Source: Naegleria gruberi (lineage: Eukaryota). Taken from it: a stretch of DNA of 64,000 nucleotides. Below, in pieces: positions 1 to 64,000 of the stretch (the first letter of the stretch is position 1; each line of letters starts with the position of its first letter). The notes under the pieces were generated by a model. That model saw nothing but the letters and a program-made list of their open reading frames with translations, was not told the origin of the DNA and did not search any database. Where the stretch lies: assembly GCA_000004985.1 (NCBI GenBank), contig GG738871.1, one strand, 5' to 3'. The position numbers were made by a program, and so were the translations under genes.

Positions 1-582
1 ACCAACCATCGATGGTCAATCAATGAAGCACCACACAAATGATAGGAATCTCCTTCAATGGTCACTTGAAGAGAGGCTGCATGTGGAAATTGGTGATCAT
101 CAGAAACAATTTCACCTCCCATTATTTTAGAATTCCTTAGACGATACAATTTATCAAGTAGTTGACCATATGGATTATTATTGGAAATTGTCAACTTGTC
201 CACTACATGATTCTTTGTTTTAATGGAAACTTCATTCGTTATTGTTGCTGTTGCTGTTGATTCAATATTGTTGAGGGTTGAAAATGCTTTTGAGTTTGTA
301 ATGAATATTGGTTCTGGATTGTCGAGTAGAATTTGAAAAGATAATAACGAAACCACCACCAGTAAAAGGAGTGATAGAACAATGCATGATGTAACCAACA
401 ATGCACAAATCTTGTAATTTTTTGTCATGGTTAATTGTTATACTCAAATGATAGTTTCCAAGTCAATTGAGTTTTGTTATCTTTCAGAAAAGGAAACTGT
501 TAAAATTTGGAAATTGAGTAAAACAGTTTGAGGTCAGCAAGATAATTTACTCAACCTTTATTCAATGTAGAAATTGTACAAT

Positions 583-1417
583 TTAAACCTTATTTTCCTC
601 AACTGATGTTTGTTCCGAAAATTGTGTGTTAATAGTGTCGGCTTTTGGTGGTTCTTCCACTATAGTAACTTCCACAGGTTTAGTAGTATTATCGGATGAT
701 GTATTAATAACTTGTTGAACTTCTTGTTGTTGTTTGATGGATTGTTCTAATTGTTCCTTCTTCAAATCTTGTTGTTTTTGATAATTAACAAACATGCCTT
801 CAAACAATTCTCTTGGCTTGTAGAATGCTCCAACAAAGATCTTTGGATAGACAACAGCAGAGACAAAAGCAGCAGCCAAAGCATAATTTCTAATGGCGGC
901 TTTTGGTTGGAGATTGAATGGAATAGCTAAGAGAGCAAGTCCAGGAATGACAAATTGTGGATTAGAATCCTTCCACTTGAGAGTTGATTCTATTGTTGCT
1001 GTTGTTGTTGTTATTATTATATTAAAATTCAATCAAAATAATTATTCATCATCATATTCATATTATTAATTCCAATATTATTAAAAGCAATCATTTTGAT
1101 CGTAATATTAATCATATCATCATAGCAAATATATCATCGTCATTAAATATATATTTAAATTCATCATCATCATATTGCGCAATAAGAAAAATTCCGGCAC
1201 AACAACAATATTCAAACTTACATTCAGTAGTTTTAACAGTATTATCCTTTGTTTCAGTGACGAATTTAGAAGTGGCATCAATTGTAGAGGTAGTCTTCTT
1301 AACAGTACAATCCTTCAAAACTAACAGGCTGTGGAAGAATCGTCTGACTGGAGCCCATTCTCCTTCCCAGACAACAACACGTTCAATGCGGGTTTCTTGT
1401 TGCTTGTTTTCACTCAT
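583..1417 (-). CDS. Hypothetical small protein, two exons (1222..1417 and 583..998; intron 999..1221 from GTAAGT to ..caacag). The second half is hydrophobic.
   Basis: ORFs 1112..1417 and 583..1032 join in frame across a GTAAGT...AG intron (phase 1). The product reads ...NTVKTTE-S-TIESTLKWKDSNPQFVIPGLALLAIPFNLQ... No family recognised. Confidence 0.4.
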
Positions 1418-2237
1418 TTTTATTGTTCTTGTTGATGATATGGAATTATTTTATATCCTTATTTAAACAGGTATGATGCAGGGAAGGAGACGATTTTGAG
1501 AAAGGATGATCAGCATTTTCATCTTGATTGTGTTAGCCTGAAGGTAAATGGTAGCTTAACAGAATGCTACTGCTAACTTGGGTAGTTTGAAAAAAGTTAG
1601 CGCCAATAGTTTTCGTTTTTTAAAAAATTAAAAAACATACAAATATTCAACCCTTCACCTCACTAATTCCGAACTAGCAGTGGATAAAAGAGTGTTAGAA
1701 AATGGGTATGGTTATGAAGGTACAGAGGAAGGGCTGATATTTAAAGGAATATAACTAAAGGAAAAGGAGGATTTTATGAAAAACTTGTTCAAGATAAGAA
1801 AACACTTTATCATTTGAGAAAAAGAACATATTATCTATTATCCTTCATTTACAAATAATTTGACAATGTTCATAACTCTCTGGAGCAATGTTTCTACTGA
1901 CATTGGTTGTATCAAATGAACTTGATTACAGAGCAAATCAACAAAATTGTCGAACAGTTATGGGAAGAAAATTGGTCAGTTCAACCATTGAGTTAGAAGA
2001 TCAATTCCTTGGTAAATTGCAACAACATTGTTATTTTCATAACCATCAACTTCTAAATGTGGAGCTTAGTTGTCAAAACATAGCCCTCACTATGTGTTCT
2101 GACATTCGAACAAAAAACCAGATCACTGAGGATACTAGAGGTTCGTTTCTGTGAACTGGTTTTCAACTCTGAACATCAAAAAGCTTTAAATCTCAACCTG
2201 CCAACCATCAAAATGAACACAATCAAAAAAAAACAAT

Positions 2238-3491
2238 ATGAAAATTAGCCAATTATTGTGCTGTATTGCTCTCGTTCTTGGATACTTATTCATCCAAGTT
2301 CACTCACAAGCAACCTTTGATATCAAGGGTAAGGTCATCCCAACCAACAAGTTCTGTAAGAGAAGGATTGATATCTCCAAAGATGACTCTGCCAAGACTG
2401 TTAAATTCTCAACCACCTCCCTCTGTGCTGCTGATAGAAAGAATGGAACAGCTATTGGAGCTTTCTCTTCAATGGATTATGTTGCTTCCATTGTTCGTTT
2501 CCCAATTATTGGAATGAAAGCCAAGACAACTGTCAAGGTTGTAACACCAATTACAAAGGTTGAACGTGACTTGTCCATTGTTGTTGGATCTGCTTTTGGC
2601 ATTGACAGAATTATTGAATATCAAGAAGTTAATGGTCTTGAAGGTTATCAACCTGGCAATGATACAATTGTTAAACTTTACAATTTACGTGAACAAAATT
2701 GGAAGGTTTTAGATCTCTCCAAGAAGCTTGTTGAAGGAACCAATGATACTTTTATTTATCAAGCTCTTGTTGAAGCTAACGTTACTGGATGTTGTACTGT
2801 TAGAATGAGTGCTGTCATTTCATCTGCACCAATTCAATTCACATCACCAAAGGTTGCTGCTCGTACTGGTGTTACTCAAATCTTGAGTCCATCTTCTTTG
2901 AAGGTTACCTTTGAATTGTTAAATATTCAATATTCTCAATCATCTGGCTCTTATATTGCTTTGGGAACTGTGGTTGCTTTCCGTGGTTCTAGACGTGATA
3001 AGGTTTCAACTGATAATGATGCATTTGCACCATCAAGTGGTAATTCTAGACAATCAACCAATTATGAAAAGCCAGATGATGCTAGTGATGATCAAGCTGT
3101 TACTCAATTTGATAATGATTTGAGTACTCAATTAGATGGTAATCAAGCAAGTCTTCCAAAGCCATTCTTCAGTTTCCAAAAGTTTATTTCCAAGTACTCT
3201 TCTAGCTCTCCAACTGTTGTCACTCGTGGAAAGTTGATTTACACTCCAATGAACACCATTGAAGTATTGAACTCTGATGAACAATTTATTAAGGATTCAA
3301 TTGAAACTTCTGGAACAGTTGTTGCTCGTTTCTGGGTTTCATTGACTGAAAGAGTTGAGAATGCTGTTTGGGATCCTTCCAGTGGCAGTCAAGAAAATGC
3401 TGATTATTTGACCACCAGTGGTGCTAACTCTCAATCTTTGATCAGTTTCTTGGTTGTTTTGCTTTCATTTATTATATGTAACTTGTTGTAA
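2238..3491 (+). CDS. Secreted, probably GPI-anchored, surface protein (417 aa) of unknown function.
   Basis: The N-terminal signal peptide is MKISQLLCCIALVLGYLFIQVHS. The C-terminus is a hydrophobic tail (SLISFLVVLLSFIICNLL) preceded by small residues, a GPI-anchor pattern. There are several NxT/S sites. Confidence 0.5.
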   Translation: MKISQLLCCIALVLGYLFIQVHSQATFDIKGKVIPTNKFCKRRIDISKDDSAKTVKFSTTSLCAADRKNGTAIGAFSSMDYVASIVRFPIIGMKAKTTVKVVTPITKVERDLSIVVGSAFGIDRIIEYQEVNGLEGYQPGNDTIVKLYNLREQNWKVLDLSKKLVEGTNDTFIYQALVEANVTGCCTVRMSAVISSAPIQFTSPKVAARTGVTQILSPSSLKVTFELLNIQYSQSSGSYIALGTVVAFRGSRRDKVSTDNDAFAPSSGNSRQSTNYEKPDDASDDQAVTQFDNDLSTQLDGNQASLPKPFFSFQKFISKYSSSSPTVVTRGKLIYTPMNTIEVLNSDEQFIKDSIETSGTVVARFWVSLTERVENAVWDPSSGSQENADYLTTSGANSQSLISFLVVLLSFIICNLL

Positions 3492-3632
3492 ATTAATAAA
3501 CAATATTGTGTGAGACAAATTAATTAATTGGTTTCTCTTTCAGAATTTCGGATTCACAGTTCTTTCCAACATACAGGGAGGGATTTTTCTTGTTCATTAC
3601 AAATCAAGTCAGATCCAGGAGCAGCCAAAGGT

Positions 3633-5120
3633 TCAGTATTTAATTTCTGAATTCAACAGTAAGTTTGACATACCTGTTCCATCAGTTACAATAGAAACAA
3701 ATCGGCAATCAAGTGGGTTAGTATTAGGAAAGAATAGTTGGATTGGAAGTAAAATAAAAAATGTCATTGCTGATAATTGAACAGCAATGCAGTAATGTTT
3801 TGCATTGCACTGGAGTGTAAAATTGCCTATGCCTATATCTGTTGGATTAGGAGTCCAGGTAATTGCTGTGGAAGTATACTGAGATAGAGCTTGATGAGTT
3901 GCTGTGTCACGATTTAATTGTCTGATATTGTTATTGAAATTGATATTTTGAGGGAAAAGTGAATTGATAGAACCATTCATAGGTGTTATTGGCATTCCTA
4001 TCATTGAATAATTGCTACTTCCAAATTGAAAATTGAACATGACTGTTGTTGGTATAGTTTGTGAGGATGATATTGAGCTGGAAGTGTTTGGTGGATTGGC
4101 GGATTCATTTCCTTTCTTCTTCTTTTGATCATTTTCCCAAACAATAATTAATTCGTGTTCTTTTCGTTTCTTCTCATTCTTCTTTCGTTCTTTTTCTAGT
4201 ATTTCTTGCTCCTTTCTTTGCTTTTTCTGTGCTATTCGTTCCTTTTCTATTCTACTCTTATCGAGCAGTCTAGAAAAAACGAATTGAGGAGTCAAGTTTG
4301 GGTTTAATTGGTAATCGAGTAAAAATTTCTGTAAATCCCGTAAATTTTCTTTGGCATTTTTCATCAATTTCAATTGATATGTCTGTATTTCTTGGGTTGT
4401 AAATTTCTTTTGCATACTTGATTTGTAGGAGGTAGATATTGTTATACAGGAGTCTAAGGTATTACTGAACTTCTTTAGTTTTGATCTAATGTGTGATACT
4501 TGAGTATTACTAAGAGTGAATGAAAATTCAAACTTTTTCTGGTAGAAATTTTTGATGAAAGAGTTAACAGAAGAACACAGATCACAATCACAATCAAACT
4601 CTGAGGGTTGTGAGAAGCAAATTGTTAGCGCTTTTCTATCATTGATGCACTTTTCTAAATACTCTATACTTGTTTTCATTAATCTTACCCAATTTTGTAA
4701 AGCACCATTTGTACAAAGAGACTGAAAATTATTTCTTACAAAGTAAGTGTCCAATATTTTAACAATGGTAAATATAACTTCATCCTTATCCATCATTAAT
4801 TCCCAAACCTCAATTAATTTGCTAATAGATTCATACTCTTTTGTATCAAATAAATTTGAAAAAATTGTTTCATGCTCCTCCTGTGTTTTCAATAATTTGT
4901 TTTCAATAATATATTTCCTAAATCCAGAATAGAAAAGTTGAACATCTTTGTTTTCAACATCTTGCTTATAATTTTCAAAATATGTAGATGGCTTTAAATT
5001 TGAAAACAGTACAGAGGGCTCAAATGTACTGTAACCATAATCTTGAATGAGCTGTAAGGATTTTGGGTAATCATTTTTCAGGTAGATGGGTATGAGACAC
5101 TGTGCAAACTCTCTTGTCAA
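3633..5120 (-). CDS. Hypothetical protein (about 495 aa) with a Lys/Glu-rich coiled-coil segment and a Ser/Asn-rich tail.
   Basis: Long ORF with a KKQRKEQEILEKERKKNEKKRKEHE stretch. It may start at a TTG/ATG near 5120. No family recognised. Its relation to the gene immediately upstream is unresolved. Confidence 0.4.
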   Translation of the reverse strand: MTREFAQCLIPIYLKNDYPKSLQLIQDYGYSTFEPSVLFSNLKPSTYFENYKQDVENKDVQLFYSGFRKYIIENKLLKTQEEHETIFSNLFDTKEYESISKLIEVWELMMDKDEVIFTIVKILDTYFVRNNFQSLCTNGALQNWVRLMKTSIEYLEKCINDRKALTICFSQPSEFDCDCDLCSSVNSFIKNFYQKKFEFSFTLSNTQVSHIRSKLKKFSNTLDSCITISTSYKSSMQKKFTTQEIQTYQLKLMKNAKENLRDLQKFLLDYQLNPNLTPQFVFSRLLDKSRIEKERIAQKKQRKEQEILEKERKKNEKKRKEHELIIVWENDQKKKKGNESANPPNTSSSISSSQTIPTTVMFNFQFGSSNYSMIGMPITPMNGSINSLFPQNINFNNNIRQLNRDTATHQALSQYTSTAITWTPNPTDIGIGNFTLQCNAKHYCIAVQLSAMTFFILLPIQLFFPNTNPLDCRFVSIVTDGTGMSNLLLNSEIKY

Positions 5121-5236
5121 GAATATATCACAAATAAAGAGACTATAATATGGGTCAGATTTCGTAGCATTCGATTCTATTATCGATCTAAAAGCCGGTA
5201 AAAAGAGTTCTGAATCGAATTATAAAGGGGGAAGAT

Positions 5237-7185
5237 TCAACACAACTTACCCTTATCGAAAGAATATACTACATCTCTCTGCTTTTCACAAAATCTATAA
5301 ATTTTTTCCATGCAATCAAAGGACTGAATTACAGGACTAGCTCTTTCGACAATAATTCTCATATCTTCCAAATTGAAATATTTCTCAAAAATATTTAAAT
5401 AATATGATAAATGATAAGTTTCCTTCTTCTTCAATATATCTACAACAAATGAAGCGTAAATATCTCTGAAAGTAGCAAACCCAAACTTATGCAATAATTT
5501 CTCAAATATTACCGATGAAATATTTTGGAAATTACACTTTTTAAGAAGAAAATCTTCAGCTAGCTCTTTGCTATCCAGCTCTATCAATACATCCAACATC
5601 TTCTCATGTTTTGTTCCTTTTACAGAAGAGTCCCATCCAAAAGAAGAAGTATTGAACCAAAAATCAGTAAACTGCTCATAAAAACTTTTCAAATATTGCT
5701 CACTTCCAATTTTTAGCAGATGTTTGAAATAGTGGAGTGTAAAGAAGAACCCCAAATTAAAGTAAGAGTAATCCTCATCTGGAAGAATAATCAAACACGT
5801 GGTTCTGTACCATTTTGATGATTGAGTTCCATAATTTCCTTCAAGAGAAAAAATTACATATTAAAAAAAATCAAATAAATACCTGTTTGATATTCAACGG
5901 ATTGCAATAGTTTCATATCATTAGCTCTTTCTTTTGGGAAGAATTCATTTAAATCTTGCGTTAGTTCGGCATAAATTGGCTCATTATTATAAAATATCTT
6001 TGAAATTTCAAAAGTAGCACCTTTTTCAAAATCTCCATCACTATATCCATCATTAACTCGTTTCGTGATAAATGCTGGAATAATTAAAATTTTCAAACAT
6101 GTGTCTTTTAAGGCAGAATAGATTTTGTAATCATTTCCTTTCAAATTTTCACACCCAAAAACTAGACTCTCTGATGTATAATCATGTTCCAATAAATAAA
6201 TTATAGATTTGTAGTAGAGATCGCCTTTCAACCATGAAATCAACTGCTGACTCAGCATTTCTAGATCATTTTCAATGTCTACAATGGGTAATGGTTGGTT
6301 GATATCATGGGTCGTGACAATAATATTATAAACTAGACAAGTTCTATATCCACTTGTCAAAGGCATTACTGCATGATCACAATCCGAATAGAATGAAATG
6401 AAATGGGCAGAGGTTGAAGCATCTTCGTCTGAATAATCAATTTCCCTTTCACTCGAATTATGTCTAATTTTAAAAGAACCTCCTTCATAGAGGGATGGTA
6501 AAATAATTGCCAAGGTGCATGTTTGTTGACATTCCTTTTCTTTGTGAAAATCAAAATGACCTCCTTTCTCGTATAATAATAATTTGTGCAATTTACATGG
6601 ACTTTGAACCACTTTCTTGTGTTTCTCAATTCCCAATCCACTTTTGATTTTTGAATTCAATAATAAATGCAATTCTTTCTGCCAGACTGGATTAGTAATT
6701 CTGAATTGGTGTGGTTCCAATTCGAATGAATTTCTCACTTGATCATGAATTGTTTCCTCACCCTTTCCAAATGGTGATTTCTTCCCAATTCGTATAATTT
6801 CATCAGCCTGTTCTTTGTAAATGATTGGCAATGCAATAGGTTTATATTTCTCTACATTCTCTTCAGTAATTATTAATTCAATTCCAGGCACTTTCATCAC
6901 ATCAGGAAGACGATCATAATAATAATAATTTCCTCCAACTGATGTAATATTTGTAAAGGTATTCTGCAGCCTTCCAAAAAGATCCTCCATATTGAAGGAA
7001 TTATCATGATCGGAATCACTTTCATTTGCTTGATCGGATGAATCTGTGTCATTTACTTCTTCAGTTTTAATTTCATTGGTTGCGTGATGTTCGTTTGTTT
7101 CTGCGTGAGAGGATGCAAGAGTTTCATTTTGCTCCATTTTTTGGTGGAAATTTATGCTCTTTCCCGCCAAGATAAACGTTGCCAC
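5237..7185 (-). CDS. 2OG-Fe(II) oxygenase of the prolyl-4-hydroxylase (P4Hc/PKHD-like) superfamily plus a C-terminal domain of unknown function. Exons are 5883..7185 and 5237..5838; the intron is 5839..5882 (44 nt).
   Basis: The core double-stranded beta-helix motifs are present: GGHFDFHKE (HxD), then SDCDHAVMPLTSGYRTCLVYNI (second His with Arg ten residues downstream), as in PHD/Ofd1-type hydroxylases. The intron runs GTATTT...CTTGAAG in phase 1. It joins ...VEYQT-G-NYGTQSSKWYR... in frame, and the exon lengths agree. Confidence 0.6.
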
Positions 7186-7546
7186 AGAGAAAGATAAAAA
7201 AATGTGGTGATATTATTTGAATGTTTGATAATGTTTAGATGGAGGTGTTTCTGCTTTTTCTCCATTATAAAATACTAAATATTGAAATATTGTTAATCAA
7301 ATATGATGAAATTAATAGTAACATTTGGAAACTTTGATCATCAGAAAACAAAATGTGATACTAATAGACAACTAGTAGTTGTTGGATAATCAATTTAGAG
7401 ATCTTCATTTCGGATGGAACAATAACCATCATGATGCATATAAAATTATCATCACATAATTAATTCCAAATCAGTACATTTTCATCGAAATGGATAAAAA
7501 CAAACGATTAGAACAAAGCAAACTAAAAAATTGAGTCAAAAGGATC
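7186..7546. promoter_or_regulatory. Intergenic region shared by two divergently transcribed dioxygenase genes; presumed bidirectional promoter.
   Basis: AT-rich 361-bp spacer between the start codons at 7185 (minus strand) and 7547 (plus strand). No specific motif was verified. Confidence 0.3.
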
Positions 7547-9298
7547 ATGTCTATTAACACCACTTTCAATCAAAAGACTACTCAAAGTGGAGAACCTCCA
7601 ATGATGATGAGAATGACAAATAGTAGTACACCACCACTAACACCAAAGAATTGCCTCCCTATTTTCGTCTACAATGATTATGGGAAATTAATTAGAGAGG
7701 AACAGCAACAACCTACTGATATTATTACTAATAACAATAATTCAATGATGAGATCTATGCCAACTACCAATAGATGGGAAACAAATCCACAAACACCATT
7801 AAGTGTTTCTCCTTTCCAACCACTTTTACCGATTCCAAATTTCTCTCATGCATTCATTGTGGGAAATTTGCCACCAAGTGTGTCAGTGAGGAGAAAGAAT
7901 AGGAAAATGTCAGAGAAACCAAAAAACAACTCTGCACCAAGTAAAATAATGCATCAATTAGAATTATCAGTATTGAATAATCAGAGAAGAATTGCACCAA
8001 AAGGACCTCTTGCTGATATTTCTAATATACAACTTCCTCAACAAGAATCAACAAATAAGAGCAATAACACAACACCTAAAAAACCAAGAATTAGGCAATT
8101 AATGTTAACAACTCCCCTTAGAGAAAGCCTTCAATCAAACCAATCGGCCAGAAGCAAATACATTGATGAAGAAGCAAATAATTATTCTATTAATGATAGT
8201 CCTGAAACAACAATTATTAAAACCAGCAATACAAAAGATAGTGAGCATAAGGCAGCGATGGCAACTAATTTGGGCTTATCTACTGATGATTTTGAGTGCA
8301 AACCATTCGAAACCACAACACTACCTTCCGTCATTGATAAGAATTATCTGGTGGTTGATAAGGAAGGATGTACACAATTAGCACTCCTTCCCAATCACAT
8401 CCCAACAAGTGTGTGTAAACTTATTGAGGTGAAGTGTAGGAAAGTTTCTAACTTGAGACATGCCTTAAAAATCCAAAAGGCATCATTTTACGTCAATTGG
8501 TGGACTAAAAGTCAGCCAATGGGCTATATGTGTAAAGATAACGAATCTGAAATTGGAAAAGTTGTCAATGAGATTGCAGAATTACTCTCTGATCATTGTA
8601 GAAATTTATTACGAATGTGCAATGAGAGAGTGTACAAGAAAATTAGTGAGCTGAAGGAAGACAAGTTTTTTGCACCTTGTATTTGTTTTAATATATTGGA
8701 ACATGATTTGGAGAGCAGAATTACGAAATTTCATCATGATAAAATGGATTATGGAGTTTCAGTTTTATTCTATTTTGGAGACTATAGTCGAGGAAATTTG
8801 AATGTTTTGGATGCAGGATCTTCATCAACCATTGTCACACGACCTGGTGATGCTGTAATATTGAGAGGAAATTACTACAAGCATTCTGTGCAAAACATTG
8901 AACCTGGGAACAATAAGGCAAGATACAGCATTGTATTTTTTGCTCATTCGACACATTTCCTTAAGAAAAAGTATGAACTCTCCCCTGCAGCTGCTAAGAA
9001 GGCATTCTTGGTTGACAATCCTGATTTTGTTTCCATAAAGAAGAGAAAGCAAGCCAGTTCCTCCTCAGATGTGAGTGTAAAGAAATCAAAGAAATCCACT
9101 GAAGATAATGTAGAATTCATTCAGACTCACACCTACTTGGGCAATGGTTACAAGTCTGGTCACAAGAATTATCAATATTATGTTAAATTTAATAATAGTG
9201 ATCAGAAGGAGTGGAAATCTTACGAAAGCTTGCCGAAGCAAGCAGTTGCCTCCTATTGGGTAAAATTCAAAAAGCTCAAATCTTTGAGCAATCAATAA
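7547..9298 (+). CDS. Tet/JBP-family 2OG-Fe(II) dioxygenase of the 5-methylcytosine oxidase type (Naegleria NgTet-like). It has a low-complexity N-terminal extension and a chromodomain-like C-terminus.
   Basis: The segment ...ALLPNHIPTSV...KFHHDKMDYGVSVLFYFGDYSRGNLNVLDAGSSSTIVTRPGDAVILRGNYYKHSVQNIEPGNNKARYSIVFFAHSTHF closely resembles NgTet1 as I recall it (KPHKDNLD...SLFYFGNF...VQPGDVLFFKGNEYKHVVANI...RIGLVYFAHKGSK). The HxD, distal His and Arg residues are all present. The C-terminus, NYQYYVKFNNSDQKEWKSYESLP, has a chromodomain-like aromatic pattern. It is a single exon. Confidence 0.7.
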   Translation: MSINTTFNQKTTQSGEPPMMMRMTNSSTPPLTPKNCLPIFVYNDYGKLIREEQQQPTDIITNNNNSMMRSMPTTNRWETNPQTPLSVSPFQPLLPIPNFSHAFIVGNLPPSVSVRRKNRKMSEKPKNNSAPSKIMHQLELSVLNNQRRIAPKGPLADISNIQLPQQESTNKSNNTTPKKPRIRQLMLTTPLRESLQSNQSARSKYIDEEANNYSINDSPETTIIKTSNTKDSEHKAAMATNLGLSTDDFECKPFETTTLPSVIDKNYLVVDKEGCTQLALLPNHIPTSVCKLIEVKCRKVSNLRHALKIQKASFYVNWWTKSQPMGYMCKDNESEIGKVVNEIAELLSDHCRNLLRMCNERVYKKISELKEDKFFAPCICFNILEHDLESRITKFHHDKMDYGVSVLFYFGDYSRGNLNVLDAGSSSTIVTRPGDAVILRGNYYKHSVQNIEPGNNKARYSIVFFAHSTHFLKKKYELSPAAAKKAFLVDNPDFVSIKKRKQASSSSDVSVKKSKKSTEDNVEFIQTHTYLGNGYKSGHKNYQYYVKFNNSDQKEWKSYESLPKQAVASYWVKFKKLKSLSNQ

Positions 9299-9357
9299 AA
9301 GCAATAATTCCAGCGTAATTAAATTTGTGAAAGATTATTTTATTACCTATAATCAAC

Positions 9358-11541
9358 CTAGCTCAATATTAACTTGAGAACTTCATCATTTGATTTATCT
9401 GACAGAGTAGTCTTGAAAGTAAGCACTCCATTCAACAGTGAAATTACATAAAGAGTTTTTTCCTGTTCGCCTGTCTCTACAAACATAGAGTTAGATCTTG
9501 GATAGATATTAACAGCATTTGGACGTTCAGAGAGTTGTTTCCTAAATGTCCAAACTAGAGTTCCAGATTTGATATCAACACAATAGACCGATAGATAAGT
9601 ATCACCAAATAAATCTTCAGTTTCCACATCATCCGCCATCTCATCTTCATTGGCAGGTTCTTCCATTGTTTCCTCAGATTCATCCTCAATATCTACTACT
9701 TCTTCCTGTTGTTGTTGACGTTCTTTCAATGGCTTATGTACACATGCAAAGTAAATATTGCTTCCGTAGAGATAGTATGATTTGCAAGAAGTCTTGGCAG
9801 GTATTTCCAAAGGAACAGACCAAACAATAGATGGTGTTAAAACCTGCTCAACTACCTTCTCACGATTTCTAAAGTGTCTTTCATGTTCTACATTCACAGC
9901 AACTGATTTTAAGCATGAACATCCCTTCTTGTAAGGCAAATTGCCAAAAGTTGCCTTCTTTTCATTGGCTTGATAAGGTGAGAGGTAAACAAATCCACCC
10001 AAAGACTTTTCTTCATCCTCAAAAATTACAAGAGGCTCTCCTGAGGCAAGATTATTTCTATCCTTGTCAAAACCGGAAAAGATATTCTTCAATTGATCTA
10101 TATCAAATACACTCCCAGAGGCAAACAGATTGTTTGGAGTGACATGTAAATTGCCTGAGAAGGAATCTCCAACAGTAGTTCCAGTCATAGATAATAGAGA
10201 GAAATGACTCTCAGATCCTGTTAGCAGATATATTTGATTGTCATCTGTTACTATTGAGGATATTAATCGATCTACATTAGCAACATCCTTTAAGAGCCCA
10301 ACTTCGCGTAAAGTCATTCTATCCAGTATATGGACATTATGCTTTTTTGTCTTTACAATGTAAAACTTGTCGATAGGTAAGAGTGATGAGGTAGCCTCTT
10401 CTAATTCTTCCTTTGGGAGTTTTACACGAAGTGTTACGAAATGTCTACACACGCCTTTCATATCTAGCAAGGCAATATAATTTGGAAATTCTAATACAAT
10501 TTTTCTGGTTAAATGATCATAAAATACAAATAAAAGATTATCCTTAAAGAATTCCTTTCTTTCCCTCTCTACAACAGACTGAAATTCATAAGACTCCTCA
10601 AATTTTCTGGTATCATTGGCTTCATTTTGAAGCTCAATCATTCTTTGTTGCCATTCAGCACTATTAATTGCTACTTGTTGATTTTTCATAGTGTCATTGA
10701 ATGTTTGTCTCAATCGTTCCCTTCTTTCCTTGTCCTTGAGGGTCAAAAGCTCCCTCTTGAAAGTGCTAAAGGCCTTATCCTGTTGCAATTTTACCTCCAA
10801 AGGTTTGATTTGATTGAATGCATCTTCTGAGAGTGAAAGAACTGTTTGACCAGTTGGAACATCTACCACTTGAAAAGTATCCTTCCCTCTATTTGGATCG
10901 AATATAAATACATAATCAGTACCAGTGTAAACTCGTTTTTGTTCAGATCCAGACTTGTTGAAAATCTCAAACCTTTCATGTATGTATGGAGAATGAATTG
11001 AAGTCATTTCTTTCAATGAGGCAATTGTATTTGGCAATGTATAAATCACCTTGCTTTGCAAAATATCAAAACATGATTTTCCATCCTTTAAAAAGGTATA
11101 TCTGTCTCTATTCTTGATACTTCCCTTCAAACACATTTGATTCCAAGACTTTGATACTAATCGACATGTTTGAATTTCCTCCAAGGTAAGAAAAGCCAAT
11201 GACGTGCTGATACAATCTTCAACAGTCATAGATACAAACTCTGATGAAGGCTTTTCACCCATAACCATAAATTGAAGTTTTCTTCGTTTGAGACTTCTCA
11301 GAGTAATATCATTGGTCAAGACTTTTCCAGAGCAAATAATTTTAGTTCTTGATGGTGGTATCCCAAAGTCCTGCTCCAATTCTTTCTTGATGGTTTGTAT
11401 GCTGGTATTTTCATCCAAGTCTAGAGTACATTTGGTTTTCTTACTCAGAATGTTGAAAGATACATTCACTATACTATTATTATTATTGGAAATCATGATT
11501 CTCTTATTAATTTGAACTTGTTGAAGATGTATGATGTACAA
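9358..11541 (-). CDS. Ubiquitin-like domain plus F-box protein with a large C-terminal region, possibly a beta-propeller. The real start is probably the Met at MISNNNN.
   Basis: The ubiquitin-like fold shows in KCTLDLDENTSIQTIKKELEQDFGIPPSRTKIICSGKVLTNDITL (compare ubiquitin [22 protein letters not shown]). The F-box-like segment is SLAFLTLEEIQTCRLVSKSWNQMC. Confidence 0.5.
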   Translation of the reverse strand: MYIIHLQQVQINKRIMISNNNNSIVNVSFNILSKKTKCTLDLDENTSIQTIKKELEQDFGIPPSRTKIICSGKVLTNDITLRSLKRRKLQFMVMGEKPSSEFVSMTVEDCISTSLAFLTLEEIQTCRLVSKSWNQMCLKGSIKNRDRYTFLKDGKSCFDILQSKVIYTLPNTIASLKEMTSIHSPYIHERFEIFNKSGSEQKRVYTGTDYVFIFDPNRGKDTFQVVDVPTGQTVLSLSEDAFNQIKPLEVKLQQDKAFSTFKRELLTLKDKERRERLRQTFNDTMKNQQVAINSAEWQQRMIELQNEANDTRKFEESYEFQSVVERERKEFFKDNLLFVFYDHLTRKIVLEFPNYIALLDMKGVCRHFVTLRVKLPKEELEEATSSLLPIDKFYIVKTKKHNVHILDRMTLREVGLLKDVANVDRLISSIVTDDNQIYLLTGSESHFSLLSMTGTTVGDSFSGNLHVTPNNLFASGSVFDIDQLKNIFSGFDKDRNNLASGEPLVIFEDEEKSLGGFVYLSPYQANEKKATFGNLPYKKGCSCLKSVAVNVEHERHFRNREKVVEQVLTPSIVWSVPLEIPAKTSCKSYYLYGSNIYFACVHKPLKERQQQQEEVVDIEDESEETMEEPANEDEMADDVETEDLFGDTYLSVYCVDIKSGTLVWTFRKQLSERPNAVNIYPRSNSMFVETGEQEKTLYVISLLNGVLTFKTTLSDKSNDEVLKLILS

Positions 11542-12148
11542 GAAAAAATCAATCGATTCCGAAAACTACACTTTCAAAATATGATCAATTTTTAAGCCTG
11601 AGCAAATGATGAAACTCTATTCCCAAGCCTTCTTCGCTTTTTTTTGTTTGTTCTATTTTTGCTTCAAAATTTGCTGCTCTTGGTCTTTGAACAAAACATT
11701 GTTCTTGAAGCAAATTTTTCATCAACATAAGCTCTCATATGTAACAATAACTTTGTCCTAACTACCTCCTCTCGGAACACCAAATAATATTATCATCCAA
11801 ATACCATCCATTAGGAGTCAATAATTTTGAAAGAAGATTAAATTCTTGATGATTTTTTTCAAGCTCCAAAAAATGGCTCCTTCCTTCTCGCCCACACCAA
11901 ATGGCAAAACAATAATTTCAGCACAGCAACAGCTGCAGTCGGAGTCTTCATTTCGTGATGAATGTGTTTGTGGAGAGAATGTTGAATGGCTTGGTTGATT
12001 TATCTACATCTTCTATTGTACCACTTATTGAATCTTCTTCATCATCTTTGAAAGGGAATCAAATCAATAATAATCAGGACTATGTATTGATAGTATTAAT
12101 GCAAACTTTGATAATTCATCCATTACACCAACAAAAGCCATCATTAAC

Positions 12149-13618
12149 ATGTCGATATGGGGATTTGAGGATATTCTCTTCTTGTTTATTTCATTAATTT
12201 GTTCTCTTGTTCTCATTAGATCATTCATGAGAAGGAGGAAAAAGCAACAACAACGAGAAACATCATCCACAACAATAGCAACTACAAATAATGTACATGA
12301 AACCTCTGGTTTATCATCAATAATAACAAAACCAAGTCCAGTCGATATGATGGCAGGAACAGCTACTAAAAAACCAAAAATCACACGACACTACCAAGAT
12401 GGACACTCCTTTCCACATACTGCCTCTATTATCATCATGATCATCATTCTCTGTTTATCATACAGTACTATTCTCACTATACAGTGCATCTACATGGGCC
12501 AAGCTGCTTACAATATGATGAATGAAGATTCCTATCACAGCAAGGAAATAATTTTAGGATTTGATGCTTCAGTGAGAGGTCTCTTCTCTATTGCCTATCT
12601 TGCCCAACTTGTTCTCTCACTTAATTACTTTACAATTTTGTACAAGTTTTCATCAAGGCACTTGGCTCACAAAATTGTTTTTGCAGCTATTGGATTGTTG
12701 GGCTGTTTGAACTTGTCCCTCAATGTAGTTTCTCACTTGTTCAAAATTCTCTACACTTATTTTAATATCAAGTTTGCAGGAAGTGGACCTGCTACATTAT
12801 TGGTTGAACAAATTTCCATCCTAGTTTCTGCCTCAACATCAATATTTTTATCACTAATTATTGCACTTGCAGCAGTTTTGTTCGCATTTGTTAATAATCC
12901 TAATAATATGAGGAGATTAAGATCTAGATTAATTCTTTTTATTTTCCTGCATCAATTTGTTTGGATTATTTATGAAACTTATAGAATTATTTCACAATTT
13001 GATATATTATTTGGAATTCAATTGGTATCATGGCCAGATTTAATAATGCAATCAATAATGTATCTCCTCTTGATTACCTATGTATTGATAGTGGTGATAA
13101 CAATTGCACTTTTCAATAGAGGAAATGAACATCAAGCTCTTCTTTCTACTGAATGGATGGCACTTATTGAGGATGAGGATGATGCTGAACCAACCATTTT
13201 CGATTTCCAAGCCAAATCCAGAGCTATTCATGCTCGCCCTAACATGGATCAAATTCCAACTCACTCCCTCTCCCCTCACTCATTCAATAATATGAGTGAA
13301 AGTACCTATGGAGCTATGGGTTATAACAGTATGGTTGGTAGTTTACCGATCGGTATGAGAAAGGCAACACCAAACACTAGCTTGGGTTTTGAAGCATCCA
13401 TGTATTCCACCAATCCAGTTAATGCCCAATCTAGTGCCAATAATAATAGACATTCTGGAAACAATCAAGGACGTCTCAATACCTCCTCATCCATTATTTA
13501 CAATCGTTCCGACAATGTACCAATTCTCAAAGAAGAAGAACCTCCAAAAGACACCATTTACTCCTCCAGTCTTACTTCTAACAATTCATCATCCTCCTGG
13601 ACACACAAACTCAACTAG
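12149..13618 (+). CDS. Seven-transmembrane membrane protein (GPCR-like topology) with an Asn/Ser-rich cytoplasmic tail.
   Basis: I counted seven hydrophobic helices in the translation. There is a basic stretch after TM1. The C-terminal 150 aa are low-complexity. No family-specific motif recognised. Confidence 0.4.
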   Translation: MSIWGFEDILFLFISLICSLVLIRSFMRRRKKQQQRETSSTTIATTNNVHETSGLSSIITKPSPVDMMAGTATKKPKITRHYQDGHSFPHTASIIIMIIILCLSYSTILTIQCIYMGQAAYNMMNEDSYHSKEIILGFDASVRGLFSIAYLAQLVLSLNYFTILYKFSSRHLAHKIVFAAIGLLGCLNLSLNVVSHLFKILYTYFNIKFAGSGPATLLVEQISILVSASTSIFLSLIIALAAVLFAFVNNPNNMRRLRSRLILFIFLHQFVWIIYETYRIISQFDILFGIQLVSWPDLIMQSIMYLLLITYVLIVVITIALFNRGNEHQALLSTEWMALIEDEDDAEPTIFDFQAKSRAIHARPNMDQIPTHSLSPHSFNNMSESTYGAMGYNSMVGSLPIGMRKATPNTSLGFEASMYSTNPVNAQSSANNNRHSGNNQGRLNTSSSIIYNRSDNVPILKEEEPPKDTIYSSSLTSNNSSSSWTHKLN

Positions 13619-13847
13619 AGTTGTACAACCATAATATATTAAAAATAAACAGTACAATTCCCAAATCAAGATTTATTTAAACAATGATTAGTAATTTCCA
13701 ACAACAACTGGTATGTTATGCAACACCGAATTTGCTTAAACATTGTTACAATAACAAGTGCAATTTCCAAAAAGCAAGTTTCATGAATTTGAGAGAAATA
13801 TAAAAATATTTTGTTGAACAAACCACTGAACTTTAAAACTGAAAAAA

Positions 13848-14990
13848 ATGTTCAAAGGTTACTCTTCCATTCAAAATCACTTTCTCAAGGACGTTGATTC
13901 CTATCCACTCCAAACACAATACGATCCACAGGTACCATGGATCGTAACAGAAAAGATTCACGGATCAAACTTTAGTTTTGTAGTGAGTCTTGTAAAGGAT
14001 GATGCTGCATCAATTGATGATAATAATTTACAAATTCAGGTGGCAAAACGTACGGAAATTTTGGCAGATAATGATCCGTCTTATTATCCAAAGGCTGTTC
14101 GATCAGTTCGTGAATTATATGATGAAAAGATGAAATTGTTATTTAAGAATTTGGCTCTTGATTTGGAAAAGAAGAGAAATGTAAAACTTGTTAGTTTGAG
14201 TGTTTTTGGTGAATTATTTGGTGGTAATTATCCACATAAGGATGTAAAGAATGTTGGTGATAGAGCTCCGATTCAGAGACATGTGTATTATTGTACAGAT
14301 TTTGATTTTTATGTATTTGATATCTTTGTTTTTACAAAGAGTGATGATCCTAATGAAAAGAGATTGAATTATTTCCTTTCCTATGATGATATGGTGGAAC
14401 AAGTGAAAAAAACTGGTTTGGATTGTTATGCAAGAGAATTATTTAGAGGTAAATTGGAAGAATGCTTGAATTATGACAGTGTATTTGATTCTGTCATTCC
14501 TTCCACAATCTATGGTTTACCAGACATGCCTCATCACACCAATATTTGTGAAGGTATCATTATTAAGCCACTTATTGATATGAGGACTGATAAAAATGAT
14601 AGAATGGTTATCAAGAAGAAGAATGATAACTTTATGGAAAAAATTGGTCAAAAAGACAAGGTCAGAAAGGAAAGACTAGTAAAACAAAATACTGGTAAGA
14701 AATTCATTGATGATAAATCAGAACAAGCTATGAGTGATGTCCTCTCCTACATGAATGAAAATAGACTGGAAGGTAACATTTCAAAACTAGGTGACATTTT
14801 CAATTTCCCAAAAATTAGGGAAAGTTGCGTCTATTTACTTGCCCAAGATACTTTGAAGGACTATAGAGAGGAGAATTCTGAAGTGTGGGATCAACTTCCT
14901 AAGGAAGATCGTAAAGCAATCTCTGGTGCCTTACCTGCAATTGCTAAACGTTTTGTTGAGGAATATGTCAGTAAGAATAAACAAAATTAA
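13848..14990 (+). CDS. ATP-dependent RNA ligase of the Rnl2/REL-like nucleotidyltransferase family (380 aa).
   Basis: The motifs sit in the expected order. Motif I is TEKIHGSNF (the KxHGxN lysine-adenylate site typical of T4 Rnl2 and kinetoplastid REL1). The motif III region is VSLSVFGELFGG. Motif IV is ICEGIIIKP (EGxxxK). Motif V is VIKKKN. The C-terminal domain of about 150 aa is Lys-rich and unassigned. Confidence 0.65.
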   Translation: MFKGYSSIQNHFLKDVDSYPLQTQYDPQVPWIVTEKIHGSNFSFVVSLVKDDAASIDDNNLQIQVAKRTEILADNDPSYYPKAVRSVRELYDEKMKLLFKNLALDLEKKRNVKLVSLSVFGELFGGNYPHKDVKNVGDRAPIQRHVYYCTDFDFYVFDIFVFTKSDDPNEKRLNYFLSYDDMVEQVKKTGLDCYARELFRGKLEECLNYDSVFDSVIPSTIYGLPDMPHHTNICEGIIIKPLIDMRTDKNDRMVIKKKNDNFMEKIGQKDKVRKERLVKQNTGKKFIDDKSEQAMSDVLSYMNENRLEGNISKLGDIFNFPKIRESCVYLLAQDTLKDYREENSEVWDQLPKEDRKAISGALPAIAKRFVEEYVSKNKQN

Positions 14991-15173
14991 TCTTACTTTC
15001 ATTAAGGTCATTTATTCCAACTTGATTATCACTATTGTTGCGATGGTATTGGGTAGGAAAATGGGTTGTTAGTGGAAAGGTCAGTAAGGTAAATGCATCT
15101 ATTTAGAGAAAATTCTTTAGGTTGTTTTTATTTACATTAATATAAATTCTTTAAAAGTCTTTAGTGAAAATCA

Positions 15174-15794
15174 TTACAATAATTGACATTGTCTATTCTT
15201 TCTCGATAACAATTCTTGTTGTTTCTTTTCCTTATTTTCAAAATATAAACGAATCACTTGATCAAAAACATTCTTCACTCCAGCACCTGTCTTTGCCGAA
15301 CATTCAACATATTTGGCTGCCTTGACATCTGCTCTGAGTTTTTCTCCCATTTCTTGTGAAATGACAGTTTTTCCTCTTTCTTTCAGTTTTTGTAAAATAG
15401 TTTCGTCTTCCCTCAGATCTGTTTGTGTTCCTATCAGAAGGATTGGCACATCCTTGCAGTGGTGGCGCACTTCTGGACACCATTTGAGTTTAACATTTTC
15501 ATAACTAGCTGGGATGACTGTACTGAAACACATGAGGAAGGTTTGTGTTCCTGGATACGAAAGTGGACGAATCGAATCAAAACTTTCTTGACCAGCCGAA
15601 TCCCACAATCCCAAATTGACAATATTTCCATCAACCTTTACACTGCAACTATAATTATCAAAAACAGTTGGTAAATATTCCTCAGTAAATTTATCATTGG
15701 CATAGACGTATAATAGACATGTCTTTCCTACTGCACCATCACCTACGGTAACGCACTTGATATGAGTAATGGAAGTCATTTTGTTGTTGTTCAT
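15174..15794 (-). CDS. Rho-family small GTPase (Rac-like) with a C-terminal CAAX box (CQLL).
   Basis: G1 is [11 protein letters not shown]. The switch II segment reads WDSAGQE and the guanine-contact motif is TQTDLRED. These, and the prenylation motif, give it away. It is a single exon. Confidence 0.9.
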
Positions 15795-16134
15795 TTCTTT
15801 TTGTCTTTGAACTCTAATTCGTTTAGTTTCGTTTTGAATCTAATGCTGCTAAAAGTGAAGAAACCTCACCAACAAGAGGAACAGAGAATATATCGAACAC
15901 GGAACAAGATAGGAATGACCTTATCACTCTTTCAAAATCCTCAACAAACTAATTGGTAGGGAAATATACTAAACCATATTAGAAAAAAAAAGAGACAAGA
16001 CTATTACGCACTTGATTGCAATATGCAAGACATCTGAGTGTTTCTATCTGTTGTAGTTTTTGCATTTTCAAGGAACTTGGAATTTACTTTCGAATCACTT
16101 TACAATATGATTCTTCTGTAAACAAATATTTACA

Positions 16135-16620
16135 CTATTTATTCTTTTTAAATGTTGATTTGACTTGATTATTCCCCTCCTTATATCTGTAAACAGTTAT
16201 TTTAATATTGGTTTCAGAGAAGAGTTCACAAAGAATTTCCTTCACCTTCTCCCATTCCAACTTATCCAAACCAATTCCTATTTGTGGCATTGCTAAATTG
16301 GTGATATTAAACCTCAGCATGTGTTCCTTCATGTGGGCAAGACTGGATTTTAATGATTCGTAGGTTGGCACATGGAAATATCGTTCCTTAGTTACCAAAT
16401 AACTTTCATGAAAAATTTTAAAGAATTTCATGTGTTAAATTTCCATATTTCAAGATAAAACATACTAGATCATCATTTCCTCATTAGGAACATACAGTGT
16501 GGCCATTTCTCCAATTTTAGCACCCTGTTCTTTCAATCCATCCACACATCCATATTTTTCCTTGAAAATAACTGCAATTCCTGCTCCCATATTCAAATCA
16601 ACACTCACACAATGACACAT
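16135..16620 (-). CDS. Macro-domain protein of the TARG1/OARD1 (C6orf130) type. Core exons are 16486..16620 and 16135..16402; the intron is 16403..16485 (GTATGT...AAAG). A further 5' exon probably lies within 16635..16810.
   Basis: The spliced product ...CHCVSVDLNMGAGIAVIFKEKYGCVDGLKEQGAKIGEMATL-YLVTKERYFHVPTYESLKSSLAHMKEHMLRFNITNLAMPQIGIGLDKLEWEKVKEILCELFSETNIKITVYRY aligns along its whole length with human TARG1. Matching TARG1 segments are CISEDCRMGAGIA..FKKKFGGVQEL, PTYENLQKSLEAMKSHC and RIGCGLDRLQW..V..IEEVF..TDIKITVY. The upstream ORF ...ITEMDGDLFTSLKSSDW matches the TARG1 N-terminus (YVKGDLFACP), but I could not resolve its splice junction. Confidence 0.6.
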
Positions 16621-16923
16621 GCTTTTGGAAATTTTCAAAGTGGAATCTCTCGATTATCGGAAAGAGGTACTTGTGAGGGGACTGTTTCTTTCCAATCGGA
16701 GCTCTTCAACGAGGTGAATAAATCACCATCCATTTCAGTGATGAGAAATTCATGGGAATGATTGGTCTCGAGATCTAGTTGTGGTGAATGATCTTGTTTC
16801 ATTTTTTTAAAGTAAATTTGGATTTTGCATTCACACAAAGTTTTCAAAATGAAATTGTAATGTTATTGGAAATAAATTAGTGGAATATTTTCTGGAACTT
16901 GTTTAGTCGAAACTGTAACATGT

Positions 16924-19146
16924 TTATTCACTGAAACAATGGATGGACACATCAGTTAGGTAGGCCAGTTGAGGATAAAGAGAAAATTGAATAAATGACT
17001 TGTACCTTTTCATCAATTCCACAATGGTCAAATCTTCCAAAGATGCCAAATCTGTACTTGTTAATGAAATAAATGGTCGATGTCTTTGATTAGAATCTAC
17101 AAATATTAAATTTCTCAAACTCAACTTGGGATAGAGTTCATCAATGATTTGTTCCAATTTTTTTGGACTTTTAAATTTGGTTAGAATATCTACATAGTGA
17201 GGGGATGACAATGCAAATGCGGTAAGGTACTTGTAGATGAATGGATCTTTTAGTCTACTTCTGTAATTATCGAATATCTGGTTGATGGAATGTCTGAAAT
17301 ATTGATTAAACATGGAAATGTAGTTTTGCTCCTCTTTTTGACCTTTGTCCATTAGACAGCAAATGACTTGATTAAGGACAATTCTCAATTCTCGTGGATA
17401 AACTTGGGAAATATTGGTTGTAAATTCAACCAAGATTTTGTCTAGTAAATTCTTTGAGTTTTGATAATGTGAATCTGTGAGATATCTTGGATAATATATA
17501 ATCACTGCTTCCTTTCCTTCCTTAATCATATTGAAACATAGCTGGTATGATTTTATAATTGTATGGGTGGTGGTAGTGTGATTGGAAAGTTGTGCTTTCA
17601 GAATGTAGAAAATAGCTGAGAGGAATGGGCTATGATTTTCAATTTTGTGTTCATTAAAGTAACATTCCATACAGCATTTGACTAGTATTTCAAGTTTACC
17701 AATTTTTGGAATCATGTTGGTGGCTATAAAAGATCCAATTGAAGTATAGGGTATCAAAATGAAAGCCTTAAATGCTATGGATTCTAAAATATTTCTTTCA
17801 GTACTCTGACTTGGGTTGAACAAGATCAATTCGTCAGTCTTATCATAAAATAATTGTTTTTCACGTACTGATCTCATATATATTTCATGCAAACTAGCAT
17901 GTTTGAGTAGTTCATTAAAAAGATCCAATTCTTTGCTCTCAATAATTTCATGTTTAGAAAGTCTAAGTTTGAGCTTGTCTTCCTTACTGAATGTCCTATT
18001 GACGAGCAAAATCATGTCATTGTAATATGTGAAAAGATTTTCCGAGGTTGGTTGTTTCAGAGCTGAAATGAAACTTGCAGTGACAGCATGCAGAATTATG
18101 TAAAAATTTCGAGACATTCCTAAACAATTATAGTGTGTATGTGATGTGATACTGACTTTCATCTTTCTTGAAAAACATTCGAAAATTTTCTGTGCATATG
18201 TTGATTGAAGTTCTCTATTACCAATAGAAATCAAATAGTTCATTACAATATCTAATGTGAATACGGACCCATAGTGTTCATATTTGTGTAGAAACTCTCC
18301 ACTCTTTGCAGATTTACAAAAGAAGTACTTTGTAAATATATGAAGCAAAATTTCAAATAGATCCATTTCAGTATTTGGTAAATGATCTTCCTTGCTCAAG
18401 TCAAATTTGATTGAATCCATCACATCATAAACTTTACTAAAATTCACATCAACATCTTGTAATTTCAATGAAATAGATGCAGTCTTATAGAAATTCGTCT
18501 TTAAATACTGATATAATACATATTGAACATATGAATTTTCCATTTTCGAATTGAACTCAACAATCCAATCTTGTGAAACTCCACACTTTTCAAAATCAAT
18601 CACCAAATAAGCATAAAACAAGTATAAAACAATTGCATTAGCAATCGAAATCCAAAACGAAACCAATTTCCTTCTCTTCCTAATTTCCTCCACATCATTC
18701 AATAATATCCTATCCTCCCTAATCATGAAAATCAACTCATCCACAACAATCATCAATTTCTCAACTCTCTTCATCATGAATTCTTCTTCATCATTTCGAA
18801 TATCGGACTTTGGAAAAGCCTTTGTGATTTGCTTTCTAAAGAAAATATTTCCTTCCTTAGGATCACGAAATAAATTATTTCCAATTAATTCCTTGATAAT
18901 TCTGGCTGAAATTTCATCAAAGGAATTCTCTCCATCTTCTTCTTCTTCTTCTTCATTGATTAATAATAATTTTTCCCATTCAAAGGTAATTTTACAATAA
19001 TTGTAGTGTGATTTTTCGTTAATAGTTTCATCGGAATGATGATTTGATATGAAGTTAAAGAGTGATTGAATTATTTCTTGATCATCAAAAAATGTTTCCA
19101 ACTCGTCTATGAAGTGAAAATTGGAGGTTATCATTGTTGTGATCAA
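16924..19146 (-). CDS. Large hypothetical protein (740 aa). It may have a RasGAP-like LFR motif near the N-terminus. Function unassigned.
   Basis: Long uninterrupted ORF with normal amino-acid composition. It has an acidic EEEEEEDGE patch and an ELIGNNLFRDPKEGNIFFRKQI segment reminiscent of the RasGAP arginine-finger region, but this is weak. Confidence 0.4.
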   Translation of the reverse strand: MITTMITSNFHFIDELETFFDDQEIIQSLFNFISNHHSDETINEKSHYNYCKITFEWEKLLLINEEEEEEDGENSFDEISARIIKELIGNNLFRDPKEGNIFFRKQITKAFPKSDIRNDEEEFMMKRVEKLMIVVDELIFMIREDRILLNDVEEIRKRRKLVSFWISIANAIVLYLFYAYLVIDFEKCGVSQDWIVEFNSKMENSYVQYVLYQYLKTNFYKTASISLKLQDVDVNFSKVYDVMDSIKFDLSKEDHLPNTEMDLFEILLHIFTKYFFCKSAKSGEFLHKYEHYGSVFTLDIVMNYLISIGNRELQSTYAQKIFECFSRKMKVSITSHTHYNCLGMSRNFYIILHAVTASFISALKQPTSENLFTYYNDMILLVNRTFSKEDKLKLRLSKHEIIESKELDLFNELLKHASLHEIYMRSVREKQLFYDKTDELILFNPSQSTERNILESIAFKAFILIPYTSIGSFIATNMIPKIGKLEILVKCCMECYFNEHKIENHSPFLSAIFYILKAQLSNHTTTTHTIIKSYQLCFNMIKEGKEAVIIYYPRYLTDSHYQNSKNLLDKILVEFTTNISQVYPRELRIVLNQVICCLMDKGQKEEQNYISMFNQYFRHSINQIFDNYRSRLKDPFIYKYLTAFALSSPHYVDILTKFKSPKKLEQIIDELYPKLSLRNLIFVDSNQRHRPFISLTSTDLASLEDLTIVELMKRYKSFIQFSLYPQLAYLTDVSIHCFSE

Positions 19147-19862
19147 AATTTTTGATTTTTTTTGAATTTTTTAAATATTATTGAAAATTACTTTTTGGTG
19201 AGGGAGACCATTTATAGGAGTATTGGGTTTACAACACACTACCTAACAGCATAAATAGTTATCAGATATTCTATAATAACAAGATCTTTACATAACAAAA
19301 TTGGAAGAAATGCATTTCATCTCCAAAACTAAACCAAACTAAACATTAGAATCACTGATTGTAAACTTCTTACAGTATTTTCTTACATTCCAATTCCCAT
19401 TTAGAACGTTTGCTGTTCTTCCTTACGAAATCCTTGACGGCAAGACAAATCGCATCACAACTCGAGATAATCTAAAGAAATTCCCATCCGGTTTGGTTTT
19501 TCTAGAGTTCCTCAACGATAACCTCTCTCGTAATCAAATATTTGATTTTTCTTGAAGTTTTCCTTTCCCTCATACATTTACAAATAACCCCCAACACTAT
19601 CTTGCACATCATTTATCCATCACAACAACAATAATCACGCATTTTGTATTTTAGTCTTTGTTCCGTTGGAATCAGTGCAGGACTCAGTTTTCTGTTGATT
19701 TCTTGCTCATTTTTGTTAAGAAATAAGAGAATAGAACTTGCAAATTTCATTTGCTCAAACCAAAAACTAAAAAAAAAGTCATCGCAACAACAAGTTTGCG
19801 AATTCAAAATATTAAAACTCTCTCTAACGTGTTTTTGGCATTTTTCAATTAAACTCAGCAAA

Positions 19863-22370
19863 ATGTCAACAATCAAATCATCAAGTAATAACTATTGTAT
19901 AAATGTGTTGATGGTAATGATCATGATTATCATTTCTACCATCATCACATTAGCCGATTGTCAAACAAGTATTAGTATTCCTTTTGATACAACAATTACA
20001 AATGTCTCTCCAAGAATAAGTATTCCTCAGAATTCAGAAGCATACAAGGTAGAAAATTGGGTTGCCTATGGTATTTATCTTGGTATTGTTTTCCTTGTTA
20101 TTCTGGCAATAGGTGTTATATTCTACTTTGTTGCTATTTGCTTCTTTTGCTTTAGATTGTGTGGTTTATGTGGTGGTTGTAAGCCAAAGGTAAGTAATTC
20201 ATGTTGTAAATTCATGCATTATGAACAATTGTTGTTGATACATATCAATTAACCTCCTTCCGAATCCTCCTAATCAACAATTATTATTTATTCGAAACTA
20301 TCAATAATAATATTCTAATGCCTGATTTGGAAATTGGATAACTATGAAACTTTGTGTCGAATTGAATCATTGTAGAAAAAAGGATCTTCTCGTCCATATA
20401 GAAAGAAGGACATGTTAATCCCAGCTATATTGACCATGATTATGTATATTGTTATTTTGGTCTTGGGTATTTTGGGAATAATCTTCTCTGCATTATTCTC
20501 TGTAAATGTTCGTACATTGGTGAAAGAGACCAGAAGTGTAATTTCAGGTGTTAATGGTACAATTAATGGTGTTTCTAGTTTGGGAACTAGTGCTGAATCA
20601 AATATTCCAATTTTGGTCAATGGATTTAGCTCAATTTTGACAGATGCTGAGCAATTTGCCACTCCAATTAATAATATGACCAACACTGTTCAATCTGGTA
20701 TTAATGCCATGGTGTTTATCAATAGTACAACTGCTCCTAAGATTTATGCAGATGTTGAAAATGTTAGAGCTGATTTGAGAATTTTGTACAATAATAGTCG
20801 TTTGAGTGGTGTTCCAAATCCAGATACTGCCATTCCAAATGTTCAGTCACAAGTTGAAGCTGGTATTAATACTGGTGTTTCTTATCTTGAACAAGGTAAG
20901 ACCACTATTGCTGGTGCCAAGACAACCTTAGATAACACCATCTCTACAACTCGTTCAACCATCAACTCAACTGTCTATGATACTGTCAAGGGAAGTGTTA
21001 TTAACACTTTGAATTCAGTCACTAGCCAAATTTCTGGTATTAACAACATGATTAATCAATATGCTCCTTCCACTACTATTGATGAAGCTCAAACTATTAT
21101 TTATAGTGTTGAAAATGCAAGAATTTCTCTCGTTACCATCTTTTTCGTATGGTGTGCCTTTTTGTACATTTTTGCATTGCTTGGTATTTGCTGTAAAAAG
21201 GCCATTCTTGTGGAAATTACTTCATGTTGTACTTGTGCCACTGCTTGGTTATTCTTTTTGGTTGCTTCTCTCCAAATTCCAATCTTTATTCTGGTTAATG
21301 ATTTGTGTAAGACTGCTCCAGGTACTGTCTTGTATATGTCTGATGATGTTGGTGGTCCAGTTCTCGCTAGCACTGGTTTCAATATCACTGTCAATGCCTC
21401 TGTTATCATTCAAAGAGTTGCCAACTGTTCTGGAGATCAAAACTTTATCACTAGTGCTTTGGGTAATGATTATTTGACTTCATTGGGTCTTTCAAGCATG
21501 TTATCATCTGCAACTGGATCTATCAAGGGACAACTTGATAGTTTTAACATTTCTTCAACTGTTGATAGTGCCAAAGATTTGATTTTACAAGCTAATATTA
21601 CAAACATCAAGACAGACTACTCTGCTGACGTATTTGATGCACAAACCAAGTTGAATACGGCCATAGCCCAATTATCAAGCATTGAAAGTTACAGCGGATT
21701 TTCAATGAAAAATGTTACAAATGCATTGGATGAATTGAATGCATACACTACTCAATACGGATATTATTATACATTGGCAAACATTACCTTGCTTGATCCT
21801 GACTCCAGTCCATTCAACGTTACTGAAACTTCTCGAAACAAAACTCGTGACGAAAAGGATCAAGTCTTGACATTATTACAAATCTATAATGAGACAATGA
21901 CTGAAGTGAATGCTGTCAATGCCACTCTTAACAGTGTTAAGACTGGTCTCAGTACTTTATACAATGATTTTGTTCTCCTTTCTTCTGAAATTGCTCCAGT
22001 CAAGGCATTGCCAACTACTCTTGTTGATCAATTAACATCATTGGCAAATTCTGTAATAGCATTTGTGAATGGATTGAAAACAAGTATTGACAGTTTAGTT
22101 ATATCAGTGCTGACAAGCTACATTAACGCAACACTAAAAGATTCACTAGGATGTGCATATGTGGGAACCTATGTCAGTACCATCAACTCTACAGTTTGTT
22201 ATGGAATGACCAATCAAACTTTCTTAACTGGTCTCTTCTCCATCATGATTGGTGTAGCAATGATTATTCTGTTCTTCATTCTCATTATTCTTGGTAAGAG
22301 AATTAGATATCAAGCTCGTAAGGGAGAAGACACTGGTACCGATACTGTCGAAATGGATATGCATCACTAA
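19863..22370 (+). CDS. Multi-pass membrane glycoprotein with large extracellular loops (prominin-like topology). Exons are 19863..20189 and 20376..22370; the intron is 20190..20375.
   Basis: A signal/anchor segment leads, and there are at least five transmembrane helices including a C-terminal one before KRIRYQ. There are many NxS/T sites. The intron runs AAG|GTAAGT...TTGTAG in phase 0 and joins CGGCKPK-KKGSSRPYRKKDMLIPAIL in frame. Confidence 0.5.
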
Positions 22371-22649
22371 GAATATATAAATATTCAATCTGTATAAACT
22401 AGTTACAAAATACTACCTCCAACTCATGGAAAAGTTTTGAGTACTAAGCATTTTTTCAAAGATCTCAACATTAATAAAAAATAGAACGAAACTCTAAAGG
22501 ATCGTCACAATTAAACTGGACTCTGAAACGTAACACCTTCAACCTTTTCAACAATCTTCTTATTGTTCAAGATTGTGAATAAAGTTCCCTTGTCCAAACG
22601 TGATTGAATAATCTTCGTCAAATTCATTGTAATTTAAATAGAAAGCAAA

Positions 22650-24738
22650 TTGATCTGCTATGAGAATCAAAAAGAAATAAACAACGACATGCTAGCAGCA
22701 GTATTATCAACTTTAACCGTCGTCGGCTTAAAATCCTCGAGTGAAAGAAAACCAACAATTGCATTACCAGATTGTGCAAGTCATCATTTGGATACAGATG
22801 GAGCTCAAAGACAGCAACAACGTTACCATCATGAAGTCATGCTGACGATGAAGGCAACAACAACTGCTTGTGGTCATAGAATGGGAAGTAGGAGGTGTCT
22901 AGGAAGATATTCTCCAATACCAACCAGTTTGTTGGATTGTACATTGGGATGTAGGGATATTGTGATGGAGATTATGAAGTTTATTAGTGATGAGGAATTA
23001 CTTGATCATTTGATGAGATATTTGGTGAGTTTTCCTGATTTGGTAAATGTGGAAAATTGTCTTCCTATTGTAATGCAAAGAAGAGTTTGGTATTGTAACA
23101 ATCAATTGCACATGGACTTTTTGAGTGAATGTGTTCAAAATGTTCCAACCATGAACAATACTGAACTAATCTTGGGGTTTTCTCAATTTCCACCACAATT
23201 CTCTTCCTTCATTGAAAAGTTCTGTTTCGTTCATTTAAATAACATTTCAACTACAAAAAGACAATTGATTGAGTTGATGAATGCCACTACAAGCAAGATC
23301 CAACGCTTAAAGTTTACAAATTTTAAATTCAAAGATCCTGAAACTGAATTACCATCCACAAGAACTTTCAACATTTCACCAAATTTGAAAACGCTTTCGT
23401 TTAATATTGATTGGTCAACCATTTTCCAATTTTGTAAAAAGAATAGTGAAACTAGTACACTTCAATTTTCATCATTAAATTCAGAGTTAAAGAAAGAAAT
23501 TGAGAACCCAATAGTTCTCTTTCCAACCATTTGGATTTAAATTCTTCCAACATTGATGAATTGGGCTTTAATGATTCAGTTAGCGTTAGTGATAAATTGC
23601 TAATTTCTCTAATTGGGCCCAAGTTGACCAGACTCTCACTAGCGAGACCATTATTGAACCTTTCTGAAATTGCTCCAAATCTTGAATATTGTGAGATGAA
23701 CATCTTCCCAGAACATCCAATAGAAACAACCACTCTCTGTGTCAAATACCCTTTACTGTGGTATTCTCAAATCTTCCATCTCAAAAAGTTAAGAAAATCA
23801 TTATTGTGAAATTGTTAACTTTTGCAGAAAAAGAAGAGAAGAAAAATTTGAGATTTTTATTGTCTAGAATGTTAGTTTGCTATCCTAATTGTGAAGAGTT
23901 GATTATTCCAGAGTCTTACTTGAAGTTGGTAAATGAATCTGACTTGAATGAAGAAGAAATTCAGAGCTCATTGAAGAGGATTATTATCAAACATTCCAAT
24001 TCCACGCAACCATCCAAGTATGGAACACTTAAATTTGCATTGCAAGGTTTCTTCTCAAAGGCAACTATATCATTTGATGAAATTAGAAAGGATGAACTCC
24101 AATTCGCAACTCTTCCTTCCAGCAATAGAACTATCATAGTTGACTGTTATGAAGATGTACTTTTCAAAAAAATTGAAAGTACTGAAAAGCATTTCAAAGT
24201 TATGGACAATTCTCTCATTAAGAATCGTATTAGAAACATGAAGATTGAATTCGCTCAATGCATTATTTCTAACAACTATTCAAAATTTGCAATCATTGAT
24301 AATTCCTTGAATATGTTAGAAGGATTGAAGCGTAACAAAGAGCTCATGCTCCAAACAATTCATCAAGCCATTGAAAACTATCATGATATCTTTACCAATG
24401 ACCAATTATATCAAGAAATTACTGAAAGATTTGATGCTTGCTTATCAACCATTGAAGGAGAATACTTTAGCGAATTTCACTTCTCTAAATATTATAGTGA
24501 ATTGGAAACTCTCTTCCACCAAATGGTTCAAGTCATTGAGGATAATGGCTATCCATCAAAAGTTCTATTCAATGAACAATGGTTCAACGAGCAAATTGTT
24601 GAGCTGTATGGTTATCAAAGTGAAGAAGTTCAAGTTTACGAAGACTCACAGGAAGAAATGGAGAAGGCAATCTTTGCTTTAATGTTAGATGAAGAAGAAA
24701 CAGTGGATATTGAAATTGATGATTGTGAAATGGAGTAA
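22650..24738 (+). CDS. Hypothetical Leu-rich protein encoded by three consecutive ORFs (22650..23540, 23531..23809, 23758..24738). They are either joined by very short introns or frameshifted. The C-terminus is acidic.
   Basis: All three ORFs are on the same strand with compatible composition, and short stop-containing gaps sit between them. I could not verify any splice sites. Confidence 0.3.
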
Positions 24739-25042
24739 TATGATTAACAAAATTAGTTTTTCTAATTATTTGCGTAGTTTCGGATCTCCCCCATGATTTC
24801 ATTGGTAAAGTTTATTAATTATTATCCTATTGGAAAATCCAGACGAAATCAAGACAATCAAGATTGAAGAAGTAAAGAAATAAAATTAAACTCAATTCAG
24901 TTATTTTCCAGTACTTTTACAACAGATGTAATTTATGATGTTAGAGTCCTTTCAAAACCTCAATAACAAAATTTCAATTTTCAATTATGAATTCCCTCAA
25001 AACCTTTCTAACCAATTTTTCCCGCCTTTTTTTTGAAAATCA

Positions 25043-27117
25043 TTGAGGTTCCATGATGAGGCTTTGCGGGAGCGCCAAATATTTGCACTCTTAAAAAAAA
25101 TGAAGCAAGGCTCCAGGCTCAGTGAGGCCATACAACTCTTCTTTAAAGATGGTGCTGTTCATGCGAATAGGCAGGATATTGCCATGATCGATATTGTTAA
25201 TTCAACCTTTCATTCGATAAAAAGGTTGTTTTTAAGCCAGAATAAAATCAAACACTTGCACGGCATGAGCCAATTTAAGGATTTGAGGATACTTTCACTG
25301 TCTTATAATTATATAGAAGATTTTAGGGAATTAAAGTACATTCCGGCATCGGTAGAGAATTTATCTCTAGAAGGGAATCCGATATCAAACCATCCTAATT
25401 ACCGACTAAATGTTATTGAAAATATACCACAATTGAAAATACTAGATACAAAACCGATTAAGGATTCGGAGAGAAAGGATATTCATGAAGCCAATCAATT
25501 GGCTGATTATATTCCTAAATTGTTGTTTGCCTTGGACAAACTCTGTTCCAAGACTTACAAGGACCTTGTAATGCTTGGAGCACAGGTAGAACAGTACAGA
25601 AAATATGGCAATCTCTCTCCGAACAATGTAGAAAATGAATTTGAATTTAGTTTTCCATCTTATATACCCAAGAATGGAGAATATAAGCGATGTGTCAAGA
25701 GAATACCTCCACTCTCTGATGTTAAGGATACTAGGATAACTGTTGAGGGTGTAAGAAATTTAGCAAGAAATATGTTCGATGAAACTCTGATAAACTCCAC
25801 TCTTGACGAATGCAACAATGTTGCAGAATTGGAATTGGATCGTTTCAAATTGGAACTAAAGGAATCGATTGTAAAACAATATAAGGAAGTTAAAAAGTAT
25901 GCAAATGCTGTTGCATGCTTGGAAAAGGAACAAAAATTTGTTGTATATTCTGGAGATCAAACACAATTGTACATATTTATCAAGTGCATGGTTCAAGTTG
26001 CCAATCAATTATGTAAGTATAATTGATAATAATAATAATAACCAATAATCAAGTTGAAAGAGAAAATGAACGAGAACGATTGATGACCTATTTGAAATAT
26101 TGTGAAGCAAACATGCCAAAGCCAGTAGTGAAAGAAGGAACCAACAAAACTCCAACTCCAATTCTTCAACCAACACTAGACAAACCTAAAGTAGAACGCT
26201 CTGAAAAGGAACAAACCTGTACAAGTCAAATCAGTAAACCACAAGATGAAACCCCTAGGTATCAAAGAAATGATTCATCGAATGGTTCAATAGAAGATGA
26301 CGATACAGTGGTGATTTCAGAAGATCAACTCACGAGCCCAGAAAAGAGCAGGACGATAAGCGTGACTACTGCTCCTGATTCACTCCTTGAAGATAATGCC
26401 TTTTTCCTTACCAAATCCACGGCCCTTCACTATAAGAAATGGAACAAGCTATTCTCAAAAGCAAAAACTAGTATTAGTGTACAGGAATGTGGTGGTGATG
26501 AACAGGAAGCTGAGAGGAGGGCAGATGAATACAGAAATCAAAAGCTAAAATCAAAAGTTCTAGATTCTCTCAAATACTACAAAGATAAGAAACAAGAATA
26601 TAGAGCTCATTATGAGAAAAAGCGAAAATTGAAAAATATCAAAGCTAGGTCTTTTTATGTCAAATCTTTGCAGAGCAAAGCTTTTACTGCACTAGTTCAA
26701 AACACTCAAAGAAGACAAAACTTTAAGCGAGCAATAAGAATTCTAAGAAAGGTAAGATACGAGCTGATAATGAAGAAGTTCTTCGACTCCTGGAGATCTC
26801 TCCTTCTAAGGTGTAGTGATATTAGACCTCTCACTGCACCACCAAAACCACAGGCATTGTACGATAGTGATAAGGAGAAGCCAACAACACGAGAAGAATC
26901 AAGTAAGAATAAGTATTATAGGAGAAAAGATAGGCCGCAATCTGCTGGGAATGCTCTGACAAAACAGAAAGACAAGGAAAATGAGGCAGAACAAAATGGA
27001 TACAAGCAAAAACATCGATATAAGGAAAAAACTGAAGTAGATGGTCCAGTTTATGTTAAGAAGGAAAAGAGGAGGCGAAAAACAGTTGTAATGTTGTCGG
27101 TGGCTAGTAATTTCTAA
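25043..27117 (+). CDS. Leucine-rich-repeat protein (SDS22/LRRcap-like repeats) with a long Lys/Arg/Glu-rich C-terminal half. Exons are 25043..26012 and 26054..27117; the intron is 26013..26053 (41 nt).
   Basis: LRR consensus appears in LFLSQNKIKHLHGMSQFKDLRILSLSYNYIEDFRELKYIPASVENLSLEGNPISNHPNYRLNVIENIPQLKILD. The intron runs GTAAGT...AATCAAG in phase 1 and restores the frame of the downstream ORF. Confidence 0.55.
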
Positions 27118-27144
27118 GTAAATACTTAATAGTTCACAGAATTT

Positions 27145-29157
27145 TTATTCTTCAGATTCTTGTCCTCCTCCTATTGGTTGATCTGATTTTTTCTTATCAG
27201 GCTTTTGAGCTGCAGAAGGATGTTGAGCTAATTCTTCTGGAACAGTATTCTTAGTAGACTCGAGCATTTTCTTCAAATCATACATGATTTCAGTATCATC
27301 TTTTGTGAGGAAAGAAACAGCCCTACCTGTTCTACCAGCACGACCAGTTCTACCAATTCTGTGAGTGTAAGCAGAGATGGTTTTTGGAAGAGAATAGTTT
27401 ACAACCAATGTCACACCACTAATATCAATACCTCTACCCAAAACATCAGTTGCCACTATAACATCAAATTTACCTGATTTGAATGCCTCAAGAGCAGAAT
27501 TACGTGCCTCTTGTGATTTGTTACCATGAATAGATGTTGATCTGAATCCTGCATTTGATACAAACTTGGCAATCGCATCAACTTCCTTCTTCAAATTACA
27601 AAATACAATAACAGGTGGATCTGCATCATATAAGAGTTCCAATAATTTGTCTCTCTTGGCATTTTCATGTTTGATCCACATGACTTCTTGTTCAATACGT
27701 TCAACTGCCCTACCAACTTCACCTACAGCCACAGTAACTCTCTTTTTGAGATATTTCATGGCAATGTTCTCAACTTCTGGAGGCATGGTTGCACTAAATA
27801 ACATGGTTTGTCTTTGAATATGGGTTGGCATATTTTCCAAAATTGTATTTACATCCTTTTCAAAATTCATTTCAATCATTTTGTCTGCTTCATCCAAAAC
27901 TATAAAATGACATTGATTGAGAACAACAATTGAGTTATTCAAGCAGTCAATGAGACGACCTGGTGTGGCCACTAGAATTTCACATCCTCCTCTAATTAAT
28001 CTACTTTGTTTTTCAATACTGACACCACCAATAATTGCCTGCACTCTAAATTCGAATTGTCTGGCATATTTAGTGGCTTCTCTCTCGATTTGTTCAGCCA
28101 ATTCACGAGTTGGTACTAGAATCAGGCCATACGGACCATCTTTAGCAATCTCGTCATTCATTCTAGGTAATTTAGCAATTTGACAACACATTGGAATGAT
28201 ATACGATGCTGTCTTACCGGAACCTGTTTCAGCAAGCCCAACAAGATCGATACCATTCATGGCAATAGGAATACATTGTTTTTGTACAGCTGTTGGCTCT
28301 TTAAACTTTAAATCTGTAATGGCATTAATAATTTCTAGTGGAAGTAGTGTTGTTTCATCCCAAGATCTTAGTGGAGGTGGAACCCTTCCTCCCTTAACAA
28401 CGATATCAAAGTCCTCTCTGAAAATTCTCCAATCTCTGTCAGTCATTTCATTAACTGATTTCTCAGTCCAATTTCTTTCATCCTCAATTTTATCTTTACG
28501 AATCTTTTTCTTTTGATTATTTTTCACAGTAGAATGAGAAGAGGAGATTATTGAATTCTTATCAGTTGTGTCATCCTTTTCATCCCACTCAAAGGAAATT
28601 TTAGTTTTTTCATTGGTTCTTTGCATTCTCTTTTTGGTTGCCTTTTTTTCTGTATAACTCGATTTAATTTCATCAATTTCACTTTTATCCATCAATTCCA
28701 AAGGATCAATAATATTAATCGATTGCAAATTAGAAAATTGACTAGTTTTTGTTTGTTCTTCCTTCTTTTCATCGGTTTGTTTGATTCTACTGGAAATGTC
28801 AATTTTTCTCTCCTTTTTAGAGATAAAAACTGGCTTATCCTCATCCTCATTATTGTTTTTCTTTTCCAATTCCTCTATTGTTGGAGGTAATGTTCTTTTC
28901 AATCGATTGATAGTCTCCTCCGTTGAAGATGACGACGATATATTATCATGTTTGATCAGTGATTCAGTCACTCCATTGTTAGTATTAGTGCCATTATTAC
29001 TATTAGAAATTTGTCCATTACTCTCACCATTCACAGATTTGGTTGATGATGTTCCTGTTACTGATGATGAATTAGGAACTACCGAAGACAATTGTTTCGA
29101 AGGAGGATTCGTTGAACCCGGATTGTTCATCAACTTTTGCAGTAGCAATCTATTCAT
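27145..29157 (-). CDS. DEAD-box ATP-dependent RNA helicase, orthologue of DDX23/PRP28 (U5 snRNP 100 kDa).
   Basis: The Q-motif is TAVQ, motif I AETGSGKT, motif Ia PTRELA, motif Ib TPGRL, motif II LDEADKM, motif III SAT and motif VI HRIGRTGRAG. The N-terminal region is charged and Ser-rich. The helicase core is collinear with human DDX23. Confidence 0.85.
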   Translation of the reverse strand: MNRLLLQKLMNNPGSTNPPSKQLSSVVPNSSSVTGTSSTKSVNGESNGQISNSNNGTNTNNGVTESLIKHDNISSSSSTEETINRLKRTLPPTIEELEKKNNNEDEDKPVFISKKERKIDISSRIKQTDEKKEEQTKTSQFSNLQSINIIDPLELMDKSEIDEIKSSYTEKKATKKRMQRTNEKTKISFEWDEKDDTTDKNSIISSSHSTVKNNQKKKIRKDKIEDERNWTEKSVNEMTDRDWRIFREDFDIVVKGGRVPPPLRSWDETTLLPLEIINAITDLKFKEPTAVQKQCIPIAMNGIDLVGLAETGSGKTASYIIPMCCQIAKLPRMNDEIAKDGPYGLILVPTRELAEQIEREATKYARQFEFRVQAIIGGVSIEKQSRLIRGGCEILVATPGRLIDCLNNSIVVLNQCHFIVLDEADKMIEMNFEKDVNTILENMPTHIQRQTMLFSATMPPEVENIAMKYLKKRVTVAVGEVGRAVERIEQEVMWIKHENAKRDKLLELLYDADPPVIVFCNLKKEVDAIAKFVSNAGFRSTSIHGNKSQEARNSALEAFKSGKFDVIVATDVLGRGIDISGVTLVVNYSLPKTISAYTHRIGRTGRAGRTGRAVSFLTKDDTEIMYDLKKMLESTKNTVPEELAQHPSAAQKPDKKKSDQPIGGGQESEE

Positions 29158-29381
29158 TTTTTTATTTATTATTATATTGATCAGTACTAATTTAAATTAT
29201 TAGTATTGTTATTGTTTGCTACAGGTTAAGTTGTTAATTAATGAAGAATTGGAGAGTGAGTCATTTGTGAGTGGCACAGAACAGTATGCAACCTTACAAT
29301 TGCAATCTTCCGAAGGAATATTAACTCCCTCTGGAATGTTTCGTTATTATACATTAAATTCTGTAAAGTCAGCATGACCAC

Positions 29382-29889
29382 TTATTCAAGGAGTGATTCG
29401 ACACATTTTCTCACTCTCTTCCTATATTCCTTCTTATCATTGACAAATAATTTAGCAGCTTCTGGATTGGCTGGAGAATCTGGATTAGGATCTTCTAATA
29501 AAGATAAGATACTAGTGAGAATCGAATCGACTGTATAAATTGGTGACCATTTGTCCTGTACAATATCCAAACAGATAGAACCATCCTTATAAACATTTGG
29601 ATGGAAAATTTTGCTTGTAAATTTAACTTTTGGTGGTTTTGAAGGATAATCAGTTGGGAATGTTAATCGGAGGAAGAAGATACCACCTTCCCAGATTGAA
29701 TCCATAGGACTGTAAGCTTGTTTGTAATTTTCCAAATTTCAAAAAAACATACCCTGTAATGGTTGCGTTCCAAACATACAGATCATTATCACTTTCAGGG
29801 CTTGCTGTAATTCCTTCTGGTGGATCCTTTTGTATTTGTTGAAGATCGGATAAGAGACGAAGTTTGCTACTACTTCCACTATTGCTCAT
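29382..29889 (-). CDS. E2 ubiquitin-conjugating enzyme of the RAD6/UBC2 (UBE2A/B) type. Exons are 29753..29889 and 29382..29709; the intron is 29710..29752 (43 nt).
   Basis: The spliced product is [100 protein letters not shown]...[11 protein letters not shown]. It carries the HPN motif and the active-site Cys of UBC2. The intron runs GTATGT...CTTACAG in phase 2. Confidence 0.85.
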
Positions 29890-30409
29890 ATTTTTATTTT
29901 TAAATTTAAAAAATTAATACGTTATAAAAATAGTTTCAAAGGCTTCTTTGATTTTTTACTTCCGTAAGAAGATCAATCCTCAATAACAACCTGCTTGTTT
30001 TTGCTATTATGAGCAAACGATAATGATTCTTCTTAATAATTTTTAAATAATATCTTATAATTTAATGAGGAGAATTAATGTCGGAATGTAGAACAGTAGA
30101 ACATTATTTTGAATCTCATGTGGGATAAAATCATTTCCTCATTCGTTGTTGTCATCAAAGGGAGCTGTTCCTTTCACTCTGATGCACTCTGTACTCTACA
30201 GCTCGTACACAACATTATCACCAAAATAGGCCGGTAAGGTTTAGGCTGTGTGGGGTGATTCGAGTTAACGTTGTGAGAGACCACAAGCATTTAACAACAC
30301 AACGATACTATTAACTTCCTTGTGTGATTTCGACTTGTCGCTGTCAATGTTTAAATTAATTCAAAAAAAACATCTAACAACCATTATTTAAAGAGAGCAA
30401 TTTTGTAGG
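29890..30409. promoter_or_regulatory. Divergent intergenic region between the E2 gene (minus strand) and the cysteine-rich surface protein gene (plus strand).
   Basis: A 520-bp AT-rich spacer between two start codons. No verified elements. Confidence 0.25.
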
Positions 30410-33400
30410 ATGCGTGCTCTTCAAGTTTTGTTTTGCATAGCCTTGTTGATGGTGATGCTAGTAGATAATTCTTATTCCATTTACTCTAACTCTGCTTCTG
30501 TTTGTTCATGCTCTGGGAGTTGCCCATCCAGTTTTGGACAATTGACATATGATACTACCAATTCTGTGTTCTATACTAGAGGAGATACCAGTATTTATTC
30601 CTGCTCTAAAACACAAACCACAGGTAACAGTATTTCCAGTCTTGTTGGTAGTGTTCCATCGGTTGGTGATAATGTGGTTTTTACCACAGTACAAAGCAAA
30701 GGGGTTGTAATTTATGATCAATATAATGACGGGACAGAACAAGTTGTGACTTATTACATTGATGATACCTCCAGCGTAATCGATAATATTACCTTTACAC
30801 CTGGTGCAGTAAACCTCAAATCTGGAGATGGTAAGTTTTTTTAAAATGTTAATAACAATGTTGACATTTGACAATCAAAGTAATCTTGCTTTCCGATAGT
30901 ACCAACAATGAAATCAATTCTATTCAGATTGGAATTGGTACCCCAACCTTGTTATTTTCTGCCAATGCCCCTGTAAAGGATGTGGTTTTTTCTACAGATA
31001 TCTTGTTTGTAGGTCTGGAAAATCAAGTAGTTCTCTATAATCCTACTACTTTATTAAATATTGATACAACATTTTCAGGAGAAACTTTTGTTAGCATTCT
31101 TTATATGAGTGGTGTTGTGAATGATAAGGTATGTTTTGAAATGATGTGTTATTACAATAATGTATTAGATTTATCTTGTGGACAGTATCTCTGCTTCCAG
31201 TTTTGCAATTAGAAGAATATCTTTTTCTGGATCACATGAAACAGCAACTATTAAAACTATTTATACAACCACTTCTTCCATTAGTGGTATTTATGCAGTT
31301 AGTGATTCTGAAGTTTATTTCATAGAAGGCACGGAAATTAGAAAGTTACAATTCGATTGCACTGCCGGAGAAGTAGCACCAATTTGTGAAAATTGCCCAA
31401 CAGGCTACAGTTCTAGCTCACCTTTTGCAAGTTGTTTCCCTGTTTGCACAGGTGATTGTAATAATAATGGAGTATGTGTTGCTCCTGAGGTTTGCTCCTG
31501 TAATGCAGGTTTTAATGGAAGCAAGTGTGAAAACACAATTCCATTTTGTGGAGGTATTGCTGGAAACGAAACCAATGTTTGTAATAGTAGAGGTGTTTGT
31601 GTTTCCACTAATTTATGCGAATGTTATGACAGTAATAGTTATGGTGGAAACTTGTGCGAAACTGTAAAATGTTTTGGAAAGCTCAGTACAGATATTTTAT
31701 CTGTTTGCAGTGGTAATGGAACTTGTGATGCAGTTGACTTTTGTAATTGTGATGCTACTCACGGAGGAAGTAATTGTGATATTGTGAAATGTAATGGAAC
31801 CTTGGCAAATGAGACTTCAGTTTGTTATGGTCATGGTAAATGCATTAATGTAGATCTTTGTGACTGTAATTCAACTCACTGGGGTGGTGTATTTTGTGAA
31901 ACACCAAAATGTAATGGAATTCTAGCAACAGATACAAATGTTTGTAATTATCAAGGAGTTTGTTCAGGAGCTGACTTGTGTGCTTGTAATTCAACATATG
32001 GCGGTCAATTCTGTGAAATTCCAAAATGTAATGGAACAATGCAAGGTGATAATTCAGTTTGCTCAGGACATGGTTCATGTGTTGGTGTTGACCTTTGTAA
32101 TTGTAATTCAACTCACTGGGGAGGTAAATTCTGTGAAATTCCAAAATGTTTTGGAGTATTAGCCAATGAATCTAATGTTTGTTCAGGACATGGTTCGTGT
32201 ATTGGTGCTGATTTGTGTTCCTGTAATTCCACATATTGGGGAGACGAGAACTGTCAAACAGCAAAATGTAATGGTATTTTAGCAACAGATGCAAGTGCTT
32301 GTAATTATCAAGGAGTTTGTTCAGGAGCTGACTTGTGTGTTTGTAATTCAACATATGGCGGTCAATTTTGCCAAGTACCTAGATGCAATGGAACAATGCA
32401 AGGTGATAATTCAGTATGTTCAGGACATGGTTCTTGTGTTGGTGTTGACAAATGTAATTGTAATTCAACATCACTGGGGAGGTCAATTCTGTGAAATTCC
32501 AAAGTGTTTTGGAGTATTAGCCAATGAATCTAATGTTTGTTCAGGACATGGTTCGTGTATTGGTGCTGATTTGTGTTCCTGTAATTCCACATATTGGGGA
32601 GATGAAAATTGTCAAACAGCAAAATGTAATGGTATTTTAGCTACTCAAACAAATAGTGTTTGTTATGGACATGGTTCTTGTGTAGATGCCGATGTTTGTA
32701 ACTGTAATTCCACATATTGGGGTGGAGAATTCTGCAAATATCCAAAATGTTTTGGAATCTTATCCACAGAAGCAAATGCTTGTTCGGCACCAAACCAAGG
32801 TTTATGTGTTGATGCAGACACTTGTGCTTGTAACTCAACTTATTGGGGAGATGAAAAGTGCCAAACATTCAAGTGTAACAATATTCTTTCCACGTCAGAC
32901 TCTGTTTGTTATGGTCAAGGAGTGTGTGTAGCTGTAGATACTTGCGTTTGTAACTCAACATATGGAGGCCAATTTTGTCAAACACCAAAATGTAATGGTA
33001 CTTTGGCCGGGGATAACTTAGTATGTTCAGGACATGGTTCTTGTGATGGAGTTGACAAATGTAATTGTAATTCAACATATTGGGGAGGTCAATTCTGTGA
33101 AATTCCAAAATGTTTTGGAGTATTAGCCAATGAATCTAATGTTTGTTCAGGACATGGTTCATGTATTGGTGCTGATTTGTGTTCCTGTAATTCCACATAT
33201 TGGGGAGATGAAAATTGTCAAACAGCAAAATGTAATGGTATTCTGTCAACACAAACAAGTACTGTTTGCTACGGTCATGGTTCTTGTGTAGATGCCGATG
33301 TTTGTAATTGTAATTCCACATATTGGGGTGGAGAATTCTGCAAATATCCAAAATGTTTTGGAATCTTATCTACCGATTCTTCAACTTGTTCATTCCATGG

Positions 33401-36107
33401 CTTGTGTATTGATGCTGATTTGTGTTCATGTAACTCAACCCATTGGGGAGGTGAAAAGTGTGACATTCCAAAATGTAATGGAATTTTAGCAACAGATACA
33501 AATGTTTGTAATTATCAAGGAGTTTGTTCAGGAGCTGACTTGTGTGTTTGTAACTCAACATATGGAGGCCAATTTTGTCAAACACCAAAATGTAATGGTA
33601 CTTTAGCAGGTGATAGTTCAGTATGTTCAGGACATGGTTCATGTGACGGAGTTGACAAATGTACTTGCAACTCGACATATTGGGGAGGTCAATTCTGTCA
33701 AACTCCAAAATGTGATGGTATCTTAGCTTCCAATACTTCGACTTGTAATGGACAAGGTTCCTGTATCAATGCTGATGTTTGTATTTGTAATGATTACAAT
33801 CTTTGGGAAGGTAAATTCTGCCAAGTACCAATGTGTTACGGTAAACCACAAGGTGGATCTTCCACATGTAATAATGGAAATGGTACTTGTACATCTCCAA
33901 ATCACTGTTCCTGTAACTCTGGATATGTAGGCCCAGAATGTGAATATCCAGTTTGTTTCAATGTACCTAGCAATGACTCTTCAGTGTGTAACAATCGAAA
34001 CGGTACATGTATTTCACCTGATAAGTGTGCTTGTGAAAGTGGGTGGACTGGCGATAGTTGTCAAACACCAATCTGTTTCTCAATTTTGGGTAACTCTTCA
34101 GCTGTTTGTAGTCAAAGAGGTAGTTGTGTAGCTCCAAATTTTTGTGTTTGTAAGGATCATTATTATGGAGACGCATGTCAAAGAACTACTTGTTATGGTA
34201 TTGCTGATGATTCTAGTTCAACATGTTTTGGTCACGGTTCTTGTAGTGATTACAATACTTGTAATTGTTCATCAGGTTATGGTCCAGACAATTATTGTGA
34301 GCATCCAATATGTTATGGTTATTTAGCAAATGATACTAGAGTTTGTAACAATTCACGTGGTGTCTGTTTGAGTCCTGACGAATGTAGACCTTTGGACCCT
34401 GTATGTTTCGAAAAGGCAAAGAACGACAGTAATGTTTGCAGTGGTCATGGTAAATGTGTTGATTGGGATTATTGTGTTTGTAACACTTCAGATTATTATG
34501 GAGATCAATGTCAATATTGGAAATGTTTTACAAAGAATTACAACGCCTCAAATGTTTGTAATAACGGAAACGGTACCTGCTCATCTGTTAATAATTGTGT
34601 TTGCAACAGTGGATGGTATGGAAATGAATGTACAGTTCCAATGTGTAATGGAATTCTTGGTAATTCATCCCTCGTTTGTAACAATGGAAATGGTACCTGC
34701 TCCAAACCAGGTGCATGTCAATGTAATACTGGATATACAGGATCTGATTGTTCCATTCCAATTTGTTATGACAAATTAGCAAGTGACACAAGTAATGTTT
34801 GTTCAGGAAAGGGTTCTTGTGTTGCTAAGGATACTTGCTCTTGTCAAAACAAGTATACAGGTTATGAATGTCAATATGCCACATGTTATGGAGTTTCATC
34901 CAATTCTACAAGTGTCTGTAGTGGTAATGGTACATGTAACGGAGTTGATTCTTGTAATTGTTTATATGGTTATGGAGATTCTCAATGTAATGTTTTCAAA
35001 TGTTCCAATATTTTGGCTACTAGTAATAGCGTGTGTAGTGGAAGAGGTAAATGTTATGGAATTGATAAGTGTCAATGTGATACTGGTTACTATGGTCCTA
35101 ATTGTCAATATACCACTTGTAATGGTATTGCTGCTAACGACACTTCTGTATGTAATAGCAATGGTACCTGTACTGCTTATGAAACTTGTTCTTGCTCTGC
35201 TGATTGGTATGGCAAAAATTGTGACATTACTAAGTGTTACAATATCTTCTCAAATGATACAAGTGTTTGCAGTAGTAAGGGTAAATGTATCCTCAAGGAC
35301 AAGTGTGTCTGTACAGACATTAATTATGGTGGTTCTCAATGTGCCGATCCATACTGTTTTGGTTATTTGGCCGGAACTGTTGGAGTTTGTAGTGGAAATG
35401 GTCAATGTTTGGGAGTTAACTCTTGTAATTGTAATACTGGTTTCCTTGCCTCAAAGTGTCAATTCAAAACAATTAGTGGTATCTCTCTCACGTTCAATGC
35501 CTCTGCTGATTATGCCAATGAAACTCTCACCACCAAGGCAACTTTGTCAATTACTGACTCTTCATTCAGTACCTATTATGCTTCTACTAGCTTGAATGCT
35601 ACATTCTCATTTGTTTTCAATGGAGTTACATCAACATTCGACAAGATTCTCCCAGCCGGATCCAACAATGTTGAATTCATTCTTCCATTCTTCTACACTC
35701 AAAAAGGAACTGTTACCAGCTCTGTAACTCTCAAATTCACTGAAAGTACCACAACCATTACTGCAGGTCAAGCAACTGGTTCATCTTTAACCATTCAACA
35801 AAGAGTAATACCAACACCAACACCTACACCTATCAAATCATCACCAAAACCACAAGTTTCTCCAGCCAAATCCACCAACACTGTCAATCCAAAGGCCTCC
35901 ACTTCAACAACCACTAAGAGTGATTCCAATGTTGGAGGTGCCATTGCAGCTGGAGTCATTGTTCCATTAGTTGTAATTGGTGGAGGTGGTATCACTGCTG
36001 CCATCATTGCTGTTGTTGTCATTATGAAGAAGAAGGCCGCCACAGCAGCTGCCAGAGAACTTACCTATGCCACTCACTACGATGTTGAATTGGCTGAAGG
36101 TTACTGA
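30410..36107 (+). CDS. Giant type-I membrane glycoprotein. It has a signal peptide and N-terminal NHL/beta-propeller-like repeats. About 35 tandem cysteine-rich EGF/tenascin-like modules follow, then a Thr/Pro-rich stalk, a transmembrane helix and a short tail. Exons are 30410..30830 and 30881..31128, and a third runs from 31169 to 36107. One frame disruption lies near 32468.
   Basis: The signal peptide is MRALQVLFCIALLMVMLVDNSYS. Introns 30831..30880 and 31129..31168 are both GT-AG and frame-consistent. The repeating unit is PKCNGxLxxDxxVCxGHGxCxGxDxCxCNSTxWGGxFCE, six Cys per 39-40 aa. The C-terminus reads TPTPTPIKSSPKPQVSP..., then GGAIAAGVIVPLVVIGGGGITAAIIAVVVIM, then KKKAATAAARELTYATHYDVELAEGY. 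ORF 31178..32494 ends prematurely (..CNCNSTSLGRSIL*). The +1 frame (ORF 32289..36107) continues the same repeat consensus. Confidence 0.6.
31650..33720. repeat. Tandem array of units about 117-120 bp long, encoding 39-40-aa six-cysteine modules inside the surface-protein gene.
   Basis: Near-identical DNA units begin ccaaaatgtaatgg... or ccaaaatgttttgg... and recur with about 120-bp spacing, for example at 31901, 32021, 32141, 32261 and so on. The opposite-strand ORFs listed in this interval are antisense artefacts of the repeat. Confidence 0.7.
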
Positions 36108-36290
36108 TCGGATCTTTAGATTCCTTAATTCTGAAATAAAAAAATATTCTAACATTTCAAAAATATTGAATATTTGATAAACTGTGAACCTAAGAAATCT
36201 CAAATATGGCAATTAATTAAATTTCACCTTTTTAGTTTACTAATATTAAGACAATAAACGAAAACATTTAAAATAAATAATTGAATAAAA

Positions 36291-37856
36291 ATGCCAGAAG
36301 CTGCTGTCCTTTATCAATACCTCAAAAAGCATTCATCACTCTCCGTGTTGGTGGCCGTAGCATCACTCTCCTATTTGACCATTAGTGAAGTTTTAACCCG
36401 ATACTTTAACTTGTCTTCGATGACAAATTCATCTTCATGTCCAAATAATAGTATATTGGGTAATTCACTTTCCGAATATTTAAAACAAGATAAAGAACAT
36501 GTTCATATTGTAGGAGGAGGAATTTCTGGTTTATTGATGGGATTTATGTGTAAGGAATTGAAAATTCCCTTCACAATTTATGAAGCCAATGAAAATTCGT
36601 GTGGTGGCTTGTTGGGAAGTGAAAGAATTGCATTCAATCATGATGAAGAGTGGATGATTGCGGAGAAAGCAGCAAATGGTGTAATGTGGACTCCTCAAGT
36701 GGAATTGTTGTGTGAAAGGATTGGATTGATGGAAAGAGTTTTGTCAACCAAGAAGGAGGCGAAAGCAAGGTTTTTTGTTAGGAATGGAAAGTTGACTCAA
36801 TTTCCTATCAGTTATTTGTCAGTGTTTAATTTGTTGACTTGGAGAATGTGGAAATTGCCAGTGAATAGCTCATTCCAAAGTTTGGATGATTATTTTGGAT
36901 TTTATTTTGGTGAGGAAATTAAGAATCAATTTTTGGAACCTGCATTTGCTGGAATTTTTGGAACGACTCTGAATAATTTATCAGTTTTTGGCACAACTGA
37001 AATATTTCCAAAATTATTGAGTCAATCTTTGAGTTTTCCAATTTCGTTGGTGAAAAACGTAATTTCTGAAGTGTGGAATGGAATATTTGGAAGAAAACAA
37101 ATGAAATCTTCAAATAGGAGAGGTACGCACAGTTTCCAATGTGGTGTTCAAGATTTGATTGACCATTTAGTTCGCCACTTGGGTACAAACAATATCAAGT
37201 TTGGATGTGAAATTAAGGATTTATCTCATTTCCCAAGTGGTCAGAGAGTAATTTTAACAACGCCTGCCTATCAGACATTGAATATTCTTCAAAGTAATCT
37301 CTCTACCACTGAAAATGGTAGAGAATTGATTGAATTATTATCTAAAATTAGATATACTCCAATAGGTACATGTACTGTGATTGTGGAAAGAAGCAAGTGT
37401 CCAAAATTAGAGAAAGGGTTTGGCTGTCTCATTCCTAGAAATGAAGGAATGCACATTTTGGGAGTCCTTTTCAATTCATCTATTTTTGAGAATAGAGTTT
37501 CACATGATGAGAGATTTGCCAGTCTTACTTGTATCATGCAAGATAATGAAAAAAGTGGAAAACTCTCTGATGAAGAGTTATTGGAAAATATTGTTTCTAA
37601 AGAGTTGAGTTTATTATTCATGAACTCAAAGGAGGAAAACATTTCCATTGTAAAGAGCTCAATGAAGAGGTGGAAGTATGGAATTCCAGTTTATGACCAT
37701 CATCTTTACAAGTCTTGGAGCTCAATTCATTCCATCATGAAACAAGATTTACCTAATGTTAATTTATTTGGAAACTATACGGGACAGATTTCTATTCGTG
37801 GTATGATTGGACAAGCTGTTGAGCTTTTGACTAGTTTGGAAAATAGAAAGCATTAG
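36291..37856 (+). CDS. FAD-dependent amine-oxidase-fold enzyme, probably protoporphyrinogen oxidase (PPOX/HemY-like).
   Basis: The N-terminal Rossmann motif is HIVGGGISGLLMGF, and EANENSCGGLLGS follows it. The C-terminal region (GFGCLIPRNEGMHILGVLFNSSIF, YGIPVYDHH, LFGNYTGQISIRGMIGQAVE) lines up with conserved PPOX blocks as I recall them. It is a single exon. Confidence 0.55.
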   Translation: MPEAAVLYQYLKKHSSLSVLVAVASLSYLTISEVLTRYFNLSSMTNSSSCPNNSILGNSLSEYLKQDKEHVHIVGGGISGLLMGFMCKELKIPFTIYEANENSCGGLLGSERIAFNHDEEWMIAEKAANGVMWTPQVELLCERIGLMERVLSTKKEAKARFFVRNGKLTQFPISYLSVFNLLTWRMWKLPVNSSFQSLDDYFGFYFGEEIKNQFLEPAFAGIFGTTLNNLSVFGTTEIFPKLLSQSLSFPISLVKNVISEVWNGIFGRKQMKSSNRRGTHSFQCGVQDLIDHLVRHLGTNNIKFGCEIKDLSHFPSGQRVILTTPAYQTLNILQSNLSTTENGRELIELLSKIRYTPIGTCTVIVERSKCPKLEKGFGCLIPRNEGMHILGVLFNSSIFENRVSHDERFASLTCIMQDNEKSGKLSDEELLENIVSKELSLLFMNSKEENISIVKSSMKRWKYGIPVYDHHLYKSWSSIHSIMKQDLPNVNLFGNYTGQISIRGMIGQAVELLTSLENRKH

Positions 37857-39430
37857 AGTTTTGGTGGAATACCTCTACTGGATTGTGGTCTTTGTCGGGA
37901 TGGTGTTGAGAGGGAGATGAGTTTTCTTGAGAGAAGTGGTGTTCTAGTTGGATCCATAGTATTGGATGGCAGTGTCTTGTTTTGCTTTTGTACACCTAAG
38001 GATGAGAGAGGTGGTGTTTCTGGCGTTGGTGCTGTTACTTTCCTCTTGAGGAGTGGTTTATCTTTGAGTTGTGACCTATTTGGGAGACCAAGATCGTTTG
38101 CTTGATTTTCAACAAATGCTGCTTCTGTATTGTTGGACGATTGTTGTACTTCACTTGTGGATGACCTAGAAGAGGATGGAAGAATACTTTTTGAATTTGT
38201 GAGCGAGTTAATAGAAGATTGTTTTGATCCTAGTTGAGGAGTTGCTCTAGGTTGAAGGACAGAACGATTGGTGGAATTATTACTTGGTTGAGGGGTCTTA
38301 TTTGGTAATATAGATTTACCCTTCATTGGTGTTTTTGGATCTATATTTTCATTCATTGATAATCTGGCATTGTTGGAAAGTCTCGTATTTGTCATGTCAG
38401 AAAAACCTGAAGGAGATGATGGTGCTTGGTTCATAATTATGGAGAGACTCTCATTGAGATTTTGATTTGGAGAAGCTCTGATTGGACTCACACTTGGCAG
38501 TTTCGGTGAGGCAGATCTTAATTTTTCTGCCATGTTAGATGATGAACGTCTACCTGAATTGAAATCTTCCTTTTGATGATAATTAGTTGAACTCATTCTG
38601 GAAGAACTCTTTGTAGAGAGAGGTGACATTGAAGCAGCCACATGCTGATAATCACCAGAACCACCAATACCATTACTCATTCTCTGTTGCTGCATTCTTG
38701 AATTCATCATTGAATTGCCATTTCCTCTATTATTATTATTTACATAGGGAGTCATTGGTACTTCTCCCATCACTATTGCATGTTGATGATAATTCAAGCC
38801 TTTGTTTTGATGATCTTCATAGACAGGCTCTGCTCCATTATATTGTTGCTGATTATTAAACTCTGGAATCATCATTGAATTGACCAAGCCTCCTTGATGA
38901 TGAAGATGAAATTGATTCGGAATTGGATAACTAGGAGTTGGATTCTTCTTTTGATTATTGAGCATTTGAATTGTTTCCTTAAGGCTTTGATTTTCACTTT
39001 TTAATTGTCTAATAACATGTTCATAGTGAGAGTGTTGGAATTTGATTATTTCCTCCATCTTTGCAAGAGGCTCTTGGAAAACATTTCGATATTTAGAACT
39101 GACAAATTCGTATATATTCTTTGGAATGTGCTAGATATATATTATCAATATTATCAATTAATAATGAATAACCAACTCATTGGTTGATTAATTACATACC
39201 GATGCATCCATCAACGAAATAGCCTTACATTGTGTACGACAAACTTGACACTGAACATTTGATTGAGGTAAGGAGGAGGATGCTAAATGTTGTTGTTGTT
39301 GTTGTAGAATACAAGCCTCACATATAAAGTGTCCACATTCGAGAAAGTAGAATCCAATCGATCCAGCATCCCTCAAACAACTCAAACACTTGGGGATAAA
39401 TCCTGCTGCTGATGGTGTTGAAGAAGACAT
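37853..39430 (-). CDS. RING finger protein with a coiled coil and a long Ser/Asn/Gln-rich tail (HEI10/Zip3-like architecture). Exons are 39200..39430 and 37853..39130; the intron is 39131..39199 (69 nt).
   Basis: Exon 1 is MSSSTPSAAGFIPKCLSCLRDAGSIGFYFLECGHFICEACILQ...CQVCRTQCKAISLMDAS, a C3HC4-like RING pattern. The intron runs GTATGT...ATATCTAG in phase 0 and joins ...HIPKNIYEFVSSKYRNVFQEPLAKMEEIIKFQHSHYEHVIRQLKSENQSLKETIQ..., followed by about 330 aa of low-complexity S/N/Q-rich sequence. Confidence 0.55.
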
Positions 39431-39575
39431 TTTTTTTTAGAGTTGTTGTTGTTTTGTGTTTTCCTTAGTAATAGCCTTGTTGATTATGCTCAATCTGAGA
39501 ATAGTTTAGTTTCCACATATTTTGATAGTAATCATTAGGAAAATTATATAGCTTTTATTCTATACAATCATGAAT

Positions 39576-40215
39576 TTAGTTTGACATCATTAATCTACAA
39601 AAGTCCTCTATTGAAATTGAATTTTTCCATTTCATCATCATTATCATCATTATAATTTTAAAATTCAAATCAACAATTTGTGATCGGAATAAAATTAATA
39701 TCACATCACAAAATAACATAATCAATAATCATCATAAACATTAAACACCAATTATTATTATTATAGTAATGATGATGATGAACAACAAACAACATACCAT
39801 ACTTAATTTGACCATCACCATTAGTATCAGCTTCTCTAATAAAATCTTCAGCTTCCTCCTCATTAAACTTTTCACCCATCGATGTGAGAATGTGTCTCAA
39901 TTCTGCAGCACTAATAATTCCATCATTGTCTCTGTCGAATACTTTGAAGGCTTCTTTAATTTCATCCTCAGAATCATTGTCAGTCATCTTCTTTTGCATT
40001 AAAACTAAAAATTCCTTGAAATCAATAGTACCATTATTGTTAGAATCAACTTGTTTGATCATGTCATCTAATTCACCTTGTGATGGATTGAGACCGAGGG
40101 CTCTCATGACTGTGCCAAGTTCTTTGGTCACGATGGTACCATCAGAGTCAGAATCAAAGAGAGAGAAAGCTTCCTTGTATTCTTGAATTTGTTCGTCAGT
40201 TAATCTATCAACCAT
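39576..40215 (-). CDS. Calmodulin-like EF-hand protein (four EF hands). Exons are 39798..40215 and 39576..39607; the intron is 39608..39797 (190 nt).
   Basis: [46 protein letters not shown]...[10 protein letters not shown] is followed by the short last exon [10 protein letters not shown], which recovers the EEFVxMM calmodulin C-terminus. The intron runs GTATGT...CAATAG in phase 1. Confidence 0.8.
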
Positions 40216-40432
40216 TTTTTTTTAAATTATACATTTTATATAATTGTTGACAAGTGACTGATGAGTAACTCACTTGCTATTGATGACATTTTAACTTGAA
40301 AAAAGATAATTGTCAATTTTACAACTTTATGCATTTTCTCAAAAATATCTGAGAATGATAATTCACATTTTCAGTTTAATTTTCAATACTAGTTTACAAA
40401 ATCAATTTCGAACTTGTTTAATTTTAAAAAAA

Positions 40433-41058
40433 ATGTCATTAAATCAAGCAGAAATTGCCATCATTTCACGAAGGGTTCGAGAGGCCATTGAATTGCTCTT
40501 CAGTGATTGCAGTCTTCCACGTGATACCTTTCTCAAAGAAAGAATTGCAGAAAACAAGGATGGTTGTAAGTTTCGTTTAGTTTCTCTCTCGGAAATTCTA
40601 AACTCTTTCCTGAAGATGTCGATCTCGAGACCATTACACAATTTAACAGAATTCAACAAATTACCACCGATATGAATTTGATAATCAAAGCTCTTTCCAA
40701 GAGTTTCATGTTACAATTCGATTCTCAAAATACCAAAATCAGAAGAAGAGTTGCCTTACCTCCCTCCATCCAAACCACGCACACAAGAACCTTATTTGTT
40801 AAGAGATTTCCCCTCAATGAATCAATAGTAACACCTGAAAAAATTAAGCAATGTTTCGATGCCTATGGGAAGGTCGTTTACGTTGGGCTGAACAGAGAAC
40901 AACACTCTGAAAAATTTACGGGAAGCGCGTTTGTTGAATTTGATTCGGAGGTGGTGGTTGAAAAGTTGACCTTAAAGAGTGTTGTGGTAAAGTATAGTAA
41001 GGATGATGAGGAGGGATTGTTATTGAGGAAGGGAAGTGAGAGTCAGCAGAGAAGATAG
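40433..41058 (+). CDS. La protein (SSB/La-motif plus RRM1) homologue, short form. Exons are 40433..40565 and 40616..41058; the intron is 40566..40615 (50 nt).
   Basis: The spliced product is ...LLFSDCSLPRDTFLKERIAENKDG-Y-VDLETITQFNRIQQITTDMNLIIKALSKSFMLQFDSQNTKIRRRV...RTLFVKRFPLNESIVTPEKIKQCFDAYGKVVYVGLNR...FTGSAFVEFDS. It aligns block for block with human La ([63 protein letters not shown]...RSVYIKGFP...FKGSIFVVFDS). The unspliced reading gives two frame-shifted ORFs. Confidence 0.7.
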
Positions 41059-41283
41059 TTGAATGTTGTAATAGAAAAAGAAAAAAATTAATTTTTTAAA
41101 TAGTATTTACAAAATATTAAATATTATTATTTAAATACGCCAATAATGGTTGGAAAAGTGAGGCAATGAATCAAAACACCAAATTCTGATCTTTGCAAGC
41201 CAAAAGAATCTTGAAAAAAATTACAACATTAATTCTTCCGCCATCACCTTCAAAATTTATTTATTAAAATTATAAACATCATC

Positions 41284-42411
41284 ATGATGAGAATATCAAT
41301 TATTAACAAACAGCAACAGCAACCCTACACCATCATCCTTCTCTGCTCAATTTTTATAATACTCTTCTCTTTTGCCAATTGTTCAAGAGATGAAAGTCTT
41401 GTTTCTTCTTCTTCGGAAGACAAGGTTGTTCATCCCTCACATTTAATGGCCCTTTCTTTTAGTTTAATAGCAGGAATATCGACTTTTATTGGAGGCTTTA
41501 TTATTATTTGCATGGGAAAACCATCGGATGGAAAGATTGGCTACATGATGGGATTTGCTAGTGGAGTCATGATGTTTGTGTCGTTTTTTCATCTCATTCC
41601 TGAGAGTATTGAGGATATTGGAGTGATACCTTCGATTATTTCATTCATTATTGGATCTGTCTTGTTTATTGGAATTAGTAAAGTGTTATTGGGTGATTCG
41701 GATCAAGAAGATTTCATATTGAAACATCATGAAGATGATAATTTGAATCAATCATCTTCAACACTTTCATTGGAAGCTAGAAAGGATTTGAAACAAAATG
41801 ATGGTAATAGTAGCAGAAGTAGTGGAGGAAATAGTAGCTCAGATGAGAGTGATTCTGATTCATTGAAAAAGAAGGAAGTAGTTGATGTGAAAAAACCAGC
41901 CAATGTTACAACCAATAGAAAGAGATTGTATCATACTGCTATTATTGTCACTTTGGGACTTTCATTACATAATCTTCCTGAAGGAATGGCTGTTTATACC
42001 AGTACTTTGACCACTTACAAATTAGGATTAATGATTGCTCTTGCTATTGGATTGCATAATGTTCCTGAAGGTATGGCAGTGGCTATTGCTGTCTATGCTG
42101 CAACCAATTCAATTTATCAATCACTCAAGTATAGTTTAATTTCTGGTTTGTGTGAACCACTTGGAGCTGCTCTCTTTGGTGCAATGATTTATCTTGGATT
42201 TTTACCTCATTACATTGTGTTTTACATGTTGGCTGGTTGTGGAGGTATTATGGTCATTATCTGTTTTACAGAGCTCATACCTACAAGTTTGGAATATTTG
42301 GAGAATGGTCATTCACACATGTCTTCTGTTTTGCATTGTATATTTGCAAATGCTTTGGGCATGCTTGTTATTTATTTGTGTAGCTTATTTATTGAACAAT
42401 ATGAACATTAA
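41284..42411 (+). CDS. ZIP-family (SLC39/ZupT-like) divalent metal transporter.
   Basis: There are eight predicted transmembrane helices. The metal-binding motifs GLSLHNLPEGMAVY and GLHNVPEGMAVAIA are duplicated, as in ZupT/Zip11. A Ser/Asp-rich cytoplasmic loop separates the two halves. Confidence 0.85.
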   Translation: MMRISIINKQQQQPYTIILLCSIFIILFSFANCSRDESLVSSSSEDKVVHPSHLMALSFSLIAGISTFIGGFIIICMGKPSDGKIGYMMGFASGVMMFVSFFHLIPESIEDIGVIPSIISFIIGSVLFIGISKVLLGDSDQEDFILKHHEDDNLNQSSSTLSLEARKDLKQNDGNSSRSSGGNSSSDESDSDSLKKKEVVDVKKPANVTTNRKRLYHTAIIVTLGLSLHNLPEGMAVYTSTLTTYKLGLMIALAIGLHNVPEGMAVAIAVYAATNSIYQSLKYSLISGLCEPLGAALFGAMIYLGFLPHYIVFYMLAGCGGIMVIICFTELIPTSLEYLENGHSHMSSVLHCIFANALGMLVIYLCSLFIEQYEH

Positions 42412-42584
42412 TTTCAGAGATGGAATTGAAATTGGATAGGCAGATTCTTCTTATTAGGAGGTTATGGCATCTCTTCTTGGGAAATTATCTCTAGTATTAA
42501 ATAGTTCACAAATATCTCCACTTCTCAAACTAGTAGATTTGATTAACATAAACTTGTTACTGTACAATTTTTATCCTAGTGAAT

Positions 42585-43939
42585 TCAATCATCCAATTGT
42601 TGTTCTGTTTGTAGCTGGTGAGGTTGCATCTCAAAAACAGCAGAATTAGGTGTAGGTATTGATTCACCAACACTTGCAGTTTCAATTTCTAGCGTATTGA
42701 TGGAGTTGATAGTTGATGGAGAATTTGTTAAATTCTCTTTCATTGATAATCTCTTCTTAGTGGCCATTGGATTTTCTGCGTTGGAATTGACATTCTTCAT
42801 TACGTTCTTTACCATCTTTTTCATTTCACTCAATGGACCAAATAATATACACAACCCAACAACAAAACACCAAGTTGCCAGGGCTTTACCAATCAATGAA
42901 ATGACTTGGAAATAAACAGAAGTATTGGAAACTTCACCAACAAATGATACCAACTCCATAATACATAAAAAGACAGCAATCAATGCAACTAGTGTAACAA
43001 TGATAATAATTCTTCTAATGGCCTTATTGGTAGTTTTCTGAAGAAAATCACCTGAATTTTCAGAGCTAGATTTCAAATGTCTAACAAGTTGAACAGTTGT
43101 CCAAATCATGTAACCTAAAGATGACAAGACACAACCAATGAAAATAACAGTTTCAAGAGAATAGAAGAAAATAATAGCTGCCTGACTTGATGGATTTGCT
43201 GTTTCACTCTTTGTTATTTGATCTACCAAAACTGTCACACAATAGCCAACAATGACACTTCCCAAAATAATAGGTGTTGTAAAAATCAATCCCAACAATA
43301 TTTTGTACATTCTATTCGAAATGTATCTCAATTTCATACTTGTTTCCGCACTATGTGAAATAATTCACACAAACCATTCAACAACCAATGAACTACTTAC
43401 AATATATAACCCACAAACAGGAATTGAACAACCAGCCACCAATCATTCAATGCCCATCCACAATAAATCAGTGCATTGATCACTCTGACATGAAGTGGCT
43501 TTTGAGCACTCACAAATGTATCAACAGGAAATGCTGCCATGTTCAATATTCTCAATCCAAACACTATTATCAAAATAACAACACTAGGCAATAGAATGGA
43601 GAATAGAATAACCTTGTTTCTAGAATAGGGGCTCTTTTGATTATTATTATCTGTTAACTCTTGTTGATTCTTTGTGTCCATTGATGAAGCTCTGCTATGC
43701 TTTCCTCCTCTTTTCTGTCTTGTAAAGCAACACAACAAGATTAGGATAACTGGTAAAAGAACCACAAACGAAACCATCTGAATGGCAGTCACAGAAATCT
43801 CACCAATAACCTGTGCCTGTGGTACCGAAGATGATGTTGTAGAATTGGTCGAAACCACTGCTGAACCAAGCAAATTAACAATCTCGCGTAATACATCACC
43901 AGTTGCCACATGTTGAGGCATGTTAATATAATGGGCCAT
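42585..43939 (-). CDS. Multi-pass membrane protein of unknown function. Exons are 43401..43939 and 42585..43350; the intron is 43351..43400 (50 nt).
   Basis: Two ORFs join across GTAAGT...TCACATAG in phase 2, giving ...FLFVGYI-F-AETSMKLRYISN... There are about eight hydrophobic helices and a Ser/Thr-rich C-terminal tail. Confidence 0.45.
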
Positions 43940-44417
43940 GATTACGACTGTTTTTTTATGAATGAACCAACATCAAATTTCATAACCACCATGAAAGAAA
44001 TTCTAAGAATCGAAGGGATTTTTAGGAGAAAATCTCAGCTGTCTGACAGCTACCACATACCCAATAGATCTTTCTCATTCTCTTTAGGCCAACTATGAAT
44101 GAATTTTGTTGGTGATGTTGTATTAAATATCTCCTGTTATTCAGTAATAATTTTAGCACCTTGCAAATTGGTAAGTGATTTGCCAGATTAAAGTGGGATG
44201 TATGTTAGTGTATGTATTGGTTGGTATGATGTCATTATAATTTGTCAATGCATGTCGTTAATTTGGTGTTTGTCATTCTGAGTTTGGTTTCGAATATAAA
44301 TATGTTATCGAGTCCACTACAGCTGTTTAGTTTACTACAACGTGAAGCTATCCTTGTTCTAATATGAGCACGATAATAATTCGTGAGAGTAATAATGGCC
44401 TAATACAGTTATTATAA

Positions 44418-45815
44418 TTAATCCATATAATCTGAACAATACGAAAGTACCATACTCTCTAGGGTGCCTCTATGTTTATCCTGGGGACTATGATTAGCAT
44501 GTTTTAAATAGTGTTTCAATGCTTTCCATTTCAAAACCAATTGAAAGAATGATTTTGCTTCCTTATCACTCCTTATTGGCTCCAAATATTCTAAATATGG
44601 TGTAATGTTTAACTCTGATTGAGCTCTCCAACTGTTCAATTGAGTATTGAAACTGAAACCCTTCTCTTGCTCGGTTGAGTTTGGCCAATAATAAACAACT
44701 ATTAGGAAATCATGTCGACCATACTGTTTGGTAAATTTTTCTAAGCATAACATTTCCCTCGATCCATTGGAGGTATATAAATTAATGAACATTACACATT
44801 GAGTATTCGATCCATGTTCTGGTTTGTAATCATCCATTGATATTCCAAAGTTTACCAAATATTTCGCATTATTCCTCTTGCATTTCACATTGATTGGTTT
44901 TCCTTCTGTGCCAAATAAGAGCTGTTTCACAACATTCTCATCATCTGGATTTTTAAAGTAAAAAAATGATTCTTCCTTTGGAATATTTGATGATGAATAA
45001 CTCTTTTCACAAACCTCAAAACATGAGTCAATTGACCTCCAAGTCTTGTTAAATATGAAAATCATTGCCATATCTCTCCAGTTCTTGGCATTGATAAATT
45101 CTAGTGAGAATGGTTGATACTTTTGTACATGCAGTACCAATCTCTTTGGTGACATTCGAAACCAAAACCAAGGATCTCCCAACCAATAATGATACACCAA
45201 TTTACAACTCGCTGAAAAATTACAACAATCACGAATGCTCAAAAAGGACAATATTATTGGAATGATATCAGAATTAATCAATCCCAATTCATGACTCAAT
45301 AGTGTTGAATGTGACTGATCAAATTGTTGTGCATATTCTTCATGTCTTTCATACCATCCTATTAAAATTCAATATTTGTTAATTATCATCAAAAGTTTCA
45401 TATATTTTCATATGTGTGCAATTGATAAATCAATCATGAAAAACAATTGATTAATAAACAAACCTCTCCTGTATTGAATAAATTCCATTGGGAGTGAAAA
45501 AACCCTCTCATCAATCTCCTCTTCTTCATCACTATCATCCGAATCATCATTTCTTTTTATTATTCTTTGTAAAATTGTTTTCCTTCTCGGAGGCTGTTGT
45601 TGATGATGATCACTACTACCAGAATAAGAGGCTGAATTAGAAGATGATGCAACGGCTCCTCTAGAAGATGAAGCTGTTGTTGTTGCTGATCGATTTCTTC
45701 TATTTATGAATGTTGAAAAGAGTGTTCTTCTGCGAAATGTTGGATTTTCATTGGTAGTGGAAGTACGACTGTTTGAATTTGAGGGTGGTGGAATGGAGCT
45801 AGGTTGTTGTCCCAT
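44418..45815 (-). CDS. F-box-like protein with an N-terminal myristoylation consensus and a Ser-rich acidic linker. Exons are 45464..45815 and 44418..45358; the intron is 45359..45463 (105 nt, GTTTGT donor).
   Basis: The N-terminus is MGQQPSS (Gly2, Ser6). A poly-Ser stretch and DDSDDSDEEEE follow. The spliced junction reads ...EFIQYRR-G-WYERHEEYAQQFDQSHSTLLSHELGLINSDIIPIILSFLSIRDCCNFSASCKLVYHYW, which is F-box-like. Confidence 0.45.
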
Positions 45816-46295
45816 TTTTTTTGATTCAGAGTTCTGGATAGTTCAGGTAGAATTTCGAAAAGTATTTCGAATAAGGAAATATTGTAATGCCACTACAAAT
45901 TCTAACAATTCTTGAAAATCGAATGCTAAAGAAAAATTGAACTTGTAAAGTTCGCAATGTTTTTGTCATTTAGATTTACAAAAATTATCTTCCTTTTGGT
46001 CCATCATATGCTTCTAATCAACAAAAGGACACCGCCACCATTTCGCTTAATCATTTTTATTATTAATTTTAATATTATTATTATTAATATTTTATTAAAA
46101 GAATCCATGCAGAATTGAATTGAATGACATTTACAGCGAATGTACGATCTTTGCAAAGATCGAATTTGGCGGGAGTGCTCCTTTTACATCTCATTACGTT
46201 CAGAGAGACAAGAAAATCATTCAAAAAAATTAAAAGTAACAACAACAGCAGTTTTACTGGTTTTCACTCAAAGTTGAAGAGAAACACACACAATA
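45816..46295. promoter_or_regulatory. Divergent intergenic region between the F-box-like gene (minus strand) and the calpain-like gene (plus strand).
   Basis: A 480-bp AT-rich spacer between two start codons. Confidence 0.25.
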
Positions 46296-48971
46296 ATGGG
46301 TAATAAGGCTGTGAAACAATTAGGAGATGTTCCAAATGGTGATTTGGATTTGTTATCCTCCACATCTTTTAGAGAGGATTTATTTGATCAATTTCCGACT
46401 GTGATTAGCAAGTTGGAGCTTGGTGTGCAAGAATTTGAACAATTTATTAAATTGTGTGATGATACTGGATCTCTTTATAAATCAATTGCTAAAAAGTTTT
46501 CAGTGAATAAGAAAACAGAGGCGTATGTGTTTGTTCAATCTCATGTTTAAAGTTTTTAATAATTTAGAAGATTACCAACAAATGTTGTGGAAAAACTAAC
46601 TGCTGGTTTGGAATCAATTGCATCGGGATACTTGACTTCTATCAAGGAAATGGATAAATTGGAATTAGATGCTGATGAAGTAAAGAAGGAATTGAATAAT
46701 TATATTAGTATGGCAAAGAAGGAAGAGAAACTTCTCAGTTCTAAACTAGTTGCTGTACGAAAGGAAGAAGAAAAAATCAGAGATAAATTCTTTGATGAGA
46801 AATTGTTTATTCAAGAATCAAAATCAAATCTACTCATTAATTTAAAGGATTTAACTGAGAAAAAGATACTTGATATTAATAAGAAGATTCAAATATCTGA
46901 AGAAAATGTCATTAAACTTGAAAAGGAAGCTGATGTGATCAAGAGAAAGGTGAAGGAGGTTAGCAGTGAATACGATCTCAAACTCAGAAATATTCTTTCA
47001 CACTTGGAATTTATTGATAGAAAGAGATTTAGATACATGAAGGATTTAACAAAACGATTTTCACAAATTCAAACTAATACTGCCAAGATGGTTATTGAAC
47101 AACACGGAGTTGTTGATACAAAGATTGAACTTCTCAACGAAGAGAATGAATTTAACGAGTATATTACATCCGTAAAATCAATCAAACCAACATCCAACAT
47201 TATTTCAAAAGATTCTGAACAAAAATTACTTGTCAGAATTGCTTCTCAAAGTTGGGACTTTATGAAATCAGCATCAGGCACTGTAAAGAAGACCTTTGAA
47301 TCTGGAGAAAAGTTTACAGATTCTTTATTCCCTCCAAAAAACATCTCAATAGATCCAGAAATGGAAGATTCAGTTCTTTGGATGAGAGCTGTCGATTTAC
47401 TTGGCCCATTTAAAATCATTAGCCCTGAAACTGTTCTGGCCTATGATATCAAACCACAAAAATCAATTACTGGATATGAATGGTTGACAAGTGCTTTGGA
47501 ATTCATTGCATCCAAGCCAGCACTTATTGAAAGAATATTTGTTGTCAAGACTCCTAATGATTTGGGAATTTTAGAGCTAAATATGTGCATTGGAGGCGAA
47601 TTTTATAAGATTACCATTGATGATTTCTTCCCAGCAAGCAGAGATGGAAATCCATTGTACTCCTCAACAAAGAGCAAAGACCTTTGGGCTATGGCTATTG
47701 AAAAAGGAGTTGCTAAGGTTTGTGGAACATACAAGAGAATGGCATCATCTTCATTCACAATTGGTGATGCATTTGAATTATTGACAGGTTGTCCAAGCTT
47801 TTACCAACCAGTTGGTATTTCCAACACCAACCACTTGTGGAAGCCAATTTCTAACTTTACTCAAAGCAGAAATATTACTTGCTGTTTAACTCTTCCTTTT
47901 TCTGAAACTACAGCCACTTCAATTGGTTTACACCCAGTTTATCCATATTATTTAGTGGGATGCTTGGAAATGAACGGAAAGAAAATTGTTAAATTGAAAT
48001 GTACTAGAGGACCAGCAGAGTGGAAGGGTGATTATTCTGAATCAGATAGAGTCAACTGGACTCCAGAATACAGAAATGCACTCGGTGTGGATCAATCAGC
48101 ACAAGATGGATACTTCTTTATGCCATTCTCAGATTTTTGCAAGTATTTTGATAGTATGTCATCTTTCAAATATGATCCACTTTTAGCCAGATTCCAACAT
48201 AGAATTCCATACCCAAGCCCTTCTGATTCAAGCCCTCCAACCAATACAGTCACAGAAGTTTCCATTGAAACAGATCAAAAGGAAGTTTACTTTGGTCTCC
48301 ACCAAAAACATGACAGATTCAAGGGTTCTCCAGCTAGATCTGCCATGGGTTTCATTGTTGTTAGAAAGCAAGGTAGTAAGATTGTTGGTGCCGTTAGATT
48401 ATCCACAAATCCTTGTAATTATTCTGAAGGATTATCTTTAAGAGCTGGAGATTATCAAATTATTCCAATTGTTGCACAAAATGCTATTTCTGTAGATGTG
48501 TTTGGATCTGGAAATGCACCAAATCTTACAGTTGTTGTTCATGCTAGAGGTAATGTTAGAATGAAAACTGCTGAGAAGGTATCTATCAAGATGACTCCAA
48601 TTCAAAAATCAATGGTTGAGCAATTCTTGTCTGGAGTTATTCCAAAGAGTCCTTCCCTTATTATGGAAGAAGCTAAGTCTGCTCCACAATCTCCATCCGT
48701 TGTTGGTAACTTTACACCATTACAGGAAGAAATAACTGAAGCAGATAACTTTTTGAATCAAGAAATCACTCCAGAAGTTACTGCAACTCAAACAATTGAT
48801 GAATCACTCCAAGAAGAAGACTCAACACAAGTCATTGAGAAGGAAGAACTACAAGCTGAACAAACCGTAGAAGAACCACACGTAGAAGAAACAACCGATT
48901 TGGCTCAAGTAAAGGAAGACGATAATGTTATTCCCTCTGACGACCAAGAGCACTTTGAAGAATTTGAATAA
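46296..48971 (+). CDS. Calpain-like protein (calpain-type papain fold), predicted non-catalytic. It has an N-myristoylation site and an N-terminal helical domain. Exons are 46296..46522 and 46568..48971; the intron is 46523..46567 (45 nt).
   Basis: The N-terminus is MGNKAVKQ. The calpain core aligns with human calpain-1: SLFPPKNISIDPE, WMRAVDLL, QKSITGYEWLTSA (the QGALGDCWLLAA position, with Cys replaced by Glu), FYKITIDDFFP, LWAMAIEKGVAKVCGTYKRM ([21 protein letters not shown]), GLHPVYPYY (the His region) and TRGPAEWKG (RNPWGEVEW, with Asn replaced by Gly). The C-terminal tail is acidic (EEFE). Confidence 0.65.
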
Positions 48972-49070
48972 ATAAACCAATATCTGATCTTTCTTTCAGT
49001 AACGAATCGTATGATGATTGGAACAATAACATAAGAGAGGATTAAATAATAAATAGTGGTGATTAATAAT

Positions 49071-52000
49071 TTATTTGAGGATAGTGTTGAGTTGCTCAGC
49101 AAGCTTTGAAGGGAAAAATCTCTTTGGTATTTCCAAAGAGTTGATCTTACCATGACCATCAAGCATATCAAATTCAAAAACATTAGCTTGGAGTGGCTTC
49201 TTGGATCCTAAATCAGTGAAATAGTTAAAGTCAACTAGAGGTTTGGATAAAACATTGTCCAGTGTTGGAATCTTCTTGCCAATGAGTTCTTCAATTTCGC
49301 GTTGAGAGAAGGTGGTATTTGAATACTCATCTGTTTCATAATTAGAATAGATATAGGCAATTTGTTGGACTGAAAGTTCTGGACAAATCTCTTGTCTTGT
49401 ACCTTCATCTTCAAGCAATTGCTTTTGAGCAATAACACAAATATCAGCTGCTTGTCTAGAAAGTGTAAAGTAAACTTGCAACTTTTCTTCATCAAAGTCC
49501 TCATTGTCATGGAATTGTTTTCTCAAAGATTGAACAACATTCTTAGAGTTGAACCAATTTTCAAGGAAGGCAACACTCATCTTAACTGAAAGACCCTTGG
49601 AGGCAGAAGCATCCTTGATAAAGTGATTGAATATAATTGAATCCAAACACATGGCAACATTTTCAAAAATGTGATTAACAACACGTTTGTCCAGCTTTTG
49701 TTGTTCAACACGTTGGTAGATTTCAGTAAGAAGTGAAATACACAATCTCATATCTGGACCACCATCTGTTGATTTGGATGAAGCTTGTTTTGGATTGAAC
49801 ACCGCCTTCACTAATCTGTCCTTCAAAAATTGGACAATCTTGGAACAGAGATTGAGATAGGCTCTAGCAAGAATATCAGTAAGAGCATCAGTAAATTCTT
49901 GCATGTCGGCAACATAAACTTCATCATCCTCAAGTACAGAGTATACTGGTGGTTCGGCCAAAATACGTTCTTCTTCCTTTGCCAAAATTGCTTGAACAGT
50001 GACACCTTCCATTGTTTCGAATGAGTGATGAACTTGATTTTCGTTTCCACTTGATTGATAGAGGTTCAAAAGTCTGTATAATACATTAACCCAATACATC
50101 ATCATCTCCTCATCTCTGGCATATCTATCTACAACGTAGGACAGAGCCTTGATAATATTTGTACAGAAGAATTTACTCGATTCTGGAGAGAACTTTAGAG
50201 TTGAGAGGAATAAAACCTTGGTTGGAGTTGGAACTTTAGAGCTTCCCAAATAGTCACTAGGTTGACTGTAGATGATTGCAGATTCAATAATGAACTTCTC
50301 TACATCAGAATTTTGCAATGATGATATTTGCTCTTTCAATTTCTTGGTTTCTTGTTCATTACCTGTCTTTGACTGTTTAAAATAATAATAATAAAAATAT
50401 TGGTTAGTAAGTTGAATAAAAATAAATAGAAAAGTGATAATTTGTTATCAGTTAGTTTTTAAGTTAGAAAAGTGTGAGTGTAAGTGTAAAAGTTAGAAAT
50501 GATATTTGCCTTTTGGTTTTCATCAAATTGTTTTTGAACTTTTTCAAGTCTTCTCTTGTCTTGCTCCAATTCATCAATTTGTTCTTCCAATTCGGTTATT
50601 CTGTTCTTTCCCTTCTTTAATTTGTTTTCCAATTCCGAGAATTTATCATCCATGTCCATAACTTTTTGGTTTAATTCCTCATTTTCTTCCTTCAACTTTT
50701 CAATTTCCTCCTCAAGTGCAAACTTTGACTTTTTATCCTCATTAACAGAATTCTATAATAATTAATAAGTTAGTACATAAAAATTCAAATTAAATAAAAA
50801 AACATAGTGAGAATTGTGGGTGATGTGTTAGTGTAAAAGTGTGTGTGATATTTGCCTTTTGTTGTTGTTCAATTTCTTCAATTCTTTCCTCAAGTTCTCT
50901 GATCAAAGTATCCTTCTCCTTGAGCTCATCTTCAGTATTCTTACTCTTTTCACTACTACCCTTCTTCAATTTTGCAATTTGATTACCAAGCTCATCAACT
51001 TCTTCTTGAAGTTGATTACGTTCTTTTTCTATCTTGGACAATTTAGAATCAACACTGTCTAGATCTTGTTCCAACTCTTCAATCTTTGAATCCTTTTGGC
51101 TATTGTCATCTTCCAACACTTGAAGTTGTCCAGAAAGCTTCTTGCATTCCATGGCTTGCTTTTTAGAATCTTCTTCAGCCTTTGCGACTTGTTGTCTGAG
51201 AGTTTCAAGTTCCTCAACCTTTGAATCAATAAGTTCATTCAATTTTATCACTTGGGTTTCACTCTCTGTAAGCTTCTTTTCTGTATCACCTAGTTTCTTT
51301 TCCGTTTCTCCAAGCTTCTTTTCGAGAGTTGTTTTTTGCTTCTTGACAATATCATCCATGGAAGCAGAATTCTTTGACAAACTTTCAATTTCTAAAATTT
51401 TTTCAGATAGGTCTTTTTCCTTTTCTTTGATCTTTTCTTCCAATTGCTGATTCTTGCTCTTGATAGTGGTAATCTCAATATCTAGATTCTTTCTCTCTTC
51501 TCTTAATGATTCGACAAGTTTGTTCAAATCCACTTCAGTTGACTATTTAAAGGTCATATGATATAAATTGTTAGTATGTTGTTTAAAATAAATGTGAAAA
51601 AAAAATGTGACATCACAGTTAGTACAAGTTAGTTCGCACCCAATAAAAAATCTAGCCTTTGGCTTTCATTCTTAAAGGGACAAATTGTTAGTTCTGGTTA
51701 GATACTTAAAGTTTTTGAAAAATATCCCGCACTCTTTGCAGAGATTGAGTGTGTAGTGTAAGATATGTACCTTTAGTTTTCTTGCCTCGGAATTAATATC
51801 AGAAACCTCATTAAATGTTTCTAAAACAGTAGAGAAGTGGCGACTAGCTTCTTGTTTCAGTTCCCCAATCGTGTTTTTCAAATGTGTAATTTCCTCAAGC
51901 AACAATTCTTCCACTTGCTTGCTAGCTTCTTTCAATTTCTTGCATTCTTCTTTCAAGTCTTCAACTTGTTGTTTGTAGCTCTCAATATCCTTATCTTTTT

Positions 52001-54957
52001 CTTCGCAGCTCTTCTCTATTTGTTTGGTTTCACTAATAGCAGCTTCTAGCTCTGAGGTAACATCTTCTACCTTCTTCTTATAAGATTCAAGGGATTGGTT
52101 GAGGTTCTCTAACTCTTGAGTAAGGTTTCTGTTCTTCTCTTCAACTTTTGAACATTTTTCTTGGTATTCTGAAAGCTTGTTTTCGATTTGAATAACAACT
52201 TCGTCAGTGTGTTGAGATGATTGCTTCTTGACATCTTCCACTCTTTCTTTAAGTTCAGAAATTTCTTTTTGGAGAGAATCTTGCATTTCTGCCTTGCTCT
52301 TTTCTGAGGATTGCCATTTTTGGGTGGCCTTTTCAACATCTTGTGAGTGTGCATTCTTTTCCTTCTTTAATTCATCCTTAAGACGTTCAACCTCATCAGT
52401 AACCTTCTTCAAATCTAATGCGAGTGCTTCCTTTCCTGATTTCAGCATTGACATCTTTGTTGAATATTCATTATCCTTGGAGAGGTATTCCTGTTTGAGG
52501 TTTTCCATTTGTTTCTTGAGAGATTCCTTTTCCTTGGTAGCAGCTTCCTCTTGTTTGTTGCGAGTTTCTATGGATTGTGTCAATTGAATGTTCAAAGCTG
52601 ATATCTTGGATGCCAAGTCATCTCTTTCCTTCTTGATATCTTGTAAATTTCTTTCCAATGATTCATTCTTTTCCTGTATCATAGTATTGGTATTTTGAAT
52701 TTGTACAATATTGGAGGTTAATACTTCGGATACAGCAGAAATCTCTTCCTTAACTTCATTTTCTAATGTTTGCTTAGCCTTCATAATACTCTCATCAGAA
52801 ATACCGTTTCTCATATTTTCAACAATATCAGAAAATGAGTCAGAGTGAGTAAGAATGCTTGAAAGCTCATCACTATTACCCAATTGGGTTGCTGTTTGAA
52901 GAAGGGTGTTTTGAATCTTAGTCTTGAGTGTTCTAAACTCCAAAAGACAAGAAAGAAGTAGCTCTCTATGCTTAGTTGCAGAAGATATTTCCTTACTTTG
53001 TTGAGAAACCAATTCAGCCAAACCCTTTCTTTCTTCCTTCAATCTATTAATGTCTGTTTCAAGTTCTTCAATTTCTACCTTTCTCTTTGTCTCTTTGGAA
53101 CTAAATTCTTTCTTTAGCTGATCAATCTCATTTTCATAACGAGTTTTGCTTTCTGACAAGTCTTTTTCATTGGTTACCTTAAATATATGAAGTTAGGAAT
53201 TATTCTATATCTCAATTATAAAAATGAACTTAACAGGGTGAGACTCTTTTCAGTTAGTTAGGTGTGAGTGTAATTAGTGTCAAGTGTACGTGTCGTGTGG
53301 GTTGATGTTTATACTTTACCTTTTGTGATTTCATATCTTCTTGAAGTTTTTCATTTTCTCTCTTCATTTTATCCATTTGCTTCTTGTCTGCAATGAGTTG
53401 TTCCTCATATTCCTTAGCTTGTTCTCTCATATTCTTGATTTCTTCTTCCAAATTTTGAACCTTTTCGTCATATTCGTATGAGAGGGATTGTTTTTGCTTT
53501 GAAGATGATGCACGACCATTTTCATTTTCTTCTTCAAGGTCCTTGATTCTATCCTTCAACTTTTTAATTTCTGTTTCATTCTTTTGAGCTTGCTTTTGCT
53601 TTAATTGAAGTTCAAAGAGCTTGCTATCAACTTCTTGTTGAGATTCCTGAGCCTTGTCTCTTTGTTTTATCAAATCTTCATTTTCTCTTTGGAGATTTTT
53701 AAGTTTTTCAACAGCTGAATCTCTTTCTTTTTGAACCTTTTTAAGCTATTAAATGTCAATATTCTCAATCTTTGTACACCAACTTACCAAATTAGTCTTG
53801 TCATTTTCTTTGAGAGTCTTGACTTGTTTCAAGAGCAATTTTACCTTTCTCTTGAGGTGATTAATTTGTCTTTCAAATTCAGCAGTATCTACATGTGATG
53901 AAACTTGAGCAGATTCATCAGTTTCAGTGTGCTGATTATTTTCTTCATCCTCATCTTCGGTTCCCTTTTCAACTTGTTCATCCTCTTCTTCTGGTTCTTC
54001 ATCGTGGTGTTCCTCAGGATGTTCTTCTTCGTCCTTTATTTGCTCTTCGATATCTCTTTCAATATCCTCTTCATTTACTTCAACTTCAGGTTCATGATGA
54101 TCCTCTTCGTCATAATTATGTTCCTCATGATCATTATAGTCGTGCTCTTCGTGTTCTTCCTCATCCTTATCCTCACCAATATCCTACAAATTGATTGTTA
54201 ACAATTACTACAATAATTAAACATACTTGATTTGTTCCTTCATCTTCATCGACTTCATCATTACCTCCAGTATAAGTACTAACAGCAGTAAAATCATCAT
54301 CACTTAATTTTGTTACAATCATACAAGTTCTAGTAGAATACTTACTTTGGATTTTGATCCTTTAAACATTTAGAATTGATAACAAGTTTCAATTTGGCCT
54401 TGCTACTATCCTTTGTTGGCATGTCTATTTCCTTTGTGGATGTCTTTTCAGAATCTTCATCTACAAACAATGCCAAATCCAAAGTTTCCTTCACAAGTGT
54501 ATTTGTTTTTCCATTCTTTCCTTTCTCTTCCAATGTGATTTGAAGATCTTTCTTTTGGAATTTACCCTTTTTAAAATAGAGAGTTCCATTGAATTTAAAT
54601 GTTCTATTCCAAATAATACGGGTACCTTCAATCTTGTTAAATTCGGTTTCACCCTTTCTCTTTTTTCCTCTTTTCCAAAATATCTATTATTGTGATTGTA
54701 TCATAAAACGTTGATGATATTATAATGATGATGACAGCGTTGTTGATGTTTGATAAGGAATTTAATGATGATGGGTATTATCATAGTGATGATATTTAAA
54801 TATTATGATGAAAATAATAAACATACAGCATAGGTACATTCATCCTTCTTCTTTTCCTTCACTTCGGTCAAGTGATCAATAGAAAGGTTAAATTGAAACT
54901 TGAAAGCCTCCCTATTCGTAACCTGTTGGGCTACTTTGCTTTGTAACTTTTTAAACA
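49071..54957 (-). CDS. Very large multi-exon gene. It encodes an NT-C2 domain, a poly-acidic region, a coiled coil of about 1,100 aa and a C-terminal DIL (dilute/myosin-V-tail-like) domain. At least nine introns.
   Basis: The start MFKKLQSKVAQQVTNREAFKFQFNLSIDHLTEV... and the next exon IFWKRGKKRKGETEFNKIEGTRIIWNRTFKFNGTLYFKK... fit the EHBP1/EEIG1-type N-terminal C2 pattern. An acidic exon follows (DIGEDKDEEEHEEHDYNDHEEH...). Four long coiled-coil ORF blocks come next: 53254..53673, 51672..53159, 50790..51533 and 50459..50695. The last ORF, 49071..50339, has DIL-domain character. Individual intron borders are only partly resolved. Confidence 0.5.
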
Positions 54958-55357
54958 TGATTAAATACTACTAAACACTATGGAGCAAGGTAGATTTCAA
55001 TCTGATAATAAATTAATGAATGATGTACAGGAGAGATTGATAATCTTCTACTACCGTTGGTTGCTAATTAATTTTTTTTAAATATTTTTTAAAAATGCAA
55101 AATTATCCACCAAGAATAGCCAAGTGACCAATTGCTTCTGGTAGACAAAATGCAACGGTCATCATGCGTACTGTGAAATTTAAAAAATCAAGCGCCAAAT
55201 GATTCTCTTTGCCCAATTGACAGTTTACTTTTTTATTCTGTACAGTTATTTATTATGGATGTTGTGAGGTTTCATTAAGAATTAATACCGCTTTTTATCA
55301 TTTAAATTTGTAATGTTAATGATATCATTGAATATTCGTCTAGACTCTGTTATTGAG

Positions 55358-57070
55358 TTATTTTTCAACTAATGGTATTAAGAAATGGTTTGGTATTTTA
55401 CAATCGAAATAGGTTTCAGTCATTCTGATTTTTCTGAGTTTTTCAAACTTTTCTCGTTTAGGAAAAAAGCAAAATCCGTTCTGTTTAGCAGCAATTTCGC
55501 TTATTGTTTCATCTTTACGATGCAATGGAGCATGATATAATAAAAATCCATTCTTTTTAACCAATTCCATTACAATATTTCGATTTTTTAAAATTAAAAA
55601 ATTCATTTCTTCTCTTCCAATTTTCACATTTGGATTACGGACTTTCCATAGCCTTTCGTCATTGGTCAACCTATCTGAAGCTCCAAAAAAAGACCCTTTA
55701 TATTTGACTGCTGCCTCAACAACCTCAATATCGTTCTTTAGTTCGCTTGCCTCAATAAGAACACTTTTTAAAATTGAATCATTTTTCAATAATCGAATAA
55801 TGAATTGCTTGTCTCTCTTCAGAGTTGGATCTAAGAGTCTCATAAAATTCTGACAATTATTGTTATTTTCCAAAAGGGATTCAATAAATTCTTTGTCATG
55901 TTGTAACTCATTAGAGGCAAATAGGAAAGCCTTACACTCTTTCTTTACAGCATGTGTTACGATAGATTTGTCATTAATCAACACATCAGATGCAGCTTCC
56001 AAAGCTGAAGGAAAATTTGATATGGCTTCCCATACAATTTCATAATCATTTCTGTAAATATAGGGACAATAACAAAGCACGCCCCCTGATTTTCTCACAG
56101 TTTGCAAAACCAAATCTCTGTCAATACTATCCTCTTTCATCTTTGGAAAAATATACTCTATTCCATTGACGGCCAATTGTAACATCTCTCTAACAAATAG
56201 ATCATCATTCTTTAACTCTTCAGATGCATACATCATTGCACTTCCATGGATTAATATTGATCTTTTTACAATTTCTCTATGATTTCGGAATTCAGGTTTG
56301 ATAAATTCAATAATATTTGCAAATAAAGAACATTCCAAAATAAAGTCAACATCTTGCTTCAGATCATCGGTTGCATATTTAAATTGATATCGATTTTTTT
56401 TCACACAATTCAAAACCAATTCTCTATTGGATTTTAGCTCATCAGGGAATGATTCTAGACATGAGAAATGTTTCAAAATTTCAATGTCATTATGAAATTC
56501 TTTGGGTAAAAGGTGTTTTAGATCGGTCGAATTCATTCTTGCTATCATCTCTTTATGCGTGAAAAACAATCTATCACTTGCCAATTCATCTAAATAGGGT
56601 AGTAATGTCTCTCCGATTTTTACTTGGTAAGGCTCAATATTAGAAAGGACGAATTCTCTATTATTTCTCAATTCTTTTGACGCAAATTGAAACATGTTTG
56701 GAAAAATCATACAACAATCTTTCACAATTTGTGGATTGTTTTTAACATGAAAAGGTGAATCTTCACATAGCTGAAAATAATATTCCAATCTGAGGTTATA
56801 TTCTAAATACCAATAAAAAAACTTTTGTGCTATTGGATTTTTCTTGCCATTAGAAATTACAAACTCAAAAACTTCTTTATCATCAGTAAATTCGAGAGGC
56901 AAAAATTTGAATCTGTCTGGGTTCTCAAAATGTAAACGTCTGTTTTCGAGATAAAGAAGAAATCCTTTTTGTTGAGTTTGAAATTTTCGGATTAAAAGTT
57001 TGACTTGATGAGAAATGCAATGATCAAAATCTATCAGATAGAGAGTGGTGTGATGTGTGCTTCCAGACAT
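55358..57070 (-). CDS. DUF4116 repeat protein (570 aa).
   Basis: Units about 35 aa long of the form ELKNDxEfVlxAVKxNGxxLxYASxEL recur, for example ELRNNREFVLSNI, ELKSNRELVLNCVKKN, FRNHREIVKRSILIHGSAMMYASEELKNDDLFVREML and ELKNDIEVVEAAVKYKG. This is characteristic of the DUF4116 family. Confidence 0.55.
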   Translation of the reverse strand: MSGSTHHTTLYLIDFDHCISHQVKLLIRKFQTQQKGFLLYLENRRLHFENPDRFKFLPLEFTDDKEVFEFVISNGKKNPIAQKFFYWYLEYNLRLEYYFQLCEDSPFHVKNNPQIVKDCCMIFPNMFQFASKELRNNREFVLSNIEPYQVKIGETLLPYLDELASDRLFFTHKEMIARMNSTDLKHLLPKEFHNDIEILKHFSCLESFPDELKSNRELVLNCVKKNRYQFKYATDDLKQDVDFILECSLFANIIEFIKPEFRNHREIVKRSILIHGSAMMYASEELKNDDLFVREMLQLAVNGIEYIFPKMKEDSIDRDLVLQTVRKSGGVLCYCPYIYRNDYEIVWEAISNFPSALEAASDVLINDKSIVTHAVKKECKAFLFASNELQHDKEFIESLLENNNNCQNFMRLLDPTLKRDKQFIIRLLKNDSILKSVLIEASELKNDIEVVEAAVKYKGSFFGASDRLTNDERLWKVRNPNVKIGREEMNFLILKNRNIVMELVKKNGFLLYHAPLHRKDETISEIAAKQNGFCFFPKREKFEKLRKIRMTETYFDCKIPNHFLIPLVEK

Positions 57071-57183
57071 TTTTTAGTGGTTGACTGTTCAGTTCGTGAA
57101 AGTTAAGTAACCTCCATTTACAGAGTATTATTCTAAACAAGATATTCAATAAATATTCACATCAAAAGTTACATTGTTGATAA

Positions 57184-58807
57184 TTAGTAAAAGGAAATAT
57201 TCATCTTGGCAAGTTGCCTTGGTGCAATATAGGAATAGTAAATCCACTTTTCTAAGAATTGAGGTTTTTTGTGTCTATACTTTACAATGAAAGGATGTTG
57301 GAGAAGACTTGTCGCACTTGGTCTTTCTTTTCTATTGACTCTTAATGTAGAATAAATAAAATCTTTGAACTCGTCAGATGCACCTTCGAGAGGGAATGGA
57401 GCATCAGTTGATTTTTCCAAAAAGTTTAACATGTCCCATATTGAGGCGTTAGCACTTAAAACAAATGGAAATACTCCTAGAAATGCTTCAGCAATAGTTA
57501 AACCAAATGACCAAATATCTGAATCGTAAGAATGTGGTTGACCTCTAATTCTCTCGATCGACATGTATGCATGGGTTCCACAGTATGTTTCAAATTTACA
57601 GGTTTGTTGGAGATTTTGCAAGTACTTTTGTGATCTTTCTAGACCAGCCATTCCAAAGTCTGCAATGCAAACCTCTCCTGTATTGTGGACCAAAACATTG
57701 GCAGGTTTCTTTTAACCATTATTAATCATCAAGATTCAATAAACTTACAATATCTCGATGAACAATTTTCTTTACAGTGTGCAAATATTCCAACCCTAAA
57801 AGCAATTGTTCACAAATCCTCGAAAGAATACTCTCTGGTATTCTGCCTGAAACAGCTAAAACATCTTCCAAAGATCCACAATCTTAAACAGTTACAAATA
57901 GAGCTAGTTCAATTACATACCCATAAATTTCAGTATCATTAAAATACAGCCTTGTCTATAATAGGCGTCATATAGAGTCATTACATAGGGACAGTCGCTG
58001 AAATAAACAAGTAAATGAATCATTGACATTTTCAAAAACTTACTTGTTATACAGTGCTTTAAATTCTGAGACAATTAACTTGGGTTTTTGATCGTTTAAA
58101 TCTACAGTAATTTTCTTCATTGCATAAATTTGTTTCGTCTTTTTATGCATTACTTTATAGACTGTTGAGGAGGCTCCCTTTCCTAATTTACAAACTTCCT
58201 CAAGATCCTCATAAATCATGTGTTCAGTATTTACAAAAGACATGGATGATGAAACGTTATTAGAAGGTGATGAAGAGGTAGAATAATCCATGCTAGTCCT
58301 AAATTGTTCTGATGCAATACTTCCACCACTCGATGGAGATGACTGCAAAAAGGGAGTATGCAATTTTGAAATGGTAGATTGATGAATACCATCTTGACCA
58401 ATCACAATTTGATCTCCAAATCTAAATGTTCCATCATTTCTATTAGTTTATAGTTTTTGATCCAATTCATGATGATATTGTGACGATTAAATAATAATAT
58501 TTAATAATTCAAAATACTATTATATACTGTACATTTTAACTGCTTCATCCACATATTTCTCCTCAGCAATTTTAATTATTTCCGTTGGAATAGTCGTATC
58601 TGGTTGTTCCGATGGTGTTGTTACATTTCCCAATATTAAATTTGTAGGTTTGTTTTTTCTAGGCTTTTTTGATTTGTTACTTGATGATGGTGAAGATGAA
58701 ATAGATGGTGAGGAAACATTCGATGAACTCGAGTAATCTTCATCATCCAAATTCATTCCACTCAATGAGGTTGTTATATTGGTGAGGTTGCAACCTTCTT
58801 CTCCCAT
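57184..58807 (-). CDS. MAP kinase kinase (MEK/STE7 family) with an N-terminal MAPK-docking motif. There are at least five exons: 58529-58807 (approx.), 58044-58428 (approx.), 57921..57997, 57749..57882 and 57184..57708.
   Basis: The spliced product is ...LGKGASSTVYKVMHKKTKQIYAMKKI...[101 protein letters not shown]...YMSIERIRGQPHSYDSDIWSFGLT. It is collinear with human MEK1 (NSPYIVGFYGAF...MEHMDGGSLDQV...HRDVKPSNILV...CDFG...[22 protein letters not shown]). Introns 57998..58043, 57883..57920 and 57709..57748 are all GT-AG and phase-consistent. The N-terminal exon carries the D-site KKPRKNKPTNLILG. Confidence 0.75.
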
Positions 58808-59638
58808 TATTTCTTCTCAATTTTGTTGTTGTTGTTGTGGTGGAATTTGTTGTGGTTGTATTGCTGTTGGCTAAGAAGAGAAAAAAATTCGTGATAATGA
58901 TGACTACAGCAACCTCTTGATGGTGATCAAAGAACTAATTCAAGCAAAGAAGAAGTAGTGAAGAAAAATAGTAGTACTGCTCGGATGGAGAGAATGATGT
59001 GTTTCTGATTATCTCTATGGTGAGAATTTTTTTGATTTAAAGAAGAGACTTGATCTTTGTCAACTATCATCGGTTACATTCCGTTCTTTCCTTTCTATTG
59101 GTTGGCATTACGTTTTATTTTACTCTCAATTAATATTACAAATTTTAAATTTAATTATCATGTGATGAAATTTTCAGTGCATACAATCATGGTTGCATTT
59201 GGATTGATTTCAAGTCATTACGGTATTTAAAGCCTTAAATTTGAAAAATCGAAAAGTCCATGCAAGGTTTTAATGCTGAACTTGGAGGTTGCCATCTTTG
59301 AAGAAAAGTTGGAGAGACACTTTCACTTACAGCACTTTAATGATAAGACAATGTTTTGTAACAGCACTATATCAAGCCAAACAGGTAATAATGTCTATTT
59401 GGAATTGATTTTGTTGCATTTTACCGTTGACAGTTAGTTGATTGAATTTTGCATTGTTGTGTTCTTTGAACAAAACACCGTTCCCATCAATCACTTAATA
59501 GTACCAAAATTGACATTGATTTCACGATTGTGGAGCTACTAAGGTTTGACATGACGAGGGAATTGAACAGTTACCCGAACAGCATACAATTTCAGTGTCT
59601 GGCTTTTAACAAACACAAAAAACAAAAATCAAAAAAAC
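58808..59638. promoter_or_regulatory. Long divergent intergenic region between the MAP2K gene (minus strand) and the second cysteine-rich surface protein gene (plus strand).
   Basis: An 830-bp non-coding spacer between two start codons. No verified elements. Confidence 0.25.
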
Positions 59639-62600
59639 ATGGTTACTGGAGGCAATCTTTCAGTATCTTGCTTTAAACAAGATGTAAAATCAGTTAGAGG
59701 CCTCATTGTCCTTCTCTTGTTGATTCTCTGTTTGACAACAATTGAGAAATGTTGTGGATATTACTACACAATGAATACTGTTGGTACCTTCACTTCTGGA
59801 ACCACCTTGTATCAAATGGACAAGTCCAAATTCTTCGCTAACAGATTCTACGTAGCAACAAGTGGAGGTCTTCAGTATTTCACTGTATCAAGTGGTGTGG
59901 CAAATCCAAGTAATTCTTATGTGTATAGTGGTGGGTTTCAAACTACCAGTATGGCAAATGTTGTTGTCAGAAGTACATCATCAAGTAAAGATGATGTTTT
60001 TTCTGGTACCATTAACACCTCCACTTGGAGGTATGGTTCAATAGCCAGTTCAACCACTACTGGTAATTCACTCACCAGTTGTGGCGTTATTGTTGCTGGT
60101 GTAAAACTCGATGCAAGCTCTACAACTTTTTCTGTGATTGGCAATGGTGTTGTGGGTACATTAACAATGACAACAGGTGGTAGTGCATCTTGTTCTGCAG
60201 TTACCTCATTTACAGGAGTTTCTGGCACAAGTACCACGCCATCTACTGATGGCACAGGTAGCGCAGCTACTGTTTACTCTAGTGGTACTCATGACATTAC
60301 CAAAAATTCAACATCTGGTGTAAGTATGAGAAAATTCAATTAATTAGATCTAACAACTGGCAGGTTTATTATTTTACTGAGGATTCAAAGATTAGAAAGG
60401 TTGTTTCAACTACTATCACAACTCTGGTAGGAGGAACTACTGGTACAGTGACAGATGGTACTCTCTCCTCTGCTACAGTTAAAAATCCAAGTTTCATGTC
60501 CATCTTGGGTGCAGGTGTAAGTTTTATTGCATTGTTATGATATATTAAACTGTTAACAGCTTGTATTTTCGGATACTGGTAGTAATAGAATTAGAGTTTT
60601 GGATACAGCCAATGAAGAAGTTGTTACTATTGCTGGTGGTGGCTCAACTACCCCATCAGGTACTGCTTCACTATCTGGTGCAGCAACAGGTTTTTCTTTA
60701 ACTAGCCCAAGAGGCATTTATGTGGACACTGATGACAGTATTTATTTTGTTGAAGGAATTTATGTTAGAAAGCTTGTCTATTCTTGTGAAGCAAATGAAA
60801 TTTATCAAGCAGGCTCATTCCCACCATGTGCTTGTAATACTACTGCTGGTTATGTGAGATCTGGAACTTCTTGCGTACCTACCTGTTCCAATTGTAATGT
60901 CAATCAAACATGTACTGGTCCAGAAACTTGTTCTTGTAAGAGTGGATATTCAGGAACAGATTGTTCTGCTTTTACCTGTTTTGGTGTAGCTCAAGATTCT
61001 ACATCTGTTTGTAATTCTAAAGGATATTGTGTTGCACCTGACACGTGTATATGTAGTGATACCTCCACTTTCTTTGGGTCAAATTGTAATGTGACTTATT
61101 GTAATTCTATTCCATCAACGAGTGGTAGTGTTTGTTCAGGACATGGAAGTTGTACTGATTATAATACTTGTACTTGTAGTGATACCAATTCATGGACAGG
61201 ATCTGATTGTGGAACACCTGTATGTGCAGTTGTGAGTGGAGGTGTTTGTTCTGGAAGAGGTAGTTGTACAGCTCCAAATATTTGCACTTGTAATGAACCA
61301 TCAAAATATGGTGGATCTTCATGTGAAATTCCAAAATGTAATGGAACACTTCAAGGCAATTCTGGTGTTTGCAATGGAAGAGGTTCTTGTATTGATGTTG
61401 ATACTTGTCAATGCACTGTTCCAACCTCTTGGGGTGGTTCATTCTGTGAAAAACCATACTGCTCTGGAATTTTACAAGGTGCAGCTGGTGTTTGTTCAAA
61501 TAGAGGAGTTTGTTCATCTCCTGATTCTTGTGTTTGTAATGAACAAACAAAGTATGGTGGTTCAAATTGTCAACTTGTCAAATGTGGAGGTTATTTGGAA
61601 ACAGACTCTGCTGTTTGTAACAAGAATGGTTCATGTATTGCTGTTGATACTTGTTCCTGTAATTCAAATTATGGTGGTTCAGATTGTCAATATCCAAAGT
61701 GTAATGGCATTGCTTCGAATAGTGGTAGTGTTTGTAATTCACAAGGATCATGTGTTGCACCAAATGTTTGTGTCTGTAATTCAAATTATGCTGGACCATT
61801 ATGCGAATATCCAAAATGTAATGGCGTAGCTTCCAATGATGCAAGTGTTTGCAATTCGAATGGAACTTGTACTGGTGTTAATACTTGTGTTTGTAATGTT
61901 AACTATACAGGATCATATTGTCAATATCCAAAATGTAATGGAATATCTTCCAATGATGCAAGTGTTTGTAATAACAAAGGTGGTAATTGTATTGCACCAA
62001 ATGTTTGTTCATGTAATTCAAGTTATACTGGTCAATTCTGTCAATTCCCAAAGTGTAATGGTATTGGATCCAATGATGCAAGTGTTTGTAATGCAAATGG
62101 TACTTGTATTGGAATTAATGTTTGTTCATGCAATTCAAATTATGCTGGTCCATATTGTCAATATCCAAAATGTAATGGTATTGCTTCAAATAGTGGTAGT
62201 GTTTGTAATTCACAAGGATCATGTGTTGCACCAAATGTTTGCGCCTGTAATTCAAATTATGCTGGTACATATTGTGATAAACCAAGATGTGGAACCTTTT
62301 ATAAGGGAGATGCTTCTGTTTGTAATTCGAGAGGTAGTTGTGATGCTGTTGATAGTTGTACTTGTAGTGATACATCTTCTTGGGGTGGTAATTTGTGTCA
62401 ATATCCAAAATGTAATGGTGTTCTTTCAAATATTGGAACTGTTTGTAGCAGTAGAGGTACTTGTCAATCTCCAAACAATTGTTCATGCACTGATCCAAAT
62501 TCATATGGTGGTTCATATTGTGAAAAAGCAAAATGTTATGGAATTCTTCAAGGAGATTCAAATGTTTGCAGTGGACATGGTACTTGTAGTGGTGTGAATC

Positions 62601-64000
62601 AATGTTCATGCAGTGCTGGATATGGAGGTGAACAATGTCAATATCCAAAATGTTTCAATATTTTGAGTAATGAAACAACAGTTTGTAACAATAGAAACGG
62701 TACTTGTACTGCACCTGACACTTGTTCATGTAATAATGGATGGACTGGAAGCAAGTGTGATGTTGCCATTTGTTTTTCAATTCTCTCCAATTCAACAAGT
62801 GTTTGTTCAAACAAGAGAGGTAATTGTGTCACACCAGATAATTGTGTTTGTAAAAGTCAATATTCAGGTTCTCAATGTGAATATACCACTTGTTCTGGAA
62901 TAAGATCAGATCAACATCGACAGTATGTTATGGAAATGGTCAATGTATTGATTATTTACTTGTAATTGTACAACTGGTTATGGACCATCCAATGTATGTC
63001 AATATCCAATTTGTGGTGGTTATTTAGCAAATGATACCAGAGTTTGTAACAATTCAAGAGGTGTTTGTTCCAAACCAAATACATGTAGACCATTAGATCC
63101 CGTATGTTATGGTAAAGCTCAGAATAATTCAATGGTTTGCAGTGGAAATGGAGCATGTGTTGATTGGGATTATTGTGAATGTAAAACTGGTTTCAATGGA
63201 AATGAATGTCAAAATTGGGAATGTTATGGAAAGAATTATACCAACTCAAATGTTTGTAACAATAGAAATGGTACCTGTTCATCTGTGAATAATTGTGTTT
63301 GCAACAGTGGATGGTATGGAAATGAATGTACAGTTCCAATGTGTAATGGAATTCTTGCTAATTCATCTCTCATTTGTAACAATAGAAATGGTACCTGCTC
63401 CAAACCAGGTGCATGTCAATGTAATACTGGATACACAGGACCTGATTGCTCCATTCCAATTTGTTATGGAAAATTAGGCAAGTGACACAAGTAATGTTTG
63501 TTCAGGAAGAGCAGAATGTATTGGTTATAACAAGTGTAATTGTGACACTTCCAAGTATAGTGGTTCACAATGTGAATATTTCAAATGTTTTGGTATTCCA
63601 TCAAATGATGCTTCAGTTTGCAGCAGAAACGGAACATGCTCTGGAGTGAATCAATGTTCTTGTAATTATGGTTATGGTTCTTCAAATTGTGACATTTTCA
63701 CATGTTCAAACGTTCTTGCCACCGATTCGAGTGTTTGCACTGGAAAGGGTGTATGTTATGGAATTGACAAGTGTTCATGTGATTCAGGATATTTTGGATC
63801 AAATTGTGAAATTATCTCCTGTTATGGAATTCCAAAGTCCAACAATACTGTATGTGGAGGAGTTGGTGAATGTTCACAACTTGATACATGTGTTTGTGGA
63901 AGCAATTATAGAGGATCAATGTGTGAATTATCTTACACCTCTTCATCTCAAGCAACACTTCAATTCAATAATACGAATGAATATGTGAATGAACAATTCA
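59639..64000 (+). CDS. Paralogue of the 30410..36107 cysteine-rich surface protein: signal peptide, NHL-like N-terminal repeats and EGF/tenascin-like modules. Exons are 59639..60319 and 60364..60516, and a third runs from 60560 to beyond the window end. The frame is disrupted at least three times between 62880 and 63490. It is 3'-partial. It may be a decaying paralogue, or the disruptions may be sequence errors.
   Basis: Introns 60320..60363 and 60517..60559 (GTAAGT...AG) are frame-consistent. The product carries ...LYFSDTGSNRIRVLDTANEE...IYFVEGIYVRKLVYSC... and about 20 six-Cys modules. DNA from 62990 onward is nearly identical to 34290 onward of the first gene. Relative to that paralogue it has single-base indels near 62925, 62950 and 63478, each followed by a stop in the main frame. 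Confidence 0.45.
61290..62660. repeat. Tandem array of units about 120 bp long, encoding six-cysteine modules in the second surface-protein gene.
   Basis: Units beginning ccaaaatgtaatgg... or ccaaagtgtaatgg... recur at about 120-bp spacing. The antisense ORFs here are artefacts. Confidence 0.65.

What the first reader, a model, noticed from the sequence alone, without database searches (positions are those of the whole stretch)
5237..9298. Head-to-head pair of 2OG/Fe(II) dioxygenase genes, one P4H-like and one Tet/JBP-like, sharing a 361-bp promoter region
Two unrelated members of the 2-oxoglutarate/Fe(II) dioxygenase superfamily are transcribed divergently from a single short spacer (7186..7546). 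The minus-strand gene has the prolyl-4-hydroxylase-type HxD...H-x9-R signature plus a C-terminal domain of about 200 aa that I cannot assign. The plus-strand gene is a Tet/JBP enzyme. Co-regulation from a bidirectional promoter would suggest a shared role, for example on chromatin or nucleic-acid substrates. I cannot show that.
Basis: partly seen in the sequence, partly recalled or inferred. Interest (0 to 1): 0.55.

Follow-up and report, generated by a model that had tools for sequence, protein, structure and literature searches.

The report
Two neighbouring dioxygenase genes in Naegleria
Two unrelated iron/2-oxoglutarate dioxygenase genes of the amoeba Naegleria gruberi, a Tet-like DNA-base oxidase and a large prolyl-hydroxylase-like protein, sit back to back, but nothing beyond that adjacency suggests they work together.

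Summary
The window is Naegleria gruberi NEG-M. The plus-strand gene (7547..9298) is exactly the annotated protein XP_002676528.1. It is a paralogue of the solved NgTet1 enzyme, has all Fe/2OG ligands, and carries a divergent chromodomain-like tail.

It has three exons (7137..5883, 5838..5251, 5209..3633) and encodes 1139 aa, exactly XP_002676615.1. The stop at 5237 lies inside a 41-nt intron.

This protein belongs to an uncharacterised family found as a stand-alone gene in at least 530 bacterial genomes and patchily in eukaryotes. The family has four parts:
- a conserved domain with no solved structural relative;
- a helical region;
- a CxCxxC...H module.

All 85 aligned homologues have HxD[ST]EK, whereas this gene has a 2-residue deletion giving H198-K-E200. 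H255 and R265 are intact.

The head-to-head arrangement recurs only in a 98.85%-identical strain. It is absent from every other locus examined, and about 30% of neighbour pairs in the window are divergent. The best reading is an ordinary, species-specific adjacency of two independent genes.

The parts
5883..7137 (-). P4H-like gene (NAEGRDRAFT_79941), exon 1, aa 1-418 plus the first base of codon 419
   Evidence: ATG at 7137 and GT donor at 5882. The spliced product is identical to XP_002676615.1.
5839..5882 (-). Intron 1 (44 nt, GT..AG)
   Evidence: Removing it joins the two frames and rebuilds the family-invariant TGN motif (G419, N420) across the junction.
5251..5838 (-). P4H-like gene, exon 2
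5210..5250 (-). Intron 2 (41 nt, GTAAGT..CAG).
   Evidence: The junction 'FDK|ELFLPAF' matches L001 '...LFLPIF', and the model exactly matches the annotated protein.
3633..5209 (-). P4H-like gene, exon 3 (to the stop codon). It encodes the helical region, the CxCxxC...H module, a K/E-rich stretch and a lineage-specific C-terminal extension.
   Evidence: Colinear with the 750-1050-aa homologues through the Cys motif. The extension is conserved in L001 ORF 8251..9525.
6292..6840 (-). PHD/P4H-like double-stranded beta-helix domain (aa about 100-282)
6538..6546 (-). H198-K-E200: the metal motif, with Glu where the family has Asp after a 2-residue (6-nt) deletion
   Evidence: All 85 homologues have HxD[ST]EK and the window protein has HK--EKE.
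6343..6375 (-). H255 ... R265 (second Fe ligand and 2OG-binding Arg, H-x9-R)
   Evidence: Invariant in the 8-sequence alignment; H in 83 and R in 84 of 85 homologues.
5747..6291 (-). Family-specific alpha/beta domain 2 (aa 283-449, spans intron 1). Invariant or nearly invariant residues: H318, Y320, K333, D336, G419, N420; E377 and Y429 are invariant only in the 8-sequence alignment.
4338..4655 (-). C-terminal module (aa about 800-905) with C821-x-C823-x2-C826 ... H854, a putative zinc site
   Evidence: These four residues and one Lys are invariant in a 17-sequence alignment. No Pfam or PDB sequence relative was found.
7138..7546 (.). 409-bp intergenic spacer between the two start codons
   Evidence: It aligns with 5 mismatches and 4 gap columns over 410 columns in strain contig L002. 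No repeats or terminal inverted repeats were found.
7547..9298 (+). Tet/JBP paralogue gene (NAEGRDRAFT_68183, XP_002676528.1), single exon, 583 aa
8318..8986 (+). Tet/JBP catalytic domain (aa about 258-480): H396-x-D398, H446, R459. Base-contact equivalents: R391, D401, V463, F465, H467. C380 stands for NgTet1 A212 and K321 for N147.
   Evidence: phmmer alignment to 4lt5/5cg8, 12-sequence alignment, residue roles from PMC4678852, numbering.
9095..9274 (+). Divergent chromodomain-like C-terminal region (aa about 517-576)
   Evidence: It aligns colinearly with the Pfam-significant Chromo domain (aa 461-514) of the N. gruberi paralogue XP_002682154.1. On its own it gives only a weak hit (cpSRP43 chromodomain, E 0.66) and no Pfam Chromo hit.

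Best explanation
These are two independent, already annotated N. gruberi genes that happen to be divergent neighbours in a compact genome.

Gene A (7547..9298, plus strand) is one of the Naegleria Tet/JBP paralogues. By homology to NgTet1, it most likely binds Fe(II) through H396/D398/H446 and 2-oxoglutarate through R459. It would flip a 5-methylpyrimidine (5mC, possibly T) into a pocket formed by R391, D401, F465 and H467 and hydroxylate the methyl group. Its basic low-complexity N-terminus and chromodomain-like tail would direct it to chromatin.

Gene B (7137..3633, minus strand, 3 exons, 1139 aa) belongs to an uncharacterised multidomain family that occurs as a stand-alone gene. The family consists of a PHD/P4H-like 2OG-oxygenase domain, a conserved family-specific alpha/beta domain, a helical region and a CxCxxC...H module. 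By fold it most resembles protein prolyl hydroxylases and PiuC/Tpa1-type enzymes, so a hydroxylase acting on a protein or small-molecule substrate is the best guess. In this particular gene the iron-binding Asp is deleted and a Glu takes its place (HxE), so catalytic competence is uncertain.

Shown: gene models, family membership, motif state, lack of conserved linkage. Inferred: substrates, activity, chromatin targeting.
For: Organism and exact identity of both proteins to annotated N. gruberi entries.

Tet gene:
- NgTet1 hit at E about 1e-18 over aa 266-478.
- H396, D398, H446 invariant and R459 nearly invariant across 12 relatives.
- Residue roles taken from PMC4678852.
- A paralogue carries a genuine Chromo domain at the same position.

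P4H-like gene:
- 88 homologues, most carrying PF13640.
- Colinear alignment over all three exons.
- HxE deletion unique among 86 sequences.
- 49 of 57 highly conserved positions retained.

Independence of the two genes:
- No sequence similarity between them.
- The L001 orthologue matches the window only across the P4H-like gene, and its divergent neighbour is an LRR gene.
- No Tet in the Willaertia loci L003 and L004, or in the locus L010 of a paralogue from a near-identical N. gruberi strain.
- No P4H-like gene next to the Tet relatives in L012 and L013.
- Among 80 bacterial loci, no neighbour family recurs in more than 5, and none has a Tet hit.
- No Tet in 3 viral contigs.
- The pair recurs only in a 98.85%-identical strain.
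- 7 of 23 neighbour pairs in the window are divergent.
- The other genes in the window are functionally unrelated.
Against: - Two 2OG oxygenases as immediate neighbours is not a common coincidence. My rough estimate, which assumes 50-100 such genes among about 15,700 (a figure from memory, not measured here), is a few percent for any of the Tet paralogues.
- No expression data could be examined.
- No orthologous locus of this particular Tet with intact upstream sequence was available from another species.
Confidence: 0.8

Rival explanations
1. The two genes form a co-regulated functional pair. A shared bidirectional promoter drives a Tet DNA-base oxidase together with a hydroxylase that acts on chromatin, on nucleic acid or on the Tet pathway.
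For: - Immediate divergent adjacency with a 409-bp spacer.
- Both need Fe(II), 2OG and O2.
- The Tet has a chromodomain-like tail.
Against: - Linkage is absent in every relative examined outside the same species.
- The family is a stand-alone gene in bacteria, with no conserved partner.
- The DSBH domain is closest to protein hydroxylases, not to nucleic-acid oxygenases.
- Divergent pairs are about 30% of neighbours in the window.
- The P4H-like copy here has lost the canonical Asp.
Confidence: 0.07
2. The minus-strand gene is a catalytically dead or decaying member of its family (a pseudo-dioxygenase, or a gene on its way to becoming a pseudogene). If so, the 'pair of dioxygenases' is in effect one enzyme plus a relic or scaffold.
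For: - It is the only one of 86 sequences lacking the HxD Asp, and the nearly invariant M205 and F206 positions are also changed.
- It fails Pfam PF13640 entirely, while homologues score 22-36 bits.
- Its closest orthologue (L001, 55% identity) has lost the GEETxxDxxR motif, differs at 15 of 57 conserved positions, and carries a frameshift at the TGN junction and an in-frame TAG.
- A canonical paralogue (HRDTEK) exists in a near-identical N. gruberi strain (L010, from the same metagenome as L002).
Against: - The 3420-nt reading frame is intact across three exons.
- 49 of 57 conserved positions, H198, H255, R265 and all four Cys/His positions are kept.
- HxE is a working facial triad in other 2OG oxygenases, for example clavaminate synthase and the JmjC KDM4 enzymes (established knowledge, not tested here).
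- The L001 defects could be assembly errors in a single Logan contig.
Confidence: 0.3
3. The pair arose by inverted duplication of one dioxygenase gene, or arrived together on a mobile element or viral insertion.
For: Both genes share the DSBH fold. The P4H-like family has a patchy distribution suggestive of horizontal transfer.
Against: - No detectable sequence similarity between the two proteins, and they belong to different structural clades.
- No terminal inverted or direct repeats around the pair.
- GC content is uniform across the window.
- Both genes have typical short Naegleria introns or none.
- No viral contig carries both.
Confidence: 0.01

Closest known systems
NgTet1 (Naegleria gruberi Tet-like 5mC dioxygenase, PDB 4LT5 / 5CG8)
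   Same: Same species and same Tet/JBP catalytic domain, about 30% identity over about 210 residues. The Fe triad, the 2OG-binding Arg and the base contacts R224, D234, V293, F295 and H297 are all conserved.
   Different: - 583 aa against 321 aa, with a 250-aa low-complexity N-terminus and a chromodomain-like C-terminus.
- NgTet1 N147 (contacts O2 of the base) is K321 here.
- A212 of the hydrophobic pocket is C380. The A212V mutant limits the product to 5hmC (PMC4678852), so iterative oxidation may differ here (inference).
- Activity is untested.
N. gruberi XP_002682154.1 (NAEGRDRAFT_46005), a Tet paralogue with a C-terminal chromodomain
   Same: Similar architecture of a Tet/JBP domain followed by a C-terminal chromo-type domain. 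33% identity in the catalytic domain, E 7e-32.
   Different: Its chromodomain passes the Pfam threshold (28.8 bits). The window protein's does not, and the aromatic-cage positions are only partly aromatic (F, F, then S/D, by eye). The paralogue also has a large insert in the DSBH domain.
Prolyl-hydroxylase-type 2OG oxygenases (PHD2/EGLN1, Dictyostelium PhyA, Pseudomonas PPHD, viral and algal P4H) and PKHD-type enzymes (PiuC/YbiX, Tpa1, OGFOD1)
   Different: - Only 9-18% identity, with no sequence-level PDB hit even using a family profile.
- Roughly 850 additional residues: domain 2, a helical region, a Cys/His module and an extension.
- HxE replaces HxD.
- The substrate is unknown. PF13640 also includes small-molecule hydroxylases such as HilA (PMC3684760), so 'prolyl hydroxylase' is not established.
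Uncharacterised 750-1050-aa 'Fe2OG dioxygenase domain-containing' proteins of Verrucomicrobiota, Bacteroidota, Planctomycetota, fungi, Willaertia, Bemisia and an octocoral
   Same: True homologues over the DSBH domain, domain 2, the helical region and the CxCxxC...H module.
   Different: The window protein has the Asp-removing deletion, a degenerate 'GSPHTL' segment, and a roughly 250-aa C-terminal extension shared only with its closest orthologue.

Membership tests
Tet/JBP dioxygenases (plus-strand gene) | Significant sequence similarity to an experimentally characterised member | tested here: met
   phmmer against the PDB: NgTet1 4lt5_A E 2.4e-18 and 5cg8_A E 1.3e-18, covering aa 266-478.
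Tet/JBP dioxygenases (plus-strand gene) | Pfam PF12851 (Tet_JBP) above the gathering score | tested here: not met
   18.7 bits against a cut-off of 34.9 for the isolated domain, and no hit for the full protein. An NgTet1-like relative (P0105) also scores only 15.9 bits, so the Pfam model is insensitive to the Naegleria clade.
Tet/JBP dioxygenases (plus-strand gene) | HxD...H iron triad and 2OG-binding Arg | tested here: met
   H396, D398, H446 and R459 align with NgTet1 H229, D231, H279 and R289. H396, D398 and H446 are invariant and R459 nearly invariant (>=90%) in 12 relatives.
Tet/JBP dioxygenases (plus-strand gene) | 5-methylpyrimidine pocket residues (NgTet1 R224, D234, F295, H297, N147) | tested here: inconclusive
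   R391, D401, F465 and H467 are conserved. N147 is replaced by K321 and A212 by C380.
Tet/JBP dioxygenases (plus-strand gene) | Oxidation of 5mC or T in DNA | not testable with these tools
   Requires an enzyme assay.
Chromodomain (C-terminus of the Tet protein) | Pfam PF00385 hit and an aromatic cage | tested here: inconclusive
   No Pfam hit and only a weak cpSRP43 chromodomain match at E 0.66. The region does align colinearly with the significant Chromo domain of paralogue P0102. Cage positions were judged by eye only.
P4H/PHD-type 2OG-Fe(II) oxygenases, PF13640 (minus-strand gene) | Pfam PF13640 above the gathering score | tested here: not met
   No hit even at E<=1 for exon 1 or at E<=0.1 for the full protein. 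Of the six homologues rescanned here, four pass (28.6-35.6 bits; cut-off 27) and two score just below (22.1, 26.0); precomputed PF13640 hits are listed for most of the 88 homologues. Weak direct hits for the window protein: PADLOC '2OG' E 2e-4 and NCBIfam PRK05467 E 0.003.
P4H/PHD-type 2OG-Fe(II) oxygenases, PF13640 (minus-strand gene) | Double-stranded beta-helix fold closest to prolyl-hydroxylase-type enzymes | tested here: met
   [not shown]
P4H/PHD-type 2OG-Fe(II) oxygenases, PF13640 (minus-strand gene) | HxD...H facial triad | tested here: not met
H198 and H255 are present. The Asp is deleted and the motif reads H198-K-E200. Whether HxE is functional was not tested.
P4H/PHD-type 2OG-Fe(II) oxygenases, PF13640 (minus-strand gene) | Basic residue binding the 2OG C5 carboxylate about 10 residues after the second His | tested here: met
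   R265 = H255+10; invariant in the 8-sequence alignment and present in 84 of 85 homologues.
P4H/PHD-type 2OG-Fe(II) oxygenases, PF13640 (minus-strand gene) | Prolyl (or other) hydroxylase activity on a defined substrate | not testable with these tools
   No characterised member of this multidomain family was found.
Functionally coupled divergent gene pair (bidirectional promoter module) | Linkage conserved in related genomes | tested here: not met
   The two genes occur together only in L002, the same species at 98.85% nucleotide identity. The pairing is absent in L001, L003, L004, L010, L012, L013, 3 viral loci and 80 bacterial loci.
Functionally coupled divergent gene pair (bidirectional promoter module) | Correlated expression from shared regulatory elements | not testable with these tools
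   No RNA-seq or transcription-start data were available. No paper mentions either accession.

The most novel reading that the evidence does not exclude
The large PHD-like family to which the minus-strand gene belongs could be a new class of 2OG-dependent modifier of nucleic acid or chromatin. The family combines a DSBH domain, a conserved domain with no solved structural relative, a helical region and a CxCxxC...H putative zinc module. It is found in hundreds of bacteria and patchily in eukaryotes. On this reading, Naegleria has placed one copy under a shared promoter with a chromodomain-bearing Tet so that the two act on the same chromatin regions.
Probability: 0.04. Interest if true: 0.6.

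Novelty: new member of a known kind. Interest (0 to 1): 0.18.

Why it matters
As stated, the finding matters little. Both genes are already annotated 'predicted proteins' of N. gruberi. Naegleria Tet paralogues are a known group. The adjacency shows no sign of being more than coincidence.

Three by-products have modest value:
- The P4H-like gene is a member of a large, entirely uncharacterised, stand-alone multidomain 2OG-oxygenase family. One of its conserved domains has no recognisable solved relative, and it carries a putative CCCH zinc module. That family is a reasonable target for biochemical study.
- This copy is a natural HxD-to-HxE deletion variant, which could show how tolerant the facial triad is to such a change.
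- The Tet paralogue differs from NgTet1 at two pocket positions (N147 to K, A212 to C) and carries a chromodomain-like tail. This is relevant to the open question of what Naegleria Tet enzymes do in vivo, given that 5hmC was not detected in the N. gruberi genome (PMC12344493).

Tried and rejected
- **Homologue searches with the Tet protein.** The word-indexed search, run with the full protein and with the catalytic part, returned only a 99% identical metagenome copy. Relatives were found only with the exhaustive HMMER search.
- **Metagenome scans.** Searches for close relatives of the Tet and of the P4H-like exon 1 found nothing.
- **Locus look-up.** The N. gruberi Tet protein is not on record in the contig index, so the annotated neighbourhood could not be listed. 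Identity was established by exact-sequence look-up instead.
- **Structure library.** afdb50 was not available.
- **Family profiles against PDB sequences.** The P4H-like profile hit only designed helical repeats in the helical region, and the Cys/His module hit nothing significant.
- **Operon context in bacteria.** Three loci examined by hand and then 80 loci clustered showed no recurrent neighbour. The apparent 48-locus and 9-locus clusters are antisense shadow ORFs inside the gene itself.
- **Weak Imm30 hit.** The Pfam hit at aa 717-782 (21.8 bits, cut-off 27) was treated as noise.
- **Mobile element or duplication origin.** Rejected: no repeats and no similarity between the two proteins.
- **Literature.** The Hashimoto 2014 and Pais 2015 papers are not held. 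No paper cites either accession, and the PF13640 literature has nothing on this family.
- **Sigma-70 promoter scan.** Not run, because it does not apply to a eukaryote.

Full report
**Source and gene models.** The window is AT-rich (about 33% GC) and comes from Naegleria gruberi NEG-M. Five ORF products match annotated N. gruberi proteins exactly, all on one 417,575-bp contig.

The plus-strand ORF 7547..9298 (583 aa) is identical to XP_002676528.1 (NAEGRDRAFT_68183, 'predicted protein').

The minus-strand gene is not 5237..7185. The two mechanical ORFs 5854..7185 and 5237..5794 are in different frames and are joined by a 44-nt GT..AG intron (5882..5839). Just before the apparent stop at 5237 there is a GTAAGT donor. 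Removing a 41-nt intron (5250..5210) continues the frame into ORF 3633..5120.

The resulting three-exon product (7137..5883, 5838..5251, 5209..3633) is 1139 aa. It is identical from the first residue to the last to XP_002676615.1 (NAEGRDRAFT_79941, 'predicted protein'). That is independent confirmation of the model.

Homology supports both junctions. The family-invariant TGN motif spans junction 1. The 750-1050-aa homologues run colinearly through all three exons as far as a CxCxxC motif that lies in exon 3.

The start codon is ATG 7137, so the spacer is 409 bp (7138..7546) rather than 361 bp.

**The Tet gene.** phmmer against PDB sequences hits NgTet1 (4lt5, 5cg8) at E about 1e-18 over aa 266-478. 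Pfam's Tet_JBP model gives only 18.7 bits for the isolated domain, below its cut-off of 34.9. It scores an NgTet1-like relative no better, so that failure reflects the Pfam model and not the protein.

An exhaustive HMMER search of 1.84 billion representative proteins found only 15 relatives. Among them are the N. gruberi paralogues XP_002682154.1, XP_002676954.1 and XP_002668594.1.

In a 12-sequence alignment, H396, D398, D401 and H446 are invariant and R459 is nearly invariant. These correspond to NgTet1 H229, D231, D234, H279 and R289. The NgTet1 base contacts R224, V293, F295 and H297, described in PMC4678852, correspond to R391, V463, F465 and H467. Two pocket positions differ. N147 is K321 here, and A212 is C380. 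The A212V mutant of NgTet1 stops at 5hmC.

The C-terminal 60 residues align colinearly with the Pfam-significant chromodomain of paralogue XP_002682154.1. On their own they are not significant.

The N-terminal 250 residues are N/S/P/T-rich with basic patches.

My inference is an active Tet-type 5-methylpyrimidine dioxygenase with chromatin-targeting appendages.

**The P4H-like gene: the oxygenase domain.** A homologue search returned 88 proteins: two from Willaertia magna, many from fungi, some from Bemisia tabaci and an octocoral, and bacterial proteins. Most carry PF13640. The window protein itself gets no PF13640 hit. It gives only weak hits to generic 2OG models (PADLOC E 2e-4, NCBIfam PRK05467 E 0.003).

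**The P4H-like gene: the metal motif.** In all 85 aligned homologues it reads HxD[ST]EK. The window protein alone reads HK--EKE. A 2-residue deletion removed the Asp, so the next conserved Glu now sits two residues after His198.

H255 and R265 (H-x9-R) are invariant in the 8-sequence alignment and present in 83 and 84 of the 85 homologues. Overall the protein keeps 49 of 57 highly conserved positions.

**The P4H-like gene: the rest of the protein.**
- **A helical region** follows. A family profile hits only designed helical repeats.
- **A C-terminal module** has invariant C-x-C-x2-C ... H ... K (C821, C823, C826 and H854 here). I read it as a putative zinc site. It has no Pfam or PDB relative.
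- **A further 250 residues or so** (a K/E-rich stretch plus a conserved terminal block) are shared only with the closest orthologue.

**Is the pairing meaningful?** The two proteins show no pairwise similarity (best E 0.75), and no repeats flank them, so they are not a duplication or a mobile unit. Linkage was tested wherever DNA could be fetched.

| Locus | What it carries | Result |
|---|---|---|
| L002 (metagenome contig, 98.85% nt identity, same species) | Exon-1 start, spacer, Tet, UBL/F-box gene | Same arrangement. This is trivial conservation. |
| L001 (closest orthologue, 55% aa identity, 33% GC) | P4H-like gene | Matches the window only across the P4H-like gene. Its divergent neighbour is an LRR gene. 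|
| L003, L004 (Willaertia magna) | P4H-like homologues | No Tet |
| L010 (38% paralogue, same N. gruberi-like metagenome as L002) | P4H-like paralogue with canonical HRDTEK | Lies beside ACBP and ribosomal-protein genes |
| L012, L013 | Tet relatives | No P4H-like gene. L012 has only 136 bp upstream, so it says little. |
| 3 IMG/VR contigs | P4H-like relatives | No Tet |
| 80 bacterial loci, out of at least 530 matches | P4H-like relatives | No Tet hit. Once antisense shadow ORFs are set aside, no neighbour family recurs in more than 5 loci. |

The family is therefore a stand-alone gene.

Within the window, ORFs of at least 250 aa give 24 gene proxies and 23 neighbour pairs, of which 7 are divergent. 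The other genes are functionally miscellaneous: a DEAD helicase, EGF-repeat proteins, a ZIP transporter, a calpain, an amine oxidase and a mitochondrial RNA ligase.

Expression could not be examined.

**Is the P4H-like copy active?** This is open.

For decay or inactivity:
- the unique loss of the Asp;
- the complete failure against PF13640;
- the state of the L001 orthologue, which has lost the GEETxxDxxR motif, differs at 15 of 57 conserved positions, and carries a 1-nt frame break at the TGN junction and an in-frame TAG.

Against:
- the reading frame here is intact over 3420 nt;
- the other ligands and the Cys/His positions are kept;
- HxE triads work in other 2OG oxygenases (general knowledge, not tested here).

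**Verdict.** The family assignments are essentially right. The suggested functional coupling is unsupported, and the synteny evidence argues against it. The adjacency is best explained as a species-specific coincidence in a gene-dense genome.

Both genes are already annotated, although uncharacterised. The Tet is a new, untested member of a known kind. The P4H-like protein is an atypical member of a large uncharacterised family that deserves study for its own sake, not because of its neighbour.

Noticed in passing
L001 7495..7510 and 8225..8240 (Logan SRR21279712 contig): The closest orthologue of the P4H-like gene (55% identity) has no intron at the first junction. It has one nucleotide where the window has a Gly codon, which breaks the frame, and an in-frame TAG in the third segment. 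It has also lost the GEETxxDxxR motif. It may be a pseudogene, or the contig may contain errors.
   Followed up: partly
[not shown]
   Followed up: yes
window 4338..4655 (-), aa 800-905: A C-terminal module has invariant C-x-C-x2-C ... H ... K across bacteria, fungi, insects and heteroloboseans. It is a putative zinc-binding site and is not covered by Pfam or by any PDB sequence.
   Followed up: partly
window 3633..4340 (-), aa about 905-1139; L001 8900..9525: A K/E-rich stretch and a roughly 130-aa terminal block (NFQFGSS ... FVSIVTDGTG) extend the protein beyond all other homologues. They are conserved only in the L001 orthologue. No family was assigned.
   Followed up: no
L017-L096 (GTDB genomes), L014-L016 (IMG/VR): The P4H-like family is widespread in bacteria, with at least 530 matches mainly in Verrucomicrobiota, Bacteroidota and Planctomycetota and also in Acinetobacter. 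It is always a stand-alone gene of about 750 aa. Eukaryotic members are patchy (heteroloboseans, some fungi, whitefly, an octocoral), which suggests horizontal transfer.
   Followed up: partly
window 9358..11496 (-): The gene convergent with the Tet gene has only 59 bp between the two stop codons. It encodes a ubiquitin-like domain plus an F-box (XP_002676616.1, 'UBL domain-containing protein'). The orthologue locus L001 has an F-box-LRR-like gene as the divergent neighbour of the P4H-like gene. This is probably coincidence, given how many F-box genes Naegleria has.
   Followed up: no
L010 668..3541 (ENA ERZ929261): The metagenome that yielded the 99%-identical N. gruberi-like contig also carries a 38%-identical paralogue of the P4H-like gene with the canonical HRDTEK motif. 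N. gruberi therefore probably has both a canonical and an HxE copy.
   Followed up: partly
window 7547..8317 (+), aa 1-257 of the Tet protein: A long N/S/P/T-rich low-complexity N-terminus with basic patches (RRKNRK, KKPRIRQ) swamped the word-indexed homologue search.
   Followed up: no
window 13848..14990 (+); 31178..36107 (+); 60599..62965 (+): An annotated mitochondrial RNA ligase gene and two large teneurin-like EGF-repeat genes lie elsewhere in the window. They are unrelated to the finding.
   Followed up: no
protein cluster of XP_002676615.1: The 90%-identity cluster holding the full 1139-aa protein is represented by a 495-aa metagenomic fragment (exon 3 only). That is why the homologue search with the N-terminal 618 aa did not return the protein itself and made the gene look unannotated at first.
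   Followed up: yes

What the first reader, a model, noticed from the sequence alone, without database searches (positions are those of the whole stretch)
30410..64000. Two paralogous giant cysteine-rich surface-protein genes about 23 kb apart with the same domain order
The genes at 30410..36107 and from 59639 to beyond the window end share a signal peptide and NHL-like N-terminal repeats (..YFIEGTEIRKL.. / ..YFVEGIYVRKL..). They share a long run of 39-40-aa six-Cys modules (CNGT..C.GHG.C...D.C.CNST.WGG..C). Their C-terminal unique segments are near-identical over hundreds of bp. For example 34290-34480 and 62990-63180 differ by only a few percent at DNA level. The first gene ends in a Thr/Pro stalk and a transmembrane helix, so these are probably highly glycosylated surface antigens or adhesins. 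The very high DNA identity in the 3' part suggests recent duplication or gene conversion.
Basis: seen in the sequence. Interest (0 to 1): 0.5.

Follow-up and report, generated by a model that had tools for sequence, protein, structure and literature searches.

The report
Paralogous Naegleria EGF-repeat surface-protein genes
Two old, linked copies of a giant EGF-repeat membrane-protein gene in the amoeba Naegleria gruberi share a short stretch recently copied from one to the other, and both carry frameshifts and have no gene model in the public annotation; this is an ordinary multigene-family pattern.

Summary
The window is the Naegleria gruberi NEG-M reference scaffold: five ORFs match RefSeq proteins exactly. 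There are two paralogous genes, at 30410-36107 and from 59639 past the window end. Both run signal peptide, N-terminal domain, array of 39-40-aa six-Cys EGF modules (34 and at least 26). Gene 1 continues with an Ig-like domain, a Ser/Thr/Pro linker, a TM helix and a conserved tail.

- Its example (34290-34480 vs 62990-63180) is 74% identical, not near-identical.
- The real near-identical tract is 34572-34809 = 63270-63508, at 95% over 239 nt.
- That tract sits in a collinear block of about 1.3 kb that is 73% identical. Synonymous divergence (dS) is about 1.0 in the flanks and 0.18 in the tract.
- Outside the tract the two genes are as far apart (55% aa) as each is from N. lovaniensis homologues.

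So this is an old duplication with a short ectopic gene-conversion patch, not a recent duplication.

Only the last nine or so EGF modules pair one to one. The central arrays expanded independently. NHL similarity is weak for gene 2 and undetectable for gene 1.

Neither gene is intact as assembled: gene 1 has one frameshift and gene 2 has three. Neither has a protein model in public sets. A surface adhesin or receptor role is inferred from architecture only.

The parts
30410..30830 (+). Gene 1 exon 1. Codons 1-23 (30410-30478) are the signal peptide MRALQVLFCIALLMVMLVDNSYS; the N-terminal domain begins here.
   Evidence: ORF and translation. Hydrophobic 19-mers at residues 1-24. The exon ends at a GTAAGT donor at 30831.
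30831..30880 (+). Gene 1 intron 1 (50 nt, GTAAGT...AAAG, phase 1)
   Evidence: Removing it joins the 30410 frame to the 30868-31212 frame with no stop codon.
30881..31128 (+). Gene 1 exon 2 (N-terminal domain)
31129..31168 (+). Gene 1 intron 2 (40 nt, GTATGT...TTAG, phase 0). It sits just before the blade-like motif IYLVDS.
   Evidence: Same position and phase as gene 2 intron 2 and as intron 2 of the N. lovaniensis P0003 gene model.
31169..36107 (+). Gene 1 exon 3: end of the N-domain, the EGF array, the juxtamembrane domain, linker, TM helix, tail and stop codon. The frame is broken once, at 32470.
   Evidence: ORFs 31178-32494 and 32289-36107 overlap in different frames. Deleting base 32470 gives one 1868-aa conceptual protein with no internal stop.
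32470..32470 (+). Gene 1 frameshift: an extra A (AATTCAAC-A-TCACTGGGG) compared with the sister copy of the 357-bp repeat at about 32113.
   Evidence: Alignment of the two repeat copies, 92% identical with this single indel. As assembled, translation stops at 32494 after 664 aa.
31433..35459 (+). Gene 1 EGF array: 33 canonical six-Cys modules plus one degenerate module (CYGYLANDTRVC...CRPLDPV)
   Evidence: Regex segmentation. Pfam EGF_2 6e-52, EGF_TEN 8e-51 and EGF_Teneurin 2e-36. Closest solved-structure sequences are the EGF repeats of WIF-1, Delta-like and HHIP.
31790..33821 (+). Gene 1 central array, built from recently duplicated multi-module units
   Evidence: TRF: 357-bp unit, 2.1 copies, 92% matches; 120-bp period, 15.6 copies. 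Self-blastn: 1.29 kb at 79% with offset 594, and 567 nt at 85% with offset 354.
33834..35459 (+). Gene 1 conserved C-terminal EGF block (aa 1112-1653). Its first part is collinear with gene 2.
   Evidence: Five-protein alignment, collinear DNA alignment, module reciprocal best hits, coordinates.
34572..34809 (+). Gene-conversion tract, gene 1 copy (two EGF modules)
   Evidence: 227/239 = 95.0% identical to 63270-63508, against 74% and 64% in the 300-nt flanks. No codon shuffle out of 10000 reached the observed segment score. dS is 0.18 in the tract and 0.99 in the flanks.
35460..35795 (+). Juxtamembrane domain of about 112 aa, predicted to be an Ig-like beta-sandwich
35796..35924 (+). Ser/Thr/Pro-rich linker (…PTPTPTPIKSSPKPQVSPAKSTNT…TSTTTKSD)
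   Evidence: Translation
35925..36029 (+). Single transmembrane segment (GGAIAAGVIVPLVVIGGGGITAAIIAVVVIM)
   Evidence: Kyte-Doolittle 19-mer maximum of 2.65 at aa 1809-1843, the only such segment besides the leader. Conserved in relatives.
36030..36107 (+). Short cytoplasmic tail KKAATAAARELTYATHYDVELAEGY plus the stop codon. The family motif is KKKAAxxxA[KR]EIxxAxHxDVELxEG[FY].
   Evidence: Alignments and hits P0123, P0125 and P0127.
59639..60319 (+). Gene 2 exon 1: leader with a hydrophobic core at aa 15-41, and the N-terminal domain
60320..60363 (+). Gene 2 intron 1 (44 nt, GTAAGT...GGCAG, phase 0)
   Evidence: Same position, within one alignment column, as intron 1 of the P0003 gene.
60364..60516 (+). 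Gene 2 exon 2 (NHL-like blade VYYFTEDSKIRKV…)
60517..60559 (+). Gene 2 intron 2 (43 nt, GTAAGT...AACAG, phase 0), just before LVFSDTGSNRIRVLD
60560..64000 (+). Gene 2 exon 3. It holds the last NHL-like blades (BLASTP-similar stretch aa 190-350, which starts in exon 1 and spans exon 2), 25 canonical modules plus 1 degenerate EGF module (60872-63924), and the first 25 residues of the juxtamembrane domain. It runs off the window.
   Evidence: BLASTP of aa 190-350 to genuine NHL-repeat proteins gives E 1e-12 to 1e-5. TEN_NHL scores 25.0 bits, below the 27.1 cut-off.
62894..62925 (+). Gene 2 frame disruption 1 (net -1), in the C1-C2 loop of module 18. The exact base cannot be placed.
   Evidence: Three-frame translation and alignment to gene 1. 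As assembled, the ORF stops at 62965 after 1079 aa.
62954..62955 (+). Gene 2 frame disruption 2: 1 nt is missing between GATTA and TTTACTTGTAAT, compared with gene 1's GATTACAATACTTGTAAT.
63477..63477 (+). Gene 2 frame disruption 3: an extra G (AAATTAGGCAAG against gene 1's AAATTAGCAAG), inside the conversion tract and 31 nt from its 3' end.
62534..63924 (+). Gene 2 conserved C-terminal EGF block, collinear with gene 1 from 33834 to about 35220
63270..63508 (+). Gene-conversion tract, gene 2 copy

Best explanation
These are two anciently diverged, linked paralogues in the Naegleria gruberi nuclear genome. They lie on the same strand with starts 29 kb apart, separated by 23.5 kb of unrelated genes. 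They belong to a heterolobosean family of giant type I membrane glycoproteins.

The inferred protein has these parts, in order:
- a cleaved signal peptide;
- a divergent, NHL-propeller-related head of about 300-340 aa;
- a long rod of teneurin/tenascin-type EGF modules;
- one Ig-like juxtamembrane domain;
- a mucin-like Ser/Thr/Pro linker;
- one TM helix;
- a short, conserved cytoplasmic tail (KKKAA…EI…DVELxEGF).

From the architecture, the likely role is a cell-surface adhesion or recognition receptor. The head would bind a ligand, the EGF rod would hold it far from the membrane, and the tail would couple to sorting or the cortex.

The genes evolve in three ways:
1. unequal crossing-over amplifies modules independently within each central array;
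2. purifying selection acts on the module-for-module conserved C-terminal block;
3. occasional short ectopic gene conversion occurs between paralogues. One tract of about 240 nt (34572-34809 / 63270-63508) was homogenised after N. gruberi split from its nearest sampled relative.

In the reference assembly both genes are frameshifted (gene 1 once, gene 2 three times), and neither has a protein model. These may be very recent inactivating mutations or consensus errors. That could not be decided here.

What is shown: paralogy, gene structure, domain content, the old divergence, the conversion tract, and the frameshifts as assembled. What is inferred: surface location, glycosylation and adhesive or receptor function.
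For: Organism:
- Five window ORFs equal N. gruberi NEG-M RefSeq proteins on a 417,575-bp scaffold.

Gene models:
- GT..AG introns of 40-50 nt restore the frames.
- Two intron positions are shared with the N. lovaniensis P0003 gene.

Domains:
- Pfam EGF_2, EGF_TEN and EGF_Teneurin score far above their cut-offs.
- There are 34 and at least 26 modules.
- There is one TM helix and a leader.
- The tail and juxtamembrane domain are conserved in 7 relatives.

Old paralogy:
- Protein identity outside the patch is 55%, against 50-55% to N. lovaniensis P0002 and P0003.
- dS in the flanks is 0.99, with dN/dS 0.34.
- Gene 1 and P0002 both have three modules after the CSNILAT module; gene 2 and P0003 both have one.

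Conversion:
- A 238-nt segment is 95.4% identical against a 70% background. No codon shuffle out of 10000 reached it.
- dS in the tract is 0.18.
- The same two modules are only 52-62% identical in every other pairing.
- Within the tract, dS for gene 1 vs gene 2 (0.19) is lower than dS of either gene vs the metagenomic relative L003 (0.48-0.50).

Independent array growth.

Selection on the part of gene 1 downstream of its frameshift:
- dN/dS is 0.17 against L003.
- The ORF is 1272 aa, whereas shuffled sequence gives a maximum of 161.

No annotated model: the best hit to either gene in 5.8 billion proteins is at most 49% identical.
Against: - No expression, proteomic or localisation data were found for this family in Naegleria. 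The only nearby item is an unrelated-by-evidence 'EGF-like domain-containing protein' in N. fowleri secretion products.
- As assembled, neither gene can make the full-length membrane protein. The products would be 664 and 1079 aa and would lack the TM helix.
- The NHL nature of the head is weak for gene 2 and undetectable for gene 1. AlphaFold2 on the head failed, with pLDDT 35.
- The N. lovaniensis loci of P0002 and P0003 are not syntenic with the window within ±10 kb. Orthology assignments therefore rest on architecture only.
- Gene 2's 3' end lies outside the window, so its TM helix and tail were not seen.
Confidence: 0.8

Rival explanations
1. Recent segmental or tandem duplication. On this view the two genes are young copies and the near-identical stretch is what remains of their original identity.
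For: The genes are on the same strand and scaffold with the same coarse architecture. There is a 95%-identical tract.
Against: Flanks on both sides of the tract are 64-74% identical, with dS of about 1. Protein distance between the two genes equals their distance to N. lovaniensis homologues. They differ in terminal module number, each matching a different N. lovaniensis protein. No flanking DNA is shared, and the intervening 23.5 kb holds unrelated genes.
Confidence: 0.03
2. The 239-nt tract is conserved by exceptionally strong selection on those two EGF modules, for example as a ligand-binding site, and not by gene conversion.
For: Within the tract dN is low, at 0.03-0.04.
Against: Synonymous sites are also nearly identical: dS is 0.18 in the tract and 0.99 in the flanks. 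The same modules are no better conserved than the rest in gene 1 vs P0002, gene 2 vs P0003 or P0002 vs P0003 (52-62%). The tract is more alike within N. gruberi than to the relative L003.
Confidence: 0.04
3. Both loci are true, very recently inactivated pseudogenes, or one null allele captured in the consensus. The frameshifts are real.
For: Four frame disruptions lie in coding sequence that is otherwise collinear with intact homologues. The assembly is the Sanger-based reference. Neither locus has a protein model. One indel is not in a homopolymer.
Against: There is not a single in-frame stop in more than 3.6 kb downstream of the gene 1 frameshift, nor in the corrected gene 2 segments. About 8.5% of random substitutions would create a stop. 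dN/dS is 0.10-0.24 against relatives. Three of the four disruptions cluster within 580 nt, which also fits a low-quality patch of the assembly.
Confidence: 0.5
4. The truncated, TM-less products (664 and 1079 aa) are the functional forms: secreted EGF-array proteins. The downstream parts would be relics.
For: Both truncated forms keep the signal peptide, head and part of the array. An EGF-like protein has been seen in N. fowleri secretions.
Against: The downstream parts are stop-free and under purifying selection. Homologues are full-length with a TM helix.
Confidence: 0.05

Closest known systems
Naegleria lovaniensis C9374_014632 (P0002, 1879 aa, 'EGF-like domain-containing protein', uncharacterised)
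   Same: It is 49% identical over 95% of the gene 1 1272-aa ORF. The conserved C-terminal EGF block is the same, including the degenerate CRPxDP module and three modules after the CSNILAT-type module. The Ig-like juxtamembrane domain, TM helix and KKKA…DVELxxG tail are also shared.
   Different: Its head is about 650 aa of canonical NHL repeats (PF01436, PF25021). Gene 1 has a 290-aa head with no detectable NHL match. The locus is not syntenic within 10 kb.
Naegleria lovaniensis C9374_011222 (P0003, 1239 aa, uncharacterised) and its metagenomic relative P0124
   Same: The head is 37% identical to gene 2 over 200 aa. The junction motif is the same (IYFxEGxYxxKL … SFPPC). Two intron positions are shared. 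There is one module after the CSNILAT-type module. The tail family is the same.
   Different: The EGF array is much shorter. There is an extra intron inside the EGF block. The neighbours differ (P450 and a 2-oxoacid dehydrogenase E2).
NAEGRDRAFT_49505 (P0005, 1105 aa), an annotated third paralogue on the same N. gruberi scaffold but outside the window, and NAEGRDRAFT_70644 (P0126)
   Same: Head, EGF array, conserved C-terminal block, Ig-like domain and TM helix follow the same order.
   Different: Identity is 35-43%. P0005 lacks two modules of the block and has no cytoplasmic tail motif.
Animal teneurins (and tenascin-type EGF arrays)
   Same: The EGF modules score best with Pfam's teneurin EGF models. 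Relatives combine them with teneurin-type NHL blades.
   Different: Teneurins are type II proteins with 8 EGFs followed by an NHL propeller, a YD shell and a toxin-like domain. Here the topology is type I, the head is N-terminal, there are 26-34 EGFs, and no YD or Tox-GHH match was found. The resemblance is shared modules, not family membership.
Interlocus (ectopic) gene conversion in multigene families (general phenomenon, from established knowledge)
   Same: A short tract of a few hundred nt of near-identity sits inside old, diverged paralogues on one chromosome.
   Different: There is nothing unusual in the tract length. The direction of transfer could not be determined.

Membership tests
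EGF-like domain arrays (Pfam EGF_2 PF07974 / EGF_TEN PF25024 / EGF_Teneurin PF23106) | Profile match above the curated gathering score | tested here: met
   Gene 1 scores 174, 173 and 124 bits against cut-offs of 22, 65 and 24. Gene 2 scores 174, 120 and 99 bits.
EGF-like domain arrays | Six cysteines per module with a C-x-C near the end, repeated head to tail | tested here: met
   33 and 25 matches to C-x6-13-C-x4-7-C-x4-7-C-x-C-x6-12-C, with a period of 39-40 aa.
NHL-repeat beta-propeller (PF01436 / TEN_NHL PF25021) | Profile match above the gathering score in the N-terminal domain | tested here: not met
   Gene 2 scores 25.0 bits on TEN_NHL, below the 27.1 cut-off (E 1e-5). Gene 1 has no hit even at E <= 10.
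NHL-repeat beta-propeller | Pairwise similarity to proteins with genuine NHL repeats | tested here: inconclusive
   Gene 2 aa 190-350 hits the NHL regions of P0033, P0070, P0009 and P0002 at E 1e-12 to 1e-5. Gene 1 matches only P0003, at E 1e-3 to 3e-4, 23-26% identity.
NHL-repeat beta-propeller | Six-bladed propeller fold | tested here: inconclusive
   The AlphaFold2 model of the gene 2 head from a 3-sequence alignment had pLDDT 34.8 and was unusable.
Teneurin family | Type II topology with an N-terminal cytoplasmic domain | tested here: not met
   There is an N-terminal signal peptide, a single C-terminal TM helix and a 25-aa tail, which is type I topology.
Teneurin family | YD-repeat shell and C-terminal toxin-like domain | tested here: not met
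   No such Pfam families were found in either gene or in the closest homologues' precomputed domain lists.
Heterolobosean EGF-array proteins with the KKKAA…DVELxEGF tail (unnamed, uncharacterised) | Ig-like juxtamembrane domain + TM helix GGAIAAGVxVPLV + tail KKKAAxxxA[KR]EIxxAxHxDVEL | tested here: met
   Gene 1 matches P0123 at 8e-66, P0124 at 5e-24, P0002 at 1e-15, P0125 at 1e-14 and P0127 at 2e-7. Alignment.
Heterolobosean EGF-array proteins with the KKKAA…DVELxEGF tail | The same C-terminal signature in gene 2 | not testable with these tools
   Gene 2 leaves the window 25 residues into the juxtamembrane domain. The rest of the scaffold could not be fetched.
Processed or decayed pseudogene | Frame disruptions plus relaxed constraint (dN/dS near 1, stop codons) | tested here: inconclusive
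   Frameshifts are present. There are no stops in the corrected frames, and dN/dS is 0.1-0.34.

The most novel reading that the evidence does not exclude
The linked family members (gene 1, gene 2, and NAEGRDRAFT_49505 on the same scaffold) might form a diversification system. In it, frameshifted copies would serve as sequence donors, and short ectopic conversions plus module shuffling would generate variant surface receptors in a free-living amoeba. This would be loosely analogous to pseudogene-templated surface variation in parasites.

Two observations hint at it. The metagenomic relative L003 is itself a gene 2-like / gene 1-like mosaic. Its switch point coincides with the 3' end of the N. 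gruberi tract.
Probability: 0.05. Interest if true: 0.6.

Novelty: new member of a known kind. Interest (0 to 1): 0.25.

Why it matters
The practical gain is modest. Two large genes (about 5.7 kb and at least 4.4 kb) of the N. gruberi reference genome appear to have no protein model. They should be annotated either as genes, after the four indels are checked, or as pseudogenes.

They also define a Naegleria-lineage family of giant EGF-rod membrane proteins with a conserved Ig-like domain, TM helix and tail. These are candidate adhesion or recognition receptors in a group where surface receptors are poorly known, and which includes the pathogen N. fowleri.

The clean conversion tract is a small documented case of ectopic recombination in Naegleria. 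It bears on how its multigene families evolve. None of this is surprising to a specialist.

Tried and rejected
- Fetching the rest of the scaffold through exact protein look-ups of NAEGRDRAFT_68205 and NAEGRDRAFT_49505 failed: neither is on record. The gene 2 3' end and the position of the third paralogue therefore stay unknown.
- Synteny with N. lovaniensis: no window ORF other than the two genes hits L001 or L002. L004 is syntenic with L002 and not with the window.
- AlphaFold2 on the N-terminal head gave pLDDT 34.8, so no fold search was run on it.
- I scanned the metagenome for an indel-free or indel-bearing copy of the gene 1 frameshift site and found 0 matches.
- I scanned the metagenome for relatives of the C-terminal domain. 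There were 447 pattern hits, none confirmed.
- tRNA and Rfam scans of the window found nothing.
- Literature searches for Naegleria with EGF, NHL or cysteine-rich surface proteins found no characterisation of this family.
- I considered treating the frame changes inside the EGF arrays as introns and rejected it. Homology to gene 1 or to the sister repeat runs straight through each site, so splicing would delete essential module residues.
- I considered a mis-assembly chimera for the tract and rejected it. The two copies differ at 11 scattered positions and are not identical.
- The 'observed' value printed was read in the wrong frame. The valid observed figure is the 1272-aa ORF.

Full report
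**Source of the window.** Five ORFs of the window are residue-for-residue identical to RefSeq proteins of Naegleria gruberi strain NEG-M. All five lie on one 417,575-bp scaffold. They are NAEGRDRAFT_68205 at 55358-57070(-), and NAEGRDRAFT_49477, 68183, 79943 and the 'mitochondrial RNA ligase' at 2.2-15 kb. The window is therefore nuclear DNA of a free-living heterolobosean amoeba, with GC of about 34%. Tools built for bacteria had to be read with introns in mind.

**Gene structures.**
- Gene 1 (30410-36107, +) and gene 2 (59639 to beyond 64000, +) are each split over several ORFs.
- The breaks in the N-terminal part are short canonical introns: gene 1 at 30831-30880 and 31129-31168, gene 2 at 60320-60363 and 60517-60559. 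Each runs from GTAAGT or GTATGT to AG, and removing it joins the frames without stops.
- Gene 1 intron 2, gene 2 intron 2 and intron 2 of the N. lovaniensis P0003 gene sit at the same place and phase, just before an 'LVxSD' blade motif. Gene 2 intron 1 matches P0003 intron 1.
- The breaks inside the EGF arrays are not introns.
  - Gene 1 has one extra A at 32470 compared with the sister copy of its own 357-bp repeat.
  - Gene 2 has a net -1 shift in 62894-62925, a missing base at 62954/62955 and an extra G at 63477. In each case homology to gene 1 runs straight through the site.
- After correction the conceptual proteins are 1868 aa (gene 1) and at least 1425 aa (gene 2, cut by the window end), with no internal stop.
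- As assembled, translation would stop after 664 and 1079 aa, before any TM helix.

**Domain content.**
- Both genes start with a hydrophobic leader.
- The heads, of about 290 and 340 aa, are poorly conserved. They align significantly only over their last 55-60 residues (38% identity, E 8e-9).
- Gene 2 residues 190-350 resemble genuine NHL repeats of other heterolobosean proteins (E 1e-12 to 1e-5). They miss Pfam's TEN_NHL threshold, at 25.0 against 27.1 bits.
- Gene 1's head has no detectable NHL signal. AlphaFold2 on the head was uninformative, with pLDDT 35.
- The arrays hold 34 modules (gene 1) and at least 26 (gene 2). Each is a six-Cys EGF module of 39-40 aa, scoring far above Pfam thresholds for EGF_2, EGF_TEN and EGF_Teneurin. 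The nearest solved relatives by sequence are generic EGF repeats of WIF-1, Delta-like and HHIP.
- After the array, gene 1 has four further parts:
  - a Ser/Thr/Pro linker;
  - one TM helix;
  - a 25-aa tail.
- The juxtamembrane domain, TM helix and tail form a conserved signature: GGAIAAGVxVPLV…KKKAAxxxA[KR]EIxxAxHxDVELxEG[FY]. Two N. lovaniensis proteins and several metagenomic Naegleria-like fragments share it. A further N. gruberi protein, NAEGRDRAFT_70644, shares it only in part: the TM helix and KKKAA but not the rest of the tail.
- The conceptual gene 1 has 51 NxS/T sequons and 11% Cys.

**How alike are the two genes?**
- blastn and a local alignment give one collinear diagonal, 33875-35153 against 62572-63855, at 74% identity.
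- At module level, gene 2 modules 16-24 are reciprocal best hits of gene 1 modules 22-30, in order. Upstream modules have no one-to-one partners.
- Each central array is made of its own recently duplicated multi-module units. In gene 1 there is a 357-bp unit at 92% and 1.29 kb at 79% with offset 594. In gene 2 there are 117- and 234-bp units at 76-88%.
- The real near-identical stretch is 34572-34809 = 63270-63508: 227 of 239 columns, with 11 scattered mismatches and one indel.

**Age of the duplication and nature of the tract.**
- In a five-protein alignment of the C-terminal block, gene 1 and gene 2 are 55% identical outside the tract. That is the same as either gene against N. lovaniensis P0002 or P0003 (50-55%).
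- Within the two modules of the tract they are 91% identical, while all other pairs are 52-62%.
- Nei-Gojobori estimates give dS 0.99 and dN 0.34 in the flanks, against dS 0.18 and dN 0.03 in the tract.
- The best-scoring high-identity segment is 238 nt at 95.4%, on a 70% background. No codon shuffle out of 10000 reached it: the observed score was 49 and the maximum shuffle score was 19.5.
- Gene 1 and P0002 share three modules after the 'CSNILAT' module. Gene 2 and P0003 share one.
- The pair is therefore old, most likely older than the N. gruberi / N. lovaniensis split. The tract is a short ectopic gene conversion.
- Selection on the protein cannot explain the silent-site identity. A mis-assembly chimera would be identical, not 95% identical.
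- No other DNA is shared between the two loci or their flanks. The 23.5 kb between them holds unrelated genes: an amine oxidase-like gene, a ZIP transporter, a calpain, a DIL-domain/coiled-coil gene, a DUF4116 protein and a kinase.

**An outside witness.**
- An ENA metagenome contig (L003, 1767 nt) encodes, in one uninterrupted frame, a relative of the gene 1 3' end. It is 78% identical in protein over the tail region, with dS 0.87 and dN/dS 0.17.
- This shows that the part of gene 1 downstream of its frameshift has been under purifying selection for most of its history.
- The 1272-aa stop-free ORF also cannot be chance. Shuffles give a maximum of 161 aa, and 8.5% of random substitutions would create a stop.
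- Within the tract, L003 is equally far from both N. gruberi genes (dS 0.48-0.50). The two genes differ from each other by dS 0.19, so the conversion happened after that lineage split.
- Oddly, the first 180 nt or so of L003 are closer to gene 2 (80-93%) than to gene 1 (63-79%). The switch to gene 1-like sequence falls where the N. gruberi tract ends. That suggests repeated exchange at this spot. I did not resolve it.

**Annotation status.**
- Searching 5.8 billion proteins with the gene 1 1272-aa ORF gave no hit above 49% identity. The best hit was N. lovaniensis C9374_014632.
- The 20 N. gruberi proteins among the top 120 hits are all at most 43% identical.
- A chimeric query made of both heads found no N. 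gruberi protein at all.
- Exact look-ups of the first exons also failed.
- Both genes therefore lack protein models in the public sets, plausibly because of the frameshifts. Whether these are real mutations or consensus errors could not be tested.

**Function.** Nothing experimental was found for this family. The architecture is leader, propeller-related head, long disulphide-rich rod, Ig-like domain, mucin-like linker, TM helix and short conserved tail. That is the architecture of a cell-surface adhesion or recognition receptor. The same EGF modules occur in Naegleria proteins fused to kinase, RGS, GPS and REJ domains, which fits a sensing or adhesion role at the surface. This is inference only.

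**Verdict.** The finding is an ordinary case of multigene-family evolution in a protist. Its small added value is two apparently unannotated, frameshifted large genes and a cleanly delimited conversion tract.

Noticed in passing
window 32470; 62894-62925; 62954-62955; 63477: All four frame disruptions lie in coding sequence that is otherwise stop-free and under purifying selection. Three of them cluster within 580 nt of gene 2, next to or inside the conversion tract. They could be real recent mutations, a null allele, or a low-quality patch of the reference.
   Followed up: partly
window 30410-36107 and 59639-64000: Neither gene has a protein model in RefSeq, UniProt or EukProt for N. gruberi, although neighbouring ORFs do.
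   Followed up: yes
L003:1-1767 (ENA ERZ27245887 k141_1425925) vs window 34380-36102 and 63074-63508: The metagenomic relative is a mosaic. Its first 180 nt or so are gene 2-like (80-93% nt) and the rest is gene 1-like (73-83%). The switch falls at the same junction as the 3' end of the N. gruberi conversion tract. This may be a recurrent exchange point.
   Followed up: partly
outside the window, same 417,575-bp scaffold: A third, annotated family member, NAEGRDRAFT_49505 (P0005, 1105 aa), lies on the same scaffold. It has the conserved C-terminal block minus two modules and no cytoplasmic tail motif. Its distance from the pair is unknown.
   Followed up: partly
window 36030-36104 and relatives P0002, P0003, P0123-P0127: The short cytoplasmic tail is strikingly conserved: MKKKAAxxxA[KR]EIxxAxHxDVELxEG[FY]. 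It is better conserved than most of the ectodomain, which suggests a sorting or docking motif.
   Followed up: no
window 31400-35600 and 61100-63700, both strands: There are many long off-frame and antisense ORFs, for example 34783-35595 (270 aa) and 62115-62648(-) (177 aa). They are by-products of the periodic TGT/AAT-rich codon pattern of the EGF arrays and are not genes.
   Followed up: partly
window 13848-14990 (+): This ORF is identical to the N. gruberi protein annotated 'mitochondrial RNA ligase' (XP_002676530.1).
   Followed up: no
window 49071-53159 (-): Three same-strand ORFs probably form one intron-split gene. The first and third carry DIL-domain and coiled-coil matches; the middle ORF (50790-51533) was not scanned. 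The region has a strong AT skew (-0.20 to -0.32) and several 21-bp tandem repeats.
   Followed up: no
L004:6022-10077 (ENA ERZ2098899 NODE_365): A low-coverage metagenome contig is syntenic with the N. lovaniensis P0003 locus (P450, 2-oxoacid dehydrogenase E2, then the EGF gene). The EGF gene is broken into many small called ORFs there. The likely causes are introns or low-coverage errors.
   Followed up: no

Follow-up and report, generated by a model that had tools for sequence, protein, structure and literature searches.

Gene structure at the locus

The window, a 64,000-nucleotide stretch of DNA, carries on its minus strand a gene of nine exons and eight introns spanning positions 49071 to 54958. 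Splice assembly joins nine open reading frame (ORF) blocks into one spliced ORF of 5,007 nucleotides, encoding 1,668 amino acids followed by a single terminal stop. The ATG lies at 54958 and the stop codon at 49073-49071; the initial annotation had the stop side right but began the gene at 54957, one base short of the ATG. The exons occupy 54958-54827, 54683-54346, 54302-54227, 54183-53788, 53745-53320, 53177-51771, 51542-50856, 50752-50510, and 50372-49071 (exon 9, including the stop). The eight intervening introns (143, 43, 43, 42, 142, 228, 103, and 137 nt) suffice to join the blocks, for which at least nine had first been proposed. An unrelated DUF4116 protein gene is the upstream neighbor and ends at 55358.

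All exon junctions are in frame and have canonical AG acceptors. Donors are GT in six of the eight introns and GC in the other two, both of which read AAG|GCAAATATCA. These GC-AG introns are intron 7 (50753 to 50855, minus strand) and intron 8 (50373 to 50509, minus strand), and inspection of the sequence found no in-phase GT donor for either one. An orthologous gene on a 6.3-kb metagenome contig (ENA ERZ27315067:k141_1544857; L001) is collinear with the window protein, 62 to 74% identical in the end domains, and alike in its intron positions. These include the two GC-AG introns, whose donors read AAG|GCAAATATCT (intron 7) and AAG|GCAATTATCT (intron 8) at identical positions.

The window protein itself is absent from the protein collections searched. 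Residues 1 to 1654 are collinear with residues 1 to 1719 of Willaertia magna KAL9645710.1 (ABK040_003442) at 38% identity, with no gaps at exon junctions, those of introns 7 and 8 included. Identity rises to about 70% in the C2 head and to 54% in the exon 9 region. The Willaertia protein has the same architecture throughout: an NT-C2 domain, an acidic tract, a coiled-coil rod of about 980 residues that is likewise free of proline, and a myosin-V/XI-type globular tail domain (GTD). The clean spliced ORF, this full-length collinear ortholog, and the intron positions kept in the metagenome ortholog, together with the occurrence of NT-C2 and GTD on single transcripts in Heterolobosea sp. BB2, Euglena gracilis, Percolomonas, and Cavostelium, establish that the NT-C2, rod, and GTD blocks form a single gene, as the initial annotation had proposed.

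It is extremely unlikely that the blocks instead derive from two or more adjacent genes. The Naegleria lovaniensis locus is annotated in just this way, as neighboring genes for an NT-C2 protein of 660 residues and a DIL protein of 830 residues. However, the two N. lovaniensis frames overlap (L002 7704-7767) and lie one frame apart near an A-run, and in a related protein, P0004, those residues are read without a break. The split thus has the look of a one-base indel or of a mistake in annotation. The in-frame junctions of the window gene, the continuous Willaertia model, and the retained intron positions of the metagenome ortholog also argue against separate genes.

Conserved end domains joined by a long rod

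HMM searches, which the initial annotation had named as a check on both end domains, match the NT-C2 and DIL families far above their cut-offs. The NT-C2 domain (PF10358) covers residues 16 to 153 and is encoded across intron 1 (54357 to 54913, minus strand). It scores 65.1 bits against a cut-off of 25.2 and spans profile positions 2 to 139 of 143. A C2 β-sandwich is predicted for the N terminus of the Willaertia ortholog, the model being that of the roughly 70% identical ortholog rather than of the window protein. Basic patches are found at K3/K4/K8 and W47-KRGKKRK-54, residues 1 to 156 have a net charge of +14, and basic character in the stretch before strand 1 and in the WKRGKKRK strand is common across the family. 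In Caenorhabditis elegans EHBP-1, the patches RRLRR and HRRRK are needed for PI(4,5)P2 membrane binding by the NT-C2 domain (PMC4894640). By position (before strand 1 and in strand 2), the patches of the two proteins may be equivalent. The Pfam match and the predicted fold agree with the initial assignment of the N terminus, which by its sequence is an NT-C2 domain of the EHBP1/EEIG1 type with conserved basic patches.

Residues 157 to 285, encoded by exon 3 and the start of exon 4 (53875 to 54347, minus strand), form an acidic, His-rich, and probably disordered tract. Its composition (48% D+E, 9% H, 3% K+R, and a net charge of -58) bears out the earlier description. This composition is common to the Willaertia protein and the metagenome ortholog, with little sequence identity: the Willaertia tract is longer (174 residues; 33% D+E), and that of the metagenome ortholog contains 48% D+E and 10% H.

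The coiled-coil rod follows at residues ~286 to 1255 (50313 to 53874, minus strand). The very long heptad rod noted initially is thus present, at about 970 rather than about 1,100 residues, and would reach about 144 nm if the coiled coil were continuous. Proline is absent from all 970 residues (P of about 2e-12 given 2.7% Pro in the rest of the protein). The hydrophobic score of heptad positions a and d, our own simple score set against shuffled controls rather than a published predictor, exceeds the 95th percentile of shuffles in most 40-residue bins from residue 281 to 1200. The signal is weak around residues 441 to 480, 521 to 600, and 641 to 680, and the rod may be hinged, with a reach shorter than its full length. 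Pfam matches within the rod are weak and are to coiled-coil families only.

Conservation along the rod is uneven. An island at its N-terminal end (residues ~301 to 390; 53518 to 53829, minus strand, across intron 4) is 57 to 60% identical to Willaertia; compared with the Naegleria-type protein P0004, identity is 13% over residues 301 to 330 and 40 to 57% over residues 331 to 390. Most other parts of the rod are 13 to 40% identical to Willaertia and lower again to P0004. By these comparisons, the two ends of the protein are conserved, as is a short segment in the proximal rod, and the remainder of the rod changes quickly. The absence of proline, the heptads, the 144-nm span, the low conservation outside residues 301 to 390, and the variable length within the family suggest that the rod behaves as a spacer.

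A rod of this kind could also recruit a motor. The rod, and especially the island at residues ~301 to 390, would then bind dynein, kinesin, or myosin as BICD or Hook does, and the protein would be carried along filaments with cargo held by its GTD or C2 end. This idea is consistent with a long coiled coil in which a single proximal segment is conserved and the remainder drifts, and the terminal cargo-binding domain matches the general layout of activating adaptors. We nevertheless consider motor recruitment unlikely: a search of the rod turned up neither a known motor-binding motif nor a motor-binding Pfam family, and the conserved island could equally be a dimerization trigger site.

The product of exon 9 (residues 1236 to 1668; 49074 to 50372, minus strand) comprises the end of the coiled coil and a complete myosin-V/XI-type GTD. 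Within it, the DIL (dilute) Pfam core (PF01843; residues 1470 to 1583; 49329 to 49670, minus strand) scores 52.4 bits against a cut-off of 24 (E = 6e-14) and covers profile positions 2 to 104 of 105. An AF2 model of the last 433 residues has a pLDDT of 88.5 and a pTM of 0.87, and its top 36 Foldseek matches in the PDB are all GTDs of myosin V, XI, Myo2, or Myo4, aligned over about 410 columns (range about 350 to 460; TM 0.57/0.66). Further, a family profile matches the myosin XI-K GTD at E = 6e-43 and the MyoVa GTD at E = 2e-39, with about 340 to 350 of its 383 positions covered in MyoV/XI GTD chains; the single sequence matches the MyoVc GTD at E = 3e-8. The initial annotation of a dilute, myosin-V-tail module at the C terminus therefore stands, and the model extends it beyond the DIL core to what is predicted to be a complete two-subdomain helical GTD. 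Crystal structures matched by the tail include GTD complexes with Rab11, melanophilin, Spir2, and MICAL1, which show, by analogy, the binding partners typical of this fold.

Homology to motor GTDs over the full length of the domain raises the prospect that the protein is a competitive anchor or regulator. For a given Rab or adaptor, its GTD would compete with, or take over from, a true class V/XI-like myosin, parking cargo at a membrane domain defined by the C2 head. That heteroloboseans have several motor-less GTD proteins with differing heads (NT-C2 and CH) is in keeping with such a role. However, the GTD is only 13 to 18% identical to myosin GTDs in structural alignments, and a search of 1.84 billion representatives gave just 65 relatives at E ≤ 1e-3. 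This distance and scarcity make shared ligands uncertain, and we regard such an anchoring or regulatory role as quite unlikely.

A protist family with short and long rods

The NT-C2–rod–GTD order is not unique to the window. It recurs in uncharacterized proteins and transcripts of several protist lineages and defines a widespread protist protein family. The literature searched yielded no experimental study of any family member, and the earlier statement that this order is unfamiliar from characterized proteins holds as far as those searches reach. Shorter NT-C2…GTD proteins, some of them from transcriptomes, occur in other heteroloboseans, Euglena, Carpediemonas, and the amoebozoan Cavostelium. 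They include Acrasis kona KAL0488697.1 ("C2 NT-type domain-containing protein"), Carpediemonas KAG9396312.1, and members from Percolomonas and Cavostelium, as well as transcripts of Heterolobosea sp. BB2 and Euglena gracilis. Like the window protein, they have an N-terminal NT-C2 domain with a W/Y-[KR]-RG-[KR]-K motif, then an acidic stretch and a short coiled coil, and they end in a GTD from the same subfamily. They differ in total length (650 to 1,000 residues), in having a rod one-tenth to one-fifth as long, and in their GTDs, which are 17 to 30% identical; these proteins may be paralogs rather than orthologs.

The family falls into short forms of 650 to 850 residues and long forms of 1,400 to 1,730 residues, with rods of widely varying length, and the long form is confined to the Naegleria/Willaertia/window clade of amoeboflagellates. 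Willaertia and Naegleria fowleri also have related GTDs preceded by an N-terminal CH domain and a coiled coil instead of an NT-C2 domain. Such head swapping fits a modular layout of anchor head, rod, and cargo tail.

Restriction of the long form to this clade would also suit a structural element, as would the great length, charge, and lack of proline of the rod and its weak matches to the rod profiles of crescentin and intermediate filaments. In that case, rods would pack laterally into filaments or a lattice (cortical, for instance, or associated with flagellar rootlets), and the end domains would be mere attachment points. We judge this very unlikely. The Pfam matches fall far under the cut-offs (28 bits where 100 are required) and are of a kind that any coiled coil gives, the rod is poorly conserved, unlike assembly-competent rods, and family members with short rods exist.

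A putative motor-less tether and its relation to known systems

Pfam detects no motor, CH, or other catalytic domain in the whole protein, which upholds the motor-less part of the initial description; the adaptor part is its natural reading. In our assessment, there is about an even chance that the product serves its heterolobosean amoeba as a rod-like tether or adaptor lacking a motor. Assuming a dimer in register, two parallel chains would coil into a rod of about 140 nm. The paired C2 heads would dock on an acidic-phospholipid membrane (of the PI(4,5)P2 type, as for EHBP-1) or on the cortical cytoskeleton, and the paired GTDs, like myosin V tails, would attach to a vesicle or organelle through a Rab-GTP or an adaptor. 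Cargo of the GTD type would therefore be captured and held at a fixed distance from the membrane without being moved. The acidic tract (-58) could fold back on the basic C2 head (+14) as an electrostatic autoinhibitor, possibly sensitive to pH or metal.

A broader joint reading, which we offer as quite improbable when all of its parts are taken together, would make NT-C2–rod–GTD proteins ancient motor-independent organelle tethers, maybe as old as LECA, that use the myosin V cargo code, in which a GTD recognizes a Rab or an adaptor, motor-free. In amoeboflagellates of the Naegleria/Willaertia clade, the NT-C2–GTD rod would have lengthened to about 140 nm to meet a need peculiar to the lineage: keeping contractile-vacuole or secretory membranes at the cortex, for instance, or arranging membranes as amoebae turn into flagellates. 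Under the same scheme, the acidic, His-rich tract would be an autoinhibitory switch for the basic C2 head that responds to pH or metal.

Among the readers of the cargo code in actin-based transport, myosin V globular tails are understood best. Here, such a reader is joined through a very long rod to a C2 head of the membrane-binding type rather than to a motor; in relatives from the same amoebae, the head is a CH domain of the actin-binding type. If the product is indeed a tether, protists reuse the GTD for static capture or positioning of organelles, and the protein is a tractable candidate for holding vesicles or organelles near the cortex in Naegleria, a model amoeba about whose membrane traffic little is known. 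The analysis also puts right what is probably a wrongly split gene model in N. lovaniensis and documents conserved GC-AG introns for the lineage.

Among known systems, class V/XI myosin tails (MyoVa/b/c, Myo2p, and plant XI-K) share homology across the whole GTD (profile E-values of 6e-43 to 3e-28) and, in myosin V, a coiled coil ahead of it. The window protein is not itself a class V/XI myosin: there is no Myosin_head or IQ match at E ≤ 1, its N terminus is an NT-C2 domain, and the gene upstream encodes a DUF4116 protein. In animals, dilute domains occur outside myosin in afadin/Canoe, RADIL, and Rasip1. There, DIL is combined with RA, FHA, and PDZ domains, none of which Pfam detects in the window protein, whereas the NT-C2 domain and long rod are lacking; it does not belong with these proteins.

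EHBP1 and C. elegans EHBP-1 likewise begin with an NT-C2 domain followed by an acidic region. The EHBP-1 NT-C2 domain binds PI(4,5)P2 membranes via two basic patches (PMC4894640), and a C-terminal coiled-coil region binds Rab; the window protein is also basic at places that may correspond to these patches. It differs in ending with a myosin-V-type GTD and in its far longer rod. Neither the central CH domain nor the C-terminal Rab-binding bMERB (DUF3585) domain of the EHBP1 family is detected by Pfam, which places it outside that family. Plant RPG has an N-terminal NT-C2 domain followed by about 1,000 residues of coiled coil and localizes to puncta at the TGN/early endosome (PMC9931111), but is without a GTD. 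The NT-C2 domain of RPG is dispensable for localization and function (PMC9931111), which calls for caution in reading that of the window protein as a membrane anchor. Set beside these systems, the gene is a new variation on EHBP1-like NT-C2 adaptors and motor-less DIL proteins.

Structure and neighborhood of the gene

The window is eukaryotic in character, AT-rich at about 31-39% GC, with short introns. Nine long stop-free blocks lie on its minus strand between 49071 and 54958. Splicing them via six GT-AG and two GC-AG introns (introns 1 to 8: 143, 43, 43, 42, 142, 228, 103, and 137 nt) yields a single 5,007-nt open reading frame (ORF) encoding 1,668 amino acids plus stop, with the start ATG at 54958 and the stop codon at 49073-49071, both on the minus strand. 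The initial annotation called for at least nine introns, but eight are enough for one continuous ORF; its span of 49071-54957 was correct at the start coordinate and one base short at the end, where the ATG lies. A 16-nt alternative for intron 2 (acceptor ctactag) is in frame, yet implausibly short, and was rejected. The 43-nt intron yields an NDDDFTAV junction, in agreement with Willaertia magna. ACTAAC-type branch-point motifs are present in most introns. The two GC-AG introns, at 50753-50855 and 50373-50509 on the minus strand, have near-identical donors (AAG/GCAAATATCA). Both are kept in position and sequence (~4183 and ~4549) in a related species, whose orthologue lies on an ENA metagenome contig (ERZ27315067:k141_1544857; L001), where these unusual donors read AAG/GCAAAT and AAG/GCAATT.

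A calpain-family cysteine protease gene (46587-48971, plus strand; Peptidase_C2, 130 bits in Pfam) is convergent with the gene's 3' end and lies 99 bp from the stop codon. Its product has an acidic C-terminal tail and a ~240-aa N-terminal extension that is coiled-coil-like by eye. On the other side, a gene for a 570-aa protein with seven DUF4116 repeats (55358-57070, minus strand) ends 400 bp upstream, leaving no space for a hidden motor exon. A DUF4116 gene is also found near the orthologous locus of Naegleria lovaniensis (PYSW02000006.1, here L002; 12847-14283), which could be remnant synteny or chance within an expanded family. Elsewhere in the window, two large plus-strand ORFs at 32289-36107 and 60599-62965 are full of EGF or teneurin-type EGF repeats (Pfam, >170 bits) and presumably encode proteins that the amoeba secretes or displays on its surface.

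Comparison with orthologues shows that the blocks form one gene. The Willaertia protein KAL9645710.1 (1,730 aa) is collinear over residues 1 to 1654 at 38% identity (BLASTP and MAFFT), with gaps at none of the eight exon junctions. The orthologue on the 6.3-kb contig L001 is closer, with 62-74% identity in its end domains, and it has the ORF-block pattern and intron positions of the window gene. In N. lovaniensis, the locus (L002 5205-10493) is annotated as two neighbors, an NT-C2 protein (660 aa) and a DIL protein (830 aa), whose frames overlap by 64 nt (L002 7704-7767) and are offset by one frame near an A-run. The related protein P0004 (1,396 aa) is continuous across the exact point of this split, which is probably explained by a one-base indel, by a mistake in assembly or annotation, or by a frameshift of recent origin. 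Further, shorter relatives with both domains are present in transcriptome assemblies of Heterolobosea sp. BB2, Euglena gracilis, Percolomonas, and Cavostelium; the NT-C2 and the globular tail domain (GTD) are therefore made as one message elsewhere. A gene-fusion artefact, in which the two ends would belong to separate genes as they are annotated in N. lovaniensis, is a very unlikely account of the window gene.

Conserved ends and a divergent rod

As the initial annotation had proposed, HMM searches place the protein in the NT-C2 and DIL families, both above cut-off: NT-C2 (PF10358) at aa 16-153, with 65.1 bits against 25.2, and DIL (PF01843) at aa 1470-1583, with 52.4 bits against 24. The head (aa 1-156) has a net charge of +14, with basic clusters at K3/K4/K8 and W47-KRGKKRK-54; across 11 family members, R49 and G50 do not vary and K52 hardly does. 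Structure prediction of the head, run on the corresponding N terminus of the Willaertia orthologue (about 70% identical), gave a C2 β-sandwich. PDB sequence matches of the NT-C2 region (hydroxylamine oxidoreductase, E 0.008; flavivirus NS5) were at chance level and were discarded. Directly after the NT-C2 domain comes a short Thr-rich motif and then an acidic run (window ~54227-54302, aa 157-182; columns ~180-200 of alignment A2). The motif reads TTMTDA(T/S)E in most family members and FTAVSTYTGG in the window protein. One possibility, going by its alignment, is a conserved linear motif; another is a phosphorylation site. The acidic tract as a whole (aa 157-285) is 48% Asp+Glu and 9% His, with a net charge of -58; its composition, not its sequence, is common to Willaertia and L001.

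At the other end, homology to the myosin V/XI-type GTD extends beyond the DIL core. By sequence, the exon-9 product (aa 1236-1668) matches the MyoVc GTD at E 3e-8, and a 30-member family profile matches the GTDs of plant myosin XI-K and MyoVa/b/c at E 6e-43 to 4e-35, covering about 340-350 of its 383 positions. An AF2 model of the exon-9 product has a pLDDT of 88.5 and a pTM of 0.87, and the top 36 PDB neighbors of this tail model are exclusively myosin V/XI/Myo2/Myo4 cargo-binding domains.

The intervening rod (~aa 286-1255; 970 residues, ~144 nm at 0.1485 nm per residue) is free of proline (P ~2e-12), and its heptad a/d hydrophobicity exceeds the 95th percentile of shuffles across most of its length. 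The heptad signal is lower around aa 441-480, 521-600, and 641-680, and the rod may be hinged. Identity to Willaertia is mostly 50-83% at the ends and 13-40% over most of the remaining rod. A conserved island (53518-53829, minus strand; aa ~301-390) stands at 57-60% at the N-terminal end of this fast-evolving rod; aa 331-390 are 40-57% identical to a Naegleria-type orthologue. The island may be a dimerization trigger or a partner-binding site. Judged from these alignments, conservation follows the pattern of two functional ends with a spacer between them. A structural filament protein is another reading of so long a heptad rod; set beside this conservation pattern, it seems unlikely.

Relatives of the globular tail

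A word-indexed search returned just one protein when queried with exon 9 and two when queried with a 30-sequence GTD profile. Because it was too insensitive here, exon 9 was instead compared exhaustively by HMMER with 1.84 billion representatives, and no more than 65 proteins reached E<=1e-3. Many of these, 575-1,000 aa long (mostly 650-850), have the NT-C2…GTD layout. Besides several environmental sequences, they include proteins from Acrasis kona (labelled "C2 NT-type domain-containing protein"), Heterolobosea sp. BB2, Percolomonas, Euglena gracilis, Carpediemonas membranifera, and, among amoebozoans, Cavostelium. The long-rod form, 1,400-1,730 aa, was seen nowhere but in the window organism, L001, Willaertia, and Naegleria-type sequences. 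The window protein itself had no entry in the protein collections searched. Going by these relatives, its source is a heterolobosean with kinship to Willaertia and Naegleria but separate from both. Other heads are found on the same GTD subfamily, for example CH plus coiled coil in Willaertia KAL9645609.1 (P0014) and N. fowleri XP_044563553.1 (P0021) and a fused RasGAP or cyclic-nucleotide-binding domain in environmental sequences (P0022/P0033/P0035 and P0029). On these predicted layouts, the subfamily consists of GTD proteins that lack a motor and have exchanged their heads.

An hmmscan of the full-length Willaertia orthologue (P0002) missed both NT-C2 and DIL at E<=0.001, and the two domains were detected when its isolated ends were rescanned (59 and 47 bits). 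The miss is probably a filter artefact on coiled-coil-rich sequence, so the full-length scan is no evidence of domain absence. It also counsels caution when the domains of long coiled-coil proteins are annotated automatically.

Proposed action and comparison with known families

Our preferred reading, held at about even odds, is that the window protein is a motor-less tether or adaptor, on the basis of its domain identities, their order, the conservation pattern, and the lack of any detected motor or enzymatic domain. The rod would form a parallel dimer, and the basic C2 heads would dock on membranes bearing acidic phosphoinositides, an analogy drawn from Caenorhabditis elegans EHBP-1, whose NT-C2 by itself targets PI(4,5)P2 endosomes and depends for this on basic patches in strand 2 and ahead of strand 1 (PMC4894640). 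A caveat comes from plant RPG, which combines an NT-C2 with a long coiled coil and in which the NT-C2 is dispensable (PMC9931111). More speculatively, the strongly acidic tract beside the basic head might impose electrostatic autoinhibition. The GTD would bind Rab-GTP or an adaptor, as in the GTD complexes with Rab11, melanophilin, Spir2, and MICAL1, all of which are among the structural neighbors of the GTD model. The same tail could belong to an adaptor that recruits a motor, which seems rather unlikely, or to a factor that parks myosin-V-type cargo or competes for it, which is more doubtful; the literature searched yielded no statement on a DIL-bearing myosin in heteroloboseans.

Literature searches on NT-C2 with DIL, globular tail, or myosin found no study of this domain architecture; the 2010 paper of Zhang and Aravind, which reportedly defined NT-C2, was outside their coverage. 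Since the architecture is present in public unreviewed entries, the gene is not categorically new. The protein belongs to both the NT-C2 and the DIL/GTD families. By Pfam, it differs from class V/XI myosins in having no head and no IQ, from EHBP1 in having no CH and no bMERB, and from afadin/RADIL in having no RA, FHA, or PDZ. By analogy, the protein would act most like EHBP1, whose C2 head binds membrane and whose C-terminal module is of the Rab-binding type; unlike EHBP1, it has a myosin V tail as its C-terminal module and a very long rod.

Follow-up and report, generated by a model that had tools for sequence, protein, structure and literature searches.

Four long introns in a coiled-coil gene of Naegleria gruberi, two of them with GC donors, were found to share a motif that is confined to them within the 64-kb stretch of DNA analyzed here (the window), and their sequences are conserved above the neutral level in an orthologous gene. 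On balance, we favor the view that they are genuine U2-type spliceosomal introns forming a special, selectively maintained class, with cis-acting splicing-control modules placed around weak donors. As the motif and extra copies of the branch-site word are kept in a distant relative, they probably control the splicing of the host gene, and this control may be regulated.

Boundaries and donors of the long introns

The host protein comprises, from the N to the C terminus, an NT-C2 domain (Pfam, E 4e-19), an acidic linker, a coiled coil of ~1000 aa and a DIL domain (Pfam, E 5e-14). An orthologue of the gene, collinear with the window gene, is located on the metagenome contig L001. When the four long introns, named A, D, B and C in their order along the gene, are excised, the open frame runs continuously to the stop (Table 1). 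Introns B and C both contain in-frame stops, and the frame is kept only when they are spliced as GC-AG introns. All four long introns are in phase 0, as are 7/8 introns of the gene, and any of exons 6 (1407 nt), 7 and 8 can be skipped without loss of frame.

Table 1. Coordinates of the host gene, its long introns and their elements in the window. A slash marks the splice junction; offsets (+) are counted from the donor.
Feature	Position	Strand	Details
Host gene	54958..49071	minus	9 exons, 8 introns, 1668 aa; spliced model is a single ORF
Intron A (intron 5)	53178..53319	minus	142 nt, phase 0, AAG/GTAAAGTAT...TTTAAG; donor without G at +5
Two TACAC-N-ACAC motifs, intron A	53262..53288	minus	TACACTTGACAC at +32, TACACTCACAC at +48
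Three CTAAC, intron A	53192..53261	minus	including CCTAACTAACTG at 53261-53253; 53196-92 close to acceptor
Intron D (intron 6)	51543..51770	minus	228 nt, phase 0, AAG/GTACATATC...AAATAG
TACAC-N-ACAC motif, intron D	51749..51760	minus	TACACTACACAC, +11
Five CTAAC, intron D	51570..51701	minus	
Exon 7	50856..51542	minus	687 nt, 229 aa, phase 0-0
Donor of intron B	50847..50858	minus	AAG/GCAAATATC; mismatches to U1 complement at -3, +2, +5
Intron B (intron 7)	50753..50855	minus	103 nt, phase 0, GC-AG, AAG/GCAAATATCA...TTATAG; no internal AG
TACAC-N-ACAC motif, intron B	50825..50835	minus	TACACTAACAC, +21; includes perfect ACTAAC, then AC
Distal CTAAC, intron B	50769..50773	minus	inside GTACTAAC; 15 nt 5' of acceptor AG
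Exon 8	50510..50752	minus	243 nt, 81 aa, phase 0-0; GC intron on each side
Donor of intron C	50501..50512	minus	AAG/GCAAATATC, same as donor of intron B
Intron C (intron 8)	50373..50509	minus	137 nt, phase 0, GC-AG, AAG/GCAAATATCA...AAACAG; no internal GT or AG; 2% G
Two overlapping motifs, intron C	50472..50488	minus	TACACTTACAC at +22, TACACTCACAC at +28; tandem hexamers TTACAC TTACAC TCACAC
Four CTAAC, intron C	50403..50496	minus	50496-92, 50467-63, 50455-51, 50407-03

A preliminary description of this region had identified three of these segments as introns, two with GC donors; both the frame requirement and the presence of the same GC in an orthologue at saturated divergence bear this out. 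The strings it quoted are present: CAAAAG precedes three of the introns (and AAG all four), two junctions read AAG/GCAAATATCA and one AAG/GTAAAGTAT, and A/C-rich cores follow the donors. The donor context of intron D reads AAG/GTACATATCTTACACTACACAC. The branch-like sequences to which it drew attention, GTACTAAC and TTACTAAC, indeed precede the TTATAG and TTAAACAG acceptors, respectively. Its intervals were gaps between ATG/GTG/TTG-initiated ORFs and are corrected in Table 1, and its count of three overlooked intron D, which is of the same type. The remark that no GT occurs before the next exon holds for intron C, which has none at all, but not for intron B, which contains GT at +53 and +80. 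When the sequence was read by eye, use of the former was seen to cause a frameshift, and the latter lies beyond an in-frame TAA. The absence of internal AG from introns B and C is not specific to them, as introns of this organism are AG-depleted in general.

None of the four long introns has G at donor position +5 (GC donors twice, GTACAT once and GTAAAG once), and the form G(T/C)A(A/C)ATATC is common to them. These donors are not dramatically weak when positions -2, -1 and +6 to +8 are counted: they score 8/11, equal to ordinary donors, the donor of intron B agreeing at 8/11 positions (-3 to +8) with CAG/GTAAGTAT, to which the canonical 5' end of U1 is complementary. The donors of introns B and C match over 12 nt, and the likeness continues for a further 17 nt in the exon, as also reflected in a repeat (D4; 33 nt, 82%) that spans both donors and extends 17 nt into the exon.

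Shared motifs and conservation above neutral

TACAC-N(1-3)-ACAC has six matches in the window, all on the coding strand of introns A, D, B and C and 11-48 nt downstream of their donors; in 100 dinucleotide shuffles, 0.84 matches were expected per window and the maximum was 5. The density of CTAAC is 23 per kb in the four long introns versus 0.59 per kb in the window (~40-fold), and clusters of at least three copies within 120 nt are found in the window only in introns C, D and A. The copy at 50407-03, part of TTACTAAC, is the probable branch site of intron C. Introns C and D have in common a 3' module consisting of TCAC, a T-rich run and ACTAAC, and similarity blocks within the gene join B to C (16 nt at 94%) and A to C (27 nt at 85%). 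The earlier suggestion that the introns are related is supported by the common donor form, the TACAC-N-ACAC repeats, the CTAAC clusters and the 3' module, which point to one related set of four.

The ordinary introns of the window (~18) are mostly 36-69 nt long and start with GTAAGT or GTATGT; CTAAC is found in 1/18 of them. Intron 1 of the host gene is G-poor and 143 nt long (its L001 counterpart just 44 nt), has a consensus donor and is devoid of the motif, so length alone cannot account for the elements. G-poor A/C/T-rich tracts were also observed directly 5' of several ORF starts in the window.

Conservation was assessed in one comparison of two species, the window gene and its L001 orthologue. 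The orthologue has the identical four intron positions and donor types, with GC again in B and C, and the exon ends (...QK) at the GC donors are identical. At 4-fold synonymous sites, identity between the two genes is 30% (n=158), which indicates that neutral sites are saturated, and the short introns 2-4 align at chance level (z -1.0 to 0.8). The four long introns gave z 3.8-5.1 when aligned with their orthologues. The counterpart of intron A (1775-1907 in L001, GTAACGTAC) gave z 4.7. That of intron D (3303-3516) begins with the same GTACATATC and gave z 8.3 in local alignment, its conserved blocks reading TGCAAAGA(G/A)TGC and CTAACTGT(T)GATGTCAC. The counterpart of intron B (4183-4294) begins with GCAAATATC, has a gapped identity of 0.76 versus 0.63 in shuffles, and contains the 11-mer TACACTAACAC unchanged at the same offset. 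For intron C (4538/4550-4678; local alignment z 9.3), a 12-nt tandem copy of the donor in L001 creates two in-frame GC donors 12 nt apart. Conservation is higher in introns B and C (gapped identity 0.75-0.76) than in the intervening exon 8, which has 53% nucleotide and only 32% amino-acid identity.

All four matches of TACAC-N(1-3)-ACAC in L001 lie within introns A, B and C, and the exact motif was not found in L001 intron D; there was one match in 22 kb of N. fowleri DNA and none in 22 kb of Willaertia DNA. In-frame read-through of the introns revealed non-synonymous differences between the species plus early stops (partly a by-eye reading), so the conservation of the introns is not coding. 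Each long intron is nearer its L001 orthologue than its paralogues, so recent conversion among them has not occurred. The presence of GC in B and C of both species shows that these donors are old and maintained, and it lends no support to the GT-to-GC drift after duplication that had been proposed. GC-AG splicing itself is not new, being a known minority class in many eukaryotes (PMC2490688).

Proposed splicing control and competing explanations

We are inclined to regard the long introns as carriers of modules with a common order: a non-consensus donor, then, 11-48 nt on, (U)UACAC repeats, and then several CUAAC words of optimal branch-site type. The A/C-rich repeat and the extra CUAAC words would recruit factors near the weak donor and thereby compensate for, or set, its efficiency. 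As candidate partners we infer an RNA-binding protein with affinity for A/C, SF1/BBP or a STAR-type KH protein that would sit on CUAAC, and U2 snRNA itself; in intron B, TACACTAACAC extends the complement of the GUGUAGUA region of U2. The motif is positioned at about the donor-to-branch distance expected for ordinary 40-nt introns of the organism, which would allow U1 and U2 pairing across a normal distance, though the acceptor is 70-200 nt further on. The effect may be constitutive or regulated. With the introns in phase 0 and exons 6-8 symmetric, a further role of the modules could be to tune the retention of introns or the skipping of exons in frame.

A sharper version of this splicing-control reading, and one compatible with it, is that the arrangement serves mainly for regulated alternative splicing. 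In that case, exons 6, 7 and 8 would be in-frame cassettes, or B and C regulated retained introns that yield a truncated protein without DIL, and the conserved elements would be regulator sites like those of metazoan splicing maps. A junction of the B donor with the C acceptor also stays in frame, and the tandem GC donors of L001 fit such a role. Introns more conserved than the flanking exon are a signature for finding regulated exons, and CTAACC is one of the conserved intronic sequences known to lie beside alternative exons (PMC1500816). In human, nematode and Arabidopsis, genes with alternative splicing are enriched in GC donors, and the conserved GC donor of let-2 is needed for regulated splicing (PMC2490688). 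N. gruberi is known to show exon skipping and intron retention, but exon skipping is rare in non-animal eukaryotes (PMC6142364). Intron phase is weak evidence here because nearly all introns of this gene are in phase 0. This purpose seems to us a real possibility, though an unlikely one.

The similarity among the introns could also be history and not function, as a decaying relic of a duplicated exon-plus-intron unit in the coiled-coil region or of an old intron-generating mobile element. The matching B and C donors with their adjoining exon sequence, the similarity blocks and 3' module, and the recurrent AAG or CAAAAG would suit such an origin. However, the motifs have survived in both species with their donor types and offsets despite saturated neutral sites and non-aligning ordinary introns, where a relic would have decayed, and the paralogues show no sign of recent conversion. 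The duplication of exon-plus-intron modules put forward previously is not upheld either: the tail of exon 7 is no better a match to exon 8 than other coiled-coil stretches are, and only ~17 nt of exon are similar. Nor were copies of a dispersed element, as had been envisaged, found beyond the host gene in the 64-kb window and ~50 kb from relatives (L001, N. fowleri and Willaertia loci; ~114 kb in total, the window plus L001, L002 and L003), and a repeat scan of 50300-53400 yielded no inverted-repeat pair flanking any long intron. Duplication may account for the origin of the similarity, but not for its maintenance, and we judge the historical account improbable.

A role outside splicing, such as a small RNA hosted by the intron, a transcript from the antisense strand or an element acting at the DNA level (e.g., an internal enhancer), appears quite improbable. 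In both species, intron D has its conserved blocks and, at corresponding positions, a predicted hairpin, with a whole-intron fold z of -2.4 in L001, and the G-poor tracts near ORF starts would be in line with a role of this kind. Against it, intron D of the window folds no better than its shuffled versions (z -0.7), RNA with almost no G cannot form a stable structure, a box C/box D pair was not found by eye, and Rfam gave no match at the gathering threshold in the whole window or at E<=1 in 50300-53400. The motifs keep to one strand and to fixed distances from the donors, indicating recognition in the pre-mRNA.

It is very improbable that the GC donors are not real and reflect other canonical or U12-type sites, retention or sequencing error. 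ATATC at +5 to +9 slightly resembles the U12-type donor ATATCCTT, but the putative ATATCC has A, A, T, T or G as its sixth base, the TCCTTAAC branch site is absent, and AT-AC boundaries are in frame only for intron C of the window, not for B or in L001. The GTs of intron B and their absence from C, the in-frame stops in both, and the same GC found independently in the assembly of a second species all argue for GC.

Comparison with known systems

Introner elements, which are intron-generating transposons, likewise give several introns a common sequence after a similar exon context (AAG/G). Here, in contrast, the positions are common to two deeply diverged species, the likeness is confined to short motifs, and neither dispersed copies (~114 kb) nor a flanking inverted-repeat pair (scan of 50300-53400) were found. 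In mammals, hnRNP L reportedly binds intronic CA-repeat or CA-rich splicing enhancers or silencers, as Hui et al. are said to have described in 2003 and 2005. A similarity is that A/C-rich clusters containing the words ACAC and TACA lie some tens of nt 3' of a weak donor; a difference is that here a specific hexamer repeat overlaps branch-site-like words. The extended branch-site motif ACTAACACACAG of Trichomonas and diplomonads (PMC13548475, PMC3916229) resembles ACTAACAC, a branch site plus AC, in intron B of both species. There, motif and 3' splice site are fused, whereas the word found here is 21-31 nt away from the 5' splice site, no AG follows for at least 70 nt, and a second branch-site word is close to the acceptor.

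Intron 10 of the C. elegans structural-protein gene let-2 (PMC2490688) likewise has a GC donor that different species have retained at this particular intron; in GC-AG introns of this type, pairing with U1 is good at the remaining donor positions, and there is conserved intronic sequence close by. The present case differs in its host, a heterolobosean amoeba, in having two adjacent introns with identical GC donors, and in carrying A at +5, not the usual compensating G. In nematode unc-60 intron 1A and let-2, the STAR protein ASD-2 and the RRM protein SUP-12 bind cooperatively to CUAAC repeats juxtaposed to a dinucleotide-repeat stretch, controlling intron excision (PMC3469465). The repeat is UGUGUG there and an A/C-rich UACAC here, in a non-animal lineage. 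In both systems, several CUAAC words adjoin a short tandem repeat near a splice site, and these words are kept between species while other intron sequence drifts.

Gene structure and splice sites

The minus strand between 49800 and 53800 carries long lysine- and glutamate-rich open frames with short non-coding interruptions. When four long introns, here called A, D, B and C in the order of transcription (introns 5 to 8), were spliced out, these frames joined into a single one that ran to the stop codon. The full gene model runs from an ATG at 54958 to a stop at 49071, has nine exons and encodes 1668 aa, comprising an NT-C2 domain, an acidic linker, a coiled coil of ~1000 aa and a C-terminal DIL domain. 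Its upstream part adds four introns with lengths of 143, 43, 43 and 42 nt (introns 1-4). The preliminary description had proposed three introns separating the coiled-coil blocks; all three are real, but their coordinates were shifted and intron D was missed. The intervals given for them match the gaps between ATG/GTG/TTG-initiated ORFs in the ORF list, not the introns themselves. All sequence strings quoted in that description are present, and once the coordinates are corrected and intron D is added, the observation holds and is statistically solid.

The protein combines an NT-C2 domain, long coiled coil and DIL domain without a myosin motor, and word-seeded searches of 5.8 billion proteins with its C-terminal part as query returned a single homologue (P0001). 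This family may be restricted to the lineage, or its GC introns may have led to poor prediction. No further orthologues came from two scans of JGI metagenome contigs, and an exact look-up of a window protein gave no record, so the orthologue comparison is with one relative, whose gene is carried by ENA metagenome contig L001 (6282 bp, 37% G+C).

Introns B and C begin with GC (+1/+2) and end with AG, and each has in-frame stops. The reading frame is kept by GC-AG boundaries alone. It had been claimed that neither intron contains a GT; this holds for intron C, which has none, but intron B has two, neither of which appears able to yield an in-frame product on a reading of the sequence. When the protein was aligned to L001 by tblastn, the match stopped precisely at ...QK/ (slash, splice junction) in the two species alike, and the introns of L001 occupy exactly the same four positions. 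Introns B and C of L001 both begin with GC, B with GCAAATATC and C with GCAAATCAAAAG/GCAATTATC, a 12-nt tandem copy of the exon end and donor, which may represent an alternative 5' splice site adding ANQK. Intron D of L001 starts with GTACATATC, as in the window, and intron A with GTAACGTAC. Since both the intron positions and the GC donors are common to the two species, the GC donors are old and kept, and not the product of a recent drift from GT to GC as had been suggested.

The donors of B and C match CAG/GTAAGTAT at 8 of 11 positions (including -2, -1, +3, +4 and +6 to +8), with A instead of G at +5. Branch-site words precede the acceptor AG by 15 nt in B (GTACTAAC) and by ~30 nt in C (TTACTAAC), each followed by a T/A-rich tract. 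We considered a U12-type reading, as ATATC at +5 recalls the U12 donor /RTATCCTT, but the following base varies (A, A, T, T, G), and the U12 branch site TCCTTAAC, expected 10-15 nt from the 3' end, was absent from the introns examined. With AT-AC boundaries, the window's intron C alone would stay in frame. The U12-type or AT-AC reading was rejected because frame and consensus both fail. Predicted GC-AG splicing of introns B and C, which belongs to a known minority class, is strongly supported by the comparison between species. A gene predictor that does not allow GC donors would break up or shorten the 1668-aa gene.

The G+C content of the window is 30-38%. Its DDX23/PRP28 spliceosomal helicase, with N. 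fowleri and Willaertia magna as best named relatives, places the window in Naegleria-like Heterolobosea. Its other genes include a T4 Rnl2-type RNA ligase, two large genes with EGF_2/teneurin-type EGF repeats, a DUF4116 ORF and a protein-kinase-like gene. The RNA ligase lies near PRP28 in both the window and N. fowleri, indicating local synteny; in Willaertia a DUF4116 gene is also found near PRP28.

Table. Coordinates of the introns, their elements and other features (positions in the window unless a contig is named)
Feature	Position	Strand	Length	Details
Intron A	53319-53178	-	142 nt	AAG/GTAAAGTAT...TTTAAG
Intron D	51770-51543	-	228 nt	AAG/GTACATATC...AAATAG
Intron B	50855-50753	-	103 nt	AAG/GCAAATATCA...TTATAG
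Intron C	50509-50373	-	137 nt	AAG/GCAAATATCA...AAACAG
Candidate branch site in B, proximal	~50828	-		within TACACTAACAC
Candidate branch site in B, distal	~50770	-		within GTACTAAC
Tandem donor, intron C of L001	L001:4538-4561			CAAAAG/GCAAAT CAAAAG/GCAATT, two in-frame GC donors 12 nt apart
Predicted hairpin in intron D	51633-51684	-
Predicted hairpin in intron D of L001	L001 ~3397-3437			same relative place, sequence unrelated
Intron 1	54684-54826	-	143 nt
Intron 1 of L001	L001:447-490		44 nt	last ~15 nt alone similar to the window's
Long ordinary intron	20190-20375	+	186 nt	0 internal AG vs 7.2 expected
A/C-rich tract	44160-44260	-		near-motif TACACTAACAT; between minus-strand ORFs 44418-45299 and 43397-43939
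Near-G-free stretch	19555-19645	+
Near-G-free stretch	29188-29261	-
Near-G-free stretch	41207-41288	+
Near-G-free stretch	58819-58889	-
T4 Rnl2-type RNA ligase	13848-14990	+		RNA_ligase + T4_Rnl2_C
T4 Rnl2-type RNA ligase, N. fowleri	L002:18397-19753
DDX23/PRP28 helicase	27145-29157	-		intronless; 71% identity to N. fowleri, 59% to Willaertia magna
EGF-repeat gene	31178-36107	+
EGF-repeat gene	59639-62965	+		two 43-44-nt introns, 60320-60363 and 60517-60559
DUF4116 ORF	55358-57070	-	570 aa	7 matched DUF4116 stretches
Protein-kinase-like gene	57184-58100	-		HRDI/KPAN motif intron-split; three introns of ~38-46 nt, ordinary type

Sequence content and conservation of introns A-D

A set of ordinary introns was compiled from the window with a strict filter (open frames on both sides, stops inside the candidate) and hand checks. 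It holds ~18 introns, 16 of them 36-69 nt long and two longer (143 and 186 nt); all begin with GTAAGT or GTATGT, and just one contains the branch-site word CTAAC. Introns A-D are 103-228 nt long and none has G at +5. CTAAC occurs 14 times in their 610 nt (23 per kb vs 0.59 per kb in the window), and nowhere else in the window do at least three copies fall within 120 nt. Their A/C-rich core consists of tandem hexamers, e.g. TTACAC TTACAC TCACAC. The motif TACAC-N(1-3)-ACAC was matched six times when both strands of the 64 kb were searched, all six within introns A-D, on the coding strand and 11-48 nt past the donor; dinucleotide shuffles gave an expectation of 0.84 matches per window and a maximum of 5. 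In L001, 4/4 matches fall in introns A, B and C, and the 11-mer TACACTAACAC of intron B stands at +21 in both species. The 22 kb searched at each of the relatives' loci held one match in N. fowleri and none in Willaertia. An A/C-rich tract with a near-motif was seen elsewhere on the minus strand of the window, between two ORFs, where it probably belongs to a UTR or to intergenic DNA and not to an intron.

Several other properties of B and C are not special to them. Neither contains an internal AG in either species, but AG is depleted in this organism's introns generally, judged from the ~18 ordinary ones: the 186-nt intron is free of internal AG, as are intron 1 and several short introns. The absence of AG therefore looks like a lineage-wide habit rather than a property of GC introns, and suggests that splicing usually takes the first AG past the donor region as its acceptor. 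G depletion is likewise shared, with G-poor tracts frequent immediately 5' of ORF starts. Near-G-free sense-strand stretches of 70-160 nt lie directly 5' of several start codons and may be G-poor leaders or promoters. The Mer1-type enhancer AYACCCUY was matched only partially and in one species only, and was discarded as a candidate.

Comparison with L001 was made at a distance where four-fold synonymous sites are saturated (30% identity, n=158) and the coiled-coil exons share 32-48% protein identity. Alignment scores for introns 2-4 of the same gene were at the level of shuffled sequence (z -1.0 to 0.8). The long introns scored z of 4.7 (A), 3.8 (D), 5.0 (B) and 5.1 (C), and local alignments reached z of 9.3; B and C showed 0.75-0.76 gapped identity, above that of the intervening exon 8 (53% nucleotide, 32% amino-acid). 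The long-intron sequence is conserved above the neutral level between the two species. Intron 1, which is G-poor with a consensus donor and lacks both the motif and CTAAC, served as a control; its divergence in length and sequence shows how freely ordinary introns change here.

Origin of the shared architecture

The preliminary description had seen a family of related introns, and this was borne out as a common and conserved architecture. Introns A-D follow one plan, with an exon end (C)AAAAG or CTAAAG, TACAC repeats and CTAAC words. The donor G(T/C)A(A/C)ATATC is common to B, C and D, as is a 3' module made up of (A)TCAC, a run rich in T, and ACTAAC. Aligning the introns revealed repeat blocks between B and C (33 nt at 82% in the donor region, extending 17 nt into the exon, and 16 nt at 94%) and between A and C (27 nt at 85%). 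The idea that exons were duplicated along with the introns fared less well: exon 8 is not specially like the tail of exon 7, with a peptide score no higher than for other coiled-coil windows. Common descent of the introns by module duplication is possible, but cannot explain why the elements were maintained. Each intron is nearer to its L001 orthologue than to its paralogues, which argues against recent gene conversion. The constraint is not on coding either, since the introns, when read in frame, run into early stops and differ non-synonymously between the two species.

A dispersed element had been suggested for the A/C-rich core. However, no extra copies were found in the 64 kb window or in ~50 kb from relatives, and a profile of the B/C 5' module recovered only its four training sequences (next best E ~1); within the DNA available it is not a dispersed element. 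Lineage-specific insertion of introners was not supported either, the intron positions being common to the L001 orthologue. A repeat scan of 50300-53400 gave four inverted-repeat pairs, none flanking any of introns A-D, and the sole flank common to these introns is the generic AAG/...AG, without target-site duplication. Embedded RNA genes were also considered. Rfam gave no match at the gathering threshold, and none at E<=1 over 50300-53400; no tRNAs were found. A snoRNA in intron D was rejected: TGATGTCAC resembles a box C, but the intron lacks both a box D and an Rfam match, and no pair of boxes C and D was seen by eye. The predicted structure of intron D has nine consensus pairs with one compensatory change, and hairpins of unrelated sequence are predicted at corresponding positions in the introns of the two species. 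The L001 intron is predicted to form a continuous 15-pair stem (G-U pairs included) with a whole-intron fold z of -2.4; the window's intron folds no better than shuffles (z -0.7).

A proposed splicing-control module and its known analogues

The conserved elements are short repeated words clustered on the transcribed strand, no more than ~100 nt from a splice site, with the motif at +11 to +48 and CTAAC in clusters. The placement of motif and CUAAC, the donor pairing and the spacing favour a splicing-control module, and introns A-D most likely represent cis-acting splicing modules that are under selection and carry a new motif. Such a module would define these long introns despite weak donors, and may also set the removal efficiency of each. 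By the usual U1-donor pairing rules, 8 of 11 donor positions (-2, -1, +1, +3/+4 and +6 to +8) can pair with the 5' end of canonical U1, with a mismatch at +5 and, for B and C, also at +2. The conserved TAT at +6 to +8, which would pair with U1 nucleotides 1-3, may compensate for these mismatches, and ACUAACAC could pair with the GUGUAGU region of U2. TACACTAACAC includes the optimal SF1/BBP site ACUAAC and extends complementarity to the U2 GUGUAGUA region. The offset of the motif is close to the donor-to-branch distance expected in the ordinary 40-nt introns of this genome. A factor bound to the A/C-rich repeat and the extra CUAAC words could help or hinder U1/U2 assembly; we infer these binding partners and any regulation of introns A-D.

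As introns A-D are in phase 0 and exons 6-8 symmetric, the same elements could govern in-frame exon skipping or retention, and intron retention would drop the DIL domain. A stronger proposal is dedicated, factor-driven alternative splicing of a cargo-adaptor-like coiled-coil gene in a free-living heterolobosean, in which the conserved weak GC donors and a UACAC/CUAAC code set inclusion of coiled-coil cassettes or attachment of the DIL domain. We consider this rather unlikely. If true, it would place metazoan-style combinatorial splicing, by a STAR protein and a partner, outside animals, plants and fungi, and a branch-site-like U2/SF1 landing pad beside the donor, at the spacing of ~40-nt introns, would be new.

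To our knowledge, Naegleria is one of few intron-bearing Discoba with a complete spliceosome, and very little is known of splicing control in this group. The locus is compact and testable, with four introns in one gene and a strand-specific motif essentially absent from the other 63 kb. Should the selected splicing modules proposed here be functional, they would give this lineage its first candidate cis-code governing isoforms or the strength of splice sites, and could serve as bait in a search for the factor.

Our literature search found nothing relevant on GC-AG introns or A/C-rich intron elements in Naegleria, and cis-acting splicing modules of this kind are not known to have been described before in the lineage. 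ACTAACAC recalls the 3' motif ACTAACACACAG of Trichomonas and diplomonads (PMC13548475, PMC3916229), which, unlike here, is fused to the acceptor. The closest documented analogues of introns A-D are splicing elements of nematodes. A conserved GC donor is required there for regulated splicing of let-2 (PMC2490688), and conserved intronic words including CTAACC adjoin alternative exons (PMC1500816). Nematode CUAAC repeats are also found beside a UGUGUG stretch, where ASD-2 and SUP-12 bind cooperatively and control intron excision (PMC3469465).
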